A stretch of 64,000 nt of DNA, from contig CAZWSC010000096.1 in the NCBI GenBank assembly GCA_964636385.1, forward strand, positions 3,593 to 67,592. The letters run 5' to 3'. Below the pieces are notes generated by a model. The model did no database searches. It was given only the letters and a program-made list of their open reading frames with translations, and was not told where the DNA came from. This document shows, one piece after another, positions 1 through 64,000 of the stretch. The stretch is from an uncultured bacterium. Lineage in GTDB: Bacteria; Eisenbacteria; RBG-16-71-46; CAIMUX01. Position 1 is the stretch's first letter. Each line of letters starts with the position of its first letter. Both the position numbers and the translations under genes were made by a program.

Positions 1-174
1 GGTTCCATTCTCCCCGTCGTGTGCCGGGAGTCACCGTGGCTGCGTGTGAGGATCCCGCACAAGGCTGTGCTATCATTGTCGAAGACGATTCGTCCGTCCG
101 TCCCCGCCTGATCCGAGTCGCGGGAGGGCGGCCCGGCAGGAACCACATCCCGGACACTTGAGGCGCTCCACGAC

Positions 175-1902
175 ATGCCGACAGATCACCTCCTGCACAT
201 CCCTTCCGCCACGGGAGGATCAGGAGCCGACCACAGGCGGATCGGTCCGGGCCGGGTATCCGGCAGGGCGGCCTGGGCCGCCACGCTGGTCTTCCTGCTT
301 CTCGCGTGCTCGTCCGGTCCCGCGCTCTCCCAGATCACATATCTCGACAACGGCGTGATACGGGTCGGGGTCGATCTGGAGCGCGGGGGTGCTATCAGCT
401 ACCTGGGCGAGCACGGATCGGGATCCAGCGTCGTCAACATCTACGACCTCGGCCGATACATCCAGCAGTCGTACTACTCGGGCCCGGATCCGTTCATACC
501 TCCGGGAGCCACGCAGCACCCGGCCTATGCGGGCTGGGGCTGGAATCCTGTTCAGGCAGGGGATGTCTACGGCTATCCCTCCGCCGTCATCGACTCTTAC
601 AACGACGGATCGACGATATACGCCATGTCGGTACCCAAGCAGTGGGCCCTCAGGAACGTGGATTCCGAGTGCACGATGGAGGTGTGGGTCACCCTGGATG
701 AGAACCGCGTCCATGTCCGCAACCGTCTCGTCAACGCCCGTAACGACACGACCCGCTACGGCGGCAGGCACCAGGAACTGCCTGCGATCTACACTGTCGG
801 GACCCTCCACCGGCTGTTCACATACACAGGCTCGGCTCCCTTCACCGGGGACGGACTCACGCAGATCCACAACAGCGGGCCGCCGTGGGCCTACTGGAAC
901 AGCACCGAGAACTGGTCCGCGCTGGTCGACAACAACGACTGGGGCCTCGGCGTCTTCCTTCCCGGCGCCACCCTGACGGTGGGGGGATTCGCGGGATCGC
1001 CGGGCTGGGGATGGCCGGCTTCCTTCAACACCGGCTACATCTCCCCGCTTCACACCGATCTCATCGACCACGACATCGTGTACGAGTACGAGTACACCCT
1101 GATCCTGGGCGATCTGCACGCGGACATCCGGAGCTATGCCTGTGCCAACGCTCCCGCCCCTGGACCGAACCTGCTCTTCCACCGCGACCGCGGGCACTGC
1201 CTGCCCCGCCACCTGTCCGACTCCAGCCCGCCCTTCGACGGGTTCTGGCGCCTCATCCTCGATCAGCATGATCCGCAGGTGACATTGCCGCCGGGAATGT
1301 GGGATGCATCCGATGTTCCGCGCATCTACATCCAGGCGGCGTGCAGTACCGCGACAGACCATGCGGAAATCTTCTTCGCGCTGGAGGACGGGACATTCTC
1401 GGGTGACAGGCGTGTGCAGTTCACCGTCATCCCGGACGGCCAGGTCAGGACCTTCCAGGTAGACCTGCACTCCCACCCGCTCTATTCAGGTGCGATCACC
1501 AGGCTCAGGTTCGATCCGATAATCTCCGCTGTGGCGGGGGACTTCGTGGATCTCCACTCGATCACATCGGTTGATCCGGCATCAGTGCCCGCTGTCCGGA
1601 CAGGCGACGAATCGTTCCTCGGGATTGAGGCTGAGACATGCAGGCCCAACCCGTTCCTGCGCGACACCCGGATACGCTTCCGCCTCGAGGATCCTGCACA
1701 GATCGACCTGCGGATCCACGACGCAACGGGCAGGCTTGTGCGGACGCTCGCGAGGAGGGCCGAAACGCCGGCCGGCGTTCACGAGATGGTCTGGTGCGGG
1801 CTCGATGCCTCCGGCCGACCCGCACCCTCCGGGCAGTACTTCTTCCGTCTTGAGACGGCCGAAGGCGCCGCAGTCGGAGGGAGGATGCTGAGGATACGGT
1901 AG
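175..1902 (+). CDS. Secreted hypothetical protein with T9SS-type / FlgD-Ig-like C-terminal sorting domain
   Basis: 575-aa ORF. Signal-like hydrophobic segment AWAATLVFLLLACSSGPALSQ lies about 25 aa in, so the true start is probably downstream of 175. The last ~85 aa (CRPNPFL...DLRIHDATGRLVRTL...SGQYFFRLETAEG...RMLRIR) follow the Por_Secre_tail/FlgD-Ig pattern shared with ORFs at 23036, 25972 and 40927. No catalytic motif recognised in the body. Confidence 0.55.
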   Translation: MPTDHLLHIPSATGGSGADHRRIGPGRVSGRAAWAATLVFLLLACSSGPALSQITYLDNGVIRVGVDLERGGAISYLGEHGSGSSVVNIYDLGRYIQQSYYSGPDPFIPPGATQHPAYAGWGWNPVQAGDVYGYPSAVIDSYNDGSTIYAMSVPKQWALRNVDSECTMEVWVTLDENRVHVRNRLVNARNDTTRYGGRHQELPAIYTVGTLHRLFTYTGSAPFTGDGLTQIHNSGPPWAYWNSTENWSALVDNNDWGLGVFLPGATLTVGGFAGSPGWGWPASFNTGYISPLHTDLIDHDIVYEYEYTLILGDLHADIRSYACANAPAPGPNLLFHRDRGHCLPRHLSDSSPPFDGFWRLILDQHDPQVTLPPGMWDASDVPRIYIQAACSTATDHAEIFFALEDGTFSGDRRVQFTVIPDGQVRTFQVDLHSHPLYSGAITRLRFDPIISAVAGDFVDLHSITSVDPASVPAVRTGDESFLGIEAETCRPNPFLRDTRIRFRLEDPAQIDLRIHDATGRLVRTLARRAETPAGVHEMVWCGLDASGRPAPSGQYFFRLETAEGAAVGGRMLRIR

Positions 1903-2257
1903 CGACACCTGCCCCAAGCCCGAATCAGCCCGTCCTCCGGGCTCGTGTGGCGCCTGAGTCAGCCCATTCCCCAGGCTCATCTCATTGTTGGAAGACGGGT
2001 GCGCTGGACTTCCTCCATTCCCTGCGCTACCATGCCTGCTGTCCGCCGGACCCTTCCGGCGGCGTGTTGGCCCGGACGACGACGCGGAGTCCGGGTTGGG
2101 GGTGTCCGGCGCGGATGCGCCGGGCTGAGAAGATACCCGTTGAACCTGATCCGGCTCACACCGGCGTAGGGAAGACACGAAGTCTGCTGATGATGCCAGC
2201 CTCCGGTCTCCTGTCCCCAAAGTGTGACGCCGCGACCTTCCACCAAGGAGGTGCGCG

Positions 2258-4657
2258 ATGTCCGTCTTCACTGGCCAGATTGCCATGCAGATTCTACTGC
2301 TCCTTGTCCCCTGCCGTGGGGCCCTGGTCCCAGTCGGCGGAGTGCATGCGTGTGTCGCTGCAATTGCCCCGGGCCATCCTGGCGTCTCTTCCGCAACCCT
2401 GGCATTCACATCCCCACGCCTGGTTCGCGCGGAGTCGGAAGACAGCCTCCGCGTTTACAGGGTAGACGAAGTTGTAATACAGCGGACACGGGCCCGCAGG
2501 CCCGACAGCCCGGTGGCTTTTACCAATCTCGAGCGGGAGGATATCGACAGGGTCTCGTTCGGACAGGACGTGCCGATGGCCCTGACGACCGCTCCTGGTG
2601 TTCACGCATACTCGGACGCGGCCAACGGGTTCGGTTACACATACCTCAAGATCCGCGGATTCGACCAGAACCGGCTTGGTATTCTTCTGAACGGGGTTCC
2701 CCTGAACGACCCGGAGGCGCACCAGGTATACTGGGTCGACCACGGCGACATACTGGCCGGAGCGCAGAGTGTGCAGATACACCGCGGTCTGGGGGCCAAC
2801 CTCTTCGGGGCTACCTCCTTCGGAGGCGGCGTAAATGTCGTCACGAGCCCCCTCGCAGTGGAACCCGGATTGCACCTGCGGGCGGGGTACGGCAACTACA
2901 CCGAATCCGGGCTGGATCTGCCGACGCGCATCTACCGCTTGTCGTTCGCCTCCGGCCCGGTCCAGGACCGCACTGCGGCCCTCTACGCCCGCTACAGCCG
3001 CCTGGGGAGCGAGGGATACCGCGTCAGCAGCGGGACCAGGCAGGAGTCATTCGCCCTCTCCGGGCTCAAGAGCGTTGAGAGCGGCAGCCACAAGCTCGAC
3101 CTGCTCGTCGGAAGTGAACGCACCAACTTCGCCTGGGACGGAATCAGCCCGCAGCAGGGCTTCGATCTGTCGGACAGGCGGGACCGCCGCTTCAACCGTT
3201 ATGCAGTCTACGAGAACAATGTAGACGACTTCACACAGCGCATAGGTTCTCTCACAAGCGAGTTCCGCATGGGCAGACGCCTCACCCTTACGAACACCGT
3301 CTACTACGTCAATGGCGAGGGGTTCTTCGAGCAGTTCAAGGAAGACCGCCGGTTCCACGACTACGGATTCGACCCGGTCGTGGTGGATGGCGAGACCATC
3401 AACAGAACCGACCTCGTGCAGAGGCGCTGGCTTGTGAACCAGTACTGGGGTGTCATCCCGGAACTCCGGATCCTGCTGCCGAAGGGTGATCTTCGCCTTG
3501 GAGCGGGCGCCCGGAGGTACGACAGCGACCACTACGGCCAGGTGGTCTGGACGCAGGTCGATGTCGGCGGCGCTCCTCTCGACCGCTACTACAGCTACGT
3601 GACGGACAAGACCTCGCTCGAGGCCTACGGGCAGGCCGGAGTACCGCTGCGGCCCGGAACCATCGTGACTGCCGCCCTGCAGTACCAGGGCCACCGGTAT
3701 GAACTCCGGCAGTCTGCGATCGGCAACTTCCGCGGCTACGAGTTCGAGGCGGTCCACCACTTCTTCAAGCCGATACTCGGACTTACACAATCACTGGCCG
3801 ATGGCTTCGATCTCTACGCCTCCCTCGGCCACGCACAGCGGGAGCCATCCAAGGCGGACTATCTGAAGGGGGACGATCCATCCTCCGTGCCGGCGTTCGA
3901 GGACGCCGAAGAACGGATCACGGGCCTGAGCAGGCCGATCGTGAAGCCTGAATCGCTCACGGACTACGAGGCCGGCATCAGCGTCGACCGCGGGGGATGG
4001 AGCGCGGGCGCCGGCATTTACTGGCTGGACTTCCGCAATGAGCTGATACCGATCGACGGCAGCCGCATCCAGGAGGAGGGAAAGCTCAAGAGGGCGAACG
4101 CGGACAGGACGTCCCACACGGGCCTGGAGCTGGAAGCCTCGGTGCAGCTGCTGCGAAACCTGCGCGCAGAAGGAAGCCTCACACTTTCCCGCCACAGGTT
4201 CGTGAGTCATGAGATCCACGCATACTGGCTGAACGACTACGAGGGGGGAATCCTCGATTACGGCGGCAAGGTCATCCCCAGGTGCCCGGAGAGGCTGGCC
4301 AATCTCTCCCTCATCTGGACTGGCAGGTCCCTCGGCGCGTCGGGCAGCCTGCGGCATGTCGGCATGCAGTACATCGACGGCGAGAACACGCGCTCCATTG
4401 CCATCGATTCGTTCACCACGCTGGATCTCTCGCTGCGGTACGAGCTCAGGGACCGGGTGCGCCTGCCCGGCCCGTTCCGGAGAGATGTACGGGTTCCGCG
4501 ACCGCTGCGCCTGGAACTCCGTGTCCAGAACGCCCTGGACACTTTGTACGAAACGAGCGGCTACAGCTACTACGACGACTTCCCGGCGCGGCCATTCGCC
4601 TTCTACTGGCCCGGAGCGCCGCGCAGCTTCTTCCTCAGCATCGAGACGAGTCTGTAG
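2258..4657 (+). CDS. TonB-dependent outer-membrane receptor
   Basis: 799 aa. Plug-domain signatures: LKIRGFDQNRLGILLNGVPLNDPE and SVQIHRGLGANLFGATSFGGGVNVVT. Long beta-barrel with many aromatic/Gly strand ends. N-terminal hydrophobic leader present; first ~60 aa may be leader or over-extension. Confidence 0.8.
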   Translation: MSVFTGQIAMQILLLLVPCRGALVPVGGVHACVAAIAPGHPGVSSATLAFTSPRLVRAESEDSLRVYRVDEVVIQRTRARRPDSPVAFTNLEREDIDRVSFGQDVPMALTTAPGVHAYSDAANGFGYTYLKIRGFDQNRLGILLNGVPLNDPEAHQVYWVDHGDILAGAQSVQIHRGLGANLFGATSFGGGVNVVTSPLAVEPGLHLRAGYGNYTESGLDLPTRIYRLSFASGPVQDRTAALYARYSRLGSEGYRVSSGTRQESFALSGLKSVESGSHKLDLLVGSERTNFAWDGISPQQGFDLSDRRDRRFNRYAVYENNVDDFTQRIGSLTSEFRMGRRLTLTNTVYYVNGEGFFEQFKEDRRFHDYGFDPVVVDGETINRTDLVQRRWLVNQYWGVIPELRILLPKGDLRLGAGARRYDSDHYGQVVWTQVDVGGAPLDRYYSYVTDKTSLEAYGQAGVPLRPGTIVTAALQYQGHRYELRQSAIGNFRGYEFEAVHHFFKPILGLTQSLADGFDLYASLGHAQREPSKADYLKGDDPSSVPAFEDAEERITGLSRPIVKPESLTDYEAGISVDRGGWSAGAGIYWLDFRNELIPIDGSRIQEEGKLKRANADRTSHTGLELEASVQLLRNLRAEGSLTLSRHRFVSHEIHAYWLNDYEGGILDYGGKVIPRCPERLANLSLIWTGRSLGASGSLRHVGMQYIDGENTRSIAIDSFTTLDLSLRYELRDRVRLPGPFRRDVRVPRPLRLELRVQNALDTLYETSGYSYYDDFPARPFAFYWPGAPRSFFLSIETSL

Positions 4658-4742
4658 TCAGAAGCATTCGGGAATCCTTCACCGCGATACCGGAAGGTCG
4701 CGAGAATGGTGCGGGCTCGGCCGCACAGGAAGGGCTTGGCTG

Positions 4743-6173
4743 GTGACCAACGCAACCGATCTGCATCCAGTCACGGACGTGATAGTCCTGCTCCTCTACA
4801 TGGCCTTCATCGCGTACCTCGTGCTGCGGCTTGCGAAGCGCCCTGCGCAGAACGCGGCCGACTACCTCCTGGCAGGCCGGGCGCTCAGCCTTCCCGCCTT
4901 CGTCGGAACTCTGGTGGTGTCGTGGTACGGCGGCATCCTTGGGGTTGGCGAGTACGGCTTTCGCTACGGGATCTCCAACTGGCTGGTGTTCGGCGTCCCG
5001 TACTACACGGCGGCGGTGTTGTTCGCCCTGATTCTCGCACGCAGGGCGAGGAGTTCGCCCTTCGTCAGCATTCCGGACGCCCTTCGCCGCACCTATGGAG
5101 GCGCAGCAGGCAGGGTGGGCGGCGCCATAGTCTTCGTGAGGACCGCGCCCGCAGCCTATGTGCTGATGCTGGGCACTCTGTTCGCCTACATGTTCGGGAT
5201 TCCCGCATGGGTCGGGATCCTGGCGGGAACGGCGCTATCCCTGGGGTATGTTCTCCGCGGTGGCCTGAAGGCGGTTGTACACACGGATCTCTTCCAGTTC
5301 GCTCTCATGTTCGGGGCGTTCGCGGTCGCCGTCTTCTTCCTCATGGCTACACACGGTGTGCGGCCGCTGTTCGATGGCGTTCCGGACACGCACTGGACCT
5401 GGCACGGCGGCAACAGCCCCCAGTACGTCATCGTCTGGTTCTTCATCGCCCTCGGCGCGCTGGTGGAGCCGGCCTTCTACCAGCGGGTGTTCGCGGCCCG
5501 CTCCCCCGAAACCGCGCGCAGGGGGATTCTCATCTCGGTGGGGTTCTGGGCATTCTTCGACTTCCTGACCACAACAGCCGCGCTGTATTCCCGCGCGCTG
5601 CTGCCCGAGGCGACTGATCCTGTCCTCGCGTTTCCCGCGTTGGCAACGCATGCCTTTCCTCCCGTCCTTGCCGCCTTCTTCTTCGTCGGCCTGATGGCGA
5701 CCATCATGTCCACCGTGGACACCAACGGATTCATCGCCGCAGCCACCCTGGGCAACCTTGCCTCGAGGAATCCGGATGAGACATCGCAGCGGGCCGCATC
5801 CAGAACCCGCATCGGCATTCTGGGCACTGGCGTGTGGGCAGCAGGCCTTGCCATGATGTCGGAGAGCATCGTCGATCTGTGGCACACCCTCGGCTCCGTG
5901 GGCACGCCCGCCCTGCTTCTTCCCATGCTGGGCAGCCTCTTCCCGCGACTGCGCATCCGCAGGGAGTGGATCGTCCCCTGGATACTGATTCCGGGACTGG
6001 CCTCGCTCGCCTGGCTCATTGCCGGGCGCATCGGCGGATACCCCCTCGGCATCGAGCCGATCTACGCCGGGCTGGCCGCGAGTGTGGTGATGCGGGTGGC
6101 GGGAGGAAGGGGACAGAGCGATGGCGGCACCGTCGGGGAGCAGGCCGGGCCGGGGCGTAAGGACACCTGTTGA
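4743..6173 (+). CDS. Sodium:solute symporter (SSF) family transporter
   Basis: Track ORF 4356-6173, but hydrophobic transporter core begins at in-frame GTG 4743 (VTNATDLHPVTDVIVLLLYMAFIAYLVL...). About 12-13 predicted TM helices. SSF-like GRALSLPAFVGTLVVSWYGGILGVGEYGF region. Upstream 4356-4742 part is Arg/Ser-rich and non-protein-like. Confidence 0.7.
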   Translation: MTNATDLHPVTDVIVLLLYMAFIAYLVLRLAKRPAQNAADYLLAGRALSLPAFVGTLVVSWYGGILGVGEYGFRYGISNWLVFGVPYYTAAVLFALILARRARSSPFVSIPDALRRTYGGAAGRVGGAIVFVRTAPAAYVLMLGTLFAYMFGIPAWVGILAGTALSLGYVLRGGLKAVVHTDLFQFALMFGAFAVAVFFLMATHGVRPLFDGVPDTHWTWHGGNSPQYVIVWFFIALGALVEPAFYQRVFAARSPETARRGILISVGFWAFFDFLTTTAALYSRALLPEATDPVLAFPALATHAFPPVLAAFFFVGLMATIMSTVDTNGFIAAATLGNLASRNPDETSQRAASRTRIGILGTGVWAAGLAMMSESIVDLWHTLGSVGTPALLLPMLGSLFPRLRIRREWIVPWILIPGLASLAWLIAGRIGGYPLGIEPIYAGLAASVVMRVAGGRGQSDGGTVGEQAGPGRKDTC

Positions 6174-6376
6174 GGATGTGATGTTGAAGCTCAGTGTCAT
6201 TGCCGGAGGGGTCCACCGGGAGGATCCAACGGCGGACCTGATCGCATGCACGTCATATCGGTTGCCGGATCTGTCCGCATAATCGTAGATTCGAAGATGG
6301 TCTCCGCAGTGGAGTCACCCGGATCCGGACAGCGGGGGGTCGGCCGGGACTGGAGTGTTCGAACAAGGAGCCTGTC

Positions 6377-8110
6377 GTGATAACACACGAGTATGATGCG
6401 GTGATAGTCGGGGCCGGCGGCTCAGGGCTGTACGCAGCCCTGGAGGCCGGCCGTCACGCGCGAACAGCGGTGATCAGCAAGATCCTCCCCTCGCGAAGTC
6501 ACACAGGCGCGGCCCAGGGGGGGATCGGCGCCGCCCTCGGCAACATCGAGGAGGACCGGCCGGAGTGGCACGCCTTTGATACGGTCAAGGGGGGCGACTA
6601 CCTTGTCGATCAGCGGGCTGCGCAGACCCTTGCCGAGGAGGCGGTCCGGGCCGTGTACGACCTCGAGAACCGGGGCCTGCCATTCAGCCGCACCGAAGAC
6701 GGGCGTATTGCCCAGCGCAGGTTCGGCGGGCACACGAGGAACTTCGGAGAGGGCCCAGTACACCGCAGCTGCTACTCCGCCGACCGAACCGGCCACATGA
6801 TACTGCAGACGCTTTATCAGCAGTGCATCAGGAACGAGGTCGGCTTCTTCAACGAGTTTCACATTGTCGAAGTGATCATGTCCGGGAACCGCCCGGCCGG
6901 TATCCTTGCCCTCGAACTCGCGACCGGCGAGATGCACCTCTTCCGCTGCAAGGCGCTTCTCTTCGCGACAGGCGGTTTCGGACGCATGTTCAGGACCACC
7001 TCCAACGCCTACGCCAACACCGGCGACGGACCCGCACTTCTTGCCCGCGCGGGAATCCCCCTGATGGACATGGAGTTCTTCCAGTTCCATCCCACCGGCA
7101 TCAAGGGGATGGGGATCCTGATAACCGAGGGGGTCCGCGGAGAGGGCGGGATTCTGCGAAATCGCGACGGCGAGCGGTTCATGGAGAAGTATGCCCCCGC
7201 CCTGCTCGACCTGGCCCCGCGCGACATGGTCAGCCGCGCAATCATGACCGAGATAGCGGCCGGCCGCGGGATGCGCGGCGACAGGAAGATCGACGACTAC
7301 GTGATGCTGGATGCGACCCACCTGGGACGGGAGACGGTCAACAGCAAGATCCCCGACATCGCCGACTTCTGCAGGACCTATCTCGCCGTCGATCCGGCCG
7401 AGCAGCCGATGCCCGTACAACCTACTGCGCACTATGCGATGGGTGGCATCCCCTCCGACATCGACGGCGTTGTCAACACCGGGAAGGTCACATACGAGGG
7501 GCTCTATGCCGTCGGCGAGTGCGCATGTGTGTCTGTACACGGCGCAAACAGGCTTGGGACGAACAGCCTCGTGGACCTCGTCGTCTTCGGGAGACGCGCA
7601 GGGATGCACATCGCAGACTACGTGAAGAACGCCTCCATGCCACCGGTGCCCGATGGTGCAGGCGAGGCGGCAATCAGGAAGATCGAGCGCCTGCACGACG
7701 GCAGGAAGGGCCCGAAGGTGGGGCCGCTGTACACGCGGATGCAGGAGACGATGATGGCGAATGTCGGCGTCTACCGGAACGCAGGGATGATGGCGGAGGC
7801 GGTTGAGCTCGTGCAGGCCCTGCGCGGTGAGTTCAGGCAGGTGCGGGCCGAAGACTCGAACCGTGCGTTCAACTCCGATGTCCTGGGCATCCTCGAACTC
7901 GAGAACCTGCTCGACCTGTCGCTCGTCACCGCCGCAAGCGCGCTCAACAGGACTGAGAGCCGGGGCGCCCACAGCCGCGAGGACCATCCCGAGCGCGACG
8001 ACGTGAACTGGCTTAAGCACACTCTCGCCTCCCTGGAAGGAGACGATGTGAAGATCGGCTACAGGGATGTGGATGTCTCGATCTGGAAGCCGAAGCCGCG
8101 GACGTACTGA
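6377..8110 (+). CDS. sdhA: Succinate dehydrogenase / fumarate reductase flavoprotein subunit
   Basis: GTG start with AAGGAG RBS 7-12 nt upstream. FAD-binding N-terminus [16 protein letters not shown]. Covalent-FAD His region [10 protein letters not shown]. Conserved HPTG, ANRLG and C-terminal capping-domain motifs. Confidence 0.9.
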
Positions 8111-8131
8111 GAGAAGGCAGGGGGAGCCGTC

Positions 8132-8875
8132 ATGAAGGTCACACTCGAGATCCAGCGTTTCAACCCGGAGAGAGACTCCGAGCCGCACTTCCAGAGCTTC
8201 GAGGTCGAGGTCGAACCCACAGACCGGGTCCTCGACGCTCTCATGGAGATCAAGAACAACAGGGATGGCTCGCTCGCCTTCAGGCGAAGCTGCGCGCACG
8301 GCGTCTGCGGATCCGATGCGATGGTGATTAACGGCATGGAAGCCCTTGCCTGCAAGACCCTGATCCAGGAGGTCGCGTCCGGGGAAGGAGCCACTGTCCG
8401 CATACAGCCCGCGCGCCACATGAAGGTCCAGCGCGATCTGATGGTCGATCTGGACGGCTTCTTCGCAAACTACCGCAGGGTGAAGCCGTTCTTCATTCCC
8501 GATGAGACCAGGTCCGGATCGGGCAGGGAGTTCAGCCAGAGCATCGAAGAGCGGGCCATGATCGACGATCCGACGAAGTGCATACTCTGCGCCTCGTGTT
8601 ACTCCGCATGTCCCGTGCTCGACAGCAAGCCAGGCTTCATCGGTCCGGCCGCGCTTGTCCAGGCCGGCCGCTTCATCTTCGACAGCCGGGACCAGGGGCT
8701 CGGCCCGCGCCTCGAAGTCCTCGACCAGCCGGACTCAGTCTGGGCCTGTAACAATCACTTCGAGTGCACGAAGGTCTGCCCGCGGGAGATCAAGGTCACG
8801 AAGCTGATCAACTCTGCGAAGAGGAGTATCAGCAGGTATCGCGAGGAGCGCGGAGAGAGAGTGAACGACGGCTGA
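8132..8875 (+). CDS. sdhB: Succinate dehydrogenase iron-sulfur subunit
   Basis: 2Fe-2S ligands CAHGVCGSDAMVINGMEALAC. 4Fe-4S/3Fe-4S cluster motifs CILCASCYSACP and CNNHFECTKVCP. Immediately follows sdhA with RBS GGGGGAG. Confidence 0.9.
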   Translation: MKVTLEIQRFNPERDSEPHFQSFEVEVEPTDRVLDALMEIKNNRDGSLAFRRSCAHGVCGSDAMVINGMEALACKTLIQEVASGEGATVRIQPARHMKVQRDLMVDLDGFFANYRRVKPFFIPDETRSGSGREFSQSIEERAMIDDPTKCILCASCYSACPVLDSKPGFIGPAALVQAGRFIFDSRDQGLGPRLEVLDQPDSVWACNNHFECTKVCPREIKVTKLINSAKRSISRYREERGERVNDG

Positions 8876-9168
8876 TTTTGAAGGTCATGGTTGTTACCCG
8901 ACGCTGAACCGTCGCAACAAGGGTTGTACAGCATCGTGACGTGGAACCCGCTGTGAGCTCCCCGACGAGAAGAAAGTGATGCCACACACGCTGTTTCCGG
9001 TTGCCATCCCGCCTGATTGCTGAGATCATGGTTAAGTCAGTGTAATCCGCGCCGGTTCAAGGCTGATGACGTTTCATGACAGGGAACATCTGCGCATAAG
9101 CCTCCTATCGGTTGCGGGCAGTGTGAGTGGGAAGATCGGCATCCGCCGGGTGCCATGCGGAGGCGAAA

Positions 9169-9831
9169 ATGAGAGTTGATACCCAGTCACTGGTTCTTGC
9201 CGTCCTGTTACTTCCGGTCGTTCTCTGGGGAACCGCTACCATTGCAGGAGATGATCCCCCTCAATGCGTCTGGTCGGGCGACATTGACGGAGCAGGTCCT
9301 CACTACTCGGTGGAGGTCGTCTGCAGTGGCGAAGGCCGCTCTGGACCGTGTCATGTGGACGTCACCAACACCGGCCTCGAACCATGGGGCGATTTCCACT
9401 TCGAGATCTACGACCCCATTGGTGGTCAGGACATCTCGAACGTACACTTCCTTGACGCAGGCATGGGCGGAGCAGATCCGGTCAGCTCCCAGTCCGGGCT
9501 CGTCTGGATTATCGACAACGAGGTCGTCGGAGCGAGAATCGATCTCTACTACTGCTCCGATCCGGTGATGCCGGGTGAGACGGCATTCTTCGAGGTCTAC
9601 GTGGACAATCCGGATGAAGTGCCGTTCTACGGGGTCATGCTCTACCCGACACCGGTCCCCCCGATCGCAGTGTGCTGCGCTCCGGACGGAGGATGCACGC
9701 TCGTGTGCGAGTACGACTGTCTTCCGCCGAGCACCTGGCATCCCGAGTGGGATACCTGTGATCCAAATCCGTGCGAGCCGGTGCCGGTCGAGGAACCGAC
9801 CTGGGGTGTGCTGAAGAACCTGTATCGATAG
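9169..9831 (+). CDS. Secreted Cys-rich hypothetical protein ending in TWGVLKNLYR motif
   Basis: In-frame ATG 9169 gives signal peptide MRVDTQSLVLAVLLLPVVLWGTATIAG; track start 9127 is 14 aa further up. 13 Cys, several in CC/CxxxC arrangements. C-terminus ...EPTWGVLKNLYR* resembles the tail of ORF 34418-35029. Overlapping 320-aa minus-strand ORF 9208-10170 judged antisense artefact. Confidence 0.5.
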   Translation: MRVDTQSLVLAVLLLPVVLWGTATIAGDDPPQCVWSGDIDGAGPHYSVEVVCSGEGRSGPCHVDVTNTGLEPWGDFHFEIYDPIGGQDISNVHFLDAGMGGADPVSSQSGLVWIIDNEVVGARIDLYYCSDPVMPGETAFFEVYVDNPDEVPFYGVMLYPTPVPPIAVCCAPDGGCTLVCEYDCLPPSTWHPEWDTCDPNPCEPVPVEEPTWGVLKNLYR

Positions 9832-10269
9832 CCGCTCGATCAAGTCTGGGCAAGTCCGGTAGCCGAATGTATCCCTTGGACCCATGCGGTACCGGACTGC
9901 CCGCAATCCCGTGTTTTCGCCAGACCGCGGTCCCTTGATCCTCCTGCTGGTGATCTCCCCAGCCTGCTTTCCCAGAAAATCCAATCCATGGCTGAGGATT
10001 CCAAGGGTTTCCAAGTCATTCCGTTGCCCACAGGCACCTTTCCGACGATCATATATCTCGCGGTCAGGACAACTCCCGGTCGTGAAACCGGCGGAAATGT
10101 CGGCTTGGACCAGGGTCAACTCATTGCCAAACCGCAGTTTCGAGAGTGTGCCGATGGGCGTGATGCCCACGGCGGGGAGAGTGCCAGTGAAGACTCTTCG
10201 GCCGGCGCTGCCATAGATAGGGTGTAACTGACAGTTGCAGCGCCGGTTGGAGAATTCTGCAGATTCCCT

Positions 10270-11028
10270 CTACCAGAACCACCACGAACTGGTTGCCATC
10301 ACGTGGATTCCGAGTGCCAGGTTGGCGACCATGTGGCTGATCCAGCAGGCGGCCAGGCTTCGGGTTCGCATCAGCAGGAGCGTCCACGCGATTCCCGTGA
10401 GGAGCGCCGGAAGCCACTCCGGGTGTGCAAGCGTGAACAGCGGAATGGTCACGACAGCCCCCTTCAGGGTGACAGTCCCGACCGGGAGCTTCGTGAAGTC
10501 CGCGGCGGAGATCCAGCGCATCAGGAAGGATCGCCAGAAGATCTCCTCTATCAGGGGCACAACCAGGACCAGGCCGTAGAATCGTGCCACGAGGAAGATG
10601 ATCCGCCAGCCTCCATCCAGCCCGGCCGGATCGAACCCCGAGCGCCCGCCCAGGAGCGGGATGTCCGGATACCGGCCGTGGAGTCCGACCCATGCGGCAT
10701 AGACCATGAGCCCCAGGAGGATTGCGGCAGCCCATGCGCCGGCGCCCGTTCCCGACGTGCTTCCCCGCTTTCCCCGGATGCGGAGCCCCAGATCCCTCCA
10801 TGTCGACCTGCAGAGCCACGCCGTGACCGTCACCAGAAGGATCTTCGACACGTAGGCGGCCATGAAGGCCCGGGGAGCGGGACCACCACCCTCTCCTGCA
10901 GGAAGCAGGCTCTCGAGGGATGTCAGCACCAGGAAGACCAGCATGGGGGCGATGTAGGGAAGCCAGGGACGGCGCGGGTTCGGATCGGTCATCGAATCCT
11001 CCATTCTCACTATAGCCGGCAGGGTCAC
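10270..11028 (-). CDS. CPBP-family intramembrane metalloprotease (CAAX protease-like)
   Basis: 252 aa, multi-pass membrane protein. EExxxR motif (IEEIFWRSFL) plus downstream conserved His residues (TLAHPEW...ISHMVANL) typical of the Abi/CPBP family. Confidence 0.7.
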   Translation of the reverse strand: MTLPAIVRMEDSMTDPNPRRPWLPYIAPMLVFLVLTSLESLLPAGEGGGPAPRAFMAAYVSKILLVTVTAWLCRSTWRDLGLRIRGKRGSTSGTGAGAWAAAILLGLMVYAAWVGLHGRYPDIPLLGGRSGFDPAGLDGGWRIIFLVARFYGLVLVVPLIEEIFWRSFLMRWISAADFTKLPVGTVTLKGAVVTIPLFTLAHPEWLPALLTGIAWTLLLMRTRSLAACWISHMVANLALGIHVMATSSWWFW

Positions 11029-11150
11029 TGCAGCCAGACAGCGCCGAATGTTACCCCGGCTGGGACAGGGCGTCCATGCCGTAGCGCTGGAGATTGCTGC
11101 GCAGGGTCGATACCATGTCCCCGCGCAACCGGCGCGGAAGGGAGAGTCTG

Positions 11151-12641
11151 ATGGGCACCCACTACGACAGGATGATCATGATCTGCCGCGAGGCCTACGC
11201 GATCAGCAAGTCGTCCTCGGTCCTGTCCTGGGACCAGGAGACCCACATGCCGCCAAAGGGGGCCGACGCGCGCGGCCGGCAGATGGCCGTGCTTTCGGGA
11301 CTGACGCACGACAGATTCACATGCCGGGAGATGGCCGAGGCGATCAGCGGGGCGGAGGGTGAATCCCTTGGTCCCGACGAGGCGGTCAACCTCCGCGAGA
11401 TTAAACGCGACTACGAGCGGGCGGTCCGTGTCCCGGTGGAGTTGGTGAAGGAGATGAGCCGGACCTCCTCCCGCGCGAAGGAGGCATGGCGCGAGGCCAG
11501 GAAAAACAACGAGTTCCCCGTCTTCGCCCCCCTGCTGGAGAAGATGATCGACCTGAAGAAGCGATATGCCGAGGCGGTCGGGTACGAGGGTGAACCCTAC
11601 AACGCCCTGATCGAGGACTACGAGCCGGGCATGACGGTGGCCAGGTTGTCGGAGATTTTCGGCTCACTGCGGCCGCGTCTGATCGCCGTCGTGGAGAAGG
11701 TACGCAACGGAACCCCGCCGCGCTCGGACTTCCTTCACCGCCGCTATCCGCAGGAGAAGCAGATCGAGCTTTCCCGCAGGGTGCTCGAGATGATGCAGTT
11801 CGACTTCCAGGCGGGGCGGATGGACGTGTCGACGCACCCATTCACCACCTCGTTCTCTCCGCACGACGTGCGCCTCACGACGCGGTCCAGCGAAGACTTC
11901 TTCAGCATGTGTCTCTTCGGGACAATGCATGAAGGCGGTCACGCGCTGTACGAACAGGGCCTGCCGGCCGAACATGACGGCACTCCTCTGGGCGATTCGG
12001 TATCCCTGGGGATTCACGAGTCGCAGTCACGTCTCTGGGAGAACCAGGTCGGCCGTGGTCGTCCGTTCTGGCGGCATCTCTATCCGGTCGTGCGCAGGAT
12101 GTTTCCGGATGCCCTCCACGATGTCACGGAGGAGGAGTTCTACAGGGGCGTGAACGAGGCCAAACCGTCGATGATCCGCGTGGAGGCTGACGAACTTTTC
12201 TACAACATGCACATCATGCTGCGCTTCGAGATCGAGCGCGGACTCATCCGCGGCGACATCAGGCCATCCGATGCGCCTCAGGCATGGTGCGAGCGGATGA
12301 AGGAGTACGTCGGCATCGTCCCCGGGACCGACACGGAGGGGGTCCTGCAGGACATCCACTGGTCGATGGGGCTTTTCGGGTACTTCGCCACCTACTCCCT
12401 GGGGAACCTGTACGCCGCCCAGTTCATGGACACCATCAGCCGCGAACTGCCGGACCTGGATGACATGATCGCTGCCGGCGACCTGAAGCCGCTGCGCGAG
12501 TGGCTGCGCGAGAAGATCCATCTGAATGGGAAGCGGATGTGGGCTGAGGATCTCGTGCAGGAAGTGACGGGTGAACCGCTGAACGCAGACTACCTCATCC
12601 GTTACCTCGAGACGAAGTTCGGGGAGATCTACGGATTCTGA
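11151..12641 (+). CDS. M32 family carboxypeptidase (Taq-like metallocarboxypeptidase)
   Basis: HExxH zinc site in GTMHEGGHALYEQG. Additional M32 signatures DVRLTTR, GIHESQSRLWEN and ADELFYNMHIMLRFEIE. Start moved to in-frame ATG 11151 (MGTHYDRM...) because the upstream extension is Arg-rich and non-protein-like. Confidence 0.85.
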   Translation: MGTHYDRMIMICREAYAISKSSSVLSWDQETHMPPKGADARGRQMAVLSGLTHDRFTCREMAEAISGAEGESLGPDEAVNLREIKRDYERAVRVPVELVKEMSRTSSRAKEAWREARKNNEFPVFAPLLEKMIDLKKRYAEAVGYEGEPYNALIEDYEPGMTVARLSEIFGSLRPRLIAVVEKVRNGTPPRSDFLHRRYPQEKQIELSRRVLEMMQFDFQAGRMDVSTHPFTTSFSPHDVRLTTRSSEDFFSMCLFGTMHEGGHALYEQGLPAEHDGTPLGDSVSLGIHESQSRLWENQVGRGRPFWRHLYPVVRRMFPDALHDVTEEEFYRGVNEAKPSMIRVEADELFYNMHIMLRFEIERGLIRGDIRPSDAPQAWCERMKEYVGIVPGTDTEGVLQDIHWSMGLFGYFATYSLGNLYAAQFMDTISRELPDLDDMIAAGDLKPLREWLREKIHLNGKRMWAEDLVQEVTGEPLNADYLIRYLETKFGEIYGF

Positions 12642-12727
12642 GCGGGTCGAGTACGAGTAAGGAGAGAGGGTGGGGGGTGAACACGCAGACCGGCATCCGG
12701 ACCGGCGGGATGTCGTGACGGAGGGAG

Positions 12728-15355
12728 ATGTCGATGCCATTCGCTTATGCAGTCGCACAGGGCCGTCCGCGCTTCGTTCCTGCTCTCCTCTTCGCCGTGC
12801 TCCTTCCCGCGTTGCTTCTCACAGCTGCCGGCGATGGCGGTGCATCGGGGGATTTGCGCCCCAGGGGCTGGCTCGGCATCTACTCCGGCGATGTGGGGAA
12901 CCTCCCCGAGATCGAGCCTGGTGCAGGCGGATGCGAGGCCCTTCAGGGTGCCCTGTCCGGGCTTCGGGTTACCGCCGTGTCTCCGGACTCTCCGGCATCC
13001 CGGGGCGGCCTCCTCACCGGGGACATCCTGATCGCGGCACAGGGGATTCCGTTCGCATTCCCGGCGGACAGTGCGCGGAAGCTCTTCCTGGCGGAGGTGG
13101 GCCGGCTCTTCGATGGCGATCCGTTCTCCGTCCGGGTGATCCGCCTCGCGGTCGACAGGGAGCTGGCGCTTGACGGCCTGTTTGTCGACCAGGACAAGGC
13201 TGCAGGCTTCTGGCGCACACCCGGCGAGTGGCTGGAGTTGCTGGAATCAGGCCAGTCGCTGACAGCACGGGCGGAGAAGCGGCAGCAGGTCCTCGATCTG
13301 GAGATCACCCTCGGCGCCCGTCCCGAAGCCCGGTGGCCTGCTCCTCCAGGCAATGACGAGATCTACCCGCCGGACCGCTTCAAGCCGAGCGAGTGGAAGC
13401 CCCTCGTGCTGCGGATGGCCGGGGAGGCCGCAGCTGGGGAGCAGACACAAGACCTTCTCGAGCGGCTGGCCCGCTGCCACGTCACTGCGGATCCGTACCG
13501 CCTGGACTGCATGACCTACGTCCACCGCGATCCATTCCGCCTGGAATCTGTCTCGCGCGAGATCCTTGATGGAGTCCACCGCGCATCATCCGCTGCGGAT
13601 TACCTGGAGTGGAGCAGGCAGTGGCTGGAATCCGCCTCAGGCCGCGAGGCGTTTGACTCGTTTTCGCGATCTGAAGCTGAGGTTCCACCGTTACCCGGCC
13701 ATGACAGCGGCGTTCCTCAGCCGAAGCGGGAACCCGCCGAGCACGGCATCTTCCCTGATGGCGTCGACGCTGCCGGCAATGTGGTGCCTCACATGGTGAG
13801 GCCGATCATCCATTGGATCGAGCATGTCCTGGAGGGCGCCCGAACATGGCACGCGCGCGCCTTCCGTCATCTCAGCGAAGAGGAGATGACGTTTCTCGAG
13901 GAATCGATCTGGGATCTGGGGGATGTCTTCGCCGAGACGATCTACATCCACTTCGACGATGACTCGGAACGCTTCGCCCGCAACAGGCGCATCCTGGACC
14001 TCGCCGCCAGGGTTGACTACGCGGCGCTGTTCGAAGCCGCGTCATGGGCCGCGCGCCTCGCGGATCCAGCGTGGATACGCGAGACGGCCGTCCTGCTGAG
14101 GACGGCATACGAAGACCGGATGGAAGATGCGATCCTGCTTTCCCGGGAGACTCCGTTCGGGAAGATCCTGATAGCGGGCGGGGCAGACAACTGGCACCGC
14201 GACGCGGAGGTTGCCTTCCTGATGGATCTTGGCGGCAACGACTTGTACACAGGCAACTCGGGGGGGAGCTTCGGGCGGAGCCTCCCCGTCTCCATTTGCC
14301 TGGATGTTGAGGGGGACGACGCATACGAGTCCACCGTCAACGGGTTCCAGGGCGCGGGGATCCTCGGCATCGGGATGATGGTCGATCTCGAGGGGGATGA
14401 CCAGTACATCGGGCCGCAGTGGTGCCAGGGTACCGGCTATCTCGGCATCGGAGTGCTGCTCGACCTCGAGGGGGACGACGTCTACCGCGGCCGTACCTTC
14501 TGCCAGGGGGTCGGCCTGTTCGGCGCGGGGCTTCTCATCGACGAGTCGGGGAACGACCGCTACGAGGGTGACGCCAAGGTGCAGGCTGTGGGGCTTGCCA
14601 GGGGACTCGGCCTGCTGCTGGACCGCTCCGGGAACGATTCGTACTACGCGAAGGGACTCTATCCCACCGGCTACGGCGACGCGGGGATCTTCGACGCGTG
14701 GTCCCAGGGAAGCGCGATCGGGTTCCGGACCCTGGCGTCGGGCGGCCTTGCGGTACTACTGGACGGAGGAGGATCGGACAGGATGGAGGCCGGCAACTTC
14801 TCCCAGGGGGGCGGCTATTACTACGGCCTCGGGATCCTGAACGCCCGTGGGGACGGCGACGACGTGTACATCGGATCCCGATACAACCAGGGGTTCTCGG
14901 CCCACCAGGCAGTGGGTGCCTTCCTGGAGGATGGGGGGAACGACTTCTACACGACGCGCCAGGGGGTGGCGCAGGGGCTGGCGTGGGACGAGTCGGTCAC
15001 CCTCTTCATCGACTCGGCCGGTGACGACACCTACGAGGGCGGGGGATCCTTCTCACAGGGCGCGTCGGCGCACAACAGCATCACGGCGTTTCTGGACCGT
15101 GGCGGGCGGGATCGCTACGTGTACAGGCCTGGCCAGGCGCGCGCGGGCGGGAACGACTATCACGGCGGGAGCAGCCTCTCCTTCTTCGCGGACGAGGGCG
15201 GGGACGAGGACTCCTACAGCGCCCCGAACTCCGCCAACAACGCCTTGAGACTCTCCCCTGAATACGGGATCTTCCTCGACCTTCCCGGGAGTCTCATGGA
15301 GATGCAGGAGGATCGCCTCCCCGTCAAGCTTCGGAGGATCGGGGAGGAGCGCTGA
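12728..15355 (+). CDS. Secreted PDZ-domain protein with about 12 tandem ~27-aa h4-D-x2-G-[ND]-D-x-Y ... Q-G-x-G repeats (unnamed repeat family)
   Basis: 875 aa. Signal peptide PALLFAVLLPALLLTAAG. PDZ-like segment LRVTAVSPDSPASRGGLLTGDILIAAQG. C-terminal half is built of repeats such as IGMMVDLEGDDQYIGPQWCQGTGYLG / IGVLLDLEGDDVYRGRTFCQGVGLFG / AGLLIDESGNDRYEGDAKVQAVGLARG. No catalytic motif recognised. Confidence 0.6.
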   Translation: MSMPFAYAVAQGRPRFVPALLFAVLLPALLLTAAGDGGASGDLRPRGWLGIYSGDVGNLPEIEPGAGGCEALQGALSGLRVTAVSPDSPASRGGLLTGDILIAAQGIPFAFPADSARKLFLAEVGRLFDGDPFSVRVIRLAVDRELALDGLFVDQDKAAGFWRTPGEWLELLESGQSLTARAEKRQQVLDLEITLGARPEARWPAPPGNDEIYPPDRFKPSEWKPLVLRMAGEAAAGEQTQDLLERLARCHVTADPYRLDCMTYVHRDPFRLESVSREILDGVHRASSAADYLEWSRQWLESASGREAFDSFSRSEAEVPPLPGHDSGVPQPKREPAEHGIFPDGVDAAGNVVPHMVRPIIHWIEHVLEGARTWHARAFRHLSEEEMTFLEESIWDLGDVFAETIYIHFDDDSERFARNRRILDLAARVDYAALFEAASWAARLADPAWIRETAVLLRTAYEDRMEDAILLSRETPFGKILIAGGADNWHRDAEVAFLMDLGGNDLYTGNSGGSFGRSLPVSICLDVEGDDAYESTVNGFQGAGILGIGMMVDLEGDDQYIGPQWCQGTGYLGIGVLLDLEGDDVYRGRTFCQGVGLFGAGLLIDESGNDRYEGDAKVQAVGLARGLGLLLDRSGNDSYYAKGLYPTGYGDAGIFDAWSQGSAIGFRTLASGGLAVLLDGGGSDRMEAGNFSQGGGYYYGLGILNARGDGDDVYIGSRYNQGFSAHQAVGAFLEDGGNDFYTTRQGVAQGLAWDESVTLFIDSAGDDTYEGGGSFSQGASAHNSITAFLDRGGRDRYVYRPGQARAGGNDYHGGSSLSFFADEGGDEDSYSAPNSANNALRLSPEYGIFLDLPGSLMEMQEDRLPVKLRRIGEER

Positions 15356-15437
15356 GGTTGCACGAGGCAACAGCGGTCCGGCGGAGGGCGTGTTGCCGCC
15401 GTTCGGCGGGGTCAGCCGCAGGCGTGGCTGACCAGCT

Positions 15438-16514
15438 TCAGGCCCAGCTCTCCAGCAGCCCGTCGAACAGGCCCGATGCGTCCAGGACTGCCAGCTGGAT
15501 CGCCTCTCCCCGCTCGGGATCAAGCCTTTTCCCGGCCAGGTGGTAGTGTCTGAGACCGGCCCAGTGCTCCTGCATCCACGCAGCAACCTGCTCCTCGCCG
15601 TACCAGTGGGTATGGTAGTCGCCGACTGTGCGTATGTGCCCGGTGCCAACCGCCTTCGCCACCTCATCCGGAATCCGCGTCAGGGTGTGCTGCTCCTTCA
15701 CCAGGTTTCCATCGCAGTCGTAGACATCCACGACCACGGTCTGGTCGGGGTCGCGGACGGACTTGTGACGCTGCGCCTTCTGCCTGTAGCGCATGCCGAC
15801 GAATTCGCCGGGATGAAGCCACCTGGCCTGACCGAAGAGATGGATCAGGCTCTCGTAGAGAGGCAGGGCGTGGGTGGCCACGGCGCCGCGCCTGAAAGCA
15901 CTGATCACGGCCATTCCCTTCGACGGCTCCACCATCCTGCGCACCGAGCGGAACAGAGCGGCTGCTCCATTGGGGGAGGGAAACAGGCCAATGGAGTTGC
16001 ACATGCTCACGACCAGGGGCATGGTTTCCGGGAACTGCAACTGCAGGCTCTGGATGCTTCCGGTGCGCATGAGCAGGCGACTTCGCAGCATGTTCGAGAG
16101 CCCGGCCTCCACAAGCCGGCCCTCAACCCGGCTCAGCTGATGTGCGGAGAAGTCGACCCCGGAAACGCGCGCAAGCCTTGCGGCCAGATCCGGGTCGAAG
16201 GCGAGGGAGGGATCCTTGCTCCTGATCCGCTCCAGGCGGATTGAGTCGGACAGGGATGCCGACCTGGGATCGGCGGTCTTGATCCCGTAGCGGTAGTGCA
16301 GCCGGCCTATTCCGCATCCGATGTCGACCAGTTCGATCCTGCCGCTGGACTGACTTGCGACATGATGCAGAAGGCGGTCCATGAATTCATGTTCGAAGGC
16401 GAGCATTGAAGCGATGGCGGGATGCTCGGCCGCCATGTCATCCTCGACGGCTATGCCCGGTGCCTCCCATGGCGGTGGATCGGGATCCCGCAGGGAAAAG
16501 GCTTCAGGTTCCAT
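15438..16514 (-). CDS. Class I SAM-dependent methyltransferase
   Basis: 358 aa. Motif I LVDIGCGIGRL followed by typical Rossmann-fold spacing. Substrate unknown. Confidence 0.55.
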   Translation of the reverse strand: MEPEAFSLRDPDPPPWEAPGIAVEDDMAAEHPAIASMLAFEHEFMDRLLHHVASQSSGRIELVDIGCGIGRLHYRYGIKTADPRSASLSDSIRLERIRSKDPSLAFDPDLAARLARVSGVDFSAHQLSRVEGRLVEAGLSNMLRSRLLMRTGSIQSLQLQFPETMPLVVSMCNSIGLFPSPNGAAALFRSVRRMVEPSKGMAVISAFRRGAVATHALPLYESLIHLFGQARWLHPGEFVGMRYRQKAQRHKSVRDPDQTVVVDVYDCDGNLVKEQHTLTRIPDEVAKAVGTGHIRTVGDYHTHWYGEEQVAAWMQEHWAGLRHYHLAGKRLDPERGEAIQLAVLDASGLFDGLLESWA

Positions 16515-16881
16515 GGGCGCCTCGCTTCCGGCATCGCCGGCGTTGCGGGTGGCCTGCGGTGTTCGCGAATCCCGTGAACAAAGCGGGCCGGATCCTCCTT
16601 GACCGCGTTATCCAGTGTGTTGGCGCGCGCAGGGCGGGATTCCATCAGTCGATTCCTGTCGTATACTCCCTGTCGCGACAGCCCTGGCGCACGGACCCAA
16701 CAACTCCGCCAGTGTAGTACTCTCACTGCGGCATTGTCAGCCTCAAAGCGACATGACTCCTGGATGCAGACCGGCGCAGAGTCACGCGAAAGCAGGTCAT
16801 CTGACCACCGGCCCGCTCTCGCCCTCCCTTCTTGTCCGACAGCTTCTTCGGCCTTATCCTGCTCACTCACAGGAGAGGCTC

Positions 16882-17202
16882 ATGACGAGGAACGACTCAG
16901 GCTGCCAGGCGGCGTTCAGCCGCGTTCACGCCCTGGTCCTGCAAATCCCATCGGGGAGGGTCAGCACGTACGGGCGTATTGGTCGGATGGCGGGATGCAG
17001 CGCACGCGTTTCGGGATTCGCGATGGCCTCCGTTTCCGAATCTACGGGTGTGCCATGGCACCGTGTCGTGAACAGCGAGGGGAGGATCACCATCCCGGGT
17101 CCTGAGGCGCAGGCCCTGCAGCGCAGGCTTCTGGAGTGCGAAGGCATCCGATTTGACGAGAGCGGCAGGGTGGATCTGGCGAGACACGTGTGGCCGGATT
17201 GA
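16882..17202 (+). CDS. Alkyltransferase-like (ATL) protein, MGMT-family DNA-binding domain with Trp replacing the active-site Cys
   Basis: 106 aa from in-frame ATG 16882. MGMT DNA-binding fold motifs VSTYGRIG and PWHRVVNSEGRI. PWHRV instead of PCHRV is the hallmark of non-catalytic ATL proteins (Atl1/YbaZ type). Confidence 0.65.
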   Translation: MTRNDSGCQAAFSRVHALVLQIPSGRVSTYGRIGRMAGCSARVSGFAMASVSESTGVPWHRVVNSEGRITIPGPEAQALQRRLLECEGIRFDESGRVDLARHVWPD

Positions 17203-17250
17203 CATGCCTCGGCAGCGAATGACTGTCGGGAGACGTGTGTCAGGATCCCG

Positions 17251-18714
17251 GTGCGCGACAACGGAGTCGAACTGAACGCTCATAAGCCGACATCTTCGGA
17301 TCAGGCAGGGGCAGCCCCGATCCTCTGGATAGTTGCAGCCGGAACACTCCTCAGTGCGCTGTCGAGCTCGGCCGTGAATCTGGCGTTGCCTGACATCGGC
17401 CGGGAGTTCGGGGCTTCGCTGGAGAACACCCGCTGGATCGTCCAGGGCTACCTGCTCGCCGTGGGGATTCTGCTGCTCGCTGCCGGCAGGTTGAGCGACA
17501 TGCTCGGTCACGGCAGGGTCTACCTGGGAGGATTCCTGCTTCTCGGGCTCGCATCGCTGGCATGCGGACTGAGTGATGGTCTGACACAGCTCGTTGCACT
17601 CCGGATTGCACAGGGCATATCGGGGGCGCTGATCATGTCCGCCGGGCCCGCACTTGTCACCAGCGCAATCCGGCCCGGTGCGCGGGGCCGCTCTCTCGGC
17701 CTTCTTTCGACGGCGACCTACGTCGGTCTTACGATCGGTCCCACACTCGGCGGCAGCATGGTATCCACCCTGGGATGGCGCTGGATCTTCCTGCTGAATG
17801 CTCCGGTCTGCCTGGGTATCTCGCTCTTCGGGTGCCGTCATCTGATGCGCCTTGCAGGCGGAAGGCGGGCACCGTTCGACCTGCCAGGTTTTGTGCTCCT
17901 TATGGCCGGCCTTCCCGCCCTTCTCCTCGGACTGAGCAAGGCGGCGTCATGGGGTCTGCTTTCCGGGCGCACTCTGGGCCTCGTGCTCGGCGGGGGTATG
18001 GTCCTCGTCCTCTTCGCGAGGTTTCAGCACGGCCGCGACAATCCTCTCCTCGATCTGGATCTCTTCAGATCCCGCCTCTTCACCGGATCCGTGCTGAGTG
18101 CACTGGGCAACTACGTTGCCCTCTTCTGCGTGCTGCTTCTGCTTCCCTTCTACCTCGTGGAGGGACAGGGGAGGAGCCCCGCCCAGGCTGGACTGATTCT
18201 CTCAATGCAGCCCCTTCTCATGGCCGCAATCGCGTCTCCGGCCGGGTGGCTCTCGGACCGCATCGGCACACGGATCCTTACCGTGGCCGGAATGCTGACG
18301 CTCTCCGCTGGTCTGTTCGCGCTCTCCCGACTCGGACCGGATGCCGGGGCAGGCAGCATCATGGTCCGCCTCGGTATGATCGGGCTCGGCACCGGGATCT
18401 TCATCTCTCCCAACTCCAGCGCACTCATGGGATCCGCCCCCCGCGGGAGGCAGGGGACGGCGGGCGCGCTGCTTGCCGAAGCCCGGGTCCTGGGCATGCT
18501 CCTCGGCGTCGTCCTCGGGACGGCAGTCTTCGAATCAGCGGGAGGACGAACCGGCCGTCCATGGCTGCCCGAGGACTTCGGGGCGATGTCCATGGCACTC
18601 AGGACCGCAGCGGCAGTGTCACTGCTCGGCGCACTGGCCGCGGGGCTGAAGGGGGAATCCGAGGAAGCGAAGGGAACGGATTCCCGGCGTCTCAAGGAGG
18701 CCGGCCGCGAATGA
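17251..18714 (+). CDS. MFS transporter, DHA2 (EmrB/QacA-like, 14-TMS) family
   Basis: 487 aa, about 14 hydrophobic helices. MFS motif A-like GRLSDMLGHGRV. Motif C-like region. ATGA overlap with the next gene. Confidence 0.8.
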   Translation: MRDNGVELNAHKPTSSDQAGAAPILWIVAAGTLLSALSSSAVNLALPDIGREFGASLENTRWIVQGYLLAVGILLLAAGRLSDMLGHGRVYLGGFLLLGLASLACGLSDGLTQLVALRIAQGISGALIMSAGPALVTSAIRPGARGRSLGLLSTATYVGLTIGPTLGGSMVSTLGWRWIFLLNAPVCLGISLFGCRHLMRLAGGRRAPFDLPGFVLLMAGLPALLLGLSKAASWGLLSGRTLGLVLGGGMVLVLFARFQHGRDNPLLDLDLFRSRLFTGSVLSALGNYVALFCVLLLLPFYLVEGQGRSPAQAGLILSMQPLLMAAIASPAGWLSDRIGTRILTVAGMLTLSAGLFALSRLGPDAGAGSIMVRLGMIGLGTGIFISPNSSALMGSAPRGRQGTAGALLAEARVLGMLLGVVLGTAVFESAGGRTGRPWLPEDFGAMSMALRTAAAVSLLGALAAGLKGESEEAKGTDSRRLKEAGRE

Positions 18715-19691
18715 TCCTGCACCAGCCAACCGGACGGTGGCGGCTGGGCCTGGTCCTGTCGCTGGTAACGGTGCTCTTCTGGGGCGTGCTGCCGATCGCG
18801 CTCAAGGAACTGCTGCAGGGTCTCGATGCGGCCACGATCACCTGGTTTCGTTTCCTGGCAGCGGCCCTGATACTGGCTGTTCCGGTTCTGCGCTCGGGGG
18901 ATCTCAAGCGAATCTCGGGCTCTGGCCGTTCTTTCATGCTGCTCCTGGCCGCTGCCGTACTCGGCCTGTGCGGGAACTACGTGATCTACCTTCTCGGTCT
19001 GGAGCTCATATCCCCTTCAGCCGCACAGGTGGTTGTCCAACTCGCCCCGGTCTTCTTCTTCATCGGAAGCATTGTGATCTTCAGGGAGAGATTCCGCGGT
19101 GTTCAGTGGGCGGGAGCGGCAATCCTCGTCACGGGCCTGGCTCTCTTCTTCAACAGAAGGCTGGGAGAGCTACTGGCCGGGGGCACAAGCCTGTCAGCCG
19201 GGGTTGTTCTGATAGTCGCGGCCGCCGCCTCCTGGTCCATCTACGCGCTTGCCCAGAAGCAACTGCTGCACACTCTTTCTTCCCGGTCCGTCATGTTCGC
19301 CATCTACGCGGCGTCTGCCATCATGCTGCTGCCGGCGAGCAGGCCGGCTTCCCTGGCGTCGCTTTCGACGCTGCACCTTGGTCTCCTCGGATTCGCGACT
19401 GTGAACACCCTGGTTGCATACGGCTGTTTCGCCGAGGCGCTCAGACACTGGGACGCATCGCGTGTAAGCCTTATCCTCACGATCGTTCCCCTGGTCACGA
19501 TCGGGATCGTCGAACTGGCGCACCCGCTCTGGCCCGCTCTGATGCATCCGGAACGTCCGAATGCGGCCGGGGTTCTGGGCGCCCTGATGGTTGTCGGCGG
19601 GGCAATGCTTGCAACGCTGCAGCGCAGGCGACGCCGGTCGGCCGTGAGAACGAAGGCGGAACCCGGGCTACCCCCTGGAGGGCTTCCATGA
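18711..19691 (+). CDS. EamA/DMT-family transporter
   Basis: In-frame ATG 18711 overlaps the MFS stop (ATGA). 10 predicted TM helices in two EamA-like halves (LFWGVLPIALKELLQGLDAAT... and ...AASWSIYALAQKQLL...). Confidence 0.75.
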   Translation: MILHQPTGRWRLGLVLSLVTVLFWGVLPIALKELLQGLDAATITWFRFLAAALILAVPVLRSGDLKRISGSGRSFMLLLAAAVLGLCGNYVIYLLGLELISPSAAQVVVQLAPVFFFIGSIVIFRERFRGVQWAGAAILVTGLALFFNRRLGELLAGGTSLSAGVVLIVAAAASWSIYALAQKQLLHTLSSRSVMFAIYAASAIMLLPASRPASLASLSTLHLGLLGFATVNTLVAYGCFAEALRHWDASRVSLILTIVPLVTIGIVELAHPLWPALMHPERPNAAGVLGALMVVGGAMLATLQRRRRRSAVRTKAEPGLPPGGLP

Positions 19692-20158
19692 GCCGAAGCA
19701 TCGAAGATGCGGCATCTCTTAACCTTCTGAACTACGTCGTATGCGCGGACGACCTGGCCTCAAGCGGACAGCCTTCGCTTGAACAGATCATCAGCCTTCC
19801 TCGATTCGGCTTCGAGGCGGTGATCAACCTCCTTCCTGTTGATTCCGACCATGCCATCGCGGGGGAGGCCGCCGCAGTCCGGGCCGCAGGGATGGAGTAC
19901 ATCGCCGTCCCGGTTCTCTTCGACTGGCCGTCCTTCGAGGATGTCGTCGACGTCTGCAGCGCTCTGGACAGCCTCGCGGGCCGGAGGGTTCTTGTGCATT
20001 GCGCAGTGAACTGCCGCGGCACCTTCTTCAGTGCATGCCACCTGATGCTGCGAAGGGGCATGGATCCGGACAGTGCCATGGGGATAGTCGGGCGGGTCTG
20101 GTGTCCCCTCGGGATCTGGAAGGAACTCTGGGAAGAGGCGGTCTCAAGCAGGGCCTGA
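19688..20158 (+). CDS. DUF442-like protein (PTP/rhodanese-like Cys-based fold)
   Basis: 156 aa. ATG 19688 overlaps the EamA stop (ATGA). Matches DUF442 pattern: SGQPSLEQIISL..GFEAVINLLP.....AAGMEYIAVPV...VLVHCAVNCRGT. Atypical Cx4R loop. Confidence 0.5.
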   Translation: MSRSIEDAASLNLLNYVVCADDLASSGQPSLEQIISLPRFGFEAVINLLPVDSDHAIAGEAAAVRAAGMEYIAVPVLFDWPSFEDVVDVCSALDSLAGRRVLVHCAVNCRGTFFSACHLMLRRGMDPDSAMGIVGRVWCPLGIWKELWEEAVSSRA

Positions 20159-20315
20159 GCCCACACCGGCCTGGAGCCGTCTTGCCCGGGGGGACCGGGG
20201 ACGCTATATTCATCCCCGCGGGTTGCCGGCGGATGTTCCGTGTGTTCATCCGTCTCGCGGCGGTCGGGCGGAGGTTGGACCTCCAGCCCGGGTCCCGAGG
20301 ATCCGGGAGGTTGGC

Positions 20316-20966
20316 ATGTCAGGATTCGAGAAGCTGTTCATCGGAATCGCCGGGATGATCGGCGCAGGCAAGTCGACCCTGGCCACGGAGCTGGGCAGAC
20401 ACCTCGACATCGACGTCTACTACGAACCCGTAGCGGAGAACGAATACCTGGAGGACTTCTACAGGGACACTCCCCGCTACGCCTTCGCCACCCAGATCTA
20501 CCTGCTCAACAAGCGGTTCCGTCAGCACCAGGAGATCATCTGGAGCGGCCGCTCCGCCGTGCAGGACAGGACCATATACGAGGATTCGGTTTTCGCAAAG
20601 ATGCTGGCCAGGCTCGGGATAATGGAGGAGCGGGACTACCGGACATACCTGGAGCTCTTCACGAACATGAGCAACTTCATGTGCAAGCCGAACGTGATCA
20701 TATACCTTGATGTATCCGCCGAAGAGTCGATGCGCCGCATACGGTCAAGGGGCAGGGACGTGGAGAACACTGTGACACTGGACTACCTGGTGTCGCTGTA
20801 TGAGGGATACGATGAGTTCGTCAGGGACATTTCCCGCGTGATCCCGGTGATACGGGTCGACTACGAAAGGTTCGGAACTGCGGAGGAGATGTCCCGGGTC
20901 ATAATGCGCGACTACCTGGATCACAGCTTCCTGCGGGAGGCGACGAGGTTCGATGCTACCATGTAG
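20316..20966 (+). CDS. Deoxynucleoside kinase (dAK/dGK/dCK family)
   Basis: 216 aa. P-loop GMIGAGKSTLATELG. dNK motifs YYEPV, ERSIYEDSVFA-like (DRTIYEDSVFAKM) and the LID-region Arg cluster RRIRSRGRDVE. Confidence 0.85.
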   Translation: MSGFEKLFIGIAGMIGAGKSTLATELGRHLDIDVYYEPVAENEYLEDFYRDTPRYAFATQIYLLNKRFRQHQEIIWSGRSAVQDRTIYEDSVFAKMLARLGIMEERDYRTYLELFTNMSNFMCKPNVIIYLDVSAEESMRRIRSRGRDVENTVTLDYLVSLYEGYDEFVRDISRVIPVIRVDYERFGTAEEMSRVIMRDYLDHSFLREATRFDATM

Positions 20967-21070
20967 GCCCGGATGGATGCCGGGCCCGTGCGCAACGCGG
21001 CATTCGCACGCATTTCCGGTGTTGCCGCAGAGGATTCGCGAATGCTGCGGGTCAAGAAAGGAGAGGTGCC

Positions 21071-21544
21071 ATGGCTGTCGAGACAGGCAAGGCGGCGCCC
21101 CTGTTCACGCTTAAGGATAAGGACGGTAAGAGCGTGTCTCTGGGAAGCTTCCGGGGGAAGGATGTGATCATATACTTCTATCCCAGGGACAACACGCCGG
21201 GATGTACGAAGGAGGCATGCGGGTTCAGGGACCACTGGAGGCAGATACAGAAGCTTGGCGCGGTGGTGATCGGGATTTCGCCGGACAGTTCCGAATCGCA
21301 TGCCAGGTTCGCCGCGGAGCAGAAGCTGCCGTTCATCCTCCTCTCGGATCCGGACCGCAAGGTCATGACCAGGTACGGCGCTTACGGCGAGAAGACGATG
21401 TACGGGAAGAAGACGATGGGGGTGATCCGCTCGACTGTCTGGGTCGGCCGCGACGGAAAGGTGAGAAAGCACTGGGCCAGGGTCACGAGGGCAGAGGCCC
21501 ATCCGGCCCAGGTGCTGGAAGCCCTAATGGCCGGGGGGGTGTAG
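21071..21544 (+). CDS. bcp: Peroxiredoxin Bcp (thioredoxin-dependent thiol peroxidase)
   Basis: 157 aa. FYPRDNTPGCTKEAC places the peroxidatic Cys in TPGC context, with resolving Cys 5 residues later as in Bcp/PrxQ. Confidence 0.85.
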   Translation: MAVETGKAAPLFTLKDKDGKSVSLGSFRGKDVIIYFYPRDNTPGCTKEACGFRDHWRQIQKLGAVVIGISPDSSESHARFAAEQKLPFILLSDPDRKVMTRYGAYGEKTMYGKKTMGVIRSTVWVGRDGKVRKHWARVTRAEAHPAQVLEALMAGGV

Positions 21545-21700
21545 AGGGAGGGAGAGCCGGGCCCGGCATGACCGGCTCCAGCGGAGTTGTGGCCTCTCCG
21601 GATCCTCCGTCATCTGCAAAGGCACGAGGCCGGCCCACTGTGGCTGACCTCGTGCCCGCAGCTTCCGCCGGCCATCCAACCAGGCGCGGCCGGAATGCTT

Positions 21701-22775
21701 CTACAACTCCCGCAGGATCAGCGGAGCGAGGCACTGCAGCCTGGACTCGTATCCCTTCGGGTCCAGGAACCAGCCGGCGATCGCAACGCTCGAGAGCAGC
21801 GAGTTCCCGTCCTGTGGTGTGAAAGCGAACCCGACGATGGTATTGTCCGGCGTGACGTGCAGCGTCTTCACGGGGATGACGGTCTGCGACAGGATACGGC
21901 CGTAATGCCCGTGATCACGGCCGTAGGAGAAGACCTGGTTTGCGGAGGTCTTCTCCGTCAGGGCGATGCGGGTGTTCTCGCCGAGACGCTTCAGCACGGT
22001 CGCCTTGTCCATCTTCTCCCTGACCCTGATGTTGAACCAGAGGCAGTGCATGTACTGCGTTGGCAGCTTGATCGCCGACGAGAACAGGTTGAGGTCGTAG
22101 TTCATGGTCTGGTAGAGATGCCAGGCATCGCGGGCATGGTGGGTGCCGAACCTCTCATCATCGTGCTTCCCGACCTTCGGGGCCGGGACAAAGGATCCAT
22201 CCTGGGATATGTCGCTCGCCCGGCGCATCATCACAAACTTGCCCTCGAGCAGGTTGGAGGGATCCCTGCCGGCCAGGGCCAGTGTGTCAACCAGGACCGC
22301 AATATTGTGGGTGTTGCATGAGACGACCTGCACGTACTTGTCCCTGCCCGGCTCCAGCGTGCTGTCGTTGATGCCGCGGGCGTACATCCTGCCGAAGCCG
22401 AACTCGCTGCCCTGCGCCACGAATCCGAGTGTGTTCGACTCGTACCGCTCGTAGTACTTGTTCTTGTTCTCCTGGCCGACGCCGGACGGGGTGCAGTCGA
22501 TGACCACTGTTGCGCGGCTGATGGCCTCTTCGGTATCCCAGGTCACCTTCATCCCCATCTCCTCGAACTTGGGGATTGTCGGCCCGTCCGTGACCAGGAG
22601 TGCTCCGCGGTTGACCAGGTTGCGTACCTTTGCGCGCTCGTCCAGAAGCGGGGTTCGCTTGTGGAACGAGACGGTCTCGATGCCCAGTTCCTTGCGGAAA
22701 TCCGAAAGCAGGCCGATCAGGGGCTCACCGATCGTCCCGGTGCCGACAACGTGCACGTGCCTGGTCTCGCTCATC
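21701..22775 (-). CDS. Glyceraldehyde-3-phosphate dehydrogenase, class II (archaeal type)
   Basis: Start set at in-frame ATG 22775 (MSETRHVHVVGTGTIG...). Blocks match archaeal GAPDH: VIDCTPSGVGQENKNKY (cf VIDCTPEGIGAKN), QVVSCNTHNI (cf VVSCNTTGL), FVMMRRASD (cf AVIVRRGADP). Not the bacterial GapA signature SCTTNC. Confidence 0.6.
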
Positions 22776-23035
22776 CGATACCTCCAGGGGATTGTGGGCC
22801 AACTCCGGACATGTCGCCGGGCCCCTCCGGCAGGCGACTGCGCCAAGACCAGGCAGGGACTCGCGAGGATTCCGGACCGTATTCGGGAACTCGCAGGGCA
22901 CTATAGGCCGCCCCTGCAGGGGTGTCAATCAGCGGCCCGGAATGCGGGTCCCACGAGCCGGATCCCCTGCCGGGAGCATCCTTGCGGCAGGTATGCACGA
23001 CCGGGACGATCCCCCGCGAAGGGGGGAGATGCGCG

Positions 23036-25798
23036 TCACCGCATCAGCAGAACACGCGCTGAGCGGGTCTCACCTGCCGCGTCCAGCCTGCTGAAGTAGA
23101 CTCCGGAGGGTGCACGGCGGCCTTCATGGTCAAGCCCGTCCCAGATCTCCGCATTCCAGCCTGCGGGGGAATGTGCGTCCCTGAGGATCCTGATCCGCCG
23201 CCCCTGGACGTCCCATATGCCGAGGCGGGCCGGTCCCGGCTCCGGAAGCAGGAACCGGATGCCTGCAACGTCCCTGGCCGGGTTCGGGCGTGAGGTCAGA
23301 AGCCTCACGCGCGTCCCTTGACCGGGAGTATCCGGCAGGAACTCCCCCAGAACCCAGGACAGGCAGCCCCGCAGGTCGTCCGGATGCCAGCGGTAAGGCC
23401 TCCCGCTAAGGAAGAAGAAGCCTCCTCCCCCGGCTTCCCCGGGAAGACGAAGGACGCCGAGAAATGTGCCGGATCCCTCCTCCGCAGCGTACAGGGGTCT
23501 GAGGCGGGGGGAATCCTCCAGCCGGAAGAAGGACACCGGCGATTGCCCGCCTTCTATGCGCAGATCAGGGAGCCCGGTATGCAGGGCCCTGTAGGCGATC
23601 GCCTCGGCATCCTGTTCTTCCCATGAGATCCCGAGGTACTCCACAAACGGGTCCGGAAGATACGTGCGTCCGCTCAGGGTCATAAGGGCCGCGTTTCCTC
23701 CGGCCTCCAGGTAGCCATGCAGGGGAGAGTCGATCCATCCCATGCCATCACCACCGTAGTTGTTGGCGACCCAGACAACCGCCTCATATCTGCCCAGAAC
23801 ATCCGCAGGAATGGCTCCGTGGCCGATCGGGGCGGGCAGCGAGCGCGGGTAGCCGGTGGAGGGCGGCCTGTGGTAGTCCCAGAAGTCGTATGCATAGGCA
23901 CCTGTGAAGACATGGTCATCGTAGAAGCTCCGGACCTCTTCCCCGGCGGAGACCATCCATGGCACTCCGTTGACGAGCAGAATCTGGCGATCGAAGGCGG
24001 GCTGGTCCATCGGGGGGATCACCCGGCGCAGGATCCACTCGTGCGGGTCCACCTCGATCGAGGACGGGAGGAAGTCCGCAGGCAGTGCGTAGGTCGTATC
24101 CGCTGAGGCATTGTCGACCCGGAAGGTCTGTGACTGCCCCGATTCCGACGAGTGTACAACCAGGTCCACGGGCATGTGAAAGACGGTCCCGGATTGCAAC
24201 TGTCGCAGACGAAGCTGAAGCTCGTAGCCGTCTCCGGCCGGCCAGGCCGTCCAGTCGTGGGTGTAAATCGGGAAACCCTCACCGTACACCCACTGGTGGA
24301 AGAAGTGATCGAGATCAAGACCCGAGACAAGCTCCGCCGCTTCCCGCAGATCCTCCGTGCGGGCCGTTCCACCCACGTGCCTCTCATAGTAGGTCCCGAG
24401 CGTGGCGAAGAAGTCGTCATCCCCCAGAACGCCCCGCAGCATGTGAAGCACCCATGCCCCCTTGTAGTATGAGAGCGAGGTGTCGAAGATTCGGTCGGAA
24501 TCCTCGATGTCGTACACATATACGCTTCCCCGGCCATAGTAGCGGAACTTCGTGATCTCATCCCGATACGCATCCAGGCCTTCCACCGCTTCCCGCCACA
24601 AGGCCTGACTGTACGTGGCGAACCCTTCGTTCAGCCATACGTGATGGAAGTCGGCGCACGTTACTGCGTTTCCCCACCACTGATGGGCAAGCTCGTGCAC
24701 AACCACGATCTCGCTTCGCGAGCCGAGGGAGGTCATCGTCTGGTGCTCCATCCCGCCGGAGAATGGGATCTGGGCGTGCCCGTACTTCTCGTCCAGGAAC
24801 GGGTATTCGCCGAAGATCTCCGCGAACACCCCGATCATGGAGGCGACCCTGGACTGCACCGGGGTCCAGTCGCCAACGCTGACGGGGTAGTTGTAGAAGA
24901 CCAGGGGCATACTCTCGCCCGATTCGGAAGTGTACAGATCCTCGGTGATCTCGTATTCATGGGCGGAGAAGGCAACCAGGTACGAAGCGATGGGATGGGT
25001 TTCCTCCCAGAGGAACGAGGTCCTTCCCTCGCCTTCGAACACCCCGGCGAGGCGTCCGTTGCCGGCCACGGCGAACCCTTCCGGAACGGTTACACGCACG
25101 CGTACAGTGTCGGCCTTGTCCTCGGGGTGATCCTTGGTGGGCCACCAGCACCGGGCCCCACGCGGCGCGCCGAAGGAGTAGACTATCGGGGCCCCGGCGA
25201 TGTCCCGGAAGTGGAGGCCGCTCCAGCCGTCGGTTGGCGGGGTTCCGCCGTAATCGATCTCCACCACCAGTTCGTCCCCGACAGGAGGGGGCGGGTCGAG
25301 CCGGATCCGGATCAGGTCTTCGTGTCTGGCCGTGGAATCGTGTTCGGCTGCCGCTCCGTCCAGTCTCACGGCAGTGACTTCGAGCTCACGGCGCAGGTCC
25401 AGCTCCACCGCGTGCAGCGGGGCCGACAGGCCGAGACTGTCAGGTACGACGCGCATCCGAAGCACCGCCGTACCCTCGATCGTCCCCTCGTCCGGAAACA
25501 CCTCCAGCGAGAGATCGCAGACAAGCATGTCGATCAGTTTCTGCATCTCTGTCGGCGCCGTGCGGACGCCTCCTGCAAGCCGAAGCGCCGATGACTTCGC
25601 TGCTGCGCAGGGGTGAACCGCTCCGCATTGCGGGCAGGGGATGGCCTCGTATTCCCCCTGCTCATGCCTGGGAAGAGCATCCCCGGGAGAGGCGGCCCAC
25701 AGGGGCGCCGGTACGGCAGCAAGGGCAATCGTGGAGATCGCAAGGGCCCAGGAGAGCAGGGCGGGACGCGCCGGGACTGGCTTCCGTTTCAACTGCAT
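23036..25798 (-). CDS. Secreted M1-family zinc aminopeptidase with T9SS-type/FlgD-Ig-like C-terminal domain
   Basis: 920 aa. Signal peptide LSWALAISTIALAAVPAPLWAAS. GAMEN-like GGMEHQ, HELAHQWWGN and WLNEGFATY zinc-binding motifs. C-terminal ...PNPARDVAGIRFLLP...SGVYFSRLDAAGETRSARVLLMR sorting-domain pattern. Confidence 0.8.
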   Translation of the reverse strand: MQLKRKPVPARPALLSWALAISTIALAAVPAPLWAASPGDALPRHEQGEYEAIPCPQCGAVHPCAAAKSSALRLAGGVRTAPTEMQKLIDMLVCDLSLEVFPDEGTIEGTAVLRMRVVPDSLGLSAPLHAVELDLRRELEVTAVRLDGAAAEHDSTARHEDLIRIRLDPPPPVGDELVVEIDYGGTPPTDGWSGLHFRDIAGAPIVYSFGAPRGARCWWPTKDHPEDKADTVRVRVTVPEGFAVAGNGRLAGVFEGEGRTSFLWEETHPIASYLVAFSAHEYEITEDLYTSESGESMPLVFYNYPVSVGDWTPVQSRVASMIGVFAEIFGEYPFLDEKYGHAQIPFSGGMEHQTMTSLGSRSEIVVVHELAHQWWGNAVTCADFHHVWLNEGFATYSQALWREAVEGLDAYRDEITKFRYYGRGSVYVYDIEDSDRIFDTSLSYYKGAWVLHMLRGVLGDDDFFATLGTYYERHVGGTARTEDLREAAELVSGLDLDHFFHQWVYGEGFPIYTHDWTAWPAGDGYELQLRLRQLQSGTVFHMPVDLVVHSSESGQSQTFRVDNASADTTYALPADFLPSSIEVDPHEWILRRVIPPMDQPAFDRQILLVNGVPWMVSAGEEVRSFYDDHVFTGAYAYDFWDYHRPPSTGYPRSLPAPIGHGAIPADVLGRYEAVVWVANNYGGDGMGWIDSPLHGYLEAGGNAALMTLSGRTYLPDPFVEYLGISWEEQDAEAIAYRALHTGLPDLRIEGGQSPVSFFRLEDSPRLRPLYAAEEGSGTFLGVLRLPGEAGGGGFFFLSGRPYRWHPDDLRGCLSWVLGEFLPDTPGQGTRVRLLTSRPNPARDVAGIRFLLPEPGPARLGIWDVQGRRIRILRDAHSPAGWNAEIWDGLDHEGRRAPSGVYFSRLDAAGETRSARVLLMR

Positions 25799-25971
25799 GG
25801 AGAACCTCCGCTGGGTTCGTTGCCTGCACGGTTCAGTCCGGCGGGCACGCAGGAGTTGCCGTATCGAGGCGGATTCTACAGCCTCGGTGCTGCGATCTCA
25901 CCAGTCTTCTGCCGCGACAGATCACATGACTGCCGGGGGCACTGAGATGTGTGGGGAACCCACCGCCTTCC

Positions 25972-28731
25972 TCAGCGCACCCTCAGAATCCTGCGCACCG
26001 CAGACTGGCCCCCCGCCTCCAGGCGAAGGTAGTACATCCCGGATGGAGCCTGGCGCCCGGAGTTCGTGCTGCCGTCCCAGTGTGCTTCGTGCAGGCCCGG
26101 GGGAAGAACGGTGTCCATGAGTGACCGCACCTCCCGGCCCTGAACGTCCCACAGGCCCAGCCGCACGGTGTTCCTGGAGGGAAGGACGAATCTGAGCGCG
26201 GTCACTCCCCCGAATGGATTCGGTTGTGGGGCGGCCAGAAAGAGCCGGGTTGCTGTTGCGGATTCGGGGATGCCGGAGGCTTCGTCCAGCCCCATGTAGT
26301 GGCTCAGTATGTAGTCCACATTGGTGCTGAGATCCTGGTAGTCCCAGCGGTAGGGACGGCCGTTCAGAAGGGCGAACCTGCCTCCGCCGGGGTTGTATGT
26401 GCCTCCCGATGCGGGAATCCTGATCACCCCTGCGCCTGCATTGGGATCCCACCCCAGCACTGCCTTGTACAGTAGAGTGCTCTCGGGATGGAGATTGTCC
26501 GGATCGAAGCGTGACACGTAGCTCTGCGAACCTGTCCGGCCGATGTTGGTCAGGCCCGGTTGAACGGCTACGCAGTCGTAAACGCTGTCGGTTCCCAACC
26601 ACTCTATGCCCAGATACCGCCTGTACGGATCCACAAGGAATGTCTCGGCCATCCGGGTCATCAGGAGGACATTCCCCCCGGCCTCCAGGTATCCGTAGAT
26701 CGGGGTGTCATACCAGTTCTGCATGTCTCCCAGCAGGTTGTTGCCCAGCCAGATGACGGTTCTGTACTGCCCGAGCACACTCCCGGGAACGCTGCCATGA
26801 CCGATCGGCTGGGGTACGGTGGGGGGATAGCCGCCGGACGGTTCGTCGAAGCAGTCCCAGAAGTCGAACGAGTACGATCCCGTAAAGGCACTGTTCAGGT
26901 AGGCGTTTACAACTTCATCGCCGTGCGTGGTCCAGTGCAGACCGTTTACGAGCAGCAGGTGCTTTTCGAATGTCGGCTCGTAAACGGGCGCCAGGACCAC
27001 CCTCAGGATCCAGTTGTCGGGATCAAGGGCCACTTCCCGGGGTTCTGCGGAGACGTGGAGTGTGTAAGACTCCTGCTGAAGCGAGGTTTCGATGCGGAAT
27101 CGCTCTTCGCCATCCGCCGTTGTTACGGCGACTTCGACCGGCATGTCGAACAGCTGCCAGGGCTGGACCTGCTCCACATCGAGTGCGATCTCGTGTCCGT
27201 CGCCCGTGGGTGCCGCATCCCATGAGAAGGCATAGATCGGGTAGTACTCGCCGTAGATCCACTGGCTGAAGAAGGCGCTAAGATCCCTGCCGAAGGAAGC
27301 CTCGGCGACAGCCTGAAAGTCCTGCGTGGTGGCGACTTCATGTTCAAAAGCCTCCCGGTAGTCAGCCAGAAAGGCGAAAAACGCCTCGTCGCCGAACATG
27401 CCACGCAGCATGTGCGGGATCCAGGATGCCTTCCTGTAGGAGAGGTCCTTGTCGAAGATCCGCATCCGGTCTTCGAGGTCGGGCACGTGGATGGTTCCGG
27501 GGCCGAAGTACTGCGTCAGGCGCATGATGTAAGAGTAGGCTTGCGGTCCATAGGCGGCCTCCGCCCAGATTGCCTCGCTGTAGGTGGCCATTCCTTCGTT
27601 GAGCCAGATGTCGTGAAAGGTTGCACAGGTGATCATGTCGCCCCACCACATGTGTGCCAGTTCGTGTGCTATCAATCCCTCTCCGAAGTATCCCAGGCTT
27701 GTACAGGTCTGATGCTCCATGCCGCCTGCCCAGGAGATCTGTGCATGCCCGTACTTCTCGTCCGGGAATGGATACTCCCCGAATACCCGGACGAAGGCCT
27801 CGATCATCTCCCGGACTCTGGCCTGAACAGGTTCGACGTCAGGGATGCTGCCAGGGTAGTTGTAGAAGACGATCTCCATCGGATCACCCCCGGACAGGGG
27901 CGTGTACCAGTCGCTGTACTGGTGGTATGGATGCGAGGCGAGGAAGACAAGATAGGTGACAATCGGGTACTTTTCGTGCCACCAGGCGAAGGAGACGTCC
28001 CCGTCGTCCCACTGCTCCCTGAGAAGACCGTTTCCCGCGGTGATCATCCCGGAGGGGGCCGTTATGCGCACATCGACCGAGTCGGCCTTGTCGCAGGGGT
28101 GATCCTTGCAGGGCCACCAGTCCCGGGATCCGAACGGCTGGCTGTGCGTCCAGATGACCGGCTGACCATCATGGGTGTGTGTTCTGAAGGCGGGAGGTTC
28201 CGGGTTGCCAGAGTAGTTGACTGTGACGGCGAAGAGATCCTCACTTGCGTAGGGCCGGTCGAGGCGGACCGTCAGAATATCGTCGGAGTGCCGAAACTTC
28301 GCCGGTGAGCCTGCTGTCACGACGCATGACACGGCAAGATTGGAAGACAGATCCAGTTCGATCTGCTCCAGGGGTCCCGCGACGACCCGGGCAGTCATGG
28401 TGACCTCCCCGGTCAGGATCTCGGCGTCGGGGTCCAGATCCAGAGTCAGATCCAGGTCGTAGTGGATGACATCGTAGAGAAGCTGGTTCGGGGTGGGCTC
28501 CGTGTTGAGCCTGGTCCTCTTGAGCTCGTCAGCCATGGAGGCGGAAGCCGCCTTGTGAAAGGCGGCGTAAGGGGCCGTGTCCCATGCATCCCTGACCTGT
28601 GCAGGCCAGCCCGCCTCGCTCTCAGGGAAGAGGGCAAGGCGTCCGGGCGGACCATGTGGCCACCTGTCCAGGAGCGGCACGTGGAGATCATCCACCGAGG
28701 CGTGCACAAATGTGGTCCCGAAGATGGCCAT
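25972..28731 (-). CDS. Secreted M1-family zinc aminopeptidase paralog with T9SS-type/FlgD-Ig-like C-terminal domain
   Basis: GGMEHQ, HELAHMWWGD and WLNEGMATY motifs, collinear with the neighbouring M1 gene. C-terminal PQPNPFGGVTALRFVLP...SGMYYLRLEAGGQSAVRRILRVR. End set at ATG 28731 (MAIFGTTFVHA). A GTG at about 28770 would give a longer, better signal peptide (VVCHLFLRLGLGLF...). Track ORF extends to 28902. Confidence 0.8.
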   Translation of the reverse strand: MAIFGTTFVHASVDDLHVPLLDRWPHGPPGRLALFPESEAGWPAQVRDAWDTAPYAAFHKAASASMADELKRTRLNTEPTPNQLLYDVIHYDLDLTLDLDPDAEILTGEVTMTARVVAGPLEQIELDLSSNLAVSCVVTAGSPAKFRHSDDILTVRLDRPYASEDLFAVTVNYSGNPEPPAFRTHTHDGQPVIWTHSQPFGSRDWWPCKDHPCDKADSVDVRITAPSGMITAGNGLLREQWDDGDVSFAWWHEKYPIVTYLVFLASHPYHQYSDWYTPLSGGDPMEIVFYNYPGSIPDVEPVQARVREMIEAFVRVFGEYPFPDEKYGHAQISWAGGMEHQTCTSLGYFGEGLIAHELAHMWWGDMITCATFHDIWLNEGMATYSEAIWAEAAYGPQAYSYIMRLTQYFGPGTIHVPDLEDRMRIFDKDLSYRKASWIPHMLRGMFGDEAFFAFLADYREAFEHEVATTQDFQAVAEASFGRDLSAFFSQWIYGEYYPIYAFSWDAAPTGDGHEIALDVEQVQPWQLFDMPVEVAVTTADGEERFRIETSLQQESYTLHVSAEPREVALDPDNWILRVVLAPVYEPTFEKHLLLVNGLHWTTHGDEVVNAYLNSAFTGSYSFDFWDCFDEPSGGYPPTVPQPIGHGSVPGSVLGQYRTVIWLGNNLLGDMQNWYDTPIYGYLEAGGNVLLMTRMAETFLVDPYRRYLGIEWLGTDSVYDCVAVQPGLTNIGRTGSQSYVSRFDPDNLHPESTLLYKAVLGWDPNAGAGVIRIPASGGTYNPGGGRFALLNGRPYRWDYQDLSTNVDYILSHYMGLDEASGIPESATATRLFLAAPQPNPFGGVTALRFVLPSRNTVRLGLWDVQGREVRSLMDTVLPPGLHEAHWDGSTNSGRQAPSGMYYLRLEAGGQSAVRRILRVR

Positions 28732-29105
28732 GAATAGGCCTAACCCCAAGCGCAAGAACAGGTGGCACACTACCGGGAAGCTGCCTGCCCCGGGGCTCGG
28801 ACTTGAGCTGATCAAGCTACACCCCCTTGCCGGTCCGGTCCGGCCGCAGAATTCGCAGTAGTCCGGGCGGTTCCGGGATCGGATCCCGCACCCCCGAGAC
28901 ACCTCTCCCGCCTCTCACAACTCCCCGATTGTAGCATGATGAATGGCAGGCTGCCGCTGCCTCAGGAGATGCCGCCCCCTGGGTTCGGGTGGAGATTCCG
29001 CATGCAAGGCCCGGATAAGAGAAGCCCCGGGGAAGCTACTCCCAGGGGCGCGTGCTTCGGGACCGGATCCGTGTCAGATGCAATCCTCAGTCCACAAGGC
29101 GAACA

Positions 29106-29381
29106 TCAGGAACCGAAGAAGTAGGTTGATTCGCGCAGGGGCTCGTCCTGCCGTTCCGAGAGATCTTCGTATGCTATGCGCGAGAGGCCGTTACGGATGC
29201 GCTGGATGGCCTCAATGGTGACCTTTTCGCTTGGACTCGTGCCCCTGCGGCGATGGATCTCGTTGATGCGCTCCGACTCCTTGGCGGCCGACATCACAAG
29301 TTCATACTTGCTGCGGACTTCACAGTAGTGCGGCTCATTCGCTTCTGGTTGTTCCTCAGGGCCTTTGTCTTCGTCGAGCAT
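29106..29381 (-). CDS. rpoZ: DNA-directed RNA polymerase subunit omega
   Basis: 91 aa. SKYELVMSAAKESERIN resembles the RpoZ core (NRYELVxxAAKRARQL), followed by a VTIEAIQRIRNGL helix. Position upstream of htrA is not informative. Moderate confidence only. Confidence 0.5.
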   Translation of the reverse strand: MLDEDKGPEEQPEANEPHYCEVRSKYELVMSAAKESERINEIHRRRGTSPSEKVTIEAIQRIRNGLSRIAYEDLSERQDEPLRESTYFFGS

Positions 29382-29452
29382 CAGCGGATGACTCCTATTC
29401 GGTTTCAGAACGAGCCGCGCCGCCCCCTGGACGGCACGGACTGCGGAGTATA

Positions 29453-30973
29453 CTACTCAGGAACTCTGACAGCGAGGAAAATCTCCGAGCCGTCCCGCCA
29501 GATCAGAAACAGTGCCGGCCTGCCCCGATCCACGCTGTCGAGGGCCCGCTCCAGGGAGGGTGCACTCAGGACCTTCTCTCCAGCGACCTCAAGGATGACA
29601 TCCCCTGCCCTGATACCTGCCCGTCCCGCGGGCCTGGTTCTGTCGACGTCAGCGACGACTACACCGTCGACGGAAGGAGGCAGGTCGATCTGTCGCCGGA
29701 TTCTCGCCGTCAGCTCCTCGACGGCCAGCCCAAGATCCTGTGCGAGGTTGCGGGTCCGTGCCGTCTCTTCCTTCTCGAGTCCGGCTGCAGCCAGGTCGCC
29801 GTCCAGTTCACCCAGTGTGGCGCGCAGCCTCTCCCTCCTGCCGTCCCTCAGAACGACGATGTCCACCCCGGACCCCGGATCGTAGGCGGTCACCCTGAGT
29901 TGGAGGTCCTCAACACCGGCGATCTGCTGTCCGTCCAGTTCCAGGATCACATCCCCCTGCATCAAACCAGCGTCTTCAGCCGGGCTGTTCTCGACCACAC
30001 GTCCCACAAGGGCACCCCTCGGGCGATCCAGTTCGAAGATCTCCGCCATCTCGGGTGTGAGGTTCTGAATGTTCACGCCAAGCCAGCCGCGAACGACCCG
30101 CCCGGTTCTGATCAGGCTGTCCATGATCCGCTGAGCCATGTTAATGGGGATTGCAAAGCCTATCCCCTGGTATCCCCCGCTGCGCGTGGCGATGGCTGTG
30201 TTGATCCCGATTATCCTGCCGTCCAGGTTGACCAGGGGACCGCCAGAGTTCCCGGGGTTGATCGCCGCGTCCGTCTGAATGAAGTCCTCGTAGTCGGCGA
30301 CGCCGATCCTGCTCCGTCCTGTTGCACTTACTATTCCCGCCGTTACCGTAGAGGAGAGGCGGAACGGGTTCCCGAAGGCCATGACCAGCTCGCCCACCTC
30401 CAGAGCGTCCGAGTCGCCCATCTCAACCGGATGAAGATCCGGGGCGTCGATCCGAATCACGGCTACGTCGCTCTTGGGGTCCCTGCCCACGATCTCACCC
30501 TTGAATGAACGGCCGTCGTGAAGCATGACCTGGATGTCGTCAGCGTCGGCTACCACGTGATTGTTGGTGAGGATATAGCCGTTCCGGCTGACGATCACCC
30601 CGGATCCGCTGCCGACCTGTGGGATATCACGCGGGGCCTGGAAAAACCTGCCGAAGAACTCATCCCCGAAGAAGCGGAAGCCGTCGGGAGCGGGCATACC
30701 GCTGACGCGGATGCTTCTCTCGCTGGTGATGCTCACCACACCCGGAAGCACGGTCCTTGAGATCTGAACGAAGGCCCGGCTTTGACTGCGAAGCGCCTCG
30801 ATCCCTTCGGAAGCGGATTGGGCCGAGGCCGCTCCGGAGCCGATGCTGAATGCTGCCGCTACGGGTTGCCCGCCGCGCGAGATCTCAACCCTCCAGTCGA
30901 GTGGGTTGAGCAGAAGGGTTGCGAGCCCGAGGGCTCCGATTGTCAGGGATATCCAGAAGAAGCGCCTGTTCAT
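29453..30973 (-). CDS. HtrA/DegP-family periplasmic serine endoprotease with two PDZ domains
   Basis: Start at in-frame ATG 30973 (MNRRFFWISLTIGALGLATLL signal/anchor). Catalytic triad context: TNNHVV (His), SDVAVIRI (Asp), GNSGGPLVN (Ser). Two PDZ segments (GALVGRVVENSPAEDAGLMQGDVILELDG and GVVVADVDRTRPAGRAGIRAGDVILEVAG). Confidence 0.85.
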   Translation of the reverse strand: MNRRFFWISLTIGALGLATLLLNPLDWRVEISRGGQPVAAAFSIGSGAASAQSASEGIEALRSQSRAFVQISRTVLPGVVSITSERSIRVSGMPAPDGFRFFGDEFFGRFFQAPRDIPQVGSGSGVIVSRNGYILTNNHVVADADDIQVMLHDGRSFKGEIVGRDPKSDVAVIRIDAPDLHPVEMGDSDALEVGELVMAFGNPFRLSSTVTAGIVSATGRSRIGVADYEDFIQTDAAINPGNSGGPLVNLDGRIIGINTAIATRSGGYQGIGFAIPINMAQRIMDSLIRTGRVVRGWLGVNIQNLTPEMAEIFELDRPRGALVGRVVENSPAEDAGLMQGDVILELDGQQIAGVEDLQLRVTAYDPGSGVDIVVLRDGRRERLRATLGELDGDLAAAGLEKEETARTRNLAQDLGLAVEELTARIRRQIDLPPSVDGVVVADVDRTRPAGRAGIRAGDVILEVAGEKVLSAPSLERALDSVDRGRPALFLIWRDGSEIFLAVRVPE

Positions 30974-31255
30974 GGCTCCTATCCTCCATCCAAATGTTGG
31001 GTAACTCGACCAGGGGCCTGCGTTGTCACCATTGCCCGGATCCCGGCGCCTGGCATTCCATCTGGTCAGCGAGGGCAGCCGTCCGAAAAGAAGAAAACCC
31101 TTCGGATACCGGATGAGTTCCAGGGAAGCCTGAGGCCGGACGGCAGAGAGCTGTCTGCCACTCACGACGGGGGGGCTCGGTGGCGGCTCCCAGGCCAGGC
31201 TTCTGCACCGGTGCCGACGGGGAGATCTGGTGGGGGACTCTCCGCCTCAGTGTCA

Positions 31256-31546
31256 TCAGCTCCGATACTTGGATGGGATGGAGGCCGTATCGAACTTCCT
31301 GTCGGGATGGATCTTCTTCACCTTCTCTATGAGCGCTTCCTCGGTCTCGGATCTGTCCGGATCCGGGACACATGCGCCCGTGGGGCAGACGGCCGCGCAC
31401 TGCTCCTCGCTGTGGAAGCCCACGCATTCGGAACAGAGATCAGGATTAATCGAGTAGATCTCCTCGCCTTCGCTGATGGCTTCATTCGGGCACTCCGGCT
31501 GACACGCGCCGCATGCAATGCACTCGTCGGTGATCTTCAACGCCAT
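31256..31546 (-). CDS. 2x[4Fe-4S] ferredoxin (YfhL-like)
   Basis: 96 aa from ATG 31546. CIACGACQPECP and CSECVGFHSEEQCAAVCP cluster motifs. Track ORF over-extends 51 aa upstream. Confidence 0.75.
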   Translation of the reverse strand: MALKITDECIACGACQPECPNEAISEGEEIYSINPDLCSECVGFHSEEQCAAVCPTGACVPDPDRSETEEALIEKVKKIHPDRKFDTASIPSKYRS

Positions 31547-31845
31547 GGTAGCTTCTCCCTGCCGGCATGTCCGGGGTTCGCGGTCCACCGTCCGCATCCG
31601 ATGCCGGGCGACCGGCCCGCTCCAACACCGCACACTGAAGCTATCAGCGGGGAGATACCGAGTCAATGCGCACGAGGTGCCGGAGTTGAGACCACACACA
31701 TCAGGTTTTCCCGGTGATCCGTGGGAGTGTGTTGACCACGGACGGTGTACGTTCCTAGAATCCGGCGAATCCGATGGCTTGCGTGAAACCCGACCTGGAT
31801 GGGGCGGGCCGTCTCGCCCTCATCGCCGCGCCCGGAGACTCATGG

Positions 31846-32541
31846 ATGACCCTCTCCACCAAGACAGCCCGCGTCATGGCTCACCGCATCCTGGCCAGGG
31901 ACGTGCACGAGATCGTGCTGCGGCCGGAGCCGCGGGAGGGAGAGGCGTTCCGGGCAGGCCAGTACATCCTGGTCCATGCCGGAAGCACGGCAACCCGTCC
32001 CTTTTCGATCGCCTCCTCTCCCGCATGCTCAACCAGCCTGTCGTTGTGCATCAGGCGCTACCGGGAGGGGACCGCCACGCCGGTTCTCACATCCCTGGAG
32101 CCGGGTCAGGTTGTCCGCTATGAGGGTCCGACCGGCGAGTTCCGGCTGGATCCGATGGACCGCGCCCGCCTCTTCATTGCCACCGGGACCGGCATTTCAC
32201 CCCTGAGGTCCATGATCCTTCAGCACCTGGAGTCGGGGGACGACCGGCGTGCCTGGCTCTTCTTCGGCAACCGGTCGCGCGAGGACTGCATCTACCATGA
32301 GCAGTTCCGCGAGCTGGAGTCGGCGTACCGGCAGTTCAGGTACCTTCCCTGTCTCAGCCGCCCGGGCGCTTCCGCCTGGGATGGGGAGACAGGGCGTGTG
32401 ACGGACGTGATCCCACAATGCCTGCATGGCACGACGCCATGGACCGCGTACATATGCGGCCGGGACGAGATGATCGCCGACGTCACACAGCTTCTGGGCG
32501 AGTTGGGAGTTCCGCACGGCCGATGCCGCAGGGAACCCTGA
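31846..32541 (+). CDS. Ferredoxin-NADP+ reductase-like FAD/NAD(P)-binding oxidoreductase
   Basis: FNR-family motifs RPFSIASSP (FAD-binding RxYS-like) and GTGISPLRSM (NAD(P)-binding). Start chosen at in-frame ATG 31846, track start 31774. Stop lies 10 nt before queE. Confidence 0.6.
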   Translation: MTLSTKTARVMAHRILARDVHEIVLRPEPREGEAFRAGQYILVHAGSTATRPFSIASSPACSTSLSLCIRRYREGTATPVLTSLEPGQVVRYEGPTGEFRLDPMDRARLFIATGTGISPLRSMILQHLESGDDRRAWLFFGNRSREDCIYHEQFRELESAYRQFRYLPCLSRPGASAWDGETGRVTDVIPQCLHGTTPWTAYICGRDEMIADVTQLLGELGVPHGRCRREP

Positions 32542-32550
32542 GAGGCGGGA

Positions 32551-33192
32551 ATGCAGCTTCGCGTGTTCGAGATCTTTCACAGCATCCAGGGGGAATCGAC
32601 CTGGGCCGGCCTGCCCTGCGTCTTCGTGCGGCTGGCGGGTTGTCCGCTGCGATGCGTCTGGTGCGACACGGCGTACGCATTCGAGGGCGGTGAACTGATC
32701 TCCGTGGATGATCTGCTTGCCAGGGTGGCCGGCCTTCGCTCTCCTCTTGTCGAGGTGACGGGCGGAGAGCCGCTGGCGCAGGAGGGCACTCCGCTTCTTC
32801 TGACACGGCTGGCGGACGAGGGGTACGAGGTTCTGCTGGAGACCGGCGGTTCGCAGCCGATCGATGGGATCGATCCGAGGGTTCACGTGATCATGGACCT
32901 GAAGTGCCCCGATTCGGGGGAGTGCGACGCGAATCTCTGGAGCAATCTGGATCGCCTCAGGAAGACCGACGAGCTCAAGTTCGCCATAGCCTCGAGGCGT
33001 GACTACGAGTGGGCCCGGAATGTCATCGGGCAACGGGGTCCGAAGGCTGAGTATCCGGTCCTGCTCTCGCCAGTGTGGGGAGTCTTGGAGCCCAGGGAGT
33101 TGGCGGGCTGGATGCTGGAGGACCGCGTTCCCGCTCGTCTGCAGATCCAGTTGCACAACGTAATCTTCGGTCCCGACGCAAGGGGTGTATGA
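32551..33192 (+). CDS. queE: 7-carboxy-7-deazaguanine synthase (radical SAM)
   Basis: 213 aa. N-terminal EIFHSIQGEST...CVFVRLAGCPLRCVWCDT is the QueE Cx14Cx2C-type radical-SAM motif. Followed directly by queC and queD. Confidence 0.85.
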   Translation: MQLRVFEIFHSIQGESTWAGLPCVFVRLAGCPLRCVWCDTAYAFEGGELISVDDLLARVAGLRSPLVEVTGGEPLAQEGTPLLLTRLADEGYEVLLETGGSQPIDGIDPRVHVIMDLKCPDSGECDANLWSNLDRLRKTDELKFAIASRRDYEWARNVIGQRGPKAEYPVLLSPVWGVLEPRELAGWMLEDRVPARLQIQLHNVIFGPDARGV

Positions 33193-33235
33193 TCGGGCCA
33201 TCTGGTTGCACAGGCCTGACCGACATGGAGTGTTC

Positions 33236-33985
33236 ATGAGCAGGACGGGAGGCGACAGGACTCGGCCGGCTGCCACACGGGGTCGTTCCGGCGGCGGAGA
33301 CACATCTCCAGGGAGTGCGGTTGTTCTTCTGAGCGGCGGGCTGGACTCGTGCGTGACCCTGGCGATGGCAGTGTCGGAGGGGCTCGCCTGTCATGCGCTT
33401 ACCGTCCGCTACGGGCAGCGTCACGGTGTCGAAGTGGATCGCGCCATTCTCGTGGCGAAAGCTCTTGGCGCCGTGGAACACCGAATCATCGATCTGGATC
33501 TGGCCGGCTTCGGGGGATCCTCCCTCACGGGAGAAGGCAATGTCCCCAGAGGCGGCCGTGACGGCGCGGACGCCGAAATCCCCTCCACGTATGTTCCGGC
33601 CCGAAACACCATCTTCCTGTCGCTTGCACTGGCATGGTCCGAGGTCCTCGCGGCGGATGCGATCTTCCTCGGCGTCAACGCCCTCGACTACAGCGGCTAT
33701 CCCGATTGCCGCCCGGAGTTCATCGAGGCATTCCAGTCGCTTGCCCGGGTGGCGACGCGGGACGCCGTTGAGGTGGGTCCTGTGGAGATCCGCGCGCCAC
33801 TGCTGCGCTGGACCAAGGGCCGTATCGTCCAGGAGGGGGTCCGCCTGGGGGTCGACTTCCGGCTGACCTCGTCATGCTATGATCCCGCACAGGATGGCAG
33901 GCCATGCGGGGAGTGCGACAGCTGCAGACTTCGGGCCAGGGGCTTTGCAGACGCCGGTGTCCCCGATCCCCTGCTCGACCGCTGA
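33236..33985 (+). CDS. queC: 7-cyano-7-deazaguanine synthase
   Basis: PP-loop VVLLSGGLDS. C-terminal zinc-binding Cys cluster CGECDSC. Start at in-frame ATG 33236 leaves a ~30-aa Gly/Arg-rich N-extension, so the real start may be further downstream. Confidence 0.8.
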   Translation: MSRTGGDRTRPAATRGRSGGGDTSPGSAVVLLSGGLDSCVTLAMAVSEGLACHALTVRYGQRHGVEVDRAILVAKALGAVEHRIIDLDLAGFGGSSLTGEGNVPRGGRDGADAEIPSTYVPARNTIFLSLALAWSEVLAADAIFLGVNALDYSGYPDCRPEFIEAFQSLARVATRDAVEVGPVEIRAPLLRWTKGRIVQEGVRLGVDFRLTSSCYDPAQDGRPCGECDSCRLRARGFADAGVPDPLLDR

Positions 33986-34035
33986 CGTGCGCTGAACGGC
34001 CCGCGGAGCCGGGCCGGCAGAACAGGGAGGGTGCA

Positions 34036-34398
34036 ATGCCCCATCGTCTGAGCAAGATCTTCCGCTTCGAGGCTGCACACTTCCTCTCCAAGGTACCTCC
34101 GGATCATCCATGCCGCAGGATACACGGGCACAGCTACGAGGTGACAGTGACGGTTCAGGGGGCGTTGGATCCGTCAACCGGCTGGTTCATGGACTACAAG
34201 GAGATGAGCCGGGCAGTGCGGGCCGTACTCGACCCTCTGGATCACAGCTTCCTGAACGCAGTGCCGGGCCTGGAGAACCCGACGTCCGAGATCCTGGCTG
34301 TCTGGATATGGGAAAGACTGGCTCCCGGTCTCCCGGGGCTCAGGCGCGTACGGGTCAAGGAGACCCCTGCCTCGATCTGCGACTACAGCGGGCCCTGA
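34036..34398 (+). CDS. queD: 6-carboxy-5,6,7,8-tetrahydropterin synthase
   Basis: 120 aa from ATG 34036. CxxxHGH zinc motif CRRIHGHSY and catalytic region HRLSKIFRFEAAHFL, typical of QueD/PTPS. Confidence 0.85.
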   Translation: MPHRLSKIFRFEAAHFLSKVPPDHPCRRIHGHSYEVTVTVQGALDPSTGWFMDYKEMSRAVRAVLDPLDHSFLNAVPGLENPTSEILAVWIWERLAPGLPGLRRVRVKETPASICDYSGP

Positions 34399-34417
34399 CG
34401 CGGTGACGCAGGCTGGT

Positions 34418-35029
34418 TCAGCGATGACGCAGGGTCATCAGCAGGGCTGACTTGCTGCGCTCATACAGGGACTTGATCACCCCCCATGTTGTCTCAACGT
34501 CTTCTTCCTGTTCTTCCAGGGCGGCGAGAATCGCCATCTCGATTGCGTCAGGGTCGAATGCGGAGTCGTCGGGACCCGGCGCCAGGTAGCGGACGAAACC
34601 GCGGCGGTTTAGCACGAGGGTGCTGTTGTAGGACAGGTCGTAGACCCTCGCGACTGACGACCCACCGAGCAGGATAACGTAGTCGGCCCCGGTCATGTCG
34701 CGGAAGTACCGGACATCGTCGAGAGTGCCGTCCCAGCAGTCAATGCCGATGACCTTGACTCCGTCCGTCCGGTACCGGCTGTACATGTCCTGAAGTATGC
34801 GGGCGGACTCGAGGCAGACGGCGGCGTTGTGCCCAAGGAAGTACAGGACTACGGCGTTCCCGCGGAAATCAGACAGCTTCCGGACCTGGTAGTCGAGGTC
34901 GTAGAGGGAGAAGTCTGGAGCCCGATCGCCTACCTGCACCGCACCGGAGGTGACTGCAGTCCCGGCAGCAAGTGCTGCCAGAATCAGGCTTTGCCACCAC
35001 CGAAGTGTGCGCACCCCAGGCACAGGCAC
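34418..35029 (-). CDS. Secreted TlpA/redoxin-like thioredoxin-fold protein with C-terminal TWGVIKSLYE motif
   Basis: 203 aa. Signal peptide WWQSLILAALAAGTAVTSGAV. Redoxin-like GDRAPDFSLYDLDYQVRKLSDFRGNAVVLYF, but the CxxC position reads NAAVC (single Cys). Acidic linker EEQEEDVE, then TTWGVIKSLYERSKSALLMTLRHR at the C-terminus. Confidence 0.55.
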   Translation of the reverse strand: MPVPGVRTLRWWQSLILAALAAGTAVTSGAVQVGDRAPDFSLYDLDYQVRKLSDFRGNAVVLYFLGHNAAVCLESARILQDMYSRYRTDGVKVIGIDCWDGTLDDVRYFRDMTGADYVILLGGSSVARVYDLSYNSTLVLNRRGFVRYLAPGPDDSAFDPDAIEMAILAALEEQEEDVETTWGVIKSLYERSKSALLMTLRHR

Positions 35030-35270
35030 CTCCTTGTCCCGGTCATCGCACCAGGTCTAGTGTCCAACGACGTGCTCGGTCCAGCTCCCCGATTCCGTGA
35101 CGGGATGAAGAGGCCGAGCGATGATGATTGTGCCGGGTGCAGTCTAGCGTGGTTTGCCGACAGGGGCAATGGTGTCGTGGGACGGACCCTGAGGGTCCCG
35201 GCCACCTGCTGTCCAGGCGTGCGGAGCGCCGTCTCCTGGCAGAACAGCACCTGACCCCTGCCTGCACGGG

Positions 35271-35691
35271 TCAGCGGAGATCGTAGTGCCGCATCGCCTC
35301 CGGGATCTGCTCCCTGATCTTACGGGTTCTGGTCTGATCCGATGGATGCGTGCTGAGGAACTCCGGGGGGATGCGCCGCCCTTGAGGTCAGCCATTCGCT
35401 GCCAGAACCCCACCGCTTCTGTCGGGACATCCCCTGATCCCTGAAGTACCTTTCCACCGCAGCCTGCAATCTGGTTCCGACCCGGCGCACCATTGCCGTC
35501 CTCTCCGCATCCCGGCTTGCCGGGTTCGAGGAGATGAACGCGGCGTACTGGTCGAACCTCATGGCGTTCAGGGTCGCTGTCGGGATCAGGCTCAGCTGTC
35601 TCCGGCCTGTGATCGGAATGGTGGCGCACGCGGCTGCCGGGAGCGCGAGGATCAGGAGGATACCGGCGACGGGCTGAATACGCGATGGCAT
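35271..35691 (-). pseudogene. Degraded M48-family metallopeptidase: N-terminal lipoprotein-like segment and C-terminal STHP segment separated by a frameshift at a C6 run, catalytic HExxH core missing
   Basis: Frame A (35320-35691): MPSRIQPVAGILLILALPAAACATIPITGRRQLSLIP...VRRVGTRLQAAV resembles M48 N-termini (C-x-NPVTGRR-L-L ... RVG-RLAAA). A second frame from about 35363 down to stop 35271 reads EFLSTHPSDQTRTRKIREQIPEAMRHYDLR, like the M48 C-terminal (P)EFLSTHPS..R motif. The frames meet at GGGGGG 35365-35370 (C6 on the coding strand). No HExxH segment exists between them. Confidence 0.4.
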
Positions 35692-36089
35692 GATCTGACC
35701 TCCCTGCGGGGTCCTGGCCTCACCTGCGGCCCACATGCACTGATTGCGACCCGGGAATGCCCCGCAGCCAAGGCCAGGGTCTCTTCTTCGGATCAGTGCC
35801 GGGAATCCCGAAGTCGGATGAAACAGATTCAGCCGGTGGTTCGTACGGCCGATCTGTTCCCCCGGGTGACTTTTCACTTGGAGGTCCGGAAGCGGGCATG
35901 TATAGTCCGCGGGAGTTCAACAGGTCAGGCGCCTGTCGCCAATAGATACACTCGAGGCCAGGGAGTCAACTGAGAGGGTCCACCCGGATGAGCCGCATTT
36001 CCATCTTTCGTGCAAATGCACACCGTGCGATTGATGCGGTGGGAGGAGTGTACCCTTAGGCTGACGCCATACCAGTAGCCGGTACGCAA

Positions 36090-36119
36090 CCCGCCGCTCC
36101 CTGGAGTCCGGCGGGTTTT
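36090..36119 (+). terminator. Intrinsic-terminator-like hairpin plus U-tract in the 5' region upstream of the ABC exporter pair
   Basis: CCCGCCG-ctccctggagtc-CGGCGGG followed by TTTTCTGTTTCTG, read directly from the sequence. No coding gene ends upstream on the plus strand. Lies about 70 nt before the ABC start. Confidence 0.4.
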
Positions 36120-36187
36120 CTGTTTCTGCCCGCCGAAGTCCATAACTCAAGTCGACCAAAGGCCATTTCGGATTGAGGCGGACAGAT

Positions 36188-38008
36188 ATGAGTACGCAGT
36201 TTCTCGATTACGAAACCCCGGGCGAGGAAGCCCGTGGGATGAATCCCCGCGATGCGTTCCGGCAGCTCTTGCCGCTTCTGCGGCGTCACCGGTCACGGCT
36301 GGTCTTCAGCCTGGCGCTACTGGTTGCGGCCACCGGCCTCTCGCTCGCGTGGCCATGGCTCATACAGCAGGGGATCGACGGGCCGCTTGCAGGGCAGCTC
36401 GGGCGTCCGGCGGGGGAGAGGCGTTTCGGCCCTCTGCTCGCTCTGGGTCTGGCGGTGCTGGCTCTTCAGACCGGTTCCCTCGTCCTGCTCTACCTGCAGC
36501 GGATCCGGCTGGAGACGGTCGGGCAGGATGTGATGCTGGAGCTGAAGACGAGGCTCTTCCGGCACATCCTCTCCCAGGACGTCTCCTTCTTCGACCGCAA
36601 CCCCGTGGGAAAGCTGCTGGCCCGCGTGGAGTCGGATGCCGAGTCCCTGAGGCTCCTCTTCACCAACACCGTTGTCCTTATCGTGGGCGACGTGCTGATG
36701 ATCGCCGGGATCTGGGGCCTGATGCTGTGGAAGCACACGGGGCTGGCGCTTGTGGTGTTCGGGTCGATGCCTCTCATCATCGTGCTCGTGTACACATTCC
36801 ACAGGATGACGACGCACCGTTTCCTGGAGGTGAGGCGCCGCATGGCGGAGGTCACCGCCACGCTGACGGAGTTCCTCCACGGGATGTCGATCGTCCAGAT
36901 CTTCCACAGGGGAGCGTTCGCAAGGCAGCGGGTCCGCAGGGCGAACGAGAGCAAGTTCCGGGAGGACGCCTACGTCAACGTCGTCGTCTGCTGGTTCTTC
37001 AACGCCCTCTTTGCGATGGAGACGGTGAAGGTGGGGCTTCTGCTCCTTCTGGGCGCCTACTGGAATGTGACGCCGGGGATCATCGTGCTTTTCGTCCTTC
37101 TCATCTGGAAGGAGTTCGAGCCGATCGCCCGCGCCGCAGACCAGCTGGGCAGCTTCCAGAAGGGGCTGGCCGGAGCGCGGCGGATCTTCTCTCTTCTGGA
37201 GGAGATGCCGCAGATTGTTGATCCGGCTCTTCCCGTGCCCGGCGGCGCTCTCGGAAGGGGGATCCGTTTCGAGAACGTCTGGTTCTCCTATACGGATGAC
37301 GGGAACTGGGTTCTGAAGGATGTCAGCTTCGAGATCGAGCGGGGAAGACGTGTCGCGCTCGTGGGCGTTACCGGAGGTGGCAAATCCACCGTGATATCTC
37401 TGCTGCTGCGCCTGTACGACCCGCAGCGCGGCCGGATCACGATCGACGGCGTCGACATCAGGGAAATGGAGCGCGCCGATCTGCGCAGCCGGATTTCCCT
37501 TGTCCTGCAGGACATCTTCCTCTTCCCGGGAGACGTGGCGTGGAACATCTCACTGGGGGCTGACGGGATAAGCCGGGACCAGGTGGAATCGGCCGCCGGC
37601 ACCGTGTCGGCCGACCGTTTCATACGACGGCTGCCCGCCGGCTACGAGACCGAGGTGTCGGAGAAGGGAGCGAACTTCAGCCGCGGCGAGAGGCAGCTTC
37701 TGTCCTTCGCACGCGCTCTGGTGCGCAACCCGGACCTGCTCGTGCTGGACGAGGCCACAAGCTCGGTGGATCCCGAGACCGAGAGGGAGATCCAGGAGTC
37801 GCTGAAGAGGCTGCTCGCGGGAAGAACCTCCCTCATAGTGGCGCACCGGCTCTCCACCATTCTCGACGCGGACCGGATCCTGGTCATGCGCAACGGCAGG
37901 ATCGTGGAGCAGGGCGCGCATGAGGCGCTGCTGACCAACAACGGATACTACGCAAGACTCTTCGCCCTGCAGTTCGCGGGCGGCAATGGAGAGGCATGTC
38001 ATGCATAA
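36188..38008 (+). CDS. ABC exporter, fused permease/ATPase subunit (type I exporter, heterodimer partner 1)
   Basis: ATG 36188 with GAGG RBS; track uses TTG 36173. Six-TM domain then NBD with Walker A GVTGGGKST, signature LSRGERQLLSFARAL and Walker B LLVLDEATSSVD. Confidence 0.85.
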   Translation: MSTQFLDYETPGEEARGMNPRDAFRQLLPLLRRHRSRLVFSLALLVAATGLSLAWPWLIQQGIDGPLAGQLGRPAGERRFGPLLALGLAVLALQTGSLVLLYLQRIRLETVGQDVMLELKTRLFRHILSQDVSFFDRNPVGKLLARVESDAESLRLLFTNTVVLIVGDVLMIAGIWGLMLWKHTGLALVVFGSMPLIIVLVYTFHRMTTHRFLEVRRRMAEVTATLTEFLHGMSIVQIFHRGAFARQRVRRANESKFREDAYVNVVVCWFFNALFAMETVKVGLLLLLGAYWNVTPGIIVLFVLLIWKEFEPIARAADQLGSFQKGLAGARRIFSLLEEMPQIVDPALPVPGGALGRGIRFENVWFSYTDDGNWVLKDVSFEIERGRRVALVGVTGGGKSTVISLLLRLYDPQRGRITIDGVDIREMERADLRSRISLVLQDIFLFPGDVAWNISLGADGISRDQVESAAGTVSADRFIRRLPAGYETEVSEKGANFSRGERQLLSFARALVRNPDLLVLDEATSSVDPETEREIQESLKRLLAGRTSLIVAHRLSTILDADRILVMRNGRIVEQGAHEALLTNNGYYARLFALQFAGGNGEACHA

Positions 38009-39824
38009 GAAGGCAATCTGGCTCTGGCGATTCTACCGGGATTATCCCGGGGTGCTGGCAGTTCTTCTGCTCCTCACTCCGGTGCAGACGGTGATCCAGG
38101 CGACCATCCCGCGGATGATGGGCTTCACAATCGACTACCTGAGGACGGGTCAGGTTCCCGACAGCGGCCTGGCGCAGGCCATGATCGGGATCGGCGGCAG
38201 CCTCGGGCTGTCGGTGACGCCATCCTTCGCGGTCGGCTACATGGCGATGGGCGTGTTCGCGTCGGTGCTGTACGCGATCTTCCAGTCCGTGCGCTCGTGG
38301 ATGAACTGCCGCCTGGAGTGGCTGTTCCGGCAGGATGCGTTCGACAGGATCACGGGCAAGGGGCCGGACTTCTTCAACAGGTTCCGGACCGGCGATCTCG
38401 TCACCCGGATGACGGACGATGTAGCCGACAAGCTCTCCTGGTTTGCCTGCTCGGGGATCTTCCGGCTGTACGAGGCGCTGTTGTCGGTGACCTTCATCAT
38501 CATCATGATGGCGAGCATCGACCCGGGGCTGACGCTGTGGACCGCGGGACCGCTGCCGGTGCTGATCCTGATCTTCTTCAGGAGTTCATCGCTTCTGGAC
38601 CGGCGCTATGACGAGCTGCAGAAGCGGATATCCAGGGTGAACGACGTCCTGGAGGCCTGCTTCTCGGGGATCCGCGTCGTCAAGGCGTACGTCCGCGAGG
38701 GCGCGCAGCAGGCGTCGTTTCAGGCAGCATGCGAGAAGAGGCGCCGTGCGGAGATCGCCGCGGTTCGCTCCGGCACCGTGATCGACTCCATGTACAGCTA
38801 CATCTGGCAGCTTGGGGTGGTGGTGGTCTTCCTGGCAGGGGGATACCGGGTGCTGCAGGCGAACCTGACCATGGGGGAGATGGCCACGTTCATCTACTAC
38901 GTGAGCTGGCTTGTCTTCCCGATGTTCGATGTGGGGCAGTTCCTGGTGAAGTCCAGGCAGTCGGCGGTTTCCATCGACAGGCTGATGGAGTTTGACACCG
39001 TCCCGGACATGGTGGACGACGCAGGGGCTGTCCTGAAGGCGCCCGGCGCGGACGGCCCTGGTCGTGTGGTTTCGGGCGCTGCCGGAGAGCTGCGCTTCGA
39101 GGATGTGCGGTTCAGCTTCCCGGGTTCGGACCGGCCGATTCTGCATGGGATCAACCTGTCTGTGCGGCCGGGCCAAACCGTGGCCCTGGTCGGGCGGGTC
39201 GGCTGCGGCAAGAGCTGGATGACCCACCTGGTGCCGCGGCTGATCGACCCGGTCTCCGGGCGCGTCACGCTGGACGGACGGGACCTGCGGGAGTATCCGC
39301 TGGAGAGCCTGAGGTCCCTGGTCGGATTCGTCCCGCAGGAGCCTGTGCTGTTCAGCGACACGGTGCGCAACAACGTTCTCTTCGGACGGGAAGGGATCCC
39401 CGATACGGTGCTGGAGTGGGCGCTGGAGGTTTCTCAGCTCAAGACCGAGGTCGACTCCTTCCCGAAGGGGCTGGACACGCAGGTCGGAACGCGCGGAATG
39501 TCGATCTCCGGCGGGCAGAAGCAGAGGCTTGCCCTCGCACGCGCCCTTGCAGGAAGGCCGGGAGTCCTGATCCTGGACGACTGCACCTCGGCCCTCGACT
39601 CGAAGACCGAGGCTGCGTTGTGGGACAGGCTGCACGAGGTCCTGCCCGGGCTGACCGCGATACTGGTGACCCACAGGCCGGACACCCTGCAGCGCGTGGA
39701 TCGCATCGTGGTGCTGGAGGACGGCAGGATCGTGGAGCAGGGAACCCATGCCGAGCTGACGGCATTGCGCGGCGAGTACGCGCGCATGTACCGCAGGTAC
39801 GAACTGCAGATGAGCGTGGCGTGA
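37986..39824 (+). CDS. ABC exporter, fused permease/ATPase subunit (heterodimer partner 2)
   Basis: Overlaps the stop of the previous gene; an alternative ATG is at 38001. Walker A GRVGCGKSW, signature MSISGGQKQRLALARAL and Walker B VLILDDCTSALD. Tandem same-strand arrangement is typical of heterodimeric ABC exporters. Confidence 0.85.
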   Translation: MERHVMHKKAIWLWRFYRDYPGVLAVLLLLTPVQTVIQATIPRMMGFTIDYLRTGQVPDSGLAQAMIGIGGSLGLSVTPSFAVGYMAMGVFASVLYAIFQSVRSWMNCRLEWLFRQDAFDRITGKGPDFFNRFRTGDLVTRMTDDVADKLSWFACSGIFRLYEALLSVTFIIIMMASIDPGLTLWTAGPLPVLILIFFRSSSLLDRRYDELQKRISRVNDVLEACFSGIRVVKAYVREGAQQASFQAACEKRRRAEIAAVRSGTVIDSMYSYIWQLGVVVVFLAGGYRVLQANLTMGEMATFIYYVSWLVFPMFDVGQFLVKSRQSAVSIDRLMEFDTVPDMVDDAGAVLKAPGADGPGRVVSGAAGELRFEDVRFSFPGSDRPILHGINLSVRPGQTVALVGRVGCGKSWMTHLVPRLIDPVSGRVTLDGRDLREYPLESLRSLVGFVPQEPVLFSDTVRNNVLFGREGIPDTVLEWALEVSQLKTEVDSFPKGLDTQVGTRGMSISGGQKQRLALARALAGRPGVLILDDCTSALDSKTEAALWDRLHEVLPGLTAILVTHRPDTLQRVDRIVVLEDGRIVEQGTHAELTALRGEYARMYRRYELQMSVA

Positions 39825-39972
39825 CCCTCGCATTCCATGCCACCGGCGGATAGGATCTCCCCGGGCCATTGTCCGGGGGGATCCTCTGCACTCAACGCAC
39901 GATGACACGCTCAAGGTCTGGAAGAGCGACGGCCTGCTCCTCATCACCGCTTCCATATGGGGCTTCGGCTTC

Positions 39973-40866
39973 GTGGCCCAGCGGGCGGGGATGGAGCATG
40001 TCGGGCCCTTCTTCTTCAACGCGGTCAGGTTCTCGCTGGGCGCGCTCTCTCTCCTGCCGTGGATCCTGATCCGCAGGCCGGCATGGTCATGGCGCGCCAG
40101 CGGAGTCATCATGGTGGGACCCCGCAGTTCACCGCTCCCTGGGCCCGGGAGCTCACCGTCCGGAGGACCGCCGGCTGAGCGCCCCTTCAGACTCGGTGTT
40201 ACCCCGGCGGTGTTGCTGCTGGGAACGGTCCTCTTTCTGGGCGCGACCATGCAGCAGATCGGGCTGGTATTCACGACCGCGGGAAAGGCCGGCTTCATTA
40301 CGGGGCTGTACGTGATCTTCGTCCCCCTCCTCGGGCTGTTCTGGCGTCACAGGCCCGGAACGGGCGCATGGGTCGGCGCCGTGCTCTCGGTTGCGGGGCT
40401 CTATCTCCTGAGTGTGAGGGAGGGGTTCTCCCTGGCGCCCGGCGATGCGTACGTGGTGATGGGCGCCTTCATCTGGGCGGTGCACGTGCTCCTGATCGGA
40501 TGGCTGGTCACGTGGCTGGAGCCGCTGGTCCTGGCAGCGCTGCAGTTCGCCGTCTGCGCCCTGCTGAGCTGGATCGCCGCCGTGGTTCTCGAGGAGATGT
40601 CGCTTGCAGCGCTTCTGAGTGTGGCCGTGCCGGTGTTGTACGGCGGCCTTGTCTCGGTTGGGATCGCTTATACACTGCAGGTGGTTGCCCAGCGTCATGC
40701 AAAGCCGGCCCATGCTGCCATACTGATGAGCCTCGAGTCGGCCTTCGCCGCGTTGGGCGGCTGGCTGATCCTTCGGGAGAGCCTGGACGGCCGCGAGCTC
40801 ACAGGCTGCGCCCTCATGCTGTCAGGCGCTCTCCTGGCGCAACTCTGGGGGCTGCGCCGTTCGTGA
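39973..40866 (+). CDS. EamA/DMT-family transporter (start uncertain)
   Basis: Two EamA-like halves. The first TM helix (DGLLLITASIWGFGFV) lies upstream of the track GTG start 39973 in the same frame, but no ATG/GTG/TTG occurs back to the in-frame stop near 39811. A Pro/Gly/Ser-rich 45-aa stretch (RRPAWSWRASGVIMVGPRSSPLPGPGSSPSGGPPAERPF) interrupts the first half. Confidence 0.55.
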   Translation: MAQRAGMEHVGPFFFNAVRFSLGALSLLPWILIRRPAWSWRASGVIMVGPRSSPLPGPGSSPSGGPPAERPFRLGVTPAVLLLGTVLFLGATMQQIGLVFTTAGKAGFITGLYVIFVPLLGLFWRHRPGTGAWVGAVLSVAGLYLLSVREGFSLAPGDAYVVMGAFIWAVHVLLIGWLVTWLEPLVLAALQFAVCALLSWIAAVVLEEMSLAALLSVAVPVLYGGLVSVGIAYTLQVVAQRHAKPAHAAILMSLESAFAALGGWLILRESLDGRELTGCALMLSGALLAQLWGLRRS

Positions 40867-40926
40867 CGAAACGCCGGCAAGGATGCGGTTGACAGGACGC
40901 GTACCAGTCCCGGCCCCGGGATCGGG

Positions 40927-42789
40927 TCAGCGGGTAAGCGTGACCTTTGCTTTCGATGCAGGCTGCCCGTCAACCGAGAGGCGGACCAGGTATGTGCCGG
41001 CCACCGCATCCACGCCTGAGTTCGTCCTTCCGTCCCAGCCGACCTTGTGACCGCCTCTGTTGAGCCTGCAGTCCAGTAGACTCCGCACCAGGCGCCCGCC
41101 AGGATCGTACACCGCCAGCGATGCCTCGCCGGGAGCATCCATGTGGAGATGCAGCACCGTGTGCGGATGGAACGGATTGGGGGCAGCCGCGCGGATTTCT
41201 GCCGTAGCAGGGACAGCCCGCGGCCCAGGGCCGGTCGGATCCACCGATGCGGGACCGCCCTGCCGGATGCTGAACGAACCCGGCGTCACGGCAATAGCCT
41301 CCGGATCCGTGCCCAGCCGGAAGCGAAGGCGGCAGTCTTCGGAAGGAGTGATCCCTGGAGGCACAATCCACTGATGACGACCGTTGCAGGGCACGCTGTC
41401 CGCGATGACGGTCCAGGGGCCGTCCGGCCCGGTGGTCGAGAGCTCGATTGTCATCGGGGGCAACGGCTGCACATCGGCGGGGATGGCCGCGTGCCAGTCG
41501 ATGAAACGGACGCTGCCGGCGATGAAGACCTCACCGCCCCGCGGGTACACAGGATGCACCCAGGGGGTGTCGGGAGTGGAGCCTTCCCTGAAGAGGTGGA
41601 GTTCGTTTGTGCCGCCGATCCACCAGTGGCAGTCTTCCTCGGCGACGTAGGCGAGGTCGGCGTAGCCGCTGTGGTCGATATCTGAGCCCGCTGTGAGGGC
41701 GAGAACCCTGCATGCGCTATCGGTGGGTGTGCTCGCCGCCAGGGTCCAGTTCCCGGCGCCGTCTCCCAGGTATACGCGGGTGTTGTCCTTCGACAGTGTG
41801 ACCATGTCACCGTAGCCATCGTTGTTCATGTCGGCAATCTGTGTGAAACGGTAATCCGGGCCAATCGTCGCTAGGTCTCCCGAGAGATCCTCCCACAGGC
41901 CGTCCACCCACCTGTACACAGCGACCCCTCCGGATGTGGTGAATGCGAGTTCGTCCCGGCCGTCGCCCGTCACATCGCCCAGTGACACTCCGCTCCGCCA
42001 GGAGGGGCCGGGAAGGTTGGCGTCGGCAGGGGTGAACCCGCCCTCGCCGTCGCCGAGATAGACGGTGCCGTCGCCGTGGCCGGCGGCGAAGTCGGAGTGG
42101 CCGTCGCCGTTGATGTCGCCGAAGACGAAGATCATGTCCGAGTTGCCGCCCAGGAACCCGAACGTCCGCGTCCACGTACCGTCAGAGTTGTTGCGGTAGA
42201 CGTGTACGCCCGCGCAGCAGCCGAAGCTGATTGAGCCGACATCCAGATGGCCGTCATTGTCGATGTCGGCGAAGTCCGTTCCGAACATTCCCCAGGTCTC
42301 GCCGCTGGTGGCCAGGCCGTCGTCCCACGGGGTCCAGTTCATCCCGGTACCGTCCCCAAGCGCCACCTCGAGGAGCTGATCGCCGAAGTCGGTCCCGGAG
42401 TAGTTGTGGTGGATCCCGTACCCGACATCCATGAGCCCGTCGTTGTTGACATCGCCCAAAGCCACGCCGCCGTATCCAAAGAGGCCCTCCATGTGAAGAG
42501 TCCAGTTTCCGGTTCCATCGCCGAACCAGACCATGACGCCGTGCTGGTCGCTGTTGATGAACGGGCTGCCGTGATCCCCGACGCTGACCATGTCGGGGTG
42601 GCCGTCCCCATTCACGTCGCCGAATACGAGCTCCGTCCGTCCGTTCTCCATCCCCGGCAGGTGAAGGCCGTTGGAGGCCTCTACGTATGAGGGCACGTGT
42701 GGGGACTGCGCTGAGATGGAGGCAACGCCGGGCGGCAGTGCGAGAAGCAGGGCGGCGGCGAGCATCGGCCACAGGCAGGTCCGCTGCAT
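40927..42789 (-). CDS. Secreted FG-GAP/VCBS-repeat beta-propeller protein with T9SS-type/FlgD-Ig-like C-terminal domain
   Basis: ATG 42789 gives signal peptide MQRTCLWPMLAAALLLALPPGVASISAQS. At least six FG-GAP-like Ca-binding repeats (DVNGDGHPDMV, DVNNDGLMDVG, DIDNDGHLDVG, DINGDGHSDFA, DVTGDGRDELA, DMNNDGYGDMV). C-terminal PNPFHPHTVLHLHMD...GTYLVRLSVDG...KVTLTR sorting domain. Confidence 0.75.
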   Translation of the reverse strand: MQRTCLWPMLAAALLLALPPGVASISAQSPHVPSYVEASNGLHLPGMENGRTELVFGDVNGDGHPDMVSVGDHGSPFINSDQHGVMVWFGDGTGNWTLHMEGLFGYGGVALGDVNNDGLMDVGYGIHHNYSGTDFGDQLLEVALGDGTGMNWTPWDDGLATSGETWGMFGTDFADIDNDGHLDVGSISFGCCAGVHVYRNNSDGTWTRTFGFLGGNSDMIFVFGDINGDGHSDFAAGHGDGTVYLGDGEGGFTPADANLPGPSWRSGVSLGDVTGDGRDELAFTTSGGVAVYRWVDGLWEDLSGDLATIGPDYRFTQIADMNNDGYGDMVTLSKDNTRVYLGDGAGNWTLAASTPTDSACRVLALTAGSDIDHSGYADLAYVAEEDCHWWIGGTNELHLFREGSTPDTPWVHPVYPRGGEVFIAGSVRFIDWHAAIPADVQPLPPMTIELSTTGPDGPWTVIADSVPCNGRHQWIVPPGITPSEDCRLRFRLGTDPEAIAVTPGSFSIRQGGPASVDPTGPGPRAVPATAEIRAAAPNPFHPHTVLHLHMDAPGEASLAVYDPGGRLVRSLLDCRLNRGGHKVGWDGRTNSGVDAVAGTYLVRLSVDGQPASKAKVTLTR

Positions 42790-43077
42790 CAGGATGAGCA
42801 GACGCGGTGCCAGGCTGCGCGGATGCGGTACCGGGAGTTGAAGAGGCGGTGTAAGGGTGCCCGGGGTGCCATCCGTTGAAAGCACCGAAGAGTGGAGCAT
42901 GGGTATGGATTGTGCGGGTGAAGTGTGCATGGCAGCCCCCTGTCTCTGTTCCACCCGAGGAACGCGGCAGCTTCAGACGGTGCAGGATCCTGGATCAGCC
43001 TTCTTGGTCCGGGTCCAGGCCCGGTGAGTGGTCCGGGCCTCCGCAATGTGCATGGCCGATGATAACAGATCCCTGGA

Positions 43078-46125
<3,048 letters not shown>

Positions 46126-46397
46126 CGGGTTCCTCCGGTTGGTGGATCAATGGAGACAGGGATCGCAGCGACATGTCCTTATGTCGGAATGCCGCATGCA
46201 GATCTGTAGCCCGGCCTCCTGGTGCAGAGGCGATCTTAGCAGATCGCGGAGGGCCGGAGGGCGCGGATGGCCGCACGCAAGGTTTTGCGTTTCGCGGGCC
46301 TTATGAGCAGGGATATCCTGATGCGCGCCGGCGGGCGTCCGGTGTGGAGGAGGATCATCCGACGAAGGCCGGTCCCGGGAGAGTGGAGGAATCAGGC

Positions 46398-47444
46398 ATG
46401 AGAAGATCCATCAGGAACCTGTGTGCGCTTATCCCTGCTATCACTGCCGTTTTGGCTGCAGGTATCACTCAGGCATCCATCGGCTCTGCGGATGCCGGCG
46501 GCAGCGGCAGTGTAACGGTGTTCGACTCGGCGATGATCCACTTCAACCCGGATACGACCGCGAAGTACTCGCTCCCGAACCTTGACCACGAGGACAAGGG
46601 ACGCATCGCCGTCACACATTCGGTGCTGCCGGATGATGCACCTCCGGGGCGGACTCACGCGCGGTTCACCCTGCACCCGGTGCCGAAGAGCGCCCGGGAG
46701 GTATGGGATCGATGGGATCGCGCAGGCAGTTTTCGCCTCGCCATCGAGGGGGAGCCCGACCTCGAGATCGTGCGCTTCATCACGAGCTACGGCGGCCGGA
46801 CCGATCACGTTGTCGATGTCTCGGAGCTTGCGCCGCTTCTTCGCGGGAAGCGGATCATGAAGGCATTCGTCGACACCTGGTCCAGCCCCGGCTGGCGCGT
46901 CGACTTCGCACTGAACTTCGAGCCGGACAGTCTGTACACGCCGCCCGTGTGGGTACAGCCGGTCTTTTTCACCGACTCCTTCAACGCTCATGACTTTGGT
47001 GACGGCGCGGAGGTCGCCGTGTCGGTGCCGGACGGCCTCTCCCGGGTGGTCCTGCGCTATCTGACCACCGGCCATTGCACAGACGGGAGGGGCGCTGACG
47101 AGTTCGTGCCAAAGGCGAATGTCATCTCGGTGAACGGATTCGTCGTTCATCGCTTCCATCCGTGGCGCGACGACTGCCGCCGCTTCCGCGATCGCAATCC
47201 CTACACAGCGCGCTGGACGACCGGGTACTGGTCCAGCGATTACAGCCGAAGCGGCTGGTGCCCGGGCGACGAAGTCCTTCCCCTGGAACTCGATCTCAGC
47301 GATCACCTTGTCGCAGGCGATCACACGATTCGCTTCGTCATCGAGGATATGCGACCGCGGGATGAGGATGGCCACTACGGATACTGGCGCGTGTCGGCCG
47401 CGCTCGTGGGGTGGGACAGGCCGCCGAACCTCTGGCGGAACTGA
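46398..47444 (+). CDS. Peptide-N4-(N-acetyl-beta-glucosaminyl)asparagine amidase F (PNGase F) family protein, secreted
   Basis: ATG 46398 with signal peptide MRRSIRNLCALIPAITAVLAAGITQASIG. Collinear with Elizabethkingia PNGase F as recalled: VRFITSYGG (cf GRFITPYWVG), VDVSELAPLL...DTWSS.GWRVDF (cf IDVTDFKSLL...ETWLAKGREYSVDF), RYLTTGHC (cf RTTISGWG), SRSGWCPGDEV (cf DRAGWCPGMAV). Confidence 0.7.
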   Translation: MRRSIRNLCALIPAITAVLAAGITQASIGSADAGGSGSVTVFDSAMIHFNPDTTAKYSLPNLDHEDKGRIAVTHSVLPDDAPPGRTHARFTLHPVPKSAREVWDRWDRAGSFRLAIEGEPDLEIVRFITSYGGRTDHVVDVSELAPLLRGKRIMKAFVDTWSSPGWRVDFALNFEPDSLYTPPVWVQPVFFTDSFNAHDFGDGAEVAVSVPDGLSRVVLRYLTTGHCTDGRGADEFVPKANVISVNGFVVHRFHPWRDDCRRFRDRNPYTARWTTGYWSSDYSRSGWCPGDEVLPLELDLSDHLVAGDHTIRFVIEDMRPRDEDGHYGYWRVSAALVGWDRPPNLWRN

Positions 47445-47448
47445 GGCG

Positions 47449-50400
47449 ATGTCCGAGCCTGCGCATGTCCGTCTGGCGGGCTGGTCCTCTTCGCTCGCCG
47501 GGAAGACGATCGAGTACCACAGCCCCTATCCCGGTGTCCGGCGAGCCTTGCTCTGCCGCGCCATGGGGAGTCGGATGGCGATTGCGTGGCGGACGGCGCC
47601 GTGCCCGCGCGCGGCCGTACGGACGTCCGACGCCCCAGTCTCCTTCCTATGGCTGGCCGGCCTCGCGACCGGCAAGGGAGCGCACAGCTTTACGCTGACG
47701 GCCGGCGGGCTAAGGGGAGGCCCCGCTGTCTTCACCTTCCGTACCGACGGGGCGCGGGAGTGGCATGCTGGCTCGCCCTGCGGAGCCAGCCTCTCTTTCA
47801 CAACAACCCTTGTCGACCAGTTCGATGAGCTGTTCGGCATCATGTCCCTGACTCTGCCGGCTGCGGTGCCGTGTTCCGGCAGTCCGCTGGAGATAGCTGT
47901 CGAAGCCGGGGATGCCGGGAGTGATGACTGGTTCATGACATTCGAGCACCCCCTCGCCGATTGGGTGCACGCGGAGGCTGAGCCCGCACTGCTGAACGGC
48001 CCTGCCGGTCTGCTGCAGCCGATTCTCGTCGAGATCAGCAGGCTGGGCGCTCCGACCAGGGTTGCGGTAGAGGTGCGGCGTATGCCCGGACGGGATGCCT
48101 GCGAGGCCGGAGAGGCCGGGGATGCCGGAACCGTAGTGGATGCTGGAGACGCCGTGGATGCCGACGCCATTGCACTCTGCGCAGAAGCCGGCGCAGTGGT
48201 CGAAGACGGGTTCACAATCGCCACAGGCCACAACGAGATCAGGGTGCCCGTTCCCGCGGTCGACTCTCCCGCCGTGACGGGGCTCATTGTAAGGTTCGCA
48301 GATGGCACACCGGATGCGTTGCTGACAGTTGAACAGCGTCCCGTGCGCATGAGGGAGATATGTCTGCTCCCGCATCCACATCTCGACATCGGTTACACGA
48401 ATCACCAGGACGAGGTGGAGAAGCGCCACTGGGCTCACCTGGATGATGCGCTGAGCCTGGCGCACAGTAGCGGCCGGCTCCCGGAGAAGGCTTCCAGCCA
48501 TGCCGGCAGTTCGTGTGAGTGCGCGGGGAAGGTTTTCAGCCTGACCGGCAGTACGGGCCGACATCCACGGGAGGCGCGTTTCCGCTGGAATGTCGAGCAG
48601 CTCTGGGCGGTGGAGAGCTGGTGGCGCCGGGCCTCGCCGGGGCGACGGGAGGAACTCGCCGAGGCCGTTCGCCAGGGCTACATCGGCCTGCAGGCCATGC
48701 TGGCGGGTGTTCTGACAGGCCTCTGCGGTCCTGAGGAACTGCGGCACCTGACCGACTTCAGCCGCGAGCTGTCCCGGGAGATCGGGGTCGTCATCGACAC
48801 AGCGATGATCACCGACATCCCCGGGCAGAGCTGGGGGCTCGTGCCCGCGCTTGCAGAAGCCGGCGTGCGGTATCTGTCCAGCGGACCGAACTACATGCCC
48901 GGCCTTGCCGACGGGGGCGACAGGATCGGCGGCATCCTGAAGGCCTGGGGCGACCGGCCGGTCTGGTGGGAGTCGCAGTCGGGAGAGGAGCGGATCCTCT
49001 TCTGGATGGCGGGCCGCGGATACTCCTGGTTTCACGGCCTGAACGGCGCTTCGATCGATCCTGAACGGCCGCGGCCGCTGATGGAGTATCTTTCACAGCT
49101 CGAAGAGGCGGAGTATCCATACGACCTGATCCAGGTGCGCTACACGATCGGCGGCGACAACGGCCCGCCCGATCCGACGCTGCCGGGCAGCGTGGCCGCC
49201 TGGAACGAGCGCTACGCCTCGCCCCGGCTGCGGATCGCCACGACAGGCGGGATGTTCCGCGAGATGGAGAGGCGCCACGGGAATGAGATACCCACGGTGC
49301 GCGGGGATTTCACGCCGTACTGGGAGGACGGCGCGGCTTCCAGCGCCGCCGAGACGGCGATGAACCGTAACAGCGCAAACCGGCTTGTACAGGCTGAGTC
49401 GTTGTGGCGGAGCCAGGATGCGGAATCGGCGCCTGCGGAGGAGTTCACGGCTGCGTGGCGGAAGGTGGTCCTCTTCAGCGAACACACATGGGGGGCAGCG
49501 GAGAGCGTGAGCGATCCCGACAGCCCGCACGTGCGCGCCCAGTGGGAGTACAAGCGCGGCCTTGCCCTGGATGCTGACCGGATGTCACGGGAGCTTATGG
49601 GTCGGGCGATGGAGACTGCGGCGGGGACGCGACAGGTGGCGGGAAGAGGTCCGGGGGCAGAAGCAGGGCCAGGGGCAGGTGCAGTGCCGGGGGCAGGATC
49701 CGGGGCAGACACAATGCCGGGACCTTCCGGAAGCCCCCGGGGATCCTATGGCCATCTTTCGGGCGCTTGTACAGTCACGGTGTTCAACACACTCGGGTGG
49801 CCGCGCTCGGGCGTTGTCAGGGTGCCGGAGCGAAGATCCGGGGCAGGAGATCGCGTGCTTGATTCTGACGGCAGACCTGTGCCGTCTCAGCGTCTGACGG
49901 GCGGTGAGCTGGCCTTTCTCGCGGAGGATCTGCCTGCCGGAGGTATGCGGCGCTACAGCGTCGTCGCGGGCGGGGCCTTTGCTCCTGCAGCAGGAAGCGA
50001 GGCGGATTGCGATGGTCTGAGCATGCGGAATGGCCGGTTGAGCGCGGCAGTGGATCCTGAGACAGGGGCGGTCTTGAGCCTGATCCGGCTCTCTTCAGGA
50101 GTCGAGCTGGTCGACCGGTCGCTCTGGCCGGGCCTGAACGCCTGGCTCTACATTCCTGGTCGGGATCCGCGGTTGGCCATCGGGATCACCGGGCAGGACA
50201 GCGTCGAGGTGACGATCGGGGAGAGAGGGCCGCTCGTGGCGTCGCTGCGGATCCGGTCCGAAGCTCCCGGGGCGATGATGCTGCAGCGCGAGCTCAGCCT
50301 TGCCGCGGGGAGCGACTGCCTGGAGATCGATAACCTGATCGACAAAATCGCCGTGCGGGAGAAGGAGAGTGTGCACATCGCCTTCCCGTTTCTGGTTCCG

Positions 50401-50799
50401 GGCGGCCTCGTGCAGCTGGACCTGGGCGGCATTGTCGTCAGGCCGGATCTCGACCAGGTCGCCGGCGCCTGCCGCGACTGGTTCTGTGTGCACAGCGGGG
50501 TGGAGGTGGCGAACCGGGACATCGGCGTGATCCTGACAGCGCGCGATGCCCCCCTGGTGGAGATCGGCGCCCTGACGGATGAGATGCCTCGGGCCTGCGG
50601 CAGGCGCGGATGGCGGAGCGGAGTGGGCGAGAGCCAGACCATCTTCTCCTATGTCATGAACAACTACTGGCATACGAACTACAGGGCGGAGCAGGAGGGG
50701 TTGGTCAGGCTGCGTTATTCAGTGCGTCCGTTCAGCGGGAAGGGGCCGGGGCTGACCGCGCAGGGGAGGTCGGATGTACAGCCGCTGCTCGTGTTCTGA
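47449..50799 (+). CDS. GH38-family alpha-mannosidase-like protein with ~330-aa N-terminal extension and internal Gly/Ala/Pro-rich insert
   Basis: GH38 core from about aa 330: LLPHPHLDIGYT (cf HSHxDxGW), RFRWNVEQLWAVESW, DIPGQSWGLVPALAEAGVRY (cf DPFGHSxxxPxLL), TPYWEDGAASSAAET, SEHTWGAAESV, YVMNNYWHTNY. N-terminal region has acidic degenerate repeats (EAGEAGDAGTVVDAGDAVDADA). Low-complexity GPGAEAGPGAGAVPGAGSGA insert at about nt 49650-49720. No signal peptide from ATG 47449. Confidence 0.7.
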   Translation: MSEPAHVRLAGWSSSLAGKTIEYHSPYPGVRRALLCRAMGSRMAIAWRTAPCPRAAVRTSDAPVSFLWLAGLATGKGAHSFTLTAGGLRGGPAVFTFRTDGAREWHAGSPCGASLSFTTTLVDQFDELFGIMSLTLPAAVPCSGSPLEIAVEAGDAGSDDWFMTFEHPLADWVHAEAEPALLNGPAGLLQPILVEISRLGAPTRVAVEVRRMPGRDACEAGEAGDAGTVVDAGDAVDADAIALCAEAGAVVEDGFTIATGHNEIRVPVPAVDSPAVTGLIVRFADGTPDALLTVEQRPVRMREICLLPHPHLDIGYTNHQDEVEKRHWAHLDDALSLAHSSGRLPEKASSHAGSSCECAGKVFSLTGSTGRHPREARFRWNVEQLWAVESWWRRASPGRREELAEAVRQGYIGLQAMLAGVLTGLCGPEELRHLTDFSRELSREIGVVIDTAMITDIPGQSWGLVPALAEAGVRYLSSGPNYMPGLADGGDRIGGILKAWGDRPVWWESQSGEERILFWMAGRGYSWFHGLNGASIDPERPRPLMEYLSQLEEAEYPYDLIQVRYTIGGDNGPPDPTLPGSVAAWNERYASPRLRIATTGGMFREMERRHGNEIPTVRGDFTPYWEDGAASSAAETAMNRNSANRLVQAESLWRSQDAESAPAEEFTAAWRKVVLFSEHTWGAAESVSDPDSPHVRAQWEYKRGLALDADRMSRELMGRAMETAAGTRQVAGRGPGAEAGPGAGAVPGAGSGADTMPGPSGSPRGSYGHLSGACTVTVFNTLGWPRSGVVRVPERRSGAGDRVLDSDGRPVPSQRLTGGELAFLAEDLPAGGMRRYSVVAGGAFAPAAGSEADCDGLSMRNGRLSAAVDPETGAVLSLIRLSSGVELVDRSLWPGLNAWLYIPGRDPRLAIGITGQDSVEVTIGERGPLVASLRIRSEAPGAMMLQRELSLAAGSDCLEIDNLIDKIAVREKESVHIAFPFLVPGGLVQLDLGGIVVRPDLDQVAGACRDWFCVHSGVEVANRDIGVILTARDAPLVEIGALTDEMPRACGRRGWRSGVGESQTIFSYVMNNYWHTNYRAEQEGLVRLRYSVRPFSGKGPGLTAQGRSDVQPLLVF

Positions 50800-50887
50800 G
50801 GCGGCAGGGGCAGCAACAGGTCTGGTCCGGACTACTTACGAGTTTCGTAAACAGCCCTGGCCACGAGCGGGGGGTCGTCCCATCGTT

Positions 50888-51283
50888 TCACGGAGCTTTC
50901 CAGACCGGCTGATCGTCTTCGTCAAGCATCCACAGGCGCGGACCGACATCGAATACTCCCAGGCCGACCCTGGTTCTCCGGCCGCTGTCGTTCAGCACGA
51001 GGCCGGGGCCGAACTCCGAGACATCCATGTCCAATCTCAGGTTGCCCACCGTGTCGTACATGAGCAGGCGGGCTCCGCTGTCCGTCGCGCCGAGGGTCGC
51101 GCGGACCAGGCCGTCCTCGTCCACGATGACGAGTCGCCGGCCCCGCAGTTCTTCCAGGGCTTCCGGCCGTGACGCCTGTCCCATGAGGACGACGGCCGCG
51201 GCGATCAGAAGCGCGGCCAGCCCTGCCAGCTTCATGCTCCTGTTCTGGCGTTCAAGCTTCGCCATCCGATCTTCGAGTGTCAT
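50888..51283 (-). CDS. Hypothetical small membrane-anchored protein
   Basis: 131 aa. N-terminal coiled-coil-like LEDRMAKLERQNRSMK, one TM helix LAGLAALLIAAAVVLMG, then a beta-rich C-terminal domain. No family recognised. Confidence 0.35.
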   Translation of the reverse strand: MTLEDRMAKLERQNRSMKLAGLAALLIAAAVVLMGQASRPEALEELRGRRLVIVDEDGLVRATLGATDSGARLLMYDTVGNLRLDMDVSEFGPGLVLNDSGRRTRVGLGVFDVGPRLWMLDEDDQPVWKAP

Positions 51284-51531
51284 GTCGGGTCGCCCTCCTG
51301 CCTGTCGAGCATTTGCGAAGAGTCTTCCTTGATAACGTGTCCCGGAACCCTTCTCTCATCTCGCCGTCTGCAGTATAGCGGAAAGACGTGTTCGCCTGCA
51401 TCTTCTGCGTGTCAGCGAGGTGTCAGGACAGGCCCGGGAGACAATCCGGGCGGGGCCATGCGTTGCGGGGCGTTGTTCGACGGGCAGATAAGCCGGTTAC
51501 ATCTGTCACCGCGTTCGTGCATAGTCGGCTC

Positions 51532-53007
51532 ATGTTCAGGAACAACGGGATCACCGACAACCGCAGCCGTCTTCTGAGGATCGCTCAGGAGGCGATGCTG
51601 GAGAGGGAACTGCTGCCCAGGTTCTCCACCAGATCCCAGGCTGAAGCCGGCCGGCTACTGTTGCCGGAACTCCTGAACGGAGACGGGCGTCGGGATCTGC
51701 GCCATCTGCTCTGGTCCTCCATCGACAATGACGACTCCCGGGACCTTGACCAGCTGACTGCGGCGGAAGAGCTCGAAGAGGGCGTTGTGAAGATCTATGT
51801 GGCAGTGGCCGACGTAGACGCTCTGGTCTCCCCTGGCTCTGCCGTGGACAGCCATGCCCGTCACAACACAACATCCGTCTACACCCCGCCGACAGTTTTC
51901 CCCATGATTCCCACCGAGCTCTGTTACGACCTCACCTCACTGAATCAGGATGAAGACCGTCCGGCGATGGTGGTCGAGATCCTCATCGGCGGGGACTCAA
52001 GGATGAAGCCGGGGAGCATCTATCCTGCGGTGGTGCGGAACAGGGCCAGGCTGGCTTACGGCGATGTGGGGTCCTGGCTGGCGCAGGAGGGACCGCTGCC
52101 CCCGGCCGCGGCCGGCATTCCAGGTCTGGACGGGAACCTCAGGCTCCAGAGCCTCGCGGCACGCCGCCTGCGGGCGATACGGGAGGAGCAGGGCGCCCTC
52201 GAACTGCAGACTGTCCAGGCCAGGCCCTACTTTCGCGAGAATGACACGCTGGGTGTTTCGCTGGAGAAGACGAATCCGGCTACGGAGCTGATAGAGGATC
52301 TGATGATCGCGGCCAACACCGTGACGGCCCGCTTCCTGCGTTCAAGGAAGCGTCCCTCCCTTCGCCGCGTGGTCAGGGAGCCGGCGCGCTGGGACCGGAT
52401 TGCCGATCTTGCCTCGGAGTATGGCAGTGATCTGCCGTCGAGGCCCGACTCCAGGGCCCTGGCCGGATTTCTGGTGGAACAGAGGGAACGGGATCCCCTG
52501 CGTTTCCCCGATCTCTCACTCTCCGTGATCAAGCTCATCGGCTCGGGGGAGTATGTTGTGGAACTCCCGGGTGAGAAGCCTGTCGGCCACTTCGGACTGG
52601 CCGTGCGCAACTACACGCACTCTACAGCGCCGAACAGGCGTTACCCCGATCTTATCACCCAGCGCCTGCTGAAGTCGGCCCTGGCTGACGAGCGACCTCC
52701 ATATGAAGTCACCGAACTGACGATCCTGGCCCGCCACTGCACGGGAAAGGAGGATGACGCTGACAAGGTCGAGCGGAAGGTGAACAAGGCAGCTGCGGCA
52801 CTTCTCCTGGAATCCCGTATCGGGGAGCGTTTCGATGCCCTGGTCACCGGAGCCGCGGCCAAGGGGACGTGGGTTCGTGTCCTGGATCCTCCAGTGGAAG
52901 GGAAGCTGGTGCGGGGAGCGGACCGCGTGGACGTGGGTGACAGGATAGAGGTGGAGCTGACAGGCACCGATGTGGAGCGGGGGCACATCGACTTCAGGGC
53001 GGTGTGA
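51532..53007 (+). CDS. RNB-domain exoribonuclease (RNase II/R family)
   Basis: In-frame ATG 51532. RNB catalytic motifs SIDNDDSRDLDQL (Asp cluster) and HFGLAVRNYTHSTAPNRRYPDLITQR (cf YTHFTSPIRRYxDLxxHR). C-terminal S1-like segment GKLVRGADRVDVGDRIEVEL. Confidence 0.8.
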   Translation: MFRNNGITDNRSRLLRIAQEAMLERELLPRFSTRSQAEAGRLLLPELLNGDGRRDLRHLLWSSIDNDDSRDLDQLTAAEELEEGVVKIYVAVADVDALVSPGSAVDSHARHNTTSVYTPPTVFPMIPTELCYDLTSLNQDEDRPAMVVEILIGGDSRMKPGSIYPAVVRNRARLAYGDVGSWLAQEGPLPPAAAGIPGLDGNLRLQSLAARRLRAIREEQGALELQTVQARPYFRENDTLGVSLEKTNPATELIEDLMIAANTVTARFLRSRKRPSLRRVVREPARWDRIADLASEYGSDLPSRPDSRALAGFLVEQRERDPLRFPDLSLSVIKLIGSGEYVVELPGEKPVGHFGLAVRNYTHSTAPNRRYPDLITQRLLKSALADERPPYEVTELTILARHCTGKEDDADKVERKVNKAAAALLLESRIGERFDALVTGAAAKGTWVRVLDPPVEGKLVRGADRVDVGDRIEVELTGTDVERGHIDFRAV

Positions 53008-53015
53008 TGCCGGTC

Positions 53016-56000
53016 CTACGCGCGCTGGAACACAACCTCAACCGTCACGATCTCGTGCGCCGCCAGTTCCACGGCGACCTTCCGTGCGGTGTGGGACAAC
53101 CCATTCAGATGATCGAGCGCCTCTCCCCCGCTCCGGCTTGAGTCGACTGCGGTGCTCATACCGCTGCGCTCACGCGTCTCCGCCATATCCGGTCGTATCA
53201 ACTCCTCCAGCCGTTCCTCGAGCAGGTCCAGCCTCCACGCCTCTGCAACCGGCAGTCCTGCGATCAGCGTCTGTCTCTGCGGCCAGTCGGTCTGATTCCA
53301 GATGCGCACGACCAGGGTGTCTCGCTTTGGATGGCGTCGGATGGCGGTGACTGCGACTTCGGGGTTGCTGATTTCCAGCAGCGACCCGCCTTTCGCGGCG
53401 CCCGCCACAACACCCTGCCGGGTCGGCGGAGGACTCAGGAAAGCGCGGCTGCGCCAGCGTAGATCGCCATTGCCCGGGCCATGCGAACCGCCGGCGTGCG
53501 GCAGAAGGGGAGCGAGCGCATAGCGGAAGAGATGCACGCCCTGCAGTTGAGCATCGGGGGTTGCGATTGTCGGTCCGGCATTCGTGTTGCGGCGCGTCGG
53601 GAAGTCGTCGCGGGAGAGCCAGCCGACACAGCGAATCAGCGTCAGCGCCACGCCGGCGCTTCCGTCAGGATTCCGCACAGGCGCGACTTCCGGAAGGCCG
53701 TCGGCGATCAAGGCCAGTCCCATCCCGGATTTGTCGCGCAGAAGGGAGAACTCCTGCTGCGGATATGTGCCGGGATGCGGCTGCGCCCAATCCTCTCCGG
53801 ATGGAGGCGTCATGGGGCGGGCGGCGAGCGTGAACTGCCCGTCGCTGACAAGCTGATCCGTGCTGACCATGCCACAGAAGACTGAGCGAAGACGGTGGTC
53901 GCAGGCACGGTTGTCAAATCTCGTCGTGATCCCGGCGACATCGGTCCCTGCGGTGAGCCGAACTGTGACCTCCACTGGGCAGGCGACGGTGTCGGAAGAG
54001 CGCGCAGTGCGATTGGCATTCAACGCGCGGGGAGGCGCCAGGTCGAAGCGGGCCGTCAGCGAAGCTGCAAGGCCGGTGTCCTCTGTTACAGCGACCGATC
54101 CCGCGATTCCCTCGGCACTGATCGTGAGGCTCTGCGTACATGGCGACCAGTCGTACTCATCGCCCGCATCCTCGGTGTCCTCAAGCCTGTTCAGGCCTGT
54201 CAGGGAGAGACCGCTGCGCTTGTCCAGCAGATCGATGAGGCCGTTCGGGTGGATGGTTATGCGGAGGCATTCGTTCTCAACCGATGCAGTATCCGTATGT
54301 GAGTCCTGTTGGACGCGGACCAGTGCACGGCCGCGAATAGAGTCGCACCCGGTGGGGACAGGTTCGCCCGCAGCTGCGTCCTGATTACGCTTCCCGACCC
54401 CCTCGGTATCCGGGTCTGCGTCTCCGGCAATGACTCCTCCGACAGCCTTTCCACCAACCTCCCCGTCATCCACTGGGCCATCATCCGTCAGCCTGTACAC
54501 AGTGTGTCCGCAGGCCGGAAGATCGCGCGCCAGAAACTGGATCTCCAGGAAGCAGTCGACAAGGTCGTCATCTCGATCATCCTCCGTCCGTACGATGCGA
54601 TCTGCGAAGGTCTCGAGATATCTGTCCAGGAGTTCCCGCTGCGAGCCGGCACACAACTCGCCGCGGTAGTCGATTCCCCAGAAGCGCTGCAGGAAGCGCC
54701 GGGATTTCACAACCCATGGCACCGGACGGCCATCGGCATCCAGGAGTCTCAGGCGGTCAAACATGTATCGCATCGGCTGCAGTATGACGACCCTGTCGAT
54801 AACTTCGGTGCGGCGCCATGGAAGCGGGTTCGCCACGGTGATGATTGTGTCGCGATCGTCGGCATGCGTGGGGCCGAATGCGGGTGTCAGCCGTTCGAGG
54901 GTGCGCGAGATCAGGTGTTCTCCGGTTTCGCAGATTTCCGAGAAGCGCGTTTCCATGTCCCGGTGCACCTGGTCGATCGAGCAGCCGCCGATGCTGTCGT
55001 GCGCATGGTTCTCCAGCAGCCTGCGCCAGAGAAGCTCCACAAGGTCGGTGCGGGCAGGTGCGCCGTGCATGAAGTACGCATAGGCGAGCAGGGGCTCGAG
55101 CTGATGCGAGAGCAGATCCTGGCACCCGGCGTTGGCCTGCTTGAGCGGCATGCGTGATGACCACACACCGGAGAGGATCAATGCTTCCCTCCCGCCGAGC
55201 AGCTCACCTTGCCATGCAGGGAGTTCGGGCAGCGTGGGTCGAAGGGCGGCGAGGTATTCGCCGAAGCTTCCTTGCAGGAACTCCGTCTCCGGGAAGGCCT
55301 CGCGCAGCGCGGAGAGGATGCGGCCGAGTTCCCGCTGGGGGGGATGGTGATCGCATCCGTTGCTCAGCAGCCACACGTCGCCGCGGCTGCGGGTCTGCAT
55401 CTTCCCGAACAGCGAACGTACGCCCTCTACCGCTGCAGCGGGATCGAGCGCCCGCCTGGTGTGCGCGTGCCACAGCTCCGAGTGGCCGAGTGCCGCCGCA
55501 TTCACGTATCCGTCAACCTGGTTCACTGCCAGGACGCGGCTTCCATCGGGCGCCTCCCACCACCACTCAAGTCCCAGGCCTTCAGCTTCGTCTCCGTGAC
55601 CCCGCCAGTAGATGAAGCTGTCGATCCCCGCCCGGCGCAGGATCTGTGGAAGCTGGGCGATGTGTCCGAAGGTGTCAGGCAGGTATCCGACCTTCTGAAC
55701 GCCCCCGAGGCTTTCACCCACGGCGTGCCCGATCTGCAGGTTCCGTACAGTCGCCTCGCCCGACACGAGGAACTCATCCGGGAGCACATACCACGGACCC
55801 AGCACAAGCTTCCCCGATTCCACCAGGGCCCGCACCCTGGCGGTCTGTCCCGGTCTCGCATCAAGGTAGTCGGAGAGAGCCAGAAGCTGCCCGTCGAGGC
55901 AGAACCGGCGCCAGTCGGGATCGTGCTCGAGGAGATCCAGAACCTCGTCGATCGTCTCCAGGAGTTGTACACGGAATCGCGGGAAGGTCAGGTACCACTC

Positions 56001-56054
56001 GCGGTCCCAGTGTGTGTGGGAGACTATGAACGCCTGTCTTGGGTGCCGGGGCAT
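53016..56054 (-). CDS. GH38-family alpha-mannosidase (cytoplasmic)
   Basis: Start at in-frame ATG 56054, because the track's upstream extension would overlap the GH130 gene and is Arg-rich. Classic GH38 N-terminal motif FIVSHTHWDREWYLTF. LPDTFGHIAQLPQILRRAGIDSF (nucleophile-region WxxDxFGHS type). GGMEHxxxxGC-type blocks. No signal peptide. Confidence 0.85.
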   Translation of the reverse strand: MPRHPRQAFIVSHTHWDREWYLTFPRFRVQLLETIDEVLDLLEHDPDWRRFCLDGQLLALSDYLDARPGQTARVRALVESGKLVLGPWYVLPDEFLVSGEATVRNLQIGHAVGESLGGVQKVGYLPDTFGHIAQLPQILRRAGIDSFIYWRGHGDEAEGLGLEWWWEAPDGSRVLAVNQVDGYVNAAALGHSELWHAHTRRALDPAAAVEGVRSLFGKMQTRSRGDVWLLSNGCDHHPPQRELGRILSALREAFPETEFLQGSFGEYLAALRPTLPELPAWQGELLGGREALILSGVWSSRMPLKQANAGCQDLLSHQLEPLLAYAYFMHGAPARTDLVELLWRRLLENHAHDSIGGCSIDQVHRDMETRFSEICETGEHLISRTLERLTPAFGPTHADDRDTIITVANPLPWRRTEVIDRVVILQPMRYMFDRLRLLDADGRPVPWVVKSRRFLQRFWGIDYRGELCAGSQRELLDRYLETFADRIVRTEDDRDDDLVDCFLEIQFLARDLPACGHTVYRLTDDGPVDDGEVGGKAVGGVIAGDADPDTEGVGKRNQDAAAGEPVPTGCDSIRGRALVRVQQDSHTDTASVENECLRITIHPNGLIDLLDKRSGLSLTGLNRLEDTEDAGDEYDWSPCTQSLTISAEGIAGSVAVTEDTGLAASLTARFDLAPPRALNANRTARSSDTVACPVEVTVRLTAGTDVAGITTRFDNRACDHRLRSVFCGMVSTDQLVSDGQFTLAARPMTPPSGEDWAQPHPGTYPQQEFSLLRDKSGMGLALIADGLPEVAPVRNPDGSAGVALTLIRCVGWLSRDDFPTRRNTNAGPTIATPDAQLQGVHLFRYALAPLLPHAGGSHGPGNGDLRWRSRAFLSPPPTRQGVVAGAAKGGSLLEISNPEVAVTAIRRHPKRDTLVVRIWNQTDWPQRQTLIAGLPVAEAWRLDLLEERLEELIRPDMAETRERSGMSTAVDSSRSGGEALDHLNGLSHTARKVAVELAAHEIVTVEVVFQRA

Positions 56055-56158
56055 GGCGGTCTCCGTGTGGATGATCGGCGTCCTCTTCGGGCTCAGCCGA
56101 AGCCCGCGTCCGTGTCGGATCCGGGTCGGGTTCGCGAACTCTTCGTGTCTGAAGCCCC

Positions 56159-57172
56159 TCAGTTGCAGGCGGTGACCAGCTCCTGCACCGTGGCAGTGGC
56201 GGCGCCCACGCAGCTGTCGGCCGCGCCGTAGACGACCTCGATTACGTTGTCGGCCGGGAGGAAGCCATCCGGGTCGTGTTCGCCGCAGATCAGGCCGCTG
56301 GGGAAGACCACATTCGGCACCTGGCCTACCATCTCGTAAAGCTCGCGCGGCTCGAGAATGTTGTCCCGTGTCCGCCCAAGCACGACACCTGGATCGTCGA
56401 GCTTCAAGAGCACGGCGCCCGCCTGGTATATGAACGCGTTCAGATGAGTGGCGACTCCGTGATACAGAAGAAGCCATCCATCAGCTGTCTTCACGGGCGG
56501 CGGACCGGGGCCGATCAGCTCGTCCCAGAAGTGGCGGCGACCGGAGAAGACCGGCCCCTCGCTCTTCCAGCGCACAAGGTCTTCCGAGCTGAGCAACTCA
56601 ATCGCATCGCCGCTTGTCACACCGGTTGTCGAGTGGACAGTGTTCGGCCGCTCCAGCAGGAGATACCTGCCGCCTGTCTTCTCGGGGAACAGAACACCGT
56701 TGCGGACGTCCACATCGCCTGTCACGGACAGAAGCTCGAGGCGGGAGAAGTCGTCGGTTGTGAAGATGCCGACCCGGCAGCCGCTGTTTGTGTCGATGGA
56801 ACATGTGACGAACCAGCGTCCCTCCAGCCTTGTGATCCGCGGATCGTAGATGTGGTGGATCCCGCCGGCCGGCCTTCCCTGGTCCCCGGCTTTCGCGGTT
56901 TGCGGCTCGATGCGGGCACTCTCTCCCAGCCTGTCCAGTCCGCTGATCTGGACAATCCGGGGCTCGACGCTGAACTCCCCGCGGTCGTTGCCGAACGCCC
57001 GCATGAAGATGGTGCGGCGGCCGCGGGTCTGCACACGCAGGAGCAGGAGCGGCTGTTCCGTTTCCAGACGGCAGGCGCCAGGGTTGAATACGCTTGTTGC
57101 GTCGACCAGGCAGGGTGGCACATCCGGGATGTCGTGGCGTGTCAGCAGTGGGCCGTTACGGCGACGGAGCAT
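56159..57172 (-). CDS. GH130-family beta-1,4-mannoside phosphorylase (mannosyl-GlcNAc / mannooligosaccharide phosphorylase-like)
   Basis: 337 aa. GH130 five-bladed-propeller motifs FNPGA, IYDPRITRLEGRWFV, NGVLFPEKTGGRYLLLERP and LLYHGV. No signal peptide. Confidence 0.8.
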   Translation of the reverse strand: MLRRRNGPLLTRHDIPDVPPCLVDATSVFNPGACRLETEQPLLLLRVQTRGRRTIFMRAFGNDRGEFSVEPRIVQISGLDRLGESARIEPQTAKAGDQGRPAGGIHHIYDPRITRLEGRWFVTCSIDTNSGCRVGIFTTDDFSRLELLSVTGDVDVRNGVLFPEKTGGRYLLLERPNTVHSTTGVTSGDAIELLSSEDLVRWKSEGPVFSGRRHFWDELIGPGPPPVKTADGWLLLYHGVATHLNAFIYQAGAVLLKLDDPGVVLGRTRDNILEPRELYEMVGQVPNVVFPSGLICGEHDPDGFLPADNVIEVVYGAADSCVGAATATVQELVTACN

Positions 57173-57217
57173 CTGTCGAAAATCCTTCCCGCAGTCAACA
57201 GTCCGGGCTGATGAGCG

Positions 57218-59146
57218 CTACTCCCGCACAATGCCGTCATCGTCAGGATCCTGTTCCGTTTCGCGGAGACGGGCGAACATCCGGCGCAGATCACGGATGC
57301 CGCCGATGGTGAACCAGACGAGCACGATGCCGGCCATGGTGAACTGCACACCCATGAACCAGCGCCAGAACCGCGTCCAGCTCGCATCATCGACGCTGTG
57401 TGTAAGGTTGTAGATCGTGCCTGTGACGAAGATCGTGAACCAGGCGAATGTCCAGCAGTAGGTGGCTATGTAGAAGATCTTGTCCCGGCGTGAGAACTCG
57501 CGGGTGAACATGAAGATCTTCGCCGCCCGGGAGACGACCCCTTCGCCTTCAACGCGTTCCGATGCGACCTGCCAGCGGCCGCGGTGCAGGAGGCGGTCCA
57601 GGTTGAACTCGTGCCCCGGGCCGAGGAGCGAGACCATGGCATAGACGATGAGCGATGCACCCATCGACAGCGCCCAGAACTGCTGGCCATTGATGGGGAA
57701 TTCGTCGTAAATCTGGTGGGCGACGATTCCCCCGACGGCGATCCCGGATCCGGTCAGCATAGCCGCCCAGGCCGCAGGAGTGGTGCCGCGCTTCCAGTAG
57801 AGCCCGCCGATTATGATCGCCCCGGAGCCGCCGGCGAAGATGGCGCCCGTGATCGCGAAGAAGAGGAAGATGTACTGGTTCTGCTGGAAGAGCAGGGAGA
57901 AGAGAAAGATGAAGAGGGCCACTCCCAGGATCGAGAGCCTCAGCGCACGCAGGTGTGTCTTCTGATCCAGGGGCCTGCTGCCGCGAAGAGGAAGGAGCAC
58001 ATCCTGCACGAAGATCGACCCCCACGAATGCAGGTACGTGTTATGGGTCGAGATGAAGGCGGCCAGCATCACCGCGGCGAAAGCGCCGAGAAGACCATGC
58101 GGGAGGATCTGCACCAGCACAAGGGGGGCGCGCATCTGGCTTCGGATCGCCTCGCGCTCCACTCCGGCCATTTGCAGGTTCACCCCCTCGGCGACTGCCG
58201 CGAAGTCGGGATGGTGGAGGATCGTGTAGATGACAATCGGCACGAAGACAAGGAATAGATTCTGAGGGGCGAACTTCCACATACCCAGGGCTTCGCCGAT
58301 CTTGGCCTCGTGCGCGCTGCTTGCGGAGGCGTTGTACGCCTGGGTGCCCTGCCAGCTCATCTTGCCGTATATGAGGCCCGCGATCCCGATGAGGAAGTAC
58401 CAGAAGTTGAAGTCCTTGACGTGGCTTGTCTTGAAGGGGTTTATCAGAGACGCGTTCTCGGGCGCCATGGCAAGGGCCCCGAATACCTGGTCCCAGGTCA
58501 CGACCTTCCAGATCAGCCAGAAGCACATGAAGACGAACACCACGTTGACAAAGGCGCCCTGGAAGAAGTCGGTCACTATGACCGAGATCTGACCTCCCTT
58601 GAACACGAAGAAGAGGGCGATCAACAGCAGCAACGCCATCAGCAGCGGGTAGACAGGAACAGCAAGCGGGCCGAGGGGGATGTGGGACGGGAACCCGCAG
58701 TAGTGGATGAAGAAGCGGGCGCCGACCGCCGGGAATATGCCGAAGTTGATGATCCCCGAGATCCAGCAGACGGTTCCCGCGAAGATGCGGAAGTTGCGGG
58801 AGTACCTGCGCTCGAAGAACTCGGCGAGGGTCAGGCAGCGGGTCTGCCTGAAACGGTAGATGACCCAGCCGCTGAGTGTGATGACCATGATGACGACGGA
58901 GGTGGTCATCCCCCACCAGGACATCGAGAACCCGGCGATAAAGTTCATCTCGAGGTTGCCGACGATCGTTATCGCGCCGAGCCCTGCAATTCCGCTCGCG
59001 ATGCTGACCAGGTAGCGGCCCGCGCAGCGCCGCGCCGCGAGAAAGTCCGCAACAGATCGTGTACGGCCGCTGCTGCGGATTACGCCCGTCAGAAGGAGGG
59101 CGAGCATGCCCAGGATGATGAGCCAGTCCCAGAGTATGAGGTTCAC
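57218..59146 (-). CDS. Sodium:solute symporter (SSF) family transporter
   Basis: 642 aa, about 13-14 TM helices, SSF-like topology. GTG start. 4-nt overlap with the stop of the downstream CBM9-like gene. Sits between GH130 and CBM9-like genes. Confidence 0.7.
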   Translation of the reverse strand: MNLILWDWLIILGMLALLLTGVIRSSGRTRSVADFLAARRCAGRYLVSIASGIAGLGAITIVGNLEMNFIAGFSMSWWGMTTSVVIMVITLSGWVIYRFRQTRCLTLAEFFERRYSRNFRIFAGTVCWISGIINFGIFPAVGARFFIHYCGFPSHIPLGPLAVPVYPLLMALLLLIALFFVFKGGQISVIVTDFFQGAFVNVVFVFMCFWLIWKVVTWDQVFGALAMAPENASLINPFKTSHVKDFNFWYFLIGIAGLIYGKMSWQGTQAYNASASSAHEAKIGEALGMWKFAPQNLFLVFVPIVIYTILHHPDFAAVAEGVNLQMAGVEREAIRSQMRAPLVLVQILPHGLLGAFAAVMLAAFISTHNTYLHSWGSIFVQDVLLPLRGSRPLDQKTHLRALRLSILGVALFIFLFSLLFQQNQYIFLFFAITGAIFAGGSGAIIIGGLYWKRGTTPAAWAAMLTGSGIAVGGIVAHQIYDEFPINGQQFWALSMGASLIVYAMVSLLGPGHEFNLDRLLHRGRWQVASERVEGEGVVSRAAKIFMFTREFSRRDKIFYIATYCWTFAWFTIFVTGTIYNLTHSVDDASWTRFWRWFMGVQFTMAGIVLVWFTIGGIRDLRRMFARLRETEQDPDDDGIVRE

Positions 59147-60258
59147 GGGCAGGATCCCTCACATGAGAGGCGGCCTTCGTGGTCCACGGACCATCTTGCT
59201 CCGCCTGCCGTGTGCAGTGTCGCGTGAAAGACGTGGGTGCCGGCGTCCATCTCGAGACGAAGCGAGGACAGCTCGCTGCGCACGGCAGGAGGCAGTGTGG
59301 CCAGATGCGCAAGGCCGGCCGCAAACCATCCGTACTCGTCCCGGAAGAGACGCTGTGCGTAGTAGAGCGGCATCAGGAGCCCTGCGCCCGGCCGGGCCAG
59401 GGGGCGCGGGTCGGCTGGCGTGTCTTCCGGATCGCCCATGAACGTCACGAACCCCCACCGCTCCGGCATGTGCATCGCGACAAGGCCTTGTGGTGACCAG
59501 ACCCAGTTGTCCTCGCCGATCCAGCCGCGTCCCTCCACGGGAGTCTTCACGTAGCGGTCATCATCGATGATGTGCTCCCACTGCACGCGCGAGAAGTTGA
59601 TCCGCCATGTGTCGCCCGGCCCGGGAGGGGATGGCCGCGATCCGGCAAGCTCCTTCAGGGCAGCCCAGGGGATCGCGATCTCGACCGTCCACCCGGTGTC
59701 TTCGTCGGATGGGTCGTCCAGTGTGCCGTCTACGTGTACGGCGGTCCGCAGGCCAGCGATGTCCCATCCGTTGATGGCCGGGCCTCCGTCACGGTAGGGC
59801 CGTACGAGGAGGAGGTCCCACTCCGTGCCCAGGGCGTTGATCTCGAGTTCGCCGTAGAGATGGTTGCTGCCGTCGGGGTCGATGAAGACCTCGAAATCGT
59901 TGTCGTGGAAGAGAACGGCATCGCGCTCGGTCAGTGTGCCCCATACGTGCGGCTCCTCCATCTCGGCTGCGATGTACAGGGCGTGCTGATCCCACAGCAT
60001 CCTGGCGCGCGTGCGGTAACGCGGCGTCACGAGGCGCGCCTCGCCTTCGATATCGACGAACTCCTCCGTCCAGGGCGCCAACTCCCAGACGGCATCGTCA
60101 AGACGCCCGTCGATGACCGGCGGTGTGGGAGTGGGCGGGCACTGGTACCAGCGGGGATTCCAGGGCGTGGTGGGATACTCGAAGGCGGAGGCTGTGGAGA
60201 CCGCCGCCGGGAGGAGAAGCAGCGTCACCAGGAGCCTCACCCGGCCTGAAAGCTTCAT
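59143..60258 (-). CDS. Secreted carbohydrate-binding CBM9-like/DOMON-like domain protein
   Basis: ATG 60258 gives signal peptide MKLSGRVRLLVTLLLLPAAVSTASA. Segment TPPVIDGRLDDAVWELAPWTEEFVDIEG matches the start of CBM9-like family 9 carbohydrate-binding modules. No catalytic motif. Confidence 0.5.
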   Translation of the reverse strand: MKLSGRVRLLVTLLLLPAAVSTASAFEYPTTPWNPRWYQCPPTPTPPVIDGRLDDAVWELAPWTEEFVDIEGEARLVTPRYRTRARMLWDQHALYIAAEMEEPHVWGTLTERDAVLFHDNDFEVFIDPDGSNHLYGELEINALGTEWDLLLVRPYRDGGPAINGWDIAGLRTAVHVDGTLDDPSDEDTGWTVEIAIPWAALKELAGSRPSPPGPGDTWRINFSRVQWEHIIDDDRYVKTPVEGRGWIGEDNWVWSPQGLVAMHMPERWGFVTFMGDPEDTPADPRPLARPGAGLLMPLYYAQRLFRDEYGWFAAGLAHLATLPPAVRSELSSLRLEMDAGTHVFHATLHTAGGARWSVDHEGRLSCEGSCP

Positions 60259-60461
60259 CGGGCGTTCCCCGCAGGTTGAGGGTGCATTATGGGTGCCGAT
60301 TGTAGGGGCACGGTTCAGGGGAGGAAAGCAGAACCTGCCGGGAGCCAGTCCGGGGTTGCGGTGCCCCGTTGTCCCACCCACCATGGCCGTGGTCTTCGGG
60401 ATCCGGCGTGTGCCGGGCAACCCGATGGCACATCGGGCAGATTGCTGGAGGCACCCTTAAG

Positions 60462-62105
60462 ATGAGTGGGCAGGAACCAACCGTCATACCTCAGCCGGTA
60501 CGGATGACCCGGAGAGGCGGCACATTCGTCATCCACGAGCGAACCGTCGTGACGGCCTCGGGCGCTGCCGTGTCTGAAGCGCGGAAGCTGATCGAGGCGC
60601 TGGCCCCTGCCATGGGATTCGAGCTTCGGCTTAAGGTTGATGCTGCTGACGCCGATCCGCCCGACGGGTTCATCCGCCTTCGCCTGGGCGATCCGGCAGC
60701 CCGCCTGGCGGATACTGCGGAGGATGGCTTCCCGGTGGAATGTGGTCTGCGCAACCGATCCCTGGCTTCCGAGGGGTATCGCCTCGAGGTGACTACCGGG
60801 CGGATCGATCTGGAAGCACCCGGCGCGGCTGGACTCCACAACGGCATTCAGACAATCCGCCAACTCCTGCCGGCCGGGGTTTTCGGGAGCGGGCCGGCCG
60901 CCGGTGTGCAGTGGACCGTTCCGTGCGTCTCCATCCGGGATCGCCCGCGCTTCGGGTGGCGGGGCCTGATGCTGGATACGGTCCGCCACTTTCTGGCTGT
61001 CGACGACATCCTATCCTTCATCGACTGGATGGCGATGCACAAGCTCAACAGGCTTCAGCTGCACCTCACAGACGACCAGGGCTGGCGCGTGGAGATCCGC
61101 AGGTACCCCCGCCTCACGGAGGTCGGTGCTTGGCGGGACGAGACGCCTGTCGGCCACGCATCGAGTCTGCCGAAGGTGTATGATGGCCGCAGGCATGGCG
61201 GCTGTTACACACAGGAAGACATACACAGGATCGTGGCGCACGCGGCGCGGCGGCACATTGTCATCGTGCCCGAGATCGAGATGCCGGGTCACGCCCGCGC
61301 CGCCATCGCCGCATACCCGCATCTTGGCGTGTTCCCGGATGAACAGCACGGACTGCGTCCCTGGACCGAATGGGGGATCAGCGAGCAGATCTTCTCGCCA
61401 CGCAGGGAGGCGATCGACTTCCTGCAGGATGTGCTGCTCGAGGTCATGGAGCTCTTCCCGGGCGAGTTCATCCACATCGGTGGGGACGAGGCGGTCAAGG
61501 ATCACTGGAAACGGAGCGCGGAAGTGCAGGCGCAGATCCGAGAACTCGGGCTCGCCGGCGAGGAGGAACTGCAGAGCTGGTTCATCCGGCAGATGGATGC
61601 CTTCCTCACCTCGCACGGACGAAGGCTGATCGGCTGGGACGAGATTCTGGAAGGCGGACTGGCGCCCGGGGCCGCCGTCATGTCATGGCGCGGTGAGGAC
61701 GGCGGGATCACAGCCGCGCGTGCCGGACACGACGTCGTGATGGCGCCCGGGCGGCCGCTATACCTCGATCACTACCAGGGGCCGGAGGTTTCCGAGCCGC
61801 TTGCGATAGGGGGGATGAACACCCTGGAGGACATCCATCGCTACGAGCCGATTCCCGGCGTGATATGCGGGACCGAAGCCGGGCGGGTTCTGGGGGCGCA
61901 GGCGCAGCTGTGGAGCGAGTACATCCCGGACTTCCGGCACCTGCAGTACATGGCCTTCCCGCGCGCGTGCGCCTTCGCGGAGGCTGTGTGGTCTGCGCAG
62001 GATCGTCCCGGACTCGACGACTTCATCCGCAGGTTGAGGGTGCACACCCTGCGCCTGAAGAGCCTGGGTGTACACTACCGGCAGGATCCCGGACGACGCC
62101 TCTGA
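60462..62105 (+). CDS. GH20-family beta-N-acetylhexosaminidase
   Basis: In-frame ATG 60462. GH20 catalytic-domain motifs RFGWRGLMLDTVRHF, HLHLTDDQGWRVEI, IVPEIEMPGHA and HIGGDEAV. No obvious signal peptide. Confidence 0.8.
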   Translation: MSGQEPTVIPQPVRMTRRGGTFVIHERTVVTASGAAVSEARKLIEALAPAMGFELRLKVDAADADPPDGFIRLRLGDPAARLADTAEDGFPVECGLRNRSLASEGYRLEVTTGRIDLEAPGAAGLHNGIQTIRQLLPAGVFGSGPAAGVQWTVPCVSIRDRPRFGWRGLMLDTVRHFLAVDDILSFIDWMAMHKLNRLQLHLTDDQGWRVEIRRYPRLTEVGAWRDETPVGHASSLPKVYDGRRHGGCYTQEDIHRIVAHAARRHIVIVPEIEMPGHARAAIAAYPHLGVFPDEQHGLRPWTEWGISEQIFSPRREAIDFLQDVLLEVMELFPGEFIHIGGDEAVKDHWKRSAEVQAQIRELGLAGEEELQSWFIRQMDAFLTSHGRRLIGWDEILEGGLAPGAAVMSWRGEDGGITAARAGHDVVMAPGRPLYLDHYQGPEVSEPLAIGGMNTLEDIHRYEPIPGVICGTEAGRVLGAQAQLWSEYIPDFRHLQYMAFPRACAFAEAVWSAQDRPGLDDFIRRLRVHTLRLKSLGVHYRQDPGRRL

Positions 62106-62265
62106 GGAGAAGGCCGCCCCCCACCCGGGGAAGCGGTTTTCGGGAGTCCTTGACAGGGTCGTCCCATACTGTCCAGCCCGGATTGTGCTAAGCTGCGTGC
62201 CAGGGCCGGTTCCTCGTCTCCGGGTGGAGCCTTGAGCCGGGATCTTACTCGAGGTGTGACGAACC

Positions 62266-62889
62266 ATGGCAGCGAACACTCGACATGCGCGAAGTCACCT
62301 CCCGTTCCCCGGATGTCCGCGCAGGCGTTCCTGTGGCCGGGTGTTATCGGCCGGCTTATTGACCGGAGTCCTGCTGCTGCTCATCCTGCCCCTGGCTGTT
62401 CAGGCGGAATCGGGATTCGGACGTCCTGTCCAGATTCCTCTTCGTGCTCAACTCGGCTGCAATCCAACAGTATTCTCGCTGGGCGACACACTGGAGATTG
62501 TGGCCCGCCGCCGATTTCTTCTGTCCGCAGGGAAGACTGTGCCTTTGGGCCTGCTGACCGCAGCTCCCGACACCGCTCTACGGCGCAGTCATGCGCTCCA
62601 GATGATGCTCCAGCCCAGCGTCCACGAGCGATCCGCAATCGGCCGGGTCGTCTTCGGGGCAGGAAAGCTTGCGGGAACCGGGGCCGCCCTGGGCGGAGCG
62701 GGCATGGTATGCGGGTTGTGGGGCGAGAAGACCGCAGGCTGTCTCATGGGAGCGGGCGCCGTTCTGGGCGCACTGTGGGGCGGCACAATCGGCTCCGACA
62801 ACCCGGGGCTTCGTTTTGGAGTCGAAGTGGAATGGGATCCCGGCACGTCACCTGTACGAAGGGCGATGGATCCCGAGGAGCGCCACTAG
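62266..62889 (+). CDS. Hypothetical secreted/membrane protein with Gly-zipper-like segment
   Basis: 207 aa. Hydrophobic LLTGVLLLLILPLAVQA. GxxxG-rich GAGKLAGTGAALGGAGMVCGLWG. No family recognised. Could be non-coding. Confidence 0.3.
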   Translation: MAANTRHARSHLPFPGCPRRRSCGRVLSAGLLTGVLLLLILPLAVQAESGFGRPVQIPLRAQLGCNPTVFSLGDTLEIVARRRFLLSAGKTVPLGLLTAAPDTALRRSHALQMMLQPSVHERSAIGRVVFGAGKLAGTGAALGGAGMVCGLWGEKTAGCLMGAGAVLGALWGGTIGSDNPGLRFGVEVEWDPGTSPVRRAMDPEERH

Positions 62890-62943
62890 ACCATATGGAG
62901 CAACCGAGAGCACAGGAATGCCGTCGCCAGGGGAGGTTGAACA

Positions 62944-64000
62944 ATGGACTCACAGCTCAAGATCCTCATGGTGGACGCATCGAACGGCTACTACCGCGTC
63001 CAGCGCCACGAACTGGGTCGCTTCTTCGGTCCCGTGGATGCCGGGCTGCATCTCTCCGGGCAGCATAACAGCCTCAACATAGGCGGCGGTATCCTGGCCG
63101 GCTCGATCTTCCCGGGGTCGAATCGACTCATCTTCAGCGGGTTCTCGCCCTGCTGGGGCGGCTTCTACATCTCATCGATGGGCGGCGCGGCACTGGTCTT
63201 CGACAATCTCGGTCTCAGCATGGTTTCGATCGTCGGGCGGGCCCCGGTGCCTTCGGTCCTCTACCTCAACCGGACCCACGGCGAGGAGATCCGGGTCGAG
63301 ATCGTCCCGGTCGATTATGTGCGCGTGTGGAAGCGCGGACGCGGTGGCGTCTACGCGGTGATGCAACACCTGCTCGATCGCTTCGGCGAAAGGTACGAGA
63401 CCGACCCGCGCGCCCTGGCCGTGGGCCCGGCGGCCGAGAGCTCAGATTGCGGTGCGATCGCCTCGGCGCCAATAAAAGGCGATGAGGTGACCTACGTCGA
63501 TACCTGGGCCGGCCGCGGCGGTCTCGGATCGAAGCTCTTTCAGGAGCATGGGATCGTGGGGATCATCTACGGTGGCACATACGTCGATGAGGACTTCCGC
63601 GACCGGAAGGTAGCCGACTCCTGGTTCGAGCAGCACTACCAGCAGCGCATGGCGGCAAAGGACCTGCAGGCCACGAAGAAGTACAGGTTCGATCCGAAGT
63701 TCGGTACCGGCGGCACCTTCGGCGTGAACTACGCGACCCTCGGAGGCCGCGTCATAGCGTTCAACTACCGGTCGATCTACTGGCCCGAGGAGGATCGCCT
63801 CAATCTTCACAGGAACCTGATCGTCGATCACTACCTCAGGCAGTTCAACGAGGAGACGATCGAGCCTAAGCATCAGAAGACCTGTGGCGAACCGTGCAGC
63901 GCGGTGTGCAAGAAGATGCGCGGGGAGTACAAGAAGGACTACGAGCCGTATCAGACCATGGGGCCTCTGTGCGGGATCTTCGATCAGCGCGCCGCGGAAC
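62944..64000 (+). CDS. Aldehyde:ferredoxin oxidoreductase (tungsten/molybdopterin AOR family), 5' partial - runs off the window end
   Basis: Open frame from ATG 62944 to the window end (352 aa; I translated it manually, it is not in the supplied track). AOR N-domain pattern KILMVDASNGYYRVQ...IGGGILAGS...SGFSPCWGG. Later 4Fe-4S/pterin-region pattern KTCGEPCSAVCKKM...DYEPYQTMGPLCGIFD (cf CxxCxxxC...GPEYET..FGxxCGIxD). Confidence 0.65.
   Translation, partial: MDSQLKILMVDASNGYYRVQRHELGRFFGPVDAGLHLSGQHNSLNIGGGILAGSIFPGSNRLIFSGFSPCWGGFYISSMGGAALVFDNLGLSMVSIVGRAPVPSVLYLNRTHGEEIRVEIVPVDYVRVWKRGRGGVYAVMQHLLDRFGERYETDPRALAVGPAAESSDCGAIASAPIKGDEVTYVDTWAGRGGLGSKLFQEHGIVGIIYGGTYVDEDFRDRKVADSWFEQHYQQRMAAKDLQATKKYRFDPKFGTGGTFGVNYATLGGRVIAFNYRSIYWPEEDRLNLHRNLIVDHYLRQFNEETIEPKHQKTCGEPCSAVCKKMRGEYKKDYEPYQTMGPLCGIFDQRAAE

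Follow-up and report, generated by a model that had tools for sequence, protein, structure and literature searches.

By motif, the closest known counterparts of the sequence described here are the RTX proteins (PF00353; CyaA block V, HlyA and EhxA, and the serralysin C-terminal domain), in which a nonapeptide, G-G-x-G-x-D-x-U-x, recurs with a period of 9 or 18 residues. Region IV of the adhesin MpAFP (PDB 3p4g) provides a second point of reference; it is a solenoid of 19-residue coils, with one Asp/Gly Ca2+-binding turn per coil and a single row of ions. Right-handed beta-helices carry their functional sites along one flank, spread over several coils. Asp/Gly turns, though conserved, can also be purely structural, as in the Asp-box. 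Asp/Gly-turn beta-solenoids are already known, and our analysis overturns nothing in this regard; the module that we describe is a new variant among them, nameless in the databases searched.

The ORF and its neighborhood

The window (the whole stretch of 64,000 nucleotides analyzed) has a G+C content of 64% and contains many overlapping spurious ORFs. A sequence-only reading had singled out an 875-aa ORF on the forward strand, and its coordinates and length proved exact. The databases hold a protein 100% identical to it, together with about 60 full-length orthologues at 50 to 80% identity; the public copy, P0001, starts two codons downstream and has 873 aa. The main features are as follows.

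10270-11028, - strand: CPBP gene, neighbor of the solenoid ORF
11094-12641, + strand: M32 gene, neighbor of the solenoid ORF
12728..15355, + strand: complete ORF, 875 aa, stop codon included (ORF call)
12728..12829, + strand: signal-peptide-like segment, aa 1-34, with R13/R15, a hydrophobic core and ...LLLTA/AG (sequence)
12857..13327, + strand: HtrA-type PDZ with inserted beta-hairpin, aa ~44-200 (Pfam below cut-off, phmmer, Foldseek)
13340..14122, + strand: all-helical middle domain, aa ~205-465 (AF2 helices H224-460)
14132..15301, + strand: predicted beta-solenoid module, aa ~469-858, comprising unit 0, 12 units and a C-terminal cap (AF2, profile)
29453-31165, - strand: canonical HtrA gene (trypsin domain and two PDZs) elsewhere in the window

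The CPBP and M32 peptidase genes flank the ORF as first reported, but they are not conserved beside its orthologues and are therefore uninformative on function; a functional tie between them and the solenoid gene was rejected after clustering the neighbors in 79 loci. This clustering revealed no conserved neighbor of the PDZ-type genes, the best cluster being present in 8 loci; thus, the neighborhood assigns no pathway. Other genes around the ORF are methyltransferase-like, MGMT-like, and an MFS transporter.

N-terminal segment, PDZ and helical domain

In the full-length AF2 model (pLDDT 88.3, pTM 0.87), a putative signal peptide precedes an HtrA-type PDZ, which is followed by a helical domain and then by a regular beta-solenoid. 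The signal peptide was called on hydrophobicity. In the model, aa 20-34 form a lone helix of low pLDDT, and the PDZ begins about 10 residues beyond the signal peptide. Of 86 family members, 73 have an N-terminal hydrophobic segment and 16 a lipobox-like motif.

The N-terminal PDZ proposed from the sequence is real, weak as its sequence signal is. PDZ_6 (Pfam) reaches 23.6 bits, short of the cut-off of 27, PDZ_2 also matches below its cut-off, and many orthologues bear precomputed PF17820 or PF13180 matches. The domain aligns in phmmer with the PDZs of MucD, AlgW and DegS, and Foldseek retrieves DegP, DegS, AlgW and MucD with E values of 2.6e-4 to 1e-3 and a probability of 1.00. Its carboxylate-binding loop, R46-G-W-L-G50-I, aligns with RGWLG of MucD and reads [FWY]-[LIV]-G (96%)-[IV] across the family, where G50 (96%), D99 (99%) and R139 (97%) are conserved. 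The 875-aa protein has no match to Trypsin or Trypsin_2, whereas an HtrA protease would carry a trypsin-like S1C catalytic domain N-terminal to its PDZ.

The helical domain includes a variable, low-confidence linker at aa ~300-355, has no Pfam match (E<=10), and shows almost no invariant residues across the family. H266, H408, D410 and D412, considered as an active site of this domain, were discarded; they are kept in Eisenbacteria orthologues, not family-wide.

The repeat units

Residues ~470-858 contain one degenerate and 12 recognizable units of 26-28 residues, plus a cap.

14135..14212, + strand: degenerate unit 0 or N-terminal cap, aa 470-495, ...GKILIAGGADNWH...
14213..14290, + strand: unit 1, aa 496-521, AFLM-DLGGNDLY...
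14291..14371, + strand: unit 2, aa 522-548, SICL-DVEGDDAY...QGAG
14372..14449, + strand: unit 3, aa 549-574, GMMV-DLEGDDQY...CQGTG
14450..14527, + strand: unit 4, aa 575-600, GVLL-DLEGDDVY...CQGVG
14528..14608, + strand: unit 5, aa 601-627, GLLI-DESGNDRY...VQAVG
14609..14749, + strand: unit 6, aa 628-674, with a conserved ~20-residue insertion, GLLL-DRSGNDSYYAKGLYPTGYGDAGIFDAWSQG...R667; loop pLDDT lower
14750..14833, + strand: unit 7, aa 675-702, AVLL-DGGGSDRMEAGNFSQGGGYYYG
14834..14914, + strand: unit 8, aa 703-729, first Asp replaced, ILNA-RGDGDDVYIGSRYNQGFSAH726
14915..14998, + strand: unit 9, aa 730-757, GAFL-EDGGNDFY...AQGLAW753D754
14999..15082, + strand: unit 10, aa 758-785, TLFI-DSAGDDTY...SQGASAHN783
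15083..15178, + strand: unit 11, aa 786-817, TAFL-DRGGRDRY...GGNDYHGG
15179..15265, + strand: unit 12, degenerate, one-residue insertion, aa 818-846, SFFA-DEGGDEDSY...
15266..15301, + strand: C-terminal capping strand, aa 847-858, GIFL-DLPGSL...

The units share the consensus h-G-h-h-h-D-x-[GA]-G-[DN]-D-x-Y-x-[AG]-x4-Q-G-x-G. The pattern [DE]..G.D.[YM] matches at aa 500, 526, 553, 579, 605, 632, 679, 734, 762 and 790; degenerate units lie around aa 707 and 822, unit 0 is found close to 485, and the cap occupies 847-858. Successive spacings are 26, 27, 26, 26, 27, 47, 28, 27, 28, 28, 32 and 29, the one of 47 corresponding to unit 6 and its insertion. Pooled over units across the family, the consensus positions are kept at 93% (G3), 92% (D5), 84% (D0 and Y7 each) and 41% (Q14); two acidic positions persist in nearly every coil.

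The roughly 12 tandem units of ~27 residues that had been noticed in the sequence are well founded, and the five peptides quoted as examples all occur in the ORF. The 10 exact motif matches compare with a chance mean of 0.07 and a maximum of 2 when the C-terminal half is shuffled 20,000 times with its composition preserved. A unit HMM derived from other species recognizes 13 units in the ORF and no similar array in the rest of the window. At the DNA level, Tandem Repeats Finder reports no array with a unit period of ~80 bp, only a 12-bp, two-copy array, indicating that the repeat is ancient rather than the product of recent duplication.

Predicted fold and structural neighbors

In the AF2 model, the strand pattern is strictly periodic from aa 469 to 851, and the solenoid pLDDT is mostly >90; a domain-only model gives a pLDDT of 87.2 and a pTM of 0.88. 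According to DSSP, every 26-28 residues comprise strand 1 (6 residues), a turn, strand 2 (4-8 residues), a turn and a short strand 3, the arrangement of three-strand, ~22-27-residue parallel coils that characterizes right-handed parallel beta-helices. The repeats are therefore predicted to be successive coils of a solenoid with three strands per coil, and the beta-helix or beta-roll suspected earlier takes the form of a beta-solenoid in a confident model.

Foldseek searches of the PDB with the full model returned PDZ matches only, and the solenoid-only model gave nothing significant, with best E values of 1.3 (PDB) and 0.65 (BFVD). The top non-significant matches in two libraries were Ca2+-binding RTX and antifreeze solenoids. 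Sequence searches of the PDB with the protein, the domain profile and a 27-position unit profile gave only PDZ matches and chance matches to pseudouridine kinase and OmpK36. In Pfam and NCBIfam (E<=10), nothing beyond a weak PDZ was found for the whole protein, its C-terminal and middle domains, or 15 aligned solenoid domains. The sequence-only reading had matched the repeat to no named family and had suggested a Pfam search for a confident known one; that search found none, and Pfam, NCBIfam and PDB sequences together agree with the original statement. A literature search on this domain architecture or motif yielded nothing relevant.

Distribution and architectures of the family

A profile search, also suggested at the outset as a way to define the family, retrieved 4,239 representatives of 50%-identity clusters with the solenoid profile at E<=1e-3, and 2,314 at E<=1e-30. 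The profile matches each representative in one single stretch, over positions ~2-390, and 259 proteins have 9-12 units with a modal spacing of 26-27. The tandem repeat is real but not a free one: the solenoid is a module of constant size, ~390 residues in 12-13 coils, and thousands of proteins match it from end to end.

Carriers include Eisenbacteria, Planctomycetota (anammox bacteria among them), PVC phyla, Acidobacteriota and Spirochaetia, as well as some Gammaproteobacteria, of which a few are culturable; Neptuniibacter sp. QD29_5 (CP180556.1) is a culturable carrier. Spanning about a dozen bacterial phyla, the solenoid is a large domain family that is nameless in the databases searched, and no lineage-specific oddity.

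Among 147 remote representatives, 101 combine PDZ, helical domain and solenoid, and a further 25 have the helical domain and the solenoid, so that the helical domain accompanies the solenoid in 126. Fusions of the solenoid to HEAT repeats were also found. In all PVC loci having downstream sequence (5/5), a HEAT gene overlaps the solenoid stop codon, and in Neptuniibacter a separate PDZ gene overlaps the solenoid gene. The solenoid is always joined to PDZ or HEAT repeats, both protein-binding modules, by fusion or through an overlapping adjacent gene. In PVC bacteria, the genes PEGA-DUF456-solenoid-HEAT are candidates for co-transcription. The solenoid proteins carry export signals, as do their HEAT and PEGA partners.

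Invariant residues and proposed function

Besides the repeat motif, one part of the solenoid carries residues that hardly vary across the family.

14705..15163, + strand: stretch of family-invariant non-repeat residues, coils 6-11 (conservation count)

The set comprises Q660, R667, F691, Y697, R718, Y719, H726, W753, D754, N783, N809, Y811 and H812, each at a frequency of 0.87-1.00 among 90 sequences taken from clusters at 50% identity. R667, R718, H726 and D754 are 98-100% conserved across phyla, and several of these residues are also invariant in the PDZ-less and HEAT relatives P0063 and P0064. A metal triad of H726, D754 and H782 was rejected; H782 is only 79% conserved and is absent from P0063 and P0064.

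We somewhat favor a scenario, in part inferred, in which the gene encodes an exported three-part envelope protein whose Ca2+-turn solenoid offers a working surface on coils 6-11 and is fed by PDZ or HEAT modules. The product would be a Sec-exported protein of the cell envelope, with its HtrA-type PDZ followed by the helical domain and the beta-solenoid. The D-x-x-G-[DN]-D-x-Y corner of every coil may act like the turn of RTX and antifreeze proteins, and the invariant Asp positions suggest a row of Ca2+ bound at these corners, which would make the solenoid rigid only after export. The Q-G-x-G turn is probably a structural Gln ladder. R667, R718, H726 and D754, with flanking Tyr, Trp and Asn residues on coils 6-11, would form the working surface, possibly a binding groove or an active site for an extended polymer. 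The PDZ, with its conserved phi-G-phi loop, may bring the C-terminus of a protein or peptide ligand to this surface, and the HEAT partner could take over this delivery role in other lineages. That the solenoid is specifically a Ca2+-dependent envelope enzyme or polymer-binding machine, with an Arg-Arg-His-Asp site plus aromatics in coils 6-11 and with PDZ and HEAT interchangeable, is a stronger claim that we regard as unlikely.

Alternatively, the solenoid could be metal-free and structural, a rigid spacer, stalk or adhesin-like rod of ~60 A that positions PDZ or HEAT, with no groove and no catalysis. Scaffold roles are frequent among beta-solenoids, a fixed length would suit a ruler, and Pfam and NCBIfam reveal no recognizable catalytic motif in the helical domain or the solenoid. 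Yet coils 6-11 are conserved above coils 1-5 (mean column identity, 0.60 versus 0.53), the near-complete conservation of residues as chemically varied as R667, R718, H726 and D754 is unusual for a mere spacer, and the acidic residues persist at two positions in nearly every coil; this scenario is conceivable, if rather improbable. The same invariant Arg/Arg/His/Asp residues and aromatics, aligned along successive coils, could instead belong to a new beta-helix enzyme (a Ca2+-dependent polysaccharide lyase or hydrolase, or a peptidase) whose substrate is recognized by PDZ or HEAT. PDZ domains in bacteria are mostly attached to proteases (HtrA, Ctp and RseP), P0117 has an extra N-terminal alpha/beta-hydrolase (Hydrolase_4, 25.2 bits, below cut-off), weak Foldseek matches include pectin methylesterase and GH87 beta-helices, and PVC loci adjoin PEP-CTERM and exopolysaccharide-export genes. 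However, no enzyme family shows significant similarity, substrate-pathway genes are not conserved beside the PDZ-type genes, the PVC synteny may merely reflect kinship, and the invariant residues could serve binding equally well. Overall, an enzyme seems to us quite unlikely.

A divergent RTX (haemolysin-type Ca2+-binding) protein secreted by a type I system would account for the G-[DN]-D-x-phi-x-G core in common, for the Gly/Asp-rich composition (G 19%, D 10%), and for the weak Foldseek matches, headed by RTX block V and by a phage protein labelled "haemolysin-type calcium-binding repeat". Nevertheless, the HemolysinCabind profile (PF00353) matches neither the window protein nor its C-terminal domain nor the aligned domains of 14 relatives at E<=10; a genuine RTX toxin, EhxA, receives -0.2 to -5 bits from the unit HMM with filters off; and no RTX protein of the PDB is retrieved with the unit profile. 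A signal-peptide-like segment lies at the N-terminus, and no T1SS ABC or MFP genes occur among the neighbors within the ~8 kb scanned around the ORF. We therefore consider RTX membership very improbable. The G+C content and the overlapping spurious ORFs of the window could raise the suspicion of a compositional artefact in a Gly/Asp-rich ORF, or of a non-coding one, to which we give practically no credence: it is refuted by the shuffles, by hundreds of full-length homologues with position-specific conservation, and by the confident AF2 model.

If the exported, Ca2+-turn solenoid that we favor is correct, a domain found across no fewer than 4,200 protein clusters (50% identity) lacks a Pfam or NCBIfam entry and a solved structure, and its definition would name the core of thousands of proteins now called "hypothetical" or named only after an accessory PDZ or HEAT domain. 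An RTX-like turn in another coil geometry, a conserved polar stripe and swappable PDZ and HEAT modules would make it a tractable structural and biochemical target for studying partner recognition and the folding of envelope proteins after export.

Comparison with known systems

The turn G-[DN]-D-x-Y-x-G has the core pattern of the RTX nonapeptide, where G-[DN]-D-x-(aromatic/aliphatic)-x-G likewise occurs; for instance, GNDRLYG and GDDQLFG of EhxA compare with GNDRYEG and GDDQYIG in the 875-aa protein. This places the repeat nearer to RTX at the motif level than the sequence-only reading implied, although that reading was right to set it apart from the RTX nonapeptide family: the 7-residue core is common to both, but the units recur every 26-28 residues instead of every 9 or 18, and there is no similarity at the profile level. 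Both are Gly/Asp-rich, extracytoplasmic and solenoid-shaped, and they likely share a principle, Ca2+ at stacked turns and folding after export. RTX proteins have two turns per 18-residue two-sided coil, whereas the solenoid has one per 26-28-residue three-strand coil, a second conserved turn (Q-G-x-G) and a fixed number of coils; RTX proteins also bear a C-terminal T1SS signal, in contrast to the predicted N-terminal Sec-type signal here.

Among the weak structural matches, MpAFP region IV has the highest target-normalised TM-score (0.47); at E = 8 and with an rmsd of 9.6 A, the match falls short of significance. Region IV belongs to an ice-binding adhesin, has no PDZ or helical partners and shows no sequence similarity to the solenoid. 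Right-handed parallel beta-helix proteins (pectate lyase/PbH1, pectin methylesterase and the autotransporter passenger Ag43) likewise have three-strand coils of ~22-27 residues and polar turn ladders. They figure among the weak Foldseek matches, the fold match being non-significant, and the PbH1, Beta_helix (PF13229), NosD and Pectate_lyase Pfam models give no match at E<=10; the strictly repeated D-x-x-G-x-D-x-Y is a feature of the solenoid that is foreign to these families. The HtrA-family PDZs (DegS, DegP, MucD and AlgW) align with the N-terminal domain and superpose on it, including the R-G-phi-phi-G-phi carboxylate-binding strand and loop. Unlike HtrA proteins, the 875-aa protein has no trypsin-like protease domain; its PDZ contains a long inserted beta-hairpin and is followed by the helical and solenoid domains.

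Repeat array and predicted structure

We show that ORF 12728-15355 (+), which is genuine, encodes an exported-looking PDZ-helical-solenoid protein of 875 aa and that the repeats in it form the successive coils of an unnamed, conserved solenoid domain of fixed size. The motif [DE]-x-x-G-x-D-x-[YM] occurs 10 times (aa 500, 526, 553, 579, 605, 632, 679, 734, 762, and 790), with degenerate copies at ~aa 707, ~822, and, as unit 0, ~485. When the C-terminal half was shuffled 20,000 times with its composition preserved, the mean number of matches was 0.07 and the maximum was 2, and a unit HMM derived largely from sequences of other species recovered 13 units in the ORF; thus, the tandem repeat recognized in the sequence-only reading is real. 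Units are spaced 26 to 28 residues apart; the exception is unit 6, lengthened by a conserved insertion of ~20 residues. When the 12 units of 90 sequences are pooled, the consensus residues are D0 (84%), G3 (93%), D5 (92%), Y7 (84%), Q14 (41%), and G15 (39%). In the rest of the window, the unit HMM detected no array of this kind. Since no DNA tandem repeat with the ~80-bp period of the unit was found, the repeat is ancient.

The full-length AlphaFold2 model (62-sequence alignment; pLDDT 88.3, pTM 0.87) has four parts, listed here with the capping strand:

aa 20-34, lone N-terminal helix resembling a signal peptide
aa ~44-200, beta domain, an HtrA-type PDZ according to sequence and Foldseek
aa ~205-465, all-helical domain containing a disordered linker (300-355)
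aa 469-851, strictly periodic beta-solenoid
aa 847-858, capping strand C-terminal to the repeat units

Each modeled unit runs from strand 1 (h-G-h-h-h-D) through a turn (x-[GA]-G-[DN]-D) to strand 2 (x-Y-x-...), followed by a Q-G-x-G turn and then strand 3, which is short. A solenoid-only model is consistent with this arrangement (pLDDT 87.2, pTM 0.88), and the periodic strands support the beta-solenoid initially proposed. A canonical HtrA/DegP-type protease is also encoded in the window (29453-31165, -; 570 aa; Trypsin_2 and two PDZ domains), and the PDZ of the solenoid protein is most closely related to the type found in this protease.

A large, unnamed domain family

Neither aa 470-875, nor the helical domain, nor any of 15 aligned solenoid domains matched Pfam-A or NCBIfam at E<=10, and PDB sequence searches with the domain and unit profiles returned chance matches only. 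With the solenoid-only model, Foldseek found nothing under E = 1 in the PDB or under E = 0.65 in BFVD; its top weak matches were Ca2+-binding solenoids, namely, CyaA RTX block V, a phage "haemolysin-type calcium-binding repeat" protein, and the Marinomonas antifreeze domain 3p4g (TM 0.47, normalized to the target). In every public source, the family's proteins are entered as "hypothetical," as "PDZ domain-containing," or as "HEAT repeat protein," and literature searches for the architecture or motif found nothing relevant. The repeat is thus unnamed, as first thought.

About 60 full-length orthologues (50 to 80% identity) come from Candidatus Eisenbacteria metagenomes; the window derives from JGI metagenome 3300001533. 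A profile of the solenoid, run against 1.84 billion cluster representatives, matched 4,239 at E<=1e-3 and 2,314 at E<=1e-30, every match being a single stretch over profile positions ~2-390. Complete solenoids, examined in 259 proteins, have 9 to 12 detectable units with a modal spacing of 26 to 27, indicating a fixed-size domain rather than an expandable repeat. What was first described as a repeat is therefore a domain of set size belonging to a very large, multiphylum family. Genome matches fall in Eisenbacteria, Krumholzibacteriia, many Planctomycetota (including Ca. Kuenenia and Ca. Uabimicrobium), Terriglobia, Spirochaetia, Calditrichaeota, Armatimonadia, Desulfobacterales, Verrucomicrobia, Lentisphaerae, Kiritimatiellae, and the Gammaproteobacteria Neptuniibacter and Amphritea. 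The homologue of Candidatus Uabimicrobium sp. HlEnr_7 (NZ_CP165719.1, locus L058:6700) has one in-frame TAA inside its solenoid (GGGYYYGWGI*NDKGSDDDIYIGSRY), beyond which family similarity is perfect; the TAA may reflect a sequencing error or read-through, or it may mark a pseudogene.

Domain architecture and gene neighborhood

PDZ, helical, and solenoid domains occur together in 101 of 147 remote representatives; 25 have helical and solenoid domains, 2 have PDZ and solenoid, and 19 have the solenoid alone according to the domain HMMs used. The last group bears C-terminal HEAT repeats, and HEAT-solenoid fusions include the proteins P0063 and P0148. In a family variant, P0117 and P0214 (1144-1161 aa), an N-terminal alpha/beta-hydrolase-like region (Hydrolase_4/S33, 25.2 bits, below the cutoff) precedes the three domains.

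The window gene has two peptidase neighbors:

11094-12641 (+), M32 (Taq-type) carboxypeptidase, ending 86 bp upstream of the solenoid ORF on the same strand
10270-11028 (-), CPBP/Rce1-like intramembrane protease, beyond the M32 gene

Cotranscription of the M32 gene with the solenoid ORF is possible. Both genes flank the ORF as originally described, yet they are absent beside its orthologues, so this context is incidental and irrelevant to the finding. PDZ-fused genes have no conserved neighbor, the commonest neighbor cluster occurring at 8 of 79 loci. Two further window ORFs lie nearby: 9127-9831 (+; 234 aa), with an N-terminal hydrophobic segment, a Cys-rich sequence (CC...C...C...C near the C terminus), and no Pfam match, may be a secreted protein or spurious; 15438-16514 (-; 358 aa), convergent with the solenoid ORF, has a subthreshold Methyltransf_25 match (23.4 bits versus 27) and no other annotation.

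In a PDZ-less PVC subfamily, a HEAT-repeat gene begins before the solenoid gene ends, its start overlapping the stop codon, at all five loci with downstream sequence, and PEGA-domain (5/7 loci) and DUF456 (4/7) genes lie upstream. The order PEGA, DUF456, PDZ-less solenoid, HEAT recurs in Lentisphaerae, Verrucomicrobia, and Kiritimatiellae (locus L090:6450-10767; also L006, L091, L092, L093, and L094). The PEGA, solenoid, and HEAT proteins have predicted signal peptides, and DUF456 is a multipass membrane protein. PEP-CTERM, LacI, and NYN_YacP genes are often found upstream of this cluster. In Neptuniibacter sp. QD29_5 (CP180556.1, locus L089:7175-9449), which carries the family and is culturable, the protein is called as overlapping genes at 7175-8017 and 8001-9449, divided in the variable linker. 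The first encodes the PDZ plus half of the helical domain and the other its second half plus the solenoid; this could be a genuine split, a frameshift, or a pseudogene. Taken together, the fusions and the adjacent or overlapping genes indicate that the solenoid has repeatedly been coupled to a cell-envelope module that binds proteins.

Conserved residues and possible function

Conservation was assessed in the window protein and 89 remote relatives, each from a different 50%-identity cluster (n = 90). The solenoid holds nearly all of the positions with >=90% conservation; the helical domain has just two, a count that speaks against its housing an active site. The PDZ retains its phi-G-phi carboxylate-binding loop (G50, 96%), along with D99 (99%) and R139 (97%). 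Beyond the repeated D/G/D/Y and Q/G positions, coils 6-11 carry near-invariant, chemically varied residues:

Q660, R667, and H726, 100% each
Y719, 99%
F691, R718, and D754, 98% each
Y697 and W753, 96% each
Y811, 90%
N783 and N809, 89% each
H812, 87%

Several share one register on successive coils, the Q of the Q-G turn plus five residues, which suggests that they form a contiguous stripe.

The explanation we lean toward, with somewhat better than even confidence, is an exported PDZ-helical-solenoid protein with Ca2+-binding corners, a working surface on coils 6-11, and ligand delivery by PDZ or HEAT. By analogy with RTX and antifreeze solenoids, the Asp/Gly corner would bind a row of Ca2+ ions that stiffens the solenoid after export, and the Gln positions would form a structural ladder. 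The stripe may bind an extended polymer or act on one catalytically, and the PDZ, or HEAT in other lineages, would present a protein or peptide C terminus to this surface.

That the solenoid is instead a metal-free structural spacer seems unlikely. A new beta-helix enzyme, a reading that overlaps the Ca2+-solenoid model, is also rather improbable. A divergent RTX protein is very improbable given the profile scores reported below, and, against the shuffled sequences, an artefact is scarcely credible. The main interest lies in a large uncharacterized domain family whose conserved site is clear and testable.

Comparison with RTX proteins

The turn G-[DN]-D-x-Y-x-G is patterned like the core of the RTX nonapeptide. 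Nevertheless, when the unit HMM was run with all filters off on EhxA, the RTX toxin from pO157, scores ranged from -0.2 to -5 bits and the nonapeptides aligned to profile positions 8-19 only; thus, the resemblance is confined to the motif. The period is 26 to 28 residues versus 9 or 18 in RTX, and the solenoid protein, unlike RTX, has a three-strand coil, a second Q-G turn, and an N-terminal signal. The module is outside the RTX family, as the sequence-only reading held, with the amendment that, judged by its residue pattern, the turn is RTX-like at the motif level, and it may operate as the RTX turn does.

What the first reader, a model, noticed from the sequence alone, without database searches (positions are those of the whole stretch)
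46398..62105. Non-PUL N-glycan harvesting locus: PNGase F + 2x GH38 + GH130 + SSF importer + CBM9-like + GH20
Within 16 kb sit all functions needed to strip and catabolise protein N-glycans. There is a secreted PNGase F-family amidase (46398-47444, signal peptide), a secreted CBM9-like binding protein, an SSF symporter, and three enzymes without signal peptides (GH38 alpha-mannosidase, GH130 beta-1,4-mannosyl-GlcNAc-type phosphorylase, GH20 hexosaminidase). A second, extended GH38 is also present. This layout suggests extracellular release of whole N-glycans followed by import and cytoplasmic trimming down to the Man-beta-1,4-GlcNAc core, which GH130 phosphorolyses. The GH130-centred N-glycan pathway is established for Bacteroides, where it is embedded in SusC/SusD PULs with GH18 ENGases. 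Here there is no SusC/SusD, the releasing enzyme is a PNGase rather than an ENGase, and the genome bears T9SS-type tails typical of a different FCB lineage. That makes it a differently organised, probably undescribed version of the system. An RNase II gene and a small hypothetical gene interrupt the locus at 50.9-53.0 kb.
Basis: partly seen in the sequence, partly recalled or inferred. Interest (0 to 1): 0.8.

Follow-up and report, generated by a model that had tools for sequence, protein, structure and literature searches.

The report
Conserved non-PUL N-glycan scavenging gene cluster
An uncultivated sediment bacterium carries a gene set for cutting sugar chains off proteins, importing them and digesting them inside the cell, and the same set recurs as a tight operon in several little-known bacterial phyla, apparently undescribed.

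Summary
All seven family calls are correct at the stated coordinates: PNGase F, two GH38s, GH130, an SSF transporter, a CBM9-like protein and GH20. Only the PNGase and the CBM9-like protein have N-terminal signal peptides.

The gene set is not a chance neighbourhood. I anchored a search on the PNGase in 80 species-representative genomes (Eisenbacteria, Zixibacteria, Ignavibacteriales, Latescibacterota and others). Of 37 loci with full flanks, 20 carry GH130 + CBM9-like + SSF within 10 kb, on the same strand. They fall into two colinear orders. This window is a rearranged version of those operons.

The best reading is an N-glycan scavenging pathway without SusC/SusD. An exported amidase frees the glycan. 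An exported CBM9-fold protein and an SSF symporter probably import it. Cytoplasmic GH38s, a GH130 beta-1,4-mannoside phosphorylase and GH20 finish the breakdown.

- The PNGase has no T9SS tail, so it may be periplasmic rather than extracellular.
- PNGase next to GH130 is already described in Bacteroides PULs.
- Whether the GH130 acts on mannan or on Man-GlcNAc cannot be decided from sequence.
- Homologues of the "extended GH38" are normally secreted; here the signal peptide is missing.

I rate it a new variant of a known kind, of moderate interest.

The parts
46398..47444 (+). Exported PNGase F-family amidase, 348 aa, short two-domain form without the N-terminal bowl-like domain of PNGase F-II.
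   Evidence: Pfam N-glycanase_C 7.5e-34 and N-glycanase_N 1.6e-6. Nearest solved structures: PNGase F-II 4r4z 4.5e-31, B. fragilis 3ks7 1.4e-30, 7zgn 5e-27, PNGase F 1pnf 1.3e-8. PNGase F residues D60, E206, W120, R248 and W251 align to D104, E235, W161, R284 and W287; E118 aligns to D159. All are invariant in 33 homologues. N-terminal signal peptide by inspection and hydrophobicity.
47449..50799 (+). Divergent long GH38 alpha-mannosidase-like protein ('GH38L'), 1116 aa. It starts 4 nt after the PNGase stop. It has a beta-sandwich N-terminal extension of about 300 aa and no signal peptide in this lineage.
   Evidence: Pfam GH38 N-domain 2.1e-7. No PDB hit by sequence. The AlphaFold model (pLDDT 83.7) matches only GH38 alpha-mannosidases in the top 40 Foldseek hits (5kbp 8e-29, 2wyi, Ams1, dGMII). 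H309-x-H311-x-D313 and D456 are invariant in 33 homologues. Most homologues carry a signal peptide before the WLxGY..YHSPYP motif; the window protein, P0243 and P0244 do not.
53016..56054 (-). Cytoplasmic GH38 alpha-mannosidase, 1012 aa, of the Streptococcus/Enterococcus type. Last gene of the minus-strand operon.
   Evidence: Pfam GH38N 1.1e-35, Alpha-mann_mid 5e-14, GH38C2 1e-5. PDB: E. faecalis 3lvt/5kbp 7e-97, S. pyogenes SpGH38 2wyh 2.7e-86. The catalytic motif HTHWDREW begins at residue 13, leaving no room for a signal peptide.
56159..57172 (-). Cytoplasmic GH130 beta-1,4-mannoside phosphorylase, 337 aa.
   Evidence: Pfam 1.2e-39. Best solved relatives are the former GH130_2 members TM1225 5.5e-43, Uhgb_MP 7e-33 and RaMP2 3e-32. 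Beta-1,2 enzymes score about 1e-24 and GH130_1 1e-14. Y109-D110, R157, R175, H238 and D319 correspond to Uhgb_MP Y103-D104, R150, R168, H231 and D304. These are the criteria of PMC7660257 and PMC4264767. No signal peptide.
57218..59146 (-). Inner-membrane sodium:solute symporter family transporter, 642 aa. Its start overlaps the stop of the CBM9-like gene by 4 nt.
   Evidence: Pfam SSF 4.5e-21, TIGR00813 4e-22. Nearest solved structures are SGLT1/2 at only 1e-6. Twelve or more hydrophobic segments. It follows the CBM9-like gene in all 31 PNGase-anchored loci that contain that gene.
59143..60258 (-). Exported stand-alone CBM9-fold protein, 371 aa, first gene of the minus-strand operon. Residues about 35-280 form the CBM9-like beta-sandwich; residues 285-367 form a small extra helix/strand domain.
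   Evidence: Pfam CBM9_1 2.4e-11. The AlphaFold model (pLDDT 89.5) best matches CBM9 of T. maritima Xyn10A (1i82, 1.8e-10), C. kristjanssonii CBM9 (7nwn) and BACUNI_03838 (4jpq). The family has at least 8000 members, with over 50% identity across phyla and about 60 invariant residues. Signal peptide present.
60259..60461 (.). 203-bp divergent intergenic region between the CBM9-like operon and GH20. It presumably holds the promoters; this is an inference.
   Evidence: Follows from the corrected start codons. No regulatory element was tested.
60462..62105 (+). Cytoplasmic GH20 beta-N-acetylhexosaminidase, 547 aa.
   Evidence: Pfam GH20 6.5e-113 and GH20b 1.8e-20. PDB 3rcn 1.1e-135, B. thetaiotaomicron 6q63 1.2e-125. 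No signal peptide. GH20 directly follows the PNGase in 28 of 80 PNGase-anchored loci, usually with no room for a signal peptide.

Best explanation
The locus encodes a pathway for scavenging Asn-linked (N-) glycans that does not use the SusC/SusD machinery.

Shown by sequence:
- An exported PNGase F-family amidase with an intact catalytic site.
- An exported CBM9-fold protein whose gene overlaps that of an SSF inner-membrane symporter.
- Four cytoplasmic enzymes: two GH38 alpha-mannosidases, a GH130 beta-1,4-mannoside phosphorylase with the full phosphate-binding set, and a GH20 hexosaminidase.
- Conservation of this gene set as single-strand operons in several FCB candidate phyla.

Inferred steps:
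1. Glycoproteins or glycopeptides, perhaps made by the tailed secreted M1 peptidases encoded upstream, are deglycosylated by the PNGase. This happens in the periplasm or at the cell surface and yields a free glycan ending in reducing GlcNAc-GlcNAc.
2. The CBM9-like protein binds that glycan. CBM9 modules are known reducing-end binders. The SSF symporter then moves the glycan, or a trimmed core, into the cytoplasm.
3. The GH38s remove the alpha-mannoses.
4. GH130 phosphorolyses Man-beta-1,4-GlcNAc(-GlcNAc) to mannose-1-phosphate, saving one ATP.
5. GH20 splits the remaining chitobiose.

In sister lineages a Tat-exported glycosylasparaginase replaces the PNGase in the same operon. This points to the Asn-GlcNAc linkage as the common target.
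For: - Family and active-site evidence for each protein.
- Localisation pattern in the window and in homologous operons.
- Synteny from the PNGase anchor: of 80 PNGase-anchored loci, 36 have at least one of GH130/CBM9/SSF and 27 have all three. Among the 37 with at least 8 kb on both sides, 20 have all three, always co-oriented.
- Two orders recur. Order A is GH130 > CBM9 > SSF > (GH38) > PNGase > GH20. Order B is CBM9 > SSF > PNGase > GH130 > GH38.
- CBM9-anchored loci show CBM9-GH130-GH38-Asparaginase_2, or CBM9-SSF-GH130-GH38-Asparaginase_2, with a Tat-type signal on the asparaginase.
- PNGase-GH20 pairs occur even where the rest is absent.
- One protein fuses a signal peptide, a CBM9-like domain (56% identical) and the GH38L type.
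- A POT peptide transporter and gamma-glutamyltranspeptidase flank the operon in L013.
- The GH130-centred N-glycan pathway and its ATP-saving logic are established for Bacteroides (PMC4264767). GH38, GH20 and GH130 roles on the N-glycan core are reviewed in PMC10154615.
Against: - No enzyme activity or transport has been measured for any member of these clades.
- GH130 acceptor specificity cannot be read from sequence. The loop aligned to Uhgb_MP His174 differs.
- SSF transporters are known for small solutes, and the nearest solved relatives are only at 1e-6.
- No outer-membrane uptake component is in the locus.
- 14 of 37 fully flanked PNGase loci have none of the partner genes.
- Only about a fifth of CBM9-like loci with usable flanks show the module. 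Others sit next to unrelated genes such as beta-lactamase-family, GH5-like and S9 peptidase genes.
- In this window the two halves are on opposite strands and are separated by an RNase II-family gene.
- No downstream sugar-phosphate or GlcNAc catabolic genes are in the window.
Confidence: 0.7

Rival explanations
1. Same pathway, but the glycan is trimmed outside the cytoplasm. The SSF then imports only a small product (mannose, GlcNAc, Man-GlcNAc or Man-GlcNAc2), not a whole N-glycan. The cytoplasmic GH38s would handle only the last one or two alpha-mannoses.
For: - SSF transporters are known for small solutes, and their only solved relatives are SGLTs.
- Most GH38L homologues carry signal peptides, so alpha-mannose trimming is periplasmic in most lineages.
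- Some sister loci have exported GH20s with F5/8 type C domains.
- In Bacteroides the cytoplasmic GH130 receives only the Man-GlcNAc disaccharide (PMC4264767).
Against: - In this window, and in most operons examined, every alpha-mannosidase in the locus lacks a signal peptide.
- Two or even three cytoplasmic GH38 types per operon is a lot for a single residual mannose.
Confidence: 0.3
2. The CBM9-like protein is not a binding partner of the transporter. It is an unrecognised enzyme, for example one acting on the chitobiose core or on mannosides, or a general periplasmic glycan chaperone used in many pathways.
For: - Conservation is unusually high for a binding module: over 50% identity across phyla and about 60 invariant residues, many acidic.
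- It occurs without an adjacent SSF and in unrelated contexts.
- It has an extra C-terminal domain of unknown function.
Against: - The fold search finds only non-catalytic CBM9 modules and DOMON-like subunits.
- Many of the conserved acidic residues could be the calcium sites known from CBM9 (own knowledge, not tested here).
- The 4-nt gene overlap with the SSF recurs in all 31 PNGase-anchored loci that have it.
Confidence: 0.12
3. The minus-strand operon serves another mannoside, such as beta-mannan oligosaccharides, fungal mannan or mannosylglycerate-type solutes. The PNGase is an unrelated neighbour.
For: - The closest solved GH130 is TM1225, which sits in a mannan cluster (own knowledge; similarity).
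- The best NCBIfam hit of the GH38 is mannosylglycerate hydrolase (462 bits, cut-off 1138).
- The best NCBIfam hits of the GH130 are mannobiose phosphorylases, all far below cut-off.
Against: - No GH26/GH5 mannanase or epimerase is in any of the loci.
- In order-B loci the PNGase lies inside the operon, between SSF and GH130.
- GH20 and glycosylasparaginase are recurrent members.
- All NCBIfam scores are far below their cut-offs.
Confidence: 0.07
4. Chance juxtaposition of carbohydrate-active genes in one genome, with no functional unit.
For: In this window the genes lie on two strands and are interrupted by an RNase II-family gene and a small ORF.
Against: 20 of 37 fully flanked loci from different candidate phyla keep GH130 + CBM9 + SSF co-oriented within 10 kb of the PNGase. 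My rough estimate for a family present about once per 4-Mb genome is around 1% by chance.
Confidence: 0.02

Closest known systems
[quoted passage not shown] 2013, as summarised in PMC4264767)
   Same: - A cytoplasmic GH130 phosphorylase finishes N-glycan core breakdown and yields mannose-1-phosphate without ATP.
- An inner-membrane transporter and hexosaminidase/mannosidase genes are clustered with it.
   Different: - In Bacteroides the glycan is released by GH18 endoglycosidases at the surface, taken up through SusC/SusD and trimmed in the periplasm. Only the disaccharide reaches the cytoplasm.
- Here there is no SusC/SusD and release is by a PNGase F-type amidase, which leaves GlcNAc2 at the reducing end.
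- Here the alpha-mannosidases and GH20 are cytoplasmic, and the transporter is an SSF paired with an exported CBM9-fold protein.
Bacteroides group-1/group-2 PNGase loci for plant and mammalian N-glycans (Crouch et al. 2022, PMC9522356)
   Same: - A PNGase F-family amidase with a type I signal peptide is the releasing enzyme.
- In B. helcogenes and B. vulgatus it sits next to GH130, GH92, GH29 and GH3 genes.
- Those authors proposed periplasmic action on glycopeptides.
   Different: - Those loci are PULs with SusC/SusD, and the exo-glycosidases are periplasmic.
- The group-2 and PNGase F-II enzymes carry an extra N-terminal bowl-like domain.
- The protein here is the short two-domain form of about 350 aa, from a clade with no characterised member.
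Gram-positive N-glycan systems with cytoplasmic GH38 (Streptococcus pyogenes SpGH38, Enterococcus faecalis, Bifidobacterium longum Bl_Man38)
   Same: - An oligosaccharide carrying alpha-mannose is imported and trimmed in the cytoplasm by GH38.
- The window's 53016-56054 product is most similar to these enzymes.
   Different: - Those systems use GH18/GH85 endoglycosidases and ABC transporters with solute-binding proteins.
- They cleave the beta-mannoside by hydrolysis (GH2, GH5_18) rather than GH130 phosphorolysis (PMC10154615).
Eukaryotic cytosolic free-oligosaccharide pathway (Png1, then ENGase, then Man2C1/Ams1 GH38)
   Same: - A PNGase step is followed by cytosolic GH38 demannosylation.
- Order-A operons contain an Ams1-like GH38.
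   Different: - The eukaryotic PNGase is an unrelated transglutaminase-fold enzyme, and the pathway serves quality control, not nutrition.
- This comparison rests on my own knowledge and is an analogy only.

Membership tests
PNGase F family (Pfam PF09112 + PF09113) | Both beta-sandwich domains are recognised above the curated cut-offs. | tested here: met
   N-glycanase_C scores 117 bits (cut-off 25). N-glycanase_N scores 28.4 bits (cut-off 22.4), covering only the last third of the model.
PNGase F family (Pfam PF09112 + PF09113) | Catalytic Asp60 and Glu206 and substrate-binding Trp120, Arg248 and Trp251 of PNGase F. The residue roles come from my own knowledge of Kuhn et al. 1995. | tested here: met
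   They align to D104, E235, W161, R284 and W287 (the reference sequence was verified as 1PNF). All are invariant in 33 homologues. Glu118 is replaced by an invariant Asp159.
PNGase F family (Pfam PF09112 + PF09113) | Amidase activity releasing intact N-glycans from Asn. | not testable with these tools
   No member of this clade of about 350 aa has been characterised, as far as the literature searches show.
GH130 beta-1,4-mannoside phosphorylases (former GH130_2 / meta-node C2) | Proton donor Asp104, phosphate-binding Arg168 and His231, no catalytic base, no signal peptide (PMC7660257). | tested here: met
   D110, R175 and H238 are aligned with Uhgb_MP. No signal peptide. Criteria quoted.
GH130 beta-1,4-mannoside phosphorylases (former GH130_2 / meta-node C2) | The Tyr103/Arg150 pair, which marks beta-1,4 linkage specificity, and Asp304. 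| tested here: met
   Y109, R157 and D319. The Arg59 equivalent is probably R46 in LLLLRV, but no alignment covered it.
GH130 beta-1,4-mannoside phosphorylases (former GH130_2 / meta-node C2) | Sequence similarity to characterised C2 members at the network threshold (E 1e-70, about 63% identity). | tested here: inconclusive
   Best phmmer E-values are 5.5e-43 (TM1225) and 7e-33 (Uhgb_MP). It is nearest to C2 but probably outside it by that criterion. The E-value scales are not identical.
GH130 beta-1,4-mannoside phosphorylases (former GH130_2 / meta-node C2) | Man-beta-1,4-GlcNAc (N-glycan) rather than mannan acceptor specificity. | not testable with these tools
   The two specificities do not separate by sequence even at 1e-90 (PMC7660257). 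Only the genomic context argues for N-glycan.
GH38 alpha-mannosidase (53016-56054) | GH38 N-terminal catalytic domain with the metal-binding HxHxD motif, and the middle domain. | tested here: met
   Pfam 1.1e-35 and 5e-14. HTHWD is at residues 13-17. E = 7e-97 to E. faecalis GH38.
GH38 alpha-mannosidase (47449-50799, long form) | GH38 fold and catalytic motif. | tested here: met
   Pfam N-domain at 31 bits (cut-off 25); the other domains are below cut-off. The fold search returns only GH38 enzymes in the top 40. H309, H311, D313 and D456 are invariant. Activity is untested.
GH20 beta-N-acetylhexosaminidase | GH20 catalytic domain and GH20b domain. | tested here: met
   378 bits and 74 bits. 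1.1e-135 to 3rcn.
CBM9 carbohydrate-binding module | CBM9 beta-sandwich fold. | tested here: met
   Pfam CBM9_1 at 44 bits (cut-off 23.4). Foldseek 1.8e-10 with target TM-score 0.75 to 1i82.
CBM9 carbohydrate-binding module | Binding of the reducing ends of glycans. | not testable with these tools
   The property of TmCBM9-2 is from my own knowledge. Ligand residues were not compared.
Bacteroidota polysaccharide utilisation locus (PUL) | An adjacent SusC-like TonB-dependent transporter and SusD-like lipoprotein. | tested here: not met
   Every ORF of 46398-62105 is assigned and none is SusC/SusD-like. No such genes appear in the flanks of L013 or L073, nor in the gene tables of L008, L009, L091 and L092.
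T9SS cargo | C-terminal sorting domain on the exported proteins of the locus. | tested here: not met
   The shared tail of about 90 aa is on four other proteins of the window. It is absent from the PNGase (348 aa, two domains only) and from the CBM9-like protein.

The most novel reading that the evidence does not exclude
The exported CBM9-fold protein and the SSF symporter together form a binding-protein-assisted secondary transporter for free N-glycan oligosaccharides. The CBM9-like protein would capture the reducing GlcNAc-GlcNAc end created by the PNGase and hand the glycan to the symporter. That would be a previously unknown class of oligosaccharide importer. It would also give a physiological role to a protein family of more than 8000 members and to bacterial PNGase F-type enzymes outside Bacteroidota.
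Probability: 0.2. Interest if true: 0.75.

Novelty: new variant of a known kind. Interest (0 to 1): 0.55.

Why it matters
- PNGase F has been a laboratory workhorse for decades, yet the natural role of such enzymes is documented only for a few gut Bacteroides.
- This gene set ties a large uncharacterised clade of short PNGase F-like enzymes to a complete, conserved catabolic operon in uncultivated sediment, soil and sludge phyla (Eisenbacteria, Zixibacteria, Ignavibacteriales, Latescibacterota).
- It suggests that Asn-linked glycans of eukaryotic detritus are a regular substrate for these protein-degrading bacteria. It also suggests a SusC/SusD-independent route exists in diderm FCB bacteria.
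- It offers concrete candidates for new tools: PNGases, N-glycan-core binding proteins and a possible oligosaccharide symporter.

Tried and rejected
- NCBIfam gave no family-level names for the PNGase, GH38L, CBM9-like protein or GH20. For GH38 and GH130 it gave only far-below-cut-off hits (mannosylglycerate hydrolase, mannobiose phosphorylases), so it was not used for function.
- I tried to settle GH130 specificity by subfamily. This was rejected because the literature shows the two specificities are inseparable by sequence. The BT1033 sequence and the Nihira 2013 paper were not available.
- I tested whether the second SSF next to the TonB-dependent receptor at 2258-6173 is a paralogue that could supply outer-membrane uptake. 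It is unrelated.
- I considered Tat 'hitch-hiking' of the signal-less GH38L with the PNGase, whose N-terminus is MRRS. I dropped the idea because PNGase homologues have ordinary Sec-type signal peptides with no conserved twin-arginine motif.
- I looked for glycosylasparaginase, sugar kinases, NagA/NagB and PMM/PMI in the rest of the window. None was found.
- I checked whether the CBM9-like family is specific to this pathway. It is not; many members sit in unrelated neighbourhoods.
- Promoter and terminator scans were not run, because the consensus does not apply to FCB-type promoters.
- Lineage was not determined with marker genes. It rests only on names attached to homologues. The two closest GTDB loci carry an automatic 'Fibrobacteraceae' label.

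Full report
**Source and lineage**

The window has about 64% G+C. Over 46124-64000 it is 99.7% identical to JGI metagenome contig 3300001533 MLSed_10000011, which is 198.6 kb long. Two Logan contigs also match.

Names attached to homologues point to Candidatus Eisenbacteria and neighbouring FCB candidate phyla. Lineage was not tested with marker genes.

**Checking the observation**

Pfam confirms every family call at the stated places.

| Coordinates | Strand | Family | Pfam evidence |
|---|---|---|---|
| 46398-47444 | + | PNGase F | N-glycanase_C 7.5e-34, N-glycanase_N 1.6e-6 |
| 47449-50799 | + | weak GH38 | N-domain 2.1e-7 |
| 50888-51283 | - | 131-aa ORF | no hit |
| 51388-53007 | + | RNB exoribonuclease | 5e-80 |
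| 53016-56054 | - | GH38 | 1.1e-35 |
| 56159-57172 | - | GH130 | 1.2e-39 |
| 57218-59146 | - | SSF | 4.5e-21 |
| 59143-60258 | - | CBM9_1 | 2.4e-11 |
| 60462-62105 | + | GH20 | 6.5e-113 |

The JGI gene calls on the near-identical contig agree with these genes.

Only the PNGase and the CBM9-like protein have N-terminal hydrophobic segments of signal-peptide type (2.52 and 2.71). GH38L, GH38, GH130 and GH20 score 0.57, 0.51, 1.28 and 1.13 and do not.

Gene spacing suggests three transcription units:
- PNGase > GH38L, with a 4-nt gap.
- CBM9-like > SSF (4-nt overlap) > GH130 (45-nt gap) > GH38 (104-nt gap) on the minus strand.
- GH20, divergent from the CBM9-like gene across 203 bp.

No SusC/SusD-like gene is in the locus.

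The 'T9SS-type tails' exist as a shared C-terminal domain of about 90 aa on four other proteins of the window, including two M1 peptidases. No locus protein carries it.

**The individual proteins**

*PNGase.* It is closest to PNGase F-II and the Bacteroides PNGases in the C-terminal domain (4r4z 4.5e-31, 3ks7, 7zgn). It is related to PNGase F itself over both domains (1pnf 1.3e-8).
- I aligned it with the PNGase F sequence, which I first verified as identical to 1PNF.
- D60, E206, W120, R248 and W251 correspond to D104, E235, W161, R284 and W287. E118 corresponds to D159.
- All of these are invariant in 33 homologues.
- It is a short form of about 350 aa without the bowl-like domain. At least about 1000 relatives exist, all with Sec-type signal peptides.

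*GH130.* It is most similar to the former GH130_2 enzymes TM1225, Uhgb_MP and RaMP2.
- It keeps the proton donor, the phosphate-binding residues and the Tyr/Arg pair that the literature uses to predict a cytoplasmic beta-1,4-mannoside phosphorylase.
- The same literature shows that Man-GlcNAc and mannooligosaccharide enzymes cannot be told apart by sequence. The acceptor therefore rests on context alone.

*GH38 (53016-56054).* It is of the cytoplasmic Streptococcus/Enterococcus type (7e-97).

*GH20.* It is a standard GH20.

*SSF.* It is far from any solved transporter; SGLT1/2 match at 1e-6.

*CBM9-like protein.* It models confidently (pLDDT 89.5).
- Its first 250 or so residues match CBM9 modules (1i82, 7nwn, 4jpq).
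- A small extra C-terminal domain has no match.
- The family is very large and strikingly conserved.

*Long GH38 (GH38L).* It has no PDB match by sequence.
- Its model (pLDDT 83.7) matches only GH38 alpha-mannosidases.
- The HxHxD motif and a candidate nucleophile Asp are invariant.
- Its homologues of about 1100 aa (Aminicenantes, Acidobacteriota, Bacteroidota and others) mostly begin with a signal peptide followed by a conserved WLxGY..YHSPYP motif.
- The window protein and its two nearest relatives begin directly at that motif.
- One metagenomic protein fuses a signal peptide, a CBM9-like domain (56% identical to the window's) and this GH38 type.

**Is the neighbourhood conserved?**

I scanned one genome per GTDB species with a PNGase alignment. 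This gave 80 loci from Eisenbacteria, Zixibacteria, Ignavibacteriales, Latescibacterota, Gemmatimonadota and unlabelled MAGs. I then compared the window's proteins with these loci by tblastn.

| Set | Loci | GH130 + CBM9-like + SSF | None of the partners |
|---|---|---|---|
| All loci | 80 | 27 | 37 (many on short contigs) |
| At least 8 kb on both sides | 37 | 20 | 14 |

In every positive case the partner genes are on the PNGase strand.

Two colinear orders recur:
- Order A: GH130 > (GH38) > CBM9 > SSF > (Ams1-like GH38) > PNGase > GH20.
- Order B: CBM9 > SSF > PNGase > GH130 > GH38.

PNGase-GH20 pairs occur even where the rest is missing.

The nearest relatives, L010 and L011, keep PNGase > GH38L as in the window.

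In these operons GH130, GH38 and GH20 again have no room for signal peptides.

The flanks of L013 and L073 hold no TonB or SusC/SusD genes. L013 has a POT peptide transporter and a gamma-glutamyltranspeptidase next to the operon.

Starting instead from the CBM9-like protein gives these arrangements:
- GH38-GH20-CBM9-SSF.
- GH38-CBM9-SSF-GH130-GH38.
- CBM9-GH130-GH38-Asparaginase_2.
- CBM9-SSF-GH130-GH38-Asparaginase_2, in the closest metagenomic relative.

The Asparaginase_2 proteins (glycosylasparaginase family) carry Tat-type signals. An exported enzyme that cuts the Asn-GlcNAc bond is thus a recurrent, interchangeable member of the module. This is the strongest contextual argument that the substrate is Asn-linked glycan.

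There is a limit to this. Of about 30 CBM9-anchored metagenome loci with usable flanks, only about a fifth show the module. Others sit beside unrelated genes. The CBM9-like family is therefore broader than this pathway.

**Mechanism**

Shown:
- The families and their catalytic residues.
- The export pattern.
- The conserved co-orientation of the genes.

Inferred:
1. The PNGase frees glycans from glycoproteins or glycopeptides outside the cytoplasm. With a plain Sec signal and no tail or lipobox, it may well be periplasmic. The same was argued for the Bacteroides PNGases (PMC9522356).
2. The CBM9-like protein binds the product. CBM9 modules are known reducing-end binders (my own knowledge), and the PNGase creates a reducing GlcNAc-GlcNAc end.
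3. The SSF imports it.
4. The cytoplasmic GH38s remove alpha-mannose. GH130 phosphorolyses the beta-mannoside. GH20 splits chitobiose.

All alpha-mannosidases of the locus are cytoplasmic, so the imported species should still carry alpha-mannose. That would make the SSF an oligosaccharide importer, which is unprecedented and unproven.

The alternative is trimming by enzymes encoded elsewhere followed by import of a small core. This remains open. How the substrate crosses the outer membrane is unknown.

**Comparison with what is known**

- The GH130-centred N-glycan pathway is established in B. thetaiotaomicron (PMC4264767).
- PNGases next to GH130, GH92, GH29 and GH3 are described in Bacteroides PULs (PMC9522356).
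- Cytoplasmic GH38 trimming is known from Gram-positive systems (PMC10154615; similarity).
- The differences here are the absence of SusC/SusD, the CBM9-like + SSF pair, the cytoplasmic placement of all exo-glycosidases, the short PNGase clade and the phyla involved.
- Full-text searches combining GH130 with PNGase, CBM9 or symporter, or N-glycan with GH130, GH38 and MAGs, found no description of this module.

**Verdict**

This is a new variant of a known kind of system. It is conserved across several candidate phyla and includes an interesting uncharacterised pair, the CBM9-like protein and the SSF.

Interest 0.55.

Noticed in passing
window 53321-53355 (C-terminal part of the GH38 gene 53016-56054): The otherwise 99.7% identical JGI contig (L001) lacks 35 nt here and has a burst of mismatches just before. 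Its gene is therefore frameshifted and called as 949 aa, against 1012 aa in the window. This is strain variation or an assembly error.
   Followed up: partly
window 47449-47520; proteins P0243, P0244 versus P0246-P0360: The long GH38 has lost the signal peptide that most of its homologues (more than 100) carry. This implies a lineage-specific move of an alpha-mannosidase from the periplasm to the cytoplasm, or an unrecognised export route.
   Followed up: partly
L090 8921-12964 (protein P0356): A single 1347-aa protein fuses a signal peptide, a CBM9-like domain (56% identical to the window's, without the C-terminal extra domain) and the long GH38 type. Gamma-glutamyltranspeptidase and an S9/tricorn-like peptidase lie next to it. 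It was seen on one contig only.
   Followed up: partly
L009 14959-16041, L091 15070-16086, L093: In sister operons a glycosylasparaginase-family protein (Asparaginase_2) with a twin-arginine signal (SRRDFL / TRREFL) takes the place of the PNGase. Of the three loci, L009 and L091 have no adjacent SSF. The PNGase and the asparaginase may be alternative entry enzymes.
   Followed up: partly
L140, L145, L150, L163 (CBM9-anchored metagenome loci): Close homologues of the CBM9-like protein (42-46% identity) sit next to unrelated genes: beta-lactamase-family serine hydrolases, a GH5-like protein, an S9 peptidase and GHL10. The family has roles beyond this pathway.
   Followed up: partly
window 175-1902, 23036-25798, 25972-28902, 40927-42954: Four proteins share a homologous C-terminal tail of about 90 aa (FlgD_ig; weak Por_Secre_tail). 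They are two large M1 peptidases, an FG-GAP protein and one other. With the M32 carboxypeptidase (11094-12641) and HtrA (29453-31165), this suggests a secreted-protease lifestyle that would supply glycopeptides.
   Followed up: partly
window 43078-46125 (-): A 1015-aa exported protein combines an FGE-sulfatase (formylglycine-generating-enzyme-like) domain with a PQQ-type beta-propeller. It is divergently adjacent to the PNGase. Its function is unknown, and it recurs next to the PNGase in only one of 80 other loci (a partial match in L052).
   Followed up: no
window 2258-6173: A TonB-dependent receptor is followed by a second SSF transporter that is unrelated to the one in the locus (BLASTP E 0.002).
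   Followed up: yes
window 56159-57172, residues 176-188 of GH130: The loop after the phosphate-binding Arg175 (NTVHSTTGVTSGD) is longer than in TM1225 and Uhgb_MP. The position aligned to Uhgb_MP His174 is a Val, so the +1 subsite may differ from that of characterised enzymes.
   Followed up: no
L013 12945-14423 and 18063-20324: A POT-family peptide transporter directly follows the GH20 of an order-A operon, with a gamma-glutamyltranspeptidase nearby. This links the glycan module to peptide uptake.
   Followed up: no

Follow-up and report, generated by a model that had tools for sequence, protein, structure and literature searches.

Enzymes of the PNGase F family (EC 3.5.1.52) detach entire N-linked glycans from proteins. 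The family is widespread in bacteria (PMC8812541), and its characterised members differ in architecture. PNGase F of Elizabethkingia meningoseptica, a type I enzyme (PDB entries 1PNF, 1PNG and 1PGS), has a two-domain minimal architecture and a mature length of 314 aa. Its Asp60 and Glu206 are catalytic, and the equivalent residues are essential in zebrafish Ngly2 (PMC12753239). The latter is a eukaryotic lysosomal acid PNGase (9LWG) of 687 aa, which is dimeric, contains a protease-associated domain and has an acidic pH optimum. Type II enzymes (i.e. PNGF-II of E. meningoseptica, 4R4Z/4R4X, and B035DRAFT_03341 of Bacteroides massiliensis, 7ZGN) are 544–559 aa long and contain an N-terminal bowl-like (NBL) domain of ~170–300 residues. 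Group 1 enzymes of Bacteroides contain an insert that has been described as a beta-sheet twist (PMC9522356) or an extended beta-hairpin (PMC8812541). At the Glu118 position of PNGase F, group 1 enzymes of Bacteroides carry Asp and cannot accommodate core alpha-1,3-fucose, whereas type II enzymes carry Gly, which admits it (PMC9522356); the group 1 enzyme BF0811 of B. fragilis (3KS7) is active on complex and high-mannose glycans and inactive on plant glycans (PMC9522356).

We analysed a stretch of 64,000 nt (hereafter the window) from an uncultured bacterium of the GTDB lineage Eisenbacteria, in which a first-pass annotation had proposed an exported PNGase F-family glycoamidase. The open reading frame (ORF) lies on the plus strand at 46398..47444 and encodes 348 aa, with an ATG at 46398 and a stop codon that ends at 47444. 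This ATG is nested in a longer ORF that begins with a GTG at 46110. We dismissed the GTG as a start site (444 aa) because the extension is missing from the homologues and from the JGI gene call of the source contig, which has the same ATG start, and because a Shine–Dalgarno sequence (GGAGGA) precedes the ATG by 8 nt. Homologues are 337–371 aa long and the M1 column of their alignment is almost invariant. The ORF is intact and has a good ribosome-binding site; a scan for promoters and terminators found nothing useful.

Export is also predicted. The N-terminus, read by eye, contains a positively charged n-region of the type RR..R, a 16-residue hydrophobic core and AXA-type motifs (TQA and ADA), which is in line with the proposed signal peptide. 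We place a predicted Sec signal peptide at 46398..46496 (plus strand; residues 1–26 or 1–33), with cleavage after TQA26 or ADA33. In the AlphaFold2 (AF2) model this region forms a helix (residues 11–25) with low pLDDT. The sequence contains neither a lipobox nor a T9SS C-terminal domain.

Several searches confirm the ORF as a genuine member of the PNGase F family. In Pfam, PF09113 (N-glycanase_C) matches with an E-value of 7.5e-34 and 117 bits (gathering score 25 bits) over profile positions 9–140 of 140. PF09112 (N-glycanase_N) matches with 28.4 bits, just over its gathering score of 22.4 bits, and only over profile positions 106–177; the remainder of the N-terminal domain emerged from the hhalign comparison with 1PNF and from the structure model. 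A scan of NCBIfam found no match. With the single sequence, phmmer against the PDB found PNGF-II (4.5e-31), Ngly2 (9LWG, 1.1e-11) and 1PNF (1.3e-8), and a profile search of the PDB matched PNGase F-family proteins alone, with BF0811 as the best match (2e-45). A 24-sequence profile aligned with 1PNF by hhalign gave a probability of 97.2% across 250 columns. The motif blocks that had first drawn attention to the ORF are present and occur in the same order in 1PNF (ORF/1PNF: RFITSY/RFITPY, DVSELAPLL/DVTDFKSLL, DTW/ETW, VDF/VDF and SGWCPG/AGWCPG). As judged from these comparisons, the similarity to PNGase F is far beyond chance.

The predicted structure points the same way. The AF2 model is confident (pLDDT 81.7, pTM 0.81) and contains two blocks of 8–9 strands, in keeping with the double jelly-roll fold of two eight-stranded antiparallel domains. 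The N-terminal jelly-roll domain spans 46503..46931 (residues ~36–178), as delimited by the model strands, hhalign against 1PNF and the 120-homologue alignment, and the C-terminal one 46944..47417 (residues ~183–340), as delimited by PF09113 positions 9–140 and the residue mapping; both are encoded on the plus strand. A Foldseek comparison of the model with the PDB matched no entries outside the PNGase F family: the best 18 matches are all PNGases with query-normalised TM scores of 0.55–0.75, and the next matches fall to ~0.2. PNGF-II is the best of them (8e-23, TMq 0.73–0.75), and BF0811 (3e-21, TMq 0.73, TMt 0.66) and zebrafish Ngly2 (1.6e-16) also match; classical PNGase F has a TMt of 0.72–0.74.

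We then mapped the active-site and binding residues onto the ORF and inspected their conservation in a 121-sequence MAFFT alignment that includes 120 homologue clusters with 50–83% overall identity. In the N-terminal domain, W106-D107-R108 correspond to W59-D60-R61, Y131 to Y85 and D159-T160-W161 to E118-T119-W120; in the C-terminal domain, E235 corresponds to E206, R284 to R248 and W287 to W251, and C260–C288 to the C231–C252 disulphide. A BLASTP register against 1PNF that placed the first WDR, at residues 103–105, on W59-D60-R61 was dropped, since hhalign and MAFFT favour W106-D107-R108 and W103 is unconserved. The residues D107, R108, Y131, D159, W161, E235, R284, W287 and C260/C288 are each invariant in all 120 clusters. 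They include the equivalents of catalytic Asp60 (D107, codon 46716..46718) and Glu206 (E235, codon 47100..47102), and the Asp at the Glu118 position (D159, codon 46872..46874), all on the plus strand. The W106 column is more variable (W in 69 clusters, Y in 49, F in one and I in one). Such invariance at 50–83% identity points to an active site under purifying selection, and the enzyme is probably active. Model confidence is low (pLDDT 46–60) in the loop that bears R284 and W287.

Of the Asp/Glu/Trp triad that the first-pass annotation had singled out for checking, the Asp and Glu are thus retained, but the Trp is not: Trp191 falls in an alignment gap in both hhalign and MAFFT, and the loop is shorter in the ORF. 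Type II and group 1 enzymes read TGH at this site, as opposed to SGWGH in PNGase F. Trp191 is hence a hallmark of PNGase F itself rather than of the entire family. Only one of the three PNGase F disulphides is kept, Cys51–Cys56 and Cys204–Cys208 being absent, and a GHCTDG motif beside the active site is invariant in the clade of the ORF.

The clade of the ORF is only 18–26% identical to the characterised enzymes. Like PNGase F, the ORF has a two-domain minimal architecture (mature length ~320 aa) and contains equivalents of Trp59, Asp60, Arg61, Tyr85, Trp120, Glu206, Arg248, Trp251 and Cys231–Cys252; it differs in its Asp for Glu118, in the deleted Trp191 loop and in overall sequence (18–25% identity), and its similarity to PNGase F (1.3e-8) is much weaker than that to type II and group 1 enzymes (~1e-31). 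PNGF-II, the best single-sequence match in the PDB, shares the RYxTTGH, DEFVPK, PWRxDC and SRSxWCPG motifs, and the C-terminal domains of type II enzymes are highly similar to that of the ORF. In contrast to type II, the ORF contains no NBL domain, its catalytic domains begin ~10 residues after the signal peptide and it reads VDTW (Asp159, invariant) where PNGF-II reads IGNY. BF0811 and the ORF share the DRWD(K/R)xG, Asp-Thr-Trp, TGH and DEFV(x)K motifs and both are without the NBL domain, and the counterpart of D159 in 3KS7 and in BVU_2763 (4QHB) is the Asp of their IDTW motif. However, BF0811 is ~26% identical to the ORF and ~50 residues longer, with inserts of ~35 residues between the WDK and RFMTPFG strands and ~19 residues before SSDLSRS that are absent from the ORF; these extra stretches include the extended beta-hairpin (PMC8812541). 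The host and genomic setting differ as well, the present locus not being of the Bacteroides SusCD type. Zebrafish Ngly2 shares the PNGase F-type domain and both catalytic residues, Asp and Glu (PMC12753239), but its equivalents of Trp59 and Arg61 are His, whereas the ORF has Trp and Arg. Asp159 at the Glu118 position predicts a type I (Bacteroides group 1) specificity.

The proposed non-Flavobacteriia background of the ORF agrees with the window, in which we found no Flavobacteriia affinity of the host lineage, although the proteins compared did not converge on one lineage. The nearest relative of the ORF (75% identity) is from a Krumholzibacteriia MAG and its named matches are Eisenbacteria; the SdhA protein in the window is nearest to Spirochaetota MAGs (82%), and the best matches of the RNase II protein reach 66%, the named ones being of mixed phyla. 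By contrast, the view that such homologues belong mainly to Flavobacteriia and a few Bacteroidota is outdated: there are at least 994 homologue clusters, many of them from Eisenbacteria or Krumholzibacteriia MAGs, with close homologues abundant in these and other MAGs, and such proteins are already named 'peptide-N-glycosidase F-related protein' at NCBI.

We also compared the genes around the ORF. As first described, it is transcribed divergently from a large secreted protein (43078..46125, minus strand) with a signal peptide, an FGE-sulfatase domain (PF03781, 1.3e-37) and a PQQ-type propeller (PF13360). This neighbour is not found beside the PNGase gene in other loci, and a functional link between the two was therefore dropped. 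On the other side, a divergent GH38-like gene (47449..50799, plus strand; 1116 aa, no signal peptide) begins 5 nt beyond the PNGase stop codon, a gap so short that the two genes are probably co-transcribed; its JGI gene call is identical. The GH38-like protein matches PF01074 with 31.1 bits (cut-off 25) and has weak matches to the middle and C-terminal domains of GH38. It has no match in NCBIfam, nor in the PDB when searched as a single sequence, but the family profile finds Ams1 (5.8e-11) and jack-bean alpha-mannosidase. H309, H311 and D313 are invariant in a conserved HSHxDIGY motif, and the family comprises 4017 representative clusters.

Further genes for glycan use lie within 15 kb of the PNGase gene. 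A minus-strand operon contains, in order of transcription, (i) an exported CBM9-like protein (59143..60258; start MKLSGRV, 371 aa including a signal peptide; PF06452, 2.4e-11; weak CBM9 matches in the PDB); (ii) a sodium:solute symporter family (SSF) transporter (57218..59146; PF00474, 4.5e-21), with a 4-nt overlap between its start and the end of the CBM9-like gene; (iii) a GH130 beta-mannoside phosphorylase (56159..57172; PF04041, 1.2e-39; TM1225 5.5e-43 and UhgbMP 7e-33 in the PDB); and (iv) a cytoplasmic GH38 alpha-mannosidase (53016..56054; start MPRHPRQ; PF01074, 1.1e-35, and PF09261; 3lvt 1e-96 and 2wyh 3.5e-86 in the PDB). A GH20 beta-N-acetylhexosaminidase (60462..62105, plus strand; start MSGQEP; PF00728, 6.5e-113, and PF02838) is encoded nearby. 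The glycosidases in the window are all without signal peptides, and the CAZyme cluster is broken up by an unrelated RNase II gene.

The same families recur around the PNGase gene of a distant genome (locus L012) in a different gene order and at 45–62% identity, including syntenic counterparts of the CBM9-like gene and of the SSF gene (60% identity). GH20 directly follows the PNGase gene in L012 and in L016, in the latter with a gap of 4 nt. Universal CAZyme synteny is nevertheless rejected: among ~16 loci, only the window, L012 and L016 have a CAZyme neighbourhood, and six others (L018, L019, L003, L004, L009 and L011) contain a PNGase homologue without CAZyme neighbours. This indicates that the catabolic link is not universal.

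Taken together, these observations make it likely that the product of the ORF is an exported amidase of the PNGase F type, that it is catalytically competent and that the glycan it frees is then catabolised via the co-located genes. The predicted Sec signal peptide would carry the protein across the inner membrane. A TonB-dependent receptor encoded in the window shows that an outer membrane is present, and in such a diderm host a protein without a lipobox or T9SS tail would by default be periplasmic, although release to the outside is possible. The mature enzyme (two eight-stranded jelly rolls) would have its active site in the cleft between the domains. By homology, D107 and E235 would hydrolyse the amide that links Asn to the innermost GlcNAc, converting Asn to Asp and freeing the intact glycan as a glycosylamine, while W106, R108, Y131, D159, W161, R284 and W287 would hold the chitobiose core. 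High-mannose, hybrid and complex glycans are predicted to be accepted, but not the core alpha-1,3-fucosylated glycans of plants and insects. The nearby SSF symporter may import the freed glycan or its fragments, although a large oligosaccharide would be an unusual substrate for such a transporter, and the co-located enzymes could then dismantle them: the GH38-like and GH38 proteins would perform the alpha-mannosidase steps, GH20 would remove GlcNAc or cleave the chitobiose, and GH130 would phosphorolyse Man-beta-1,4-GlcNAc. GH38, GH130 and GH20 are established steps in bacterial N-glycan core breakdown (PMC10154615). Deglycosylation as a foraging strategy, which had been offered only as a conditional suggestion, is therefore supported, and better than was recognised at first, by the GH38-like gene 5 nt downstream, by the GH38, GH130, SSF, CBM9-like and GH20 genes within 15 kb and by L012 and L016.

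A more far-reaching reading concerns the clade as a whole, whose members are compact: mature proteins of ~320 aa with a single disulphide and without the NBL domain, the group 1 hairpin or the Trp191 loop. They might represent distinct 'minimal' PNGases in a non-Bacteroidota, non-SusCD pathway, in which a periplasmic PNGase acts on glycopeptides, the products are imported via SSF and cytoplasmic GH38-like, GH38, GH130 and GH20 enzymes complete the degradation. We regard this proposal as tentative and, on present evidence, rather unlikely. If true, substrate range, pH or activity on native proteins could differ from PNGase F.

Other roles for an active PNGase appear improbable. The enzyme could turn over or edit glycoproteins of the cell's own envelope or secretome, or strip those of competitors or hosts, and in most homologous loci the gene does stand alone or beside non-CAZyme genes (e.g. 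for a TPR protein, MscL, a PMT_2 glycosyltransferase, prolyl oligopeptidase or an FG-GAP/FlgD_ig protein). The FG-GAP/FlgD_ig surface protein also counts for such a role, as one is encoded close to the PNGase gene not only in the window but again in L001, L002, L005 and L008. However, the PNGase gene in the window is coupled to the GH38-like gene and ringed by a full N-glycan core-degrading set with a transporter, and its association with CAZymes recurs in L012 and L016. Chitobiose-core N-glycosylation is not known to occur in such bacteria, which is a further argument against a non-foraging role.

Slighter still is the likelihood that the PNGase F fold serves an amidase with a substrate other than classical eukaryotic N-glycans, such as the N-linked glycans of archaea or bacteria, nothing larger than free GlcNAc-Asn or short glycopeptides, or some other glycosylamide. 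The low identity to characterised enzymes, the missing Trp191 loop and the clade's own invariant GHCTDG motif would fit such a change, and small glycopeptides would be the favoured substrates in the periplasm, where the protein is probably located. Against this, the residues that contact chitobiose in 1PNF are invariant apart from Trp191, with mostly W or Y in the W106 column, and the neighbouring GH38, GH130 and GH20 suit a Man-GlcNAc2 core. It is very improbable that the protein binds glycans without catalysis, or that the gene is a degenerate copy in which the fold alone survives. The general point that jelly-roll domains are often carbohydrate-binding modules (PMC8812541) would favour such a reading, but the present ORF is intact, is preceded by a good ribosome-binding site and retains the catalytic Asp/Glu and binding residues that are invariant in 120 clusters.

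In brief, the annotation as a PNGase is sound but ordinary: the family, its mechanism and its wide occurrence among bacteria were known before, and current understanding is left unchanged by the finding. New deglycosylation reagents could reasonably be sought in the compact clade, and the GH38-like protein with which the PNGase is probably co-transcribed belongs to a large and uncharacterised family. The locus provides a well-supported example of uncultured, non-Bacteroidota sediment bacteria with a dedicated gene set to strip and consume eukaryote-type N-glycans. This gene set starts with a PNGase, not with a GH18 or GH85 endoglycosidase. The finding is relevant to how the carbon and nitrogen of glycoproteins are turned over in sediments.

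The PNGase F-family candidate is encoded on the plus strand at 46398..47444 and, as the first-pass annotation proposed, has 348 aa when read from ATG 46398. The longest frame extends from GTG 46110 to the stop at 47444; the ATG 46398 start is favoured because four lines agree, i.e. a GGAGGA motif 8 nt 5' of it, the identical 348-aa product called by JGI on the source contig (~200 kb, JGI metagenome 3300001533), homologue lengths of 337–371 aa and a nearly invariant first Met. This exact protein is recorded in NCBI, JGI and Logan assemblies, and G+C content (~64%) is even along the window. A signal peptide is predicted from the N-terminal sequence, and the divergent neighbour, 272 bp away, is indeed a protein with an FGE-sulfatase domain, a PQQ-type propeller and a predicted signal peptide (43078..46125, minus strand).

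Both Pfam domains sought for PNGase F score above their cut-offs: N-glycanase_C is matched over the whole model (E 7.5e-34, 117 bits, cut-off 25) and N-glycanase_N over its last 70 profile positions only (28.4 bits, cut-off 22.4). The motif blocks that had suggested the family are collinear with those of PNGase F (window/1PNF: RFITSY/RFITPY, DVSELAPLL/DVTDFKSLL, DTW/ETW, VDF/VDF and SGWCPG/AGWCPG; the 1PNF query is identical to PDB chain 1pnf_A at 314/314 positions). Significant PDB sequence matches (E ≤ 1.3e-8) are exclusively PNGase F-family proteins, i.e. type II PNGF-II (4.5e-31), Bacteroides fragilis BF0811 (3KS7; 1.4e-30), BVU_2763 (4QHB; 3.8e-29), the plant/insect-glycan PNGase 7ZGN (5.3e-27), zebrafish Ngly2 (1.1e-11) and PNGase F (~1e-8). 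With a profile of 24 homologues, BF0811 is the top PDB match at 2e-45 and 1PNF reaches 1.7e-13, while hhalign aligns this profile to 1PNF with 97.2% probability across 250 columns.

The AlphaFold2 model built from the alignment (mean pLDDT 81.7, pTM 0.81) has two blocks of 8–9 strands. Its nearest PDB structures are all PNGases: they occupy the first 18 Foldseek matches, including PNGF-II (8e-23, query-normalized TM-score 0.73–0.75), BF0811 (0.73 by query, 0.66 by target) and 1PNF/1PNG (0.72–0.74 by target). Subsequent matches drop to TM ~0.2; among them are double jelly-roll capsid proteins and peptidylglycine monooxygenase, which this fold would lead one to expect (PMC8812541).

We then mapped active-site residues in a MAFFT alignment of 1PNF with the best 120 of at least 994 homologue clusters, with which hhalign agrees. 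Asp60 and Glu206, the accepted catalytic pair whose equivalents are essential in zebrafish Ngly2 (PMC12753239), correspond to D107 and E235, and both are present in all 120 homologues. Equally invariant are R108 (Arg61), Y131 (Tyr85), W161 (Trp120), R284 (Arg248), W287 (Trp251) and the C260–C288 pair (Cys231–Cys252), while W106 (Trp59) is Trp in 69, Tyr in 49, Phe in one and Ile in one. The other two PNGase F disulfides have no counterpart in the window protein. Chitobiose is bound in PNGase F by Trp59, Arg61 and Trp191 (PMC12753239); no Trp191 equivalent is found in the alignments of the window protein, where the loop is shorter than in PNGase F. Thus, of the catalytic Asp/Glu/Trp positions singled out in the first-pass annotation, the two acids are kept and the Trp is missing.

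Glu118, which blocks room for core alpha-1,3-fucose, is Asp in the Bacteroides group 1 enzymes and Gly in type II (PMC9522356). The equivalent here is D159, with Asp in 120/120 homologues. Asp-Thr-Trp and DRWD(R/K)xG are common to the window protein and BF0811, a group 1 enzyme that Crouch et al. report to free glycans of the complex and high-mannose types without releasing those of plants (PMC9522356). Because of this Asp and these shared motifs, type I specificity is predicted. The architecture is minimal, lacking both the bowl-like domain found at the N-terminus of type II enzymes and the BF0811 insertions.

The word-indexed search returned, at E ≤ 1e-5, at least 994 homologue clusters; the best 120 are about 52–83% identical, and nearly all of these 120 contain both Pfam domains. 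Several are named 'peptide-N-glycosidase F-related protein' by NCBI, most of these being from Candidatus Eisenbacteria MAGs. Relatives occur in a range of GTDB species genomes, among them Krumholzibacteriia (75%), Eisenbacteria, Omnitrophota, Ignavibacteria and one Bacteroidota MAG. The premise that the family belongs essentially to Flavobacteriia or Bacteroidota is outdated, given the homologues in Eisenbacteria, Krumholzibacteriia and other MAGs. The family is widespread in bacteria (PMC8812541) and found in many animals (PMC12753239).

Taxonomic signals within the window conflict. SdhA (6377..8110, plus strand) has its nearest relatives in Spirochaetota MAGs (82% identity; 77% with Spirochaeta lutea) and may have been horizontally transferred; the RNase II protein (51532..53007) has no close relative, its best match being at 66%, and named matches from mixed phyla; the nearest PNGase relatives are in Krumholzibacteriia and Eisenbacteria MAGs. 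No sign of Flavobacteriia affinity appears among the SdhA, RNase II and exported-protein signals.

The PNGase gene is placed in an N-glycan utilization cluster. A minus-strand operon contains a CBM9-like exported protein with a predicted signal peptide (59143..60258), a sodium:solute symporter family (SSF) symporter overlapping it by 4 nt (57218..59146), GH130 (56159..57172; PDB TM1225 5.5e-43, UhgbMP 7e-33) and GH38 (53016..56054; PDB 3lvt 1e-96, Streptococcus pyogenes 2wyh 3.5e-86). A GH20 hexosaminidase is divergent from it (60462..62105, plus strand; PF00728 6.5e-113). The N-glycan core is dismantled by GH38, GH130 and hexosaminidase steps (PMC10154615). Judged by sequence, the GH enzymes have no signal peptides, unlike the PNGase and the CBM9-like protein; the presence of an outer membrane is shown by a TonB-dependent receptor encoded in the window.

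Five nucleotides after the PNGase stop begins a divergent GH38-like protein of 1116 aa (ATG 47449, 47449..50799, plus strand; JGI call identical). Its Glyco_hydro_38N score is 31.1 bits, barely over the cut-off of 25; the GH38 middle and C-terminal domains score weakly, and the single sequence has no match in the PDB. The family comprises 4017 representative clusters at E ≤ 1e-3 (1116 at E ≤ 1e-30), in which H309, H311 and D313 are invariant inside a conserved HSHxDIGY motif, and its profile matches the GH38 alpha-mannosidases Ams1 (5.8e-11) and jack-bean mannosidase. This partner family is very large and uncharacterized.

The glycan genes are broken up by an RNase II-family exoribonuclease gene with RNB and S1 domains (51388..53007, plus strand) and a small membrane-anchored hypothetical ORF (50888..51283, minus strand). 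Inside the GH38 gene, the JGI assembly of the contig differs at 53301..53377: it is without 35 nt at 53301..53335 and has clustered mismatches just past the gap, so that GH38 is called there at a shortened 949 aa. In the window the C-terminal GH38 beta-sandwich domain stays in frame, and the difference is thus an assembly or strain variant.

In locus L012, from an uncultured bacterium, GH130, CBM9-like, SSF, GH38, PNGase and GH20 genes are contiguous on a single strand; their order differs from that in the window, and the proteins are 27–62% identical to their window counterparts. Both interrupting genes are missing there. In L016, a 4.3-Mb contig, GH20 begins 4 nt after the PNGase. Because these two loci have CAZyme neighbours and six others (L003, L004, L009, L011, L018 and L019) have none, the catabolic cluster is genuine here and recurrent, yet no universal trait of the PNGase clade. 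Two genes upstream of the L019 homologue lies a PMT_2-family glycosyltransferase with TPR repeats (L019:4605-6842), which may be coincidence.

Across several unrelated loci an FG-GAP/FlgD_ig protein lies near the PNGase gene, as seen in the window, L001, L002, L005 and L008. An M1 peptidase and FG-GAP repeat proteins are among the large exported proteins whose C-terminal domain is FlgD_ig-like and gives a sub-threshold match to a T9SS sorting tail (175..1902, plus; 25972..28902 and 40927..42954, minus; L001:1498-3768; L002:2881-4986). Peptidases are concentrated in the window, i.e. an M32 carboxypeptidase, two M1 aminopeptidase-family proteins and an HtrA-type serine protease (11094..12641, plus; 23036..25798, 25972..28902 and 29453..31165, minus), which fits a protein- or glycoprotein-degrading lifestyle. 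A TPP riboswitch (2088..2189, plus strand, 59.4 bits) lies directly upstream of the TonB-dependent receptor gene (2258..4657, plus), followed by an SSF-family transporter gene (4356..6173, plus), and probably controls uptake of thiamine or a thiamine precursor.

In brief, the observation made at first pass is confirmed throughout and its interpretation holds: the window protein is a genuine and very probably active PNGase F-family amidase, predicted to be exported, and its setting among GH38-like, GH38, GH130, GH20 and SSF genes supports foraging by protein deglycosylation. This clade is uncharacterized and ~25% identical to studied enzymes, but the PNGase F family is established, as are its mechanism, its wide occurrence and even the name used in databases. 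What is new lies in the possible properties of a compact PNGase clade, a proposed non-SusCD pathway that would centre on the cytoplasm and use an SSF symporter, and an unstudied GH38-like partner family.
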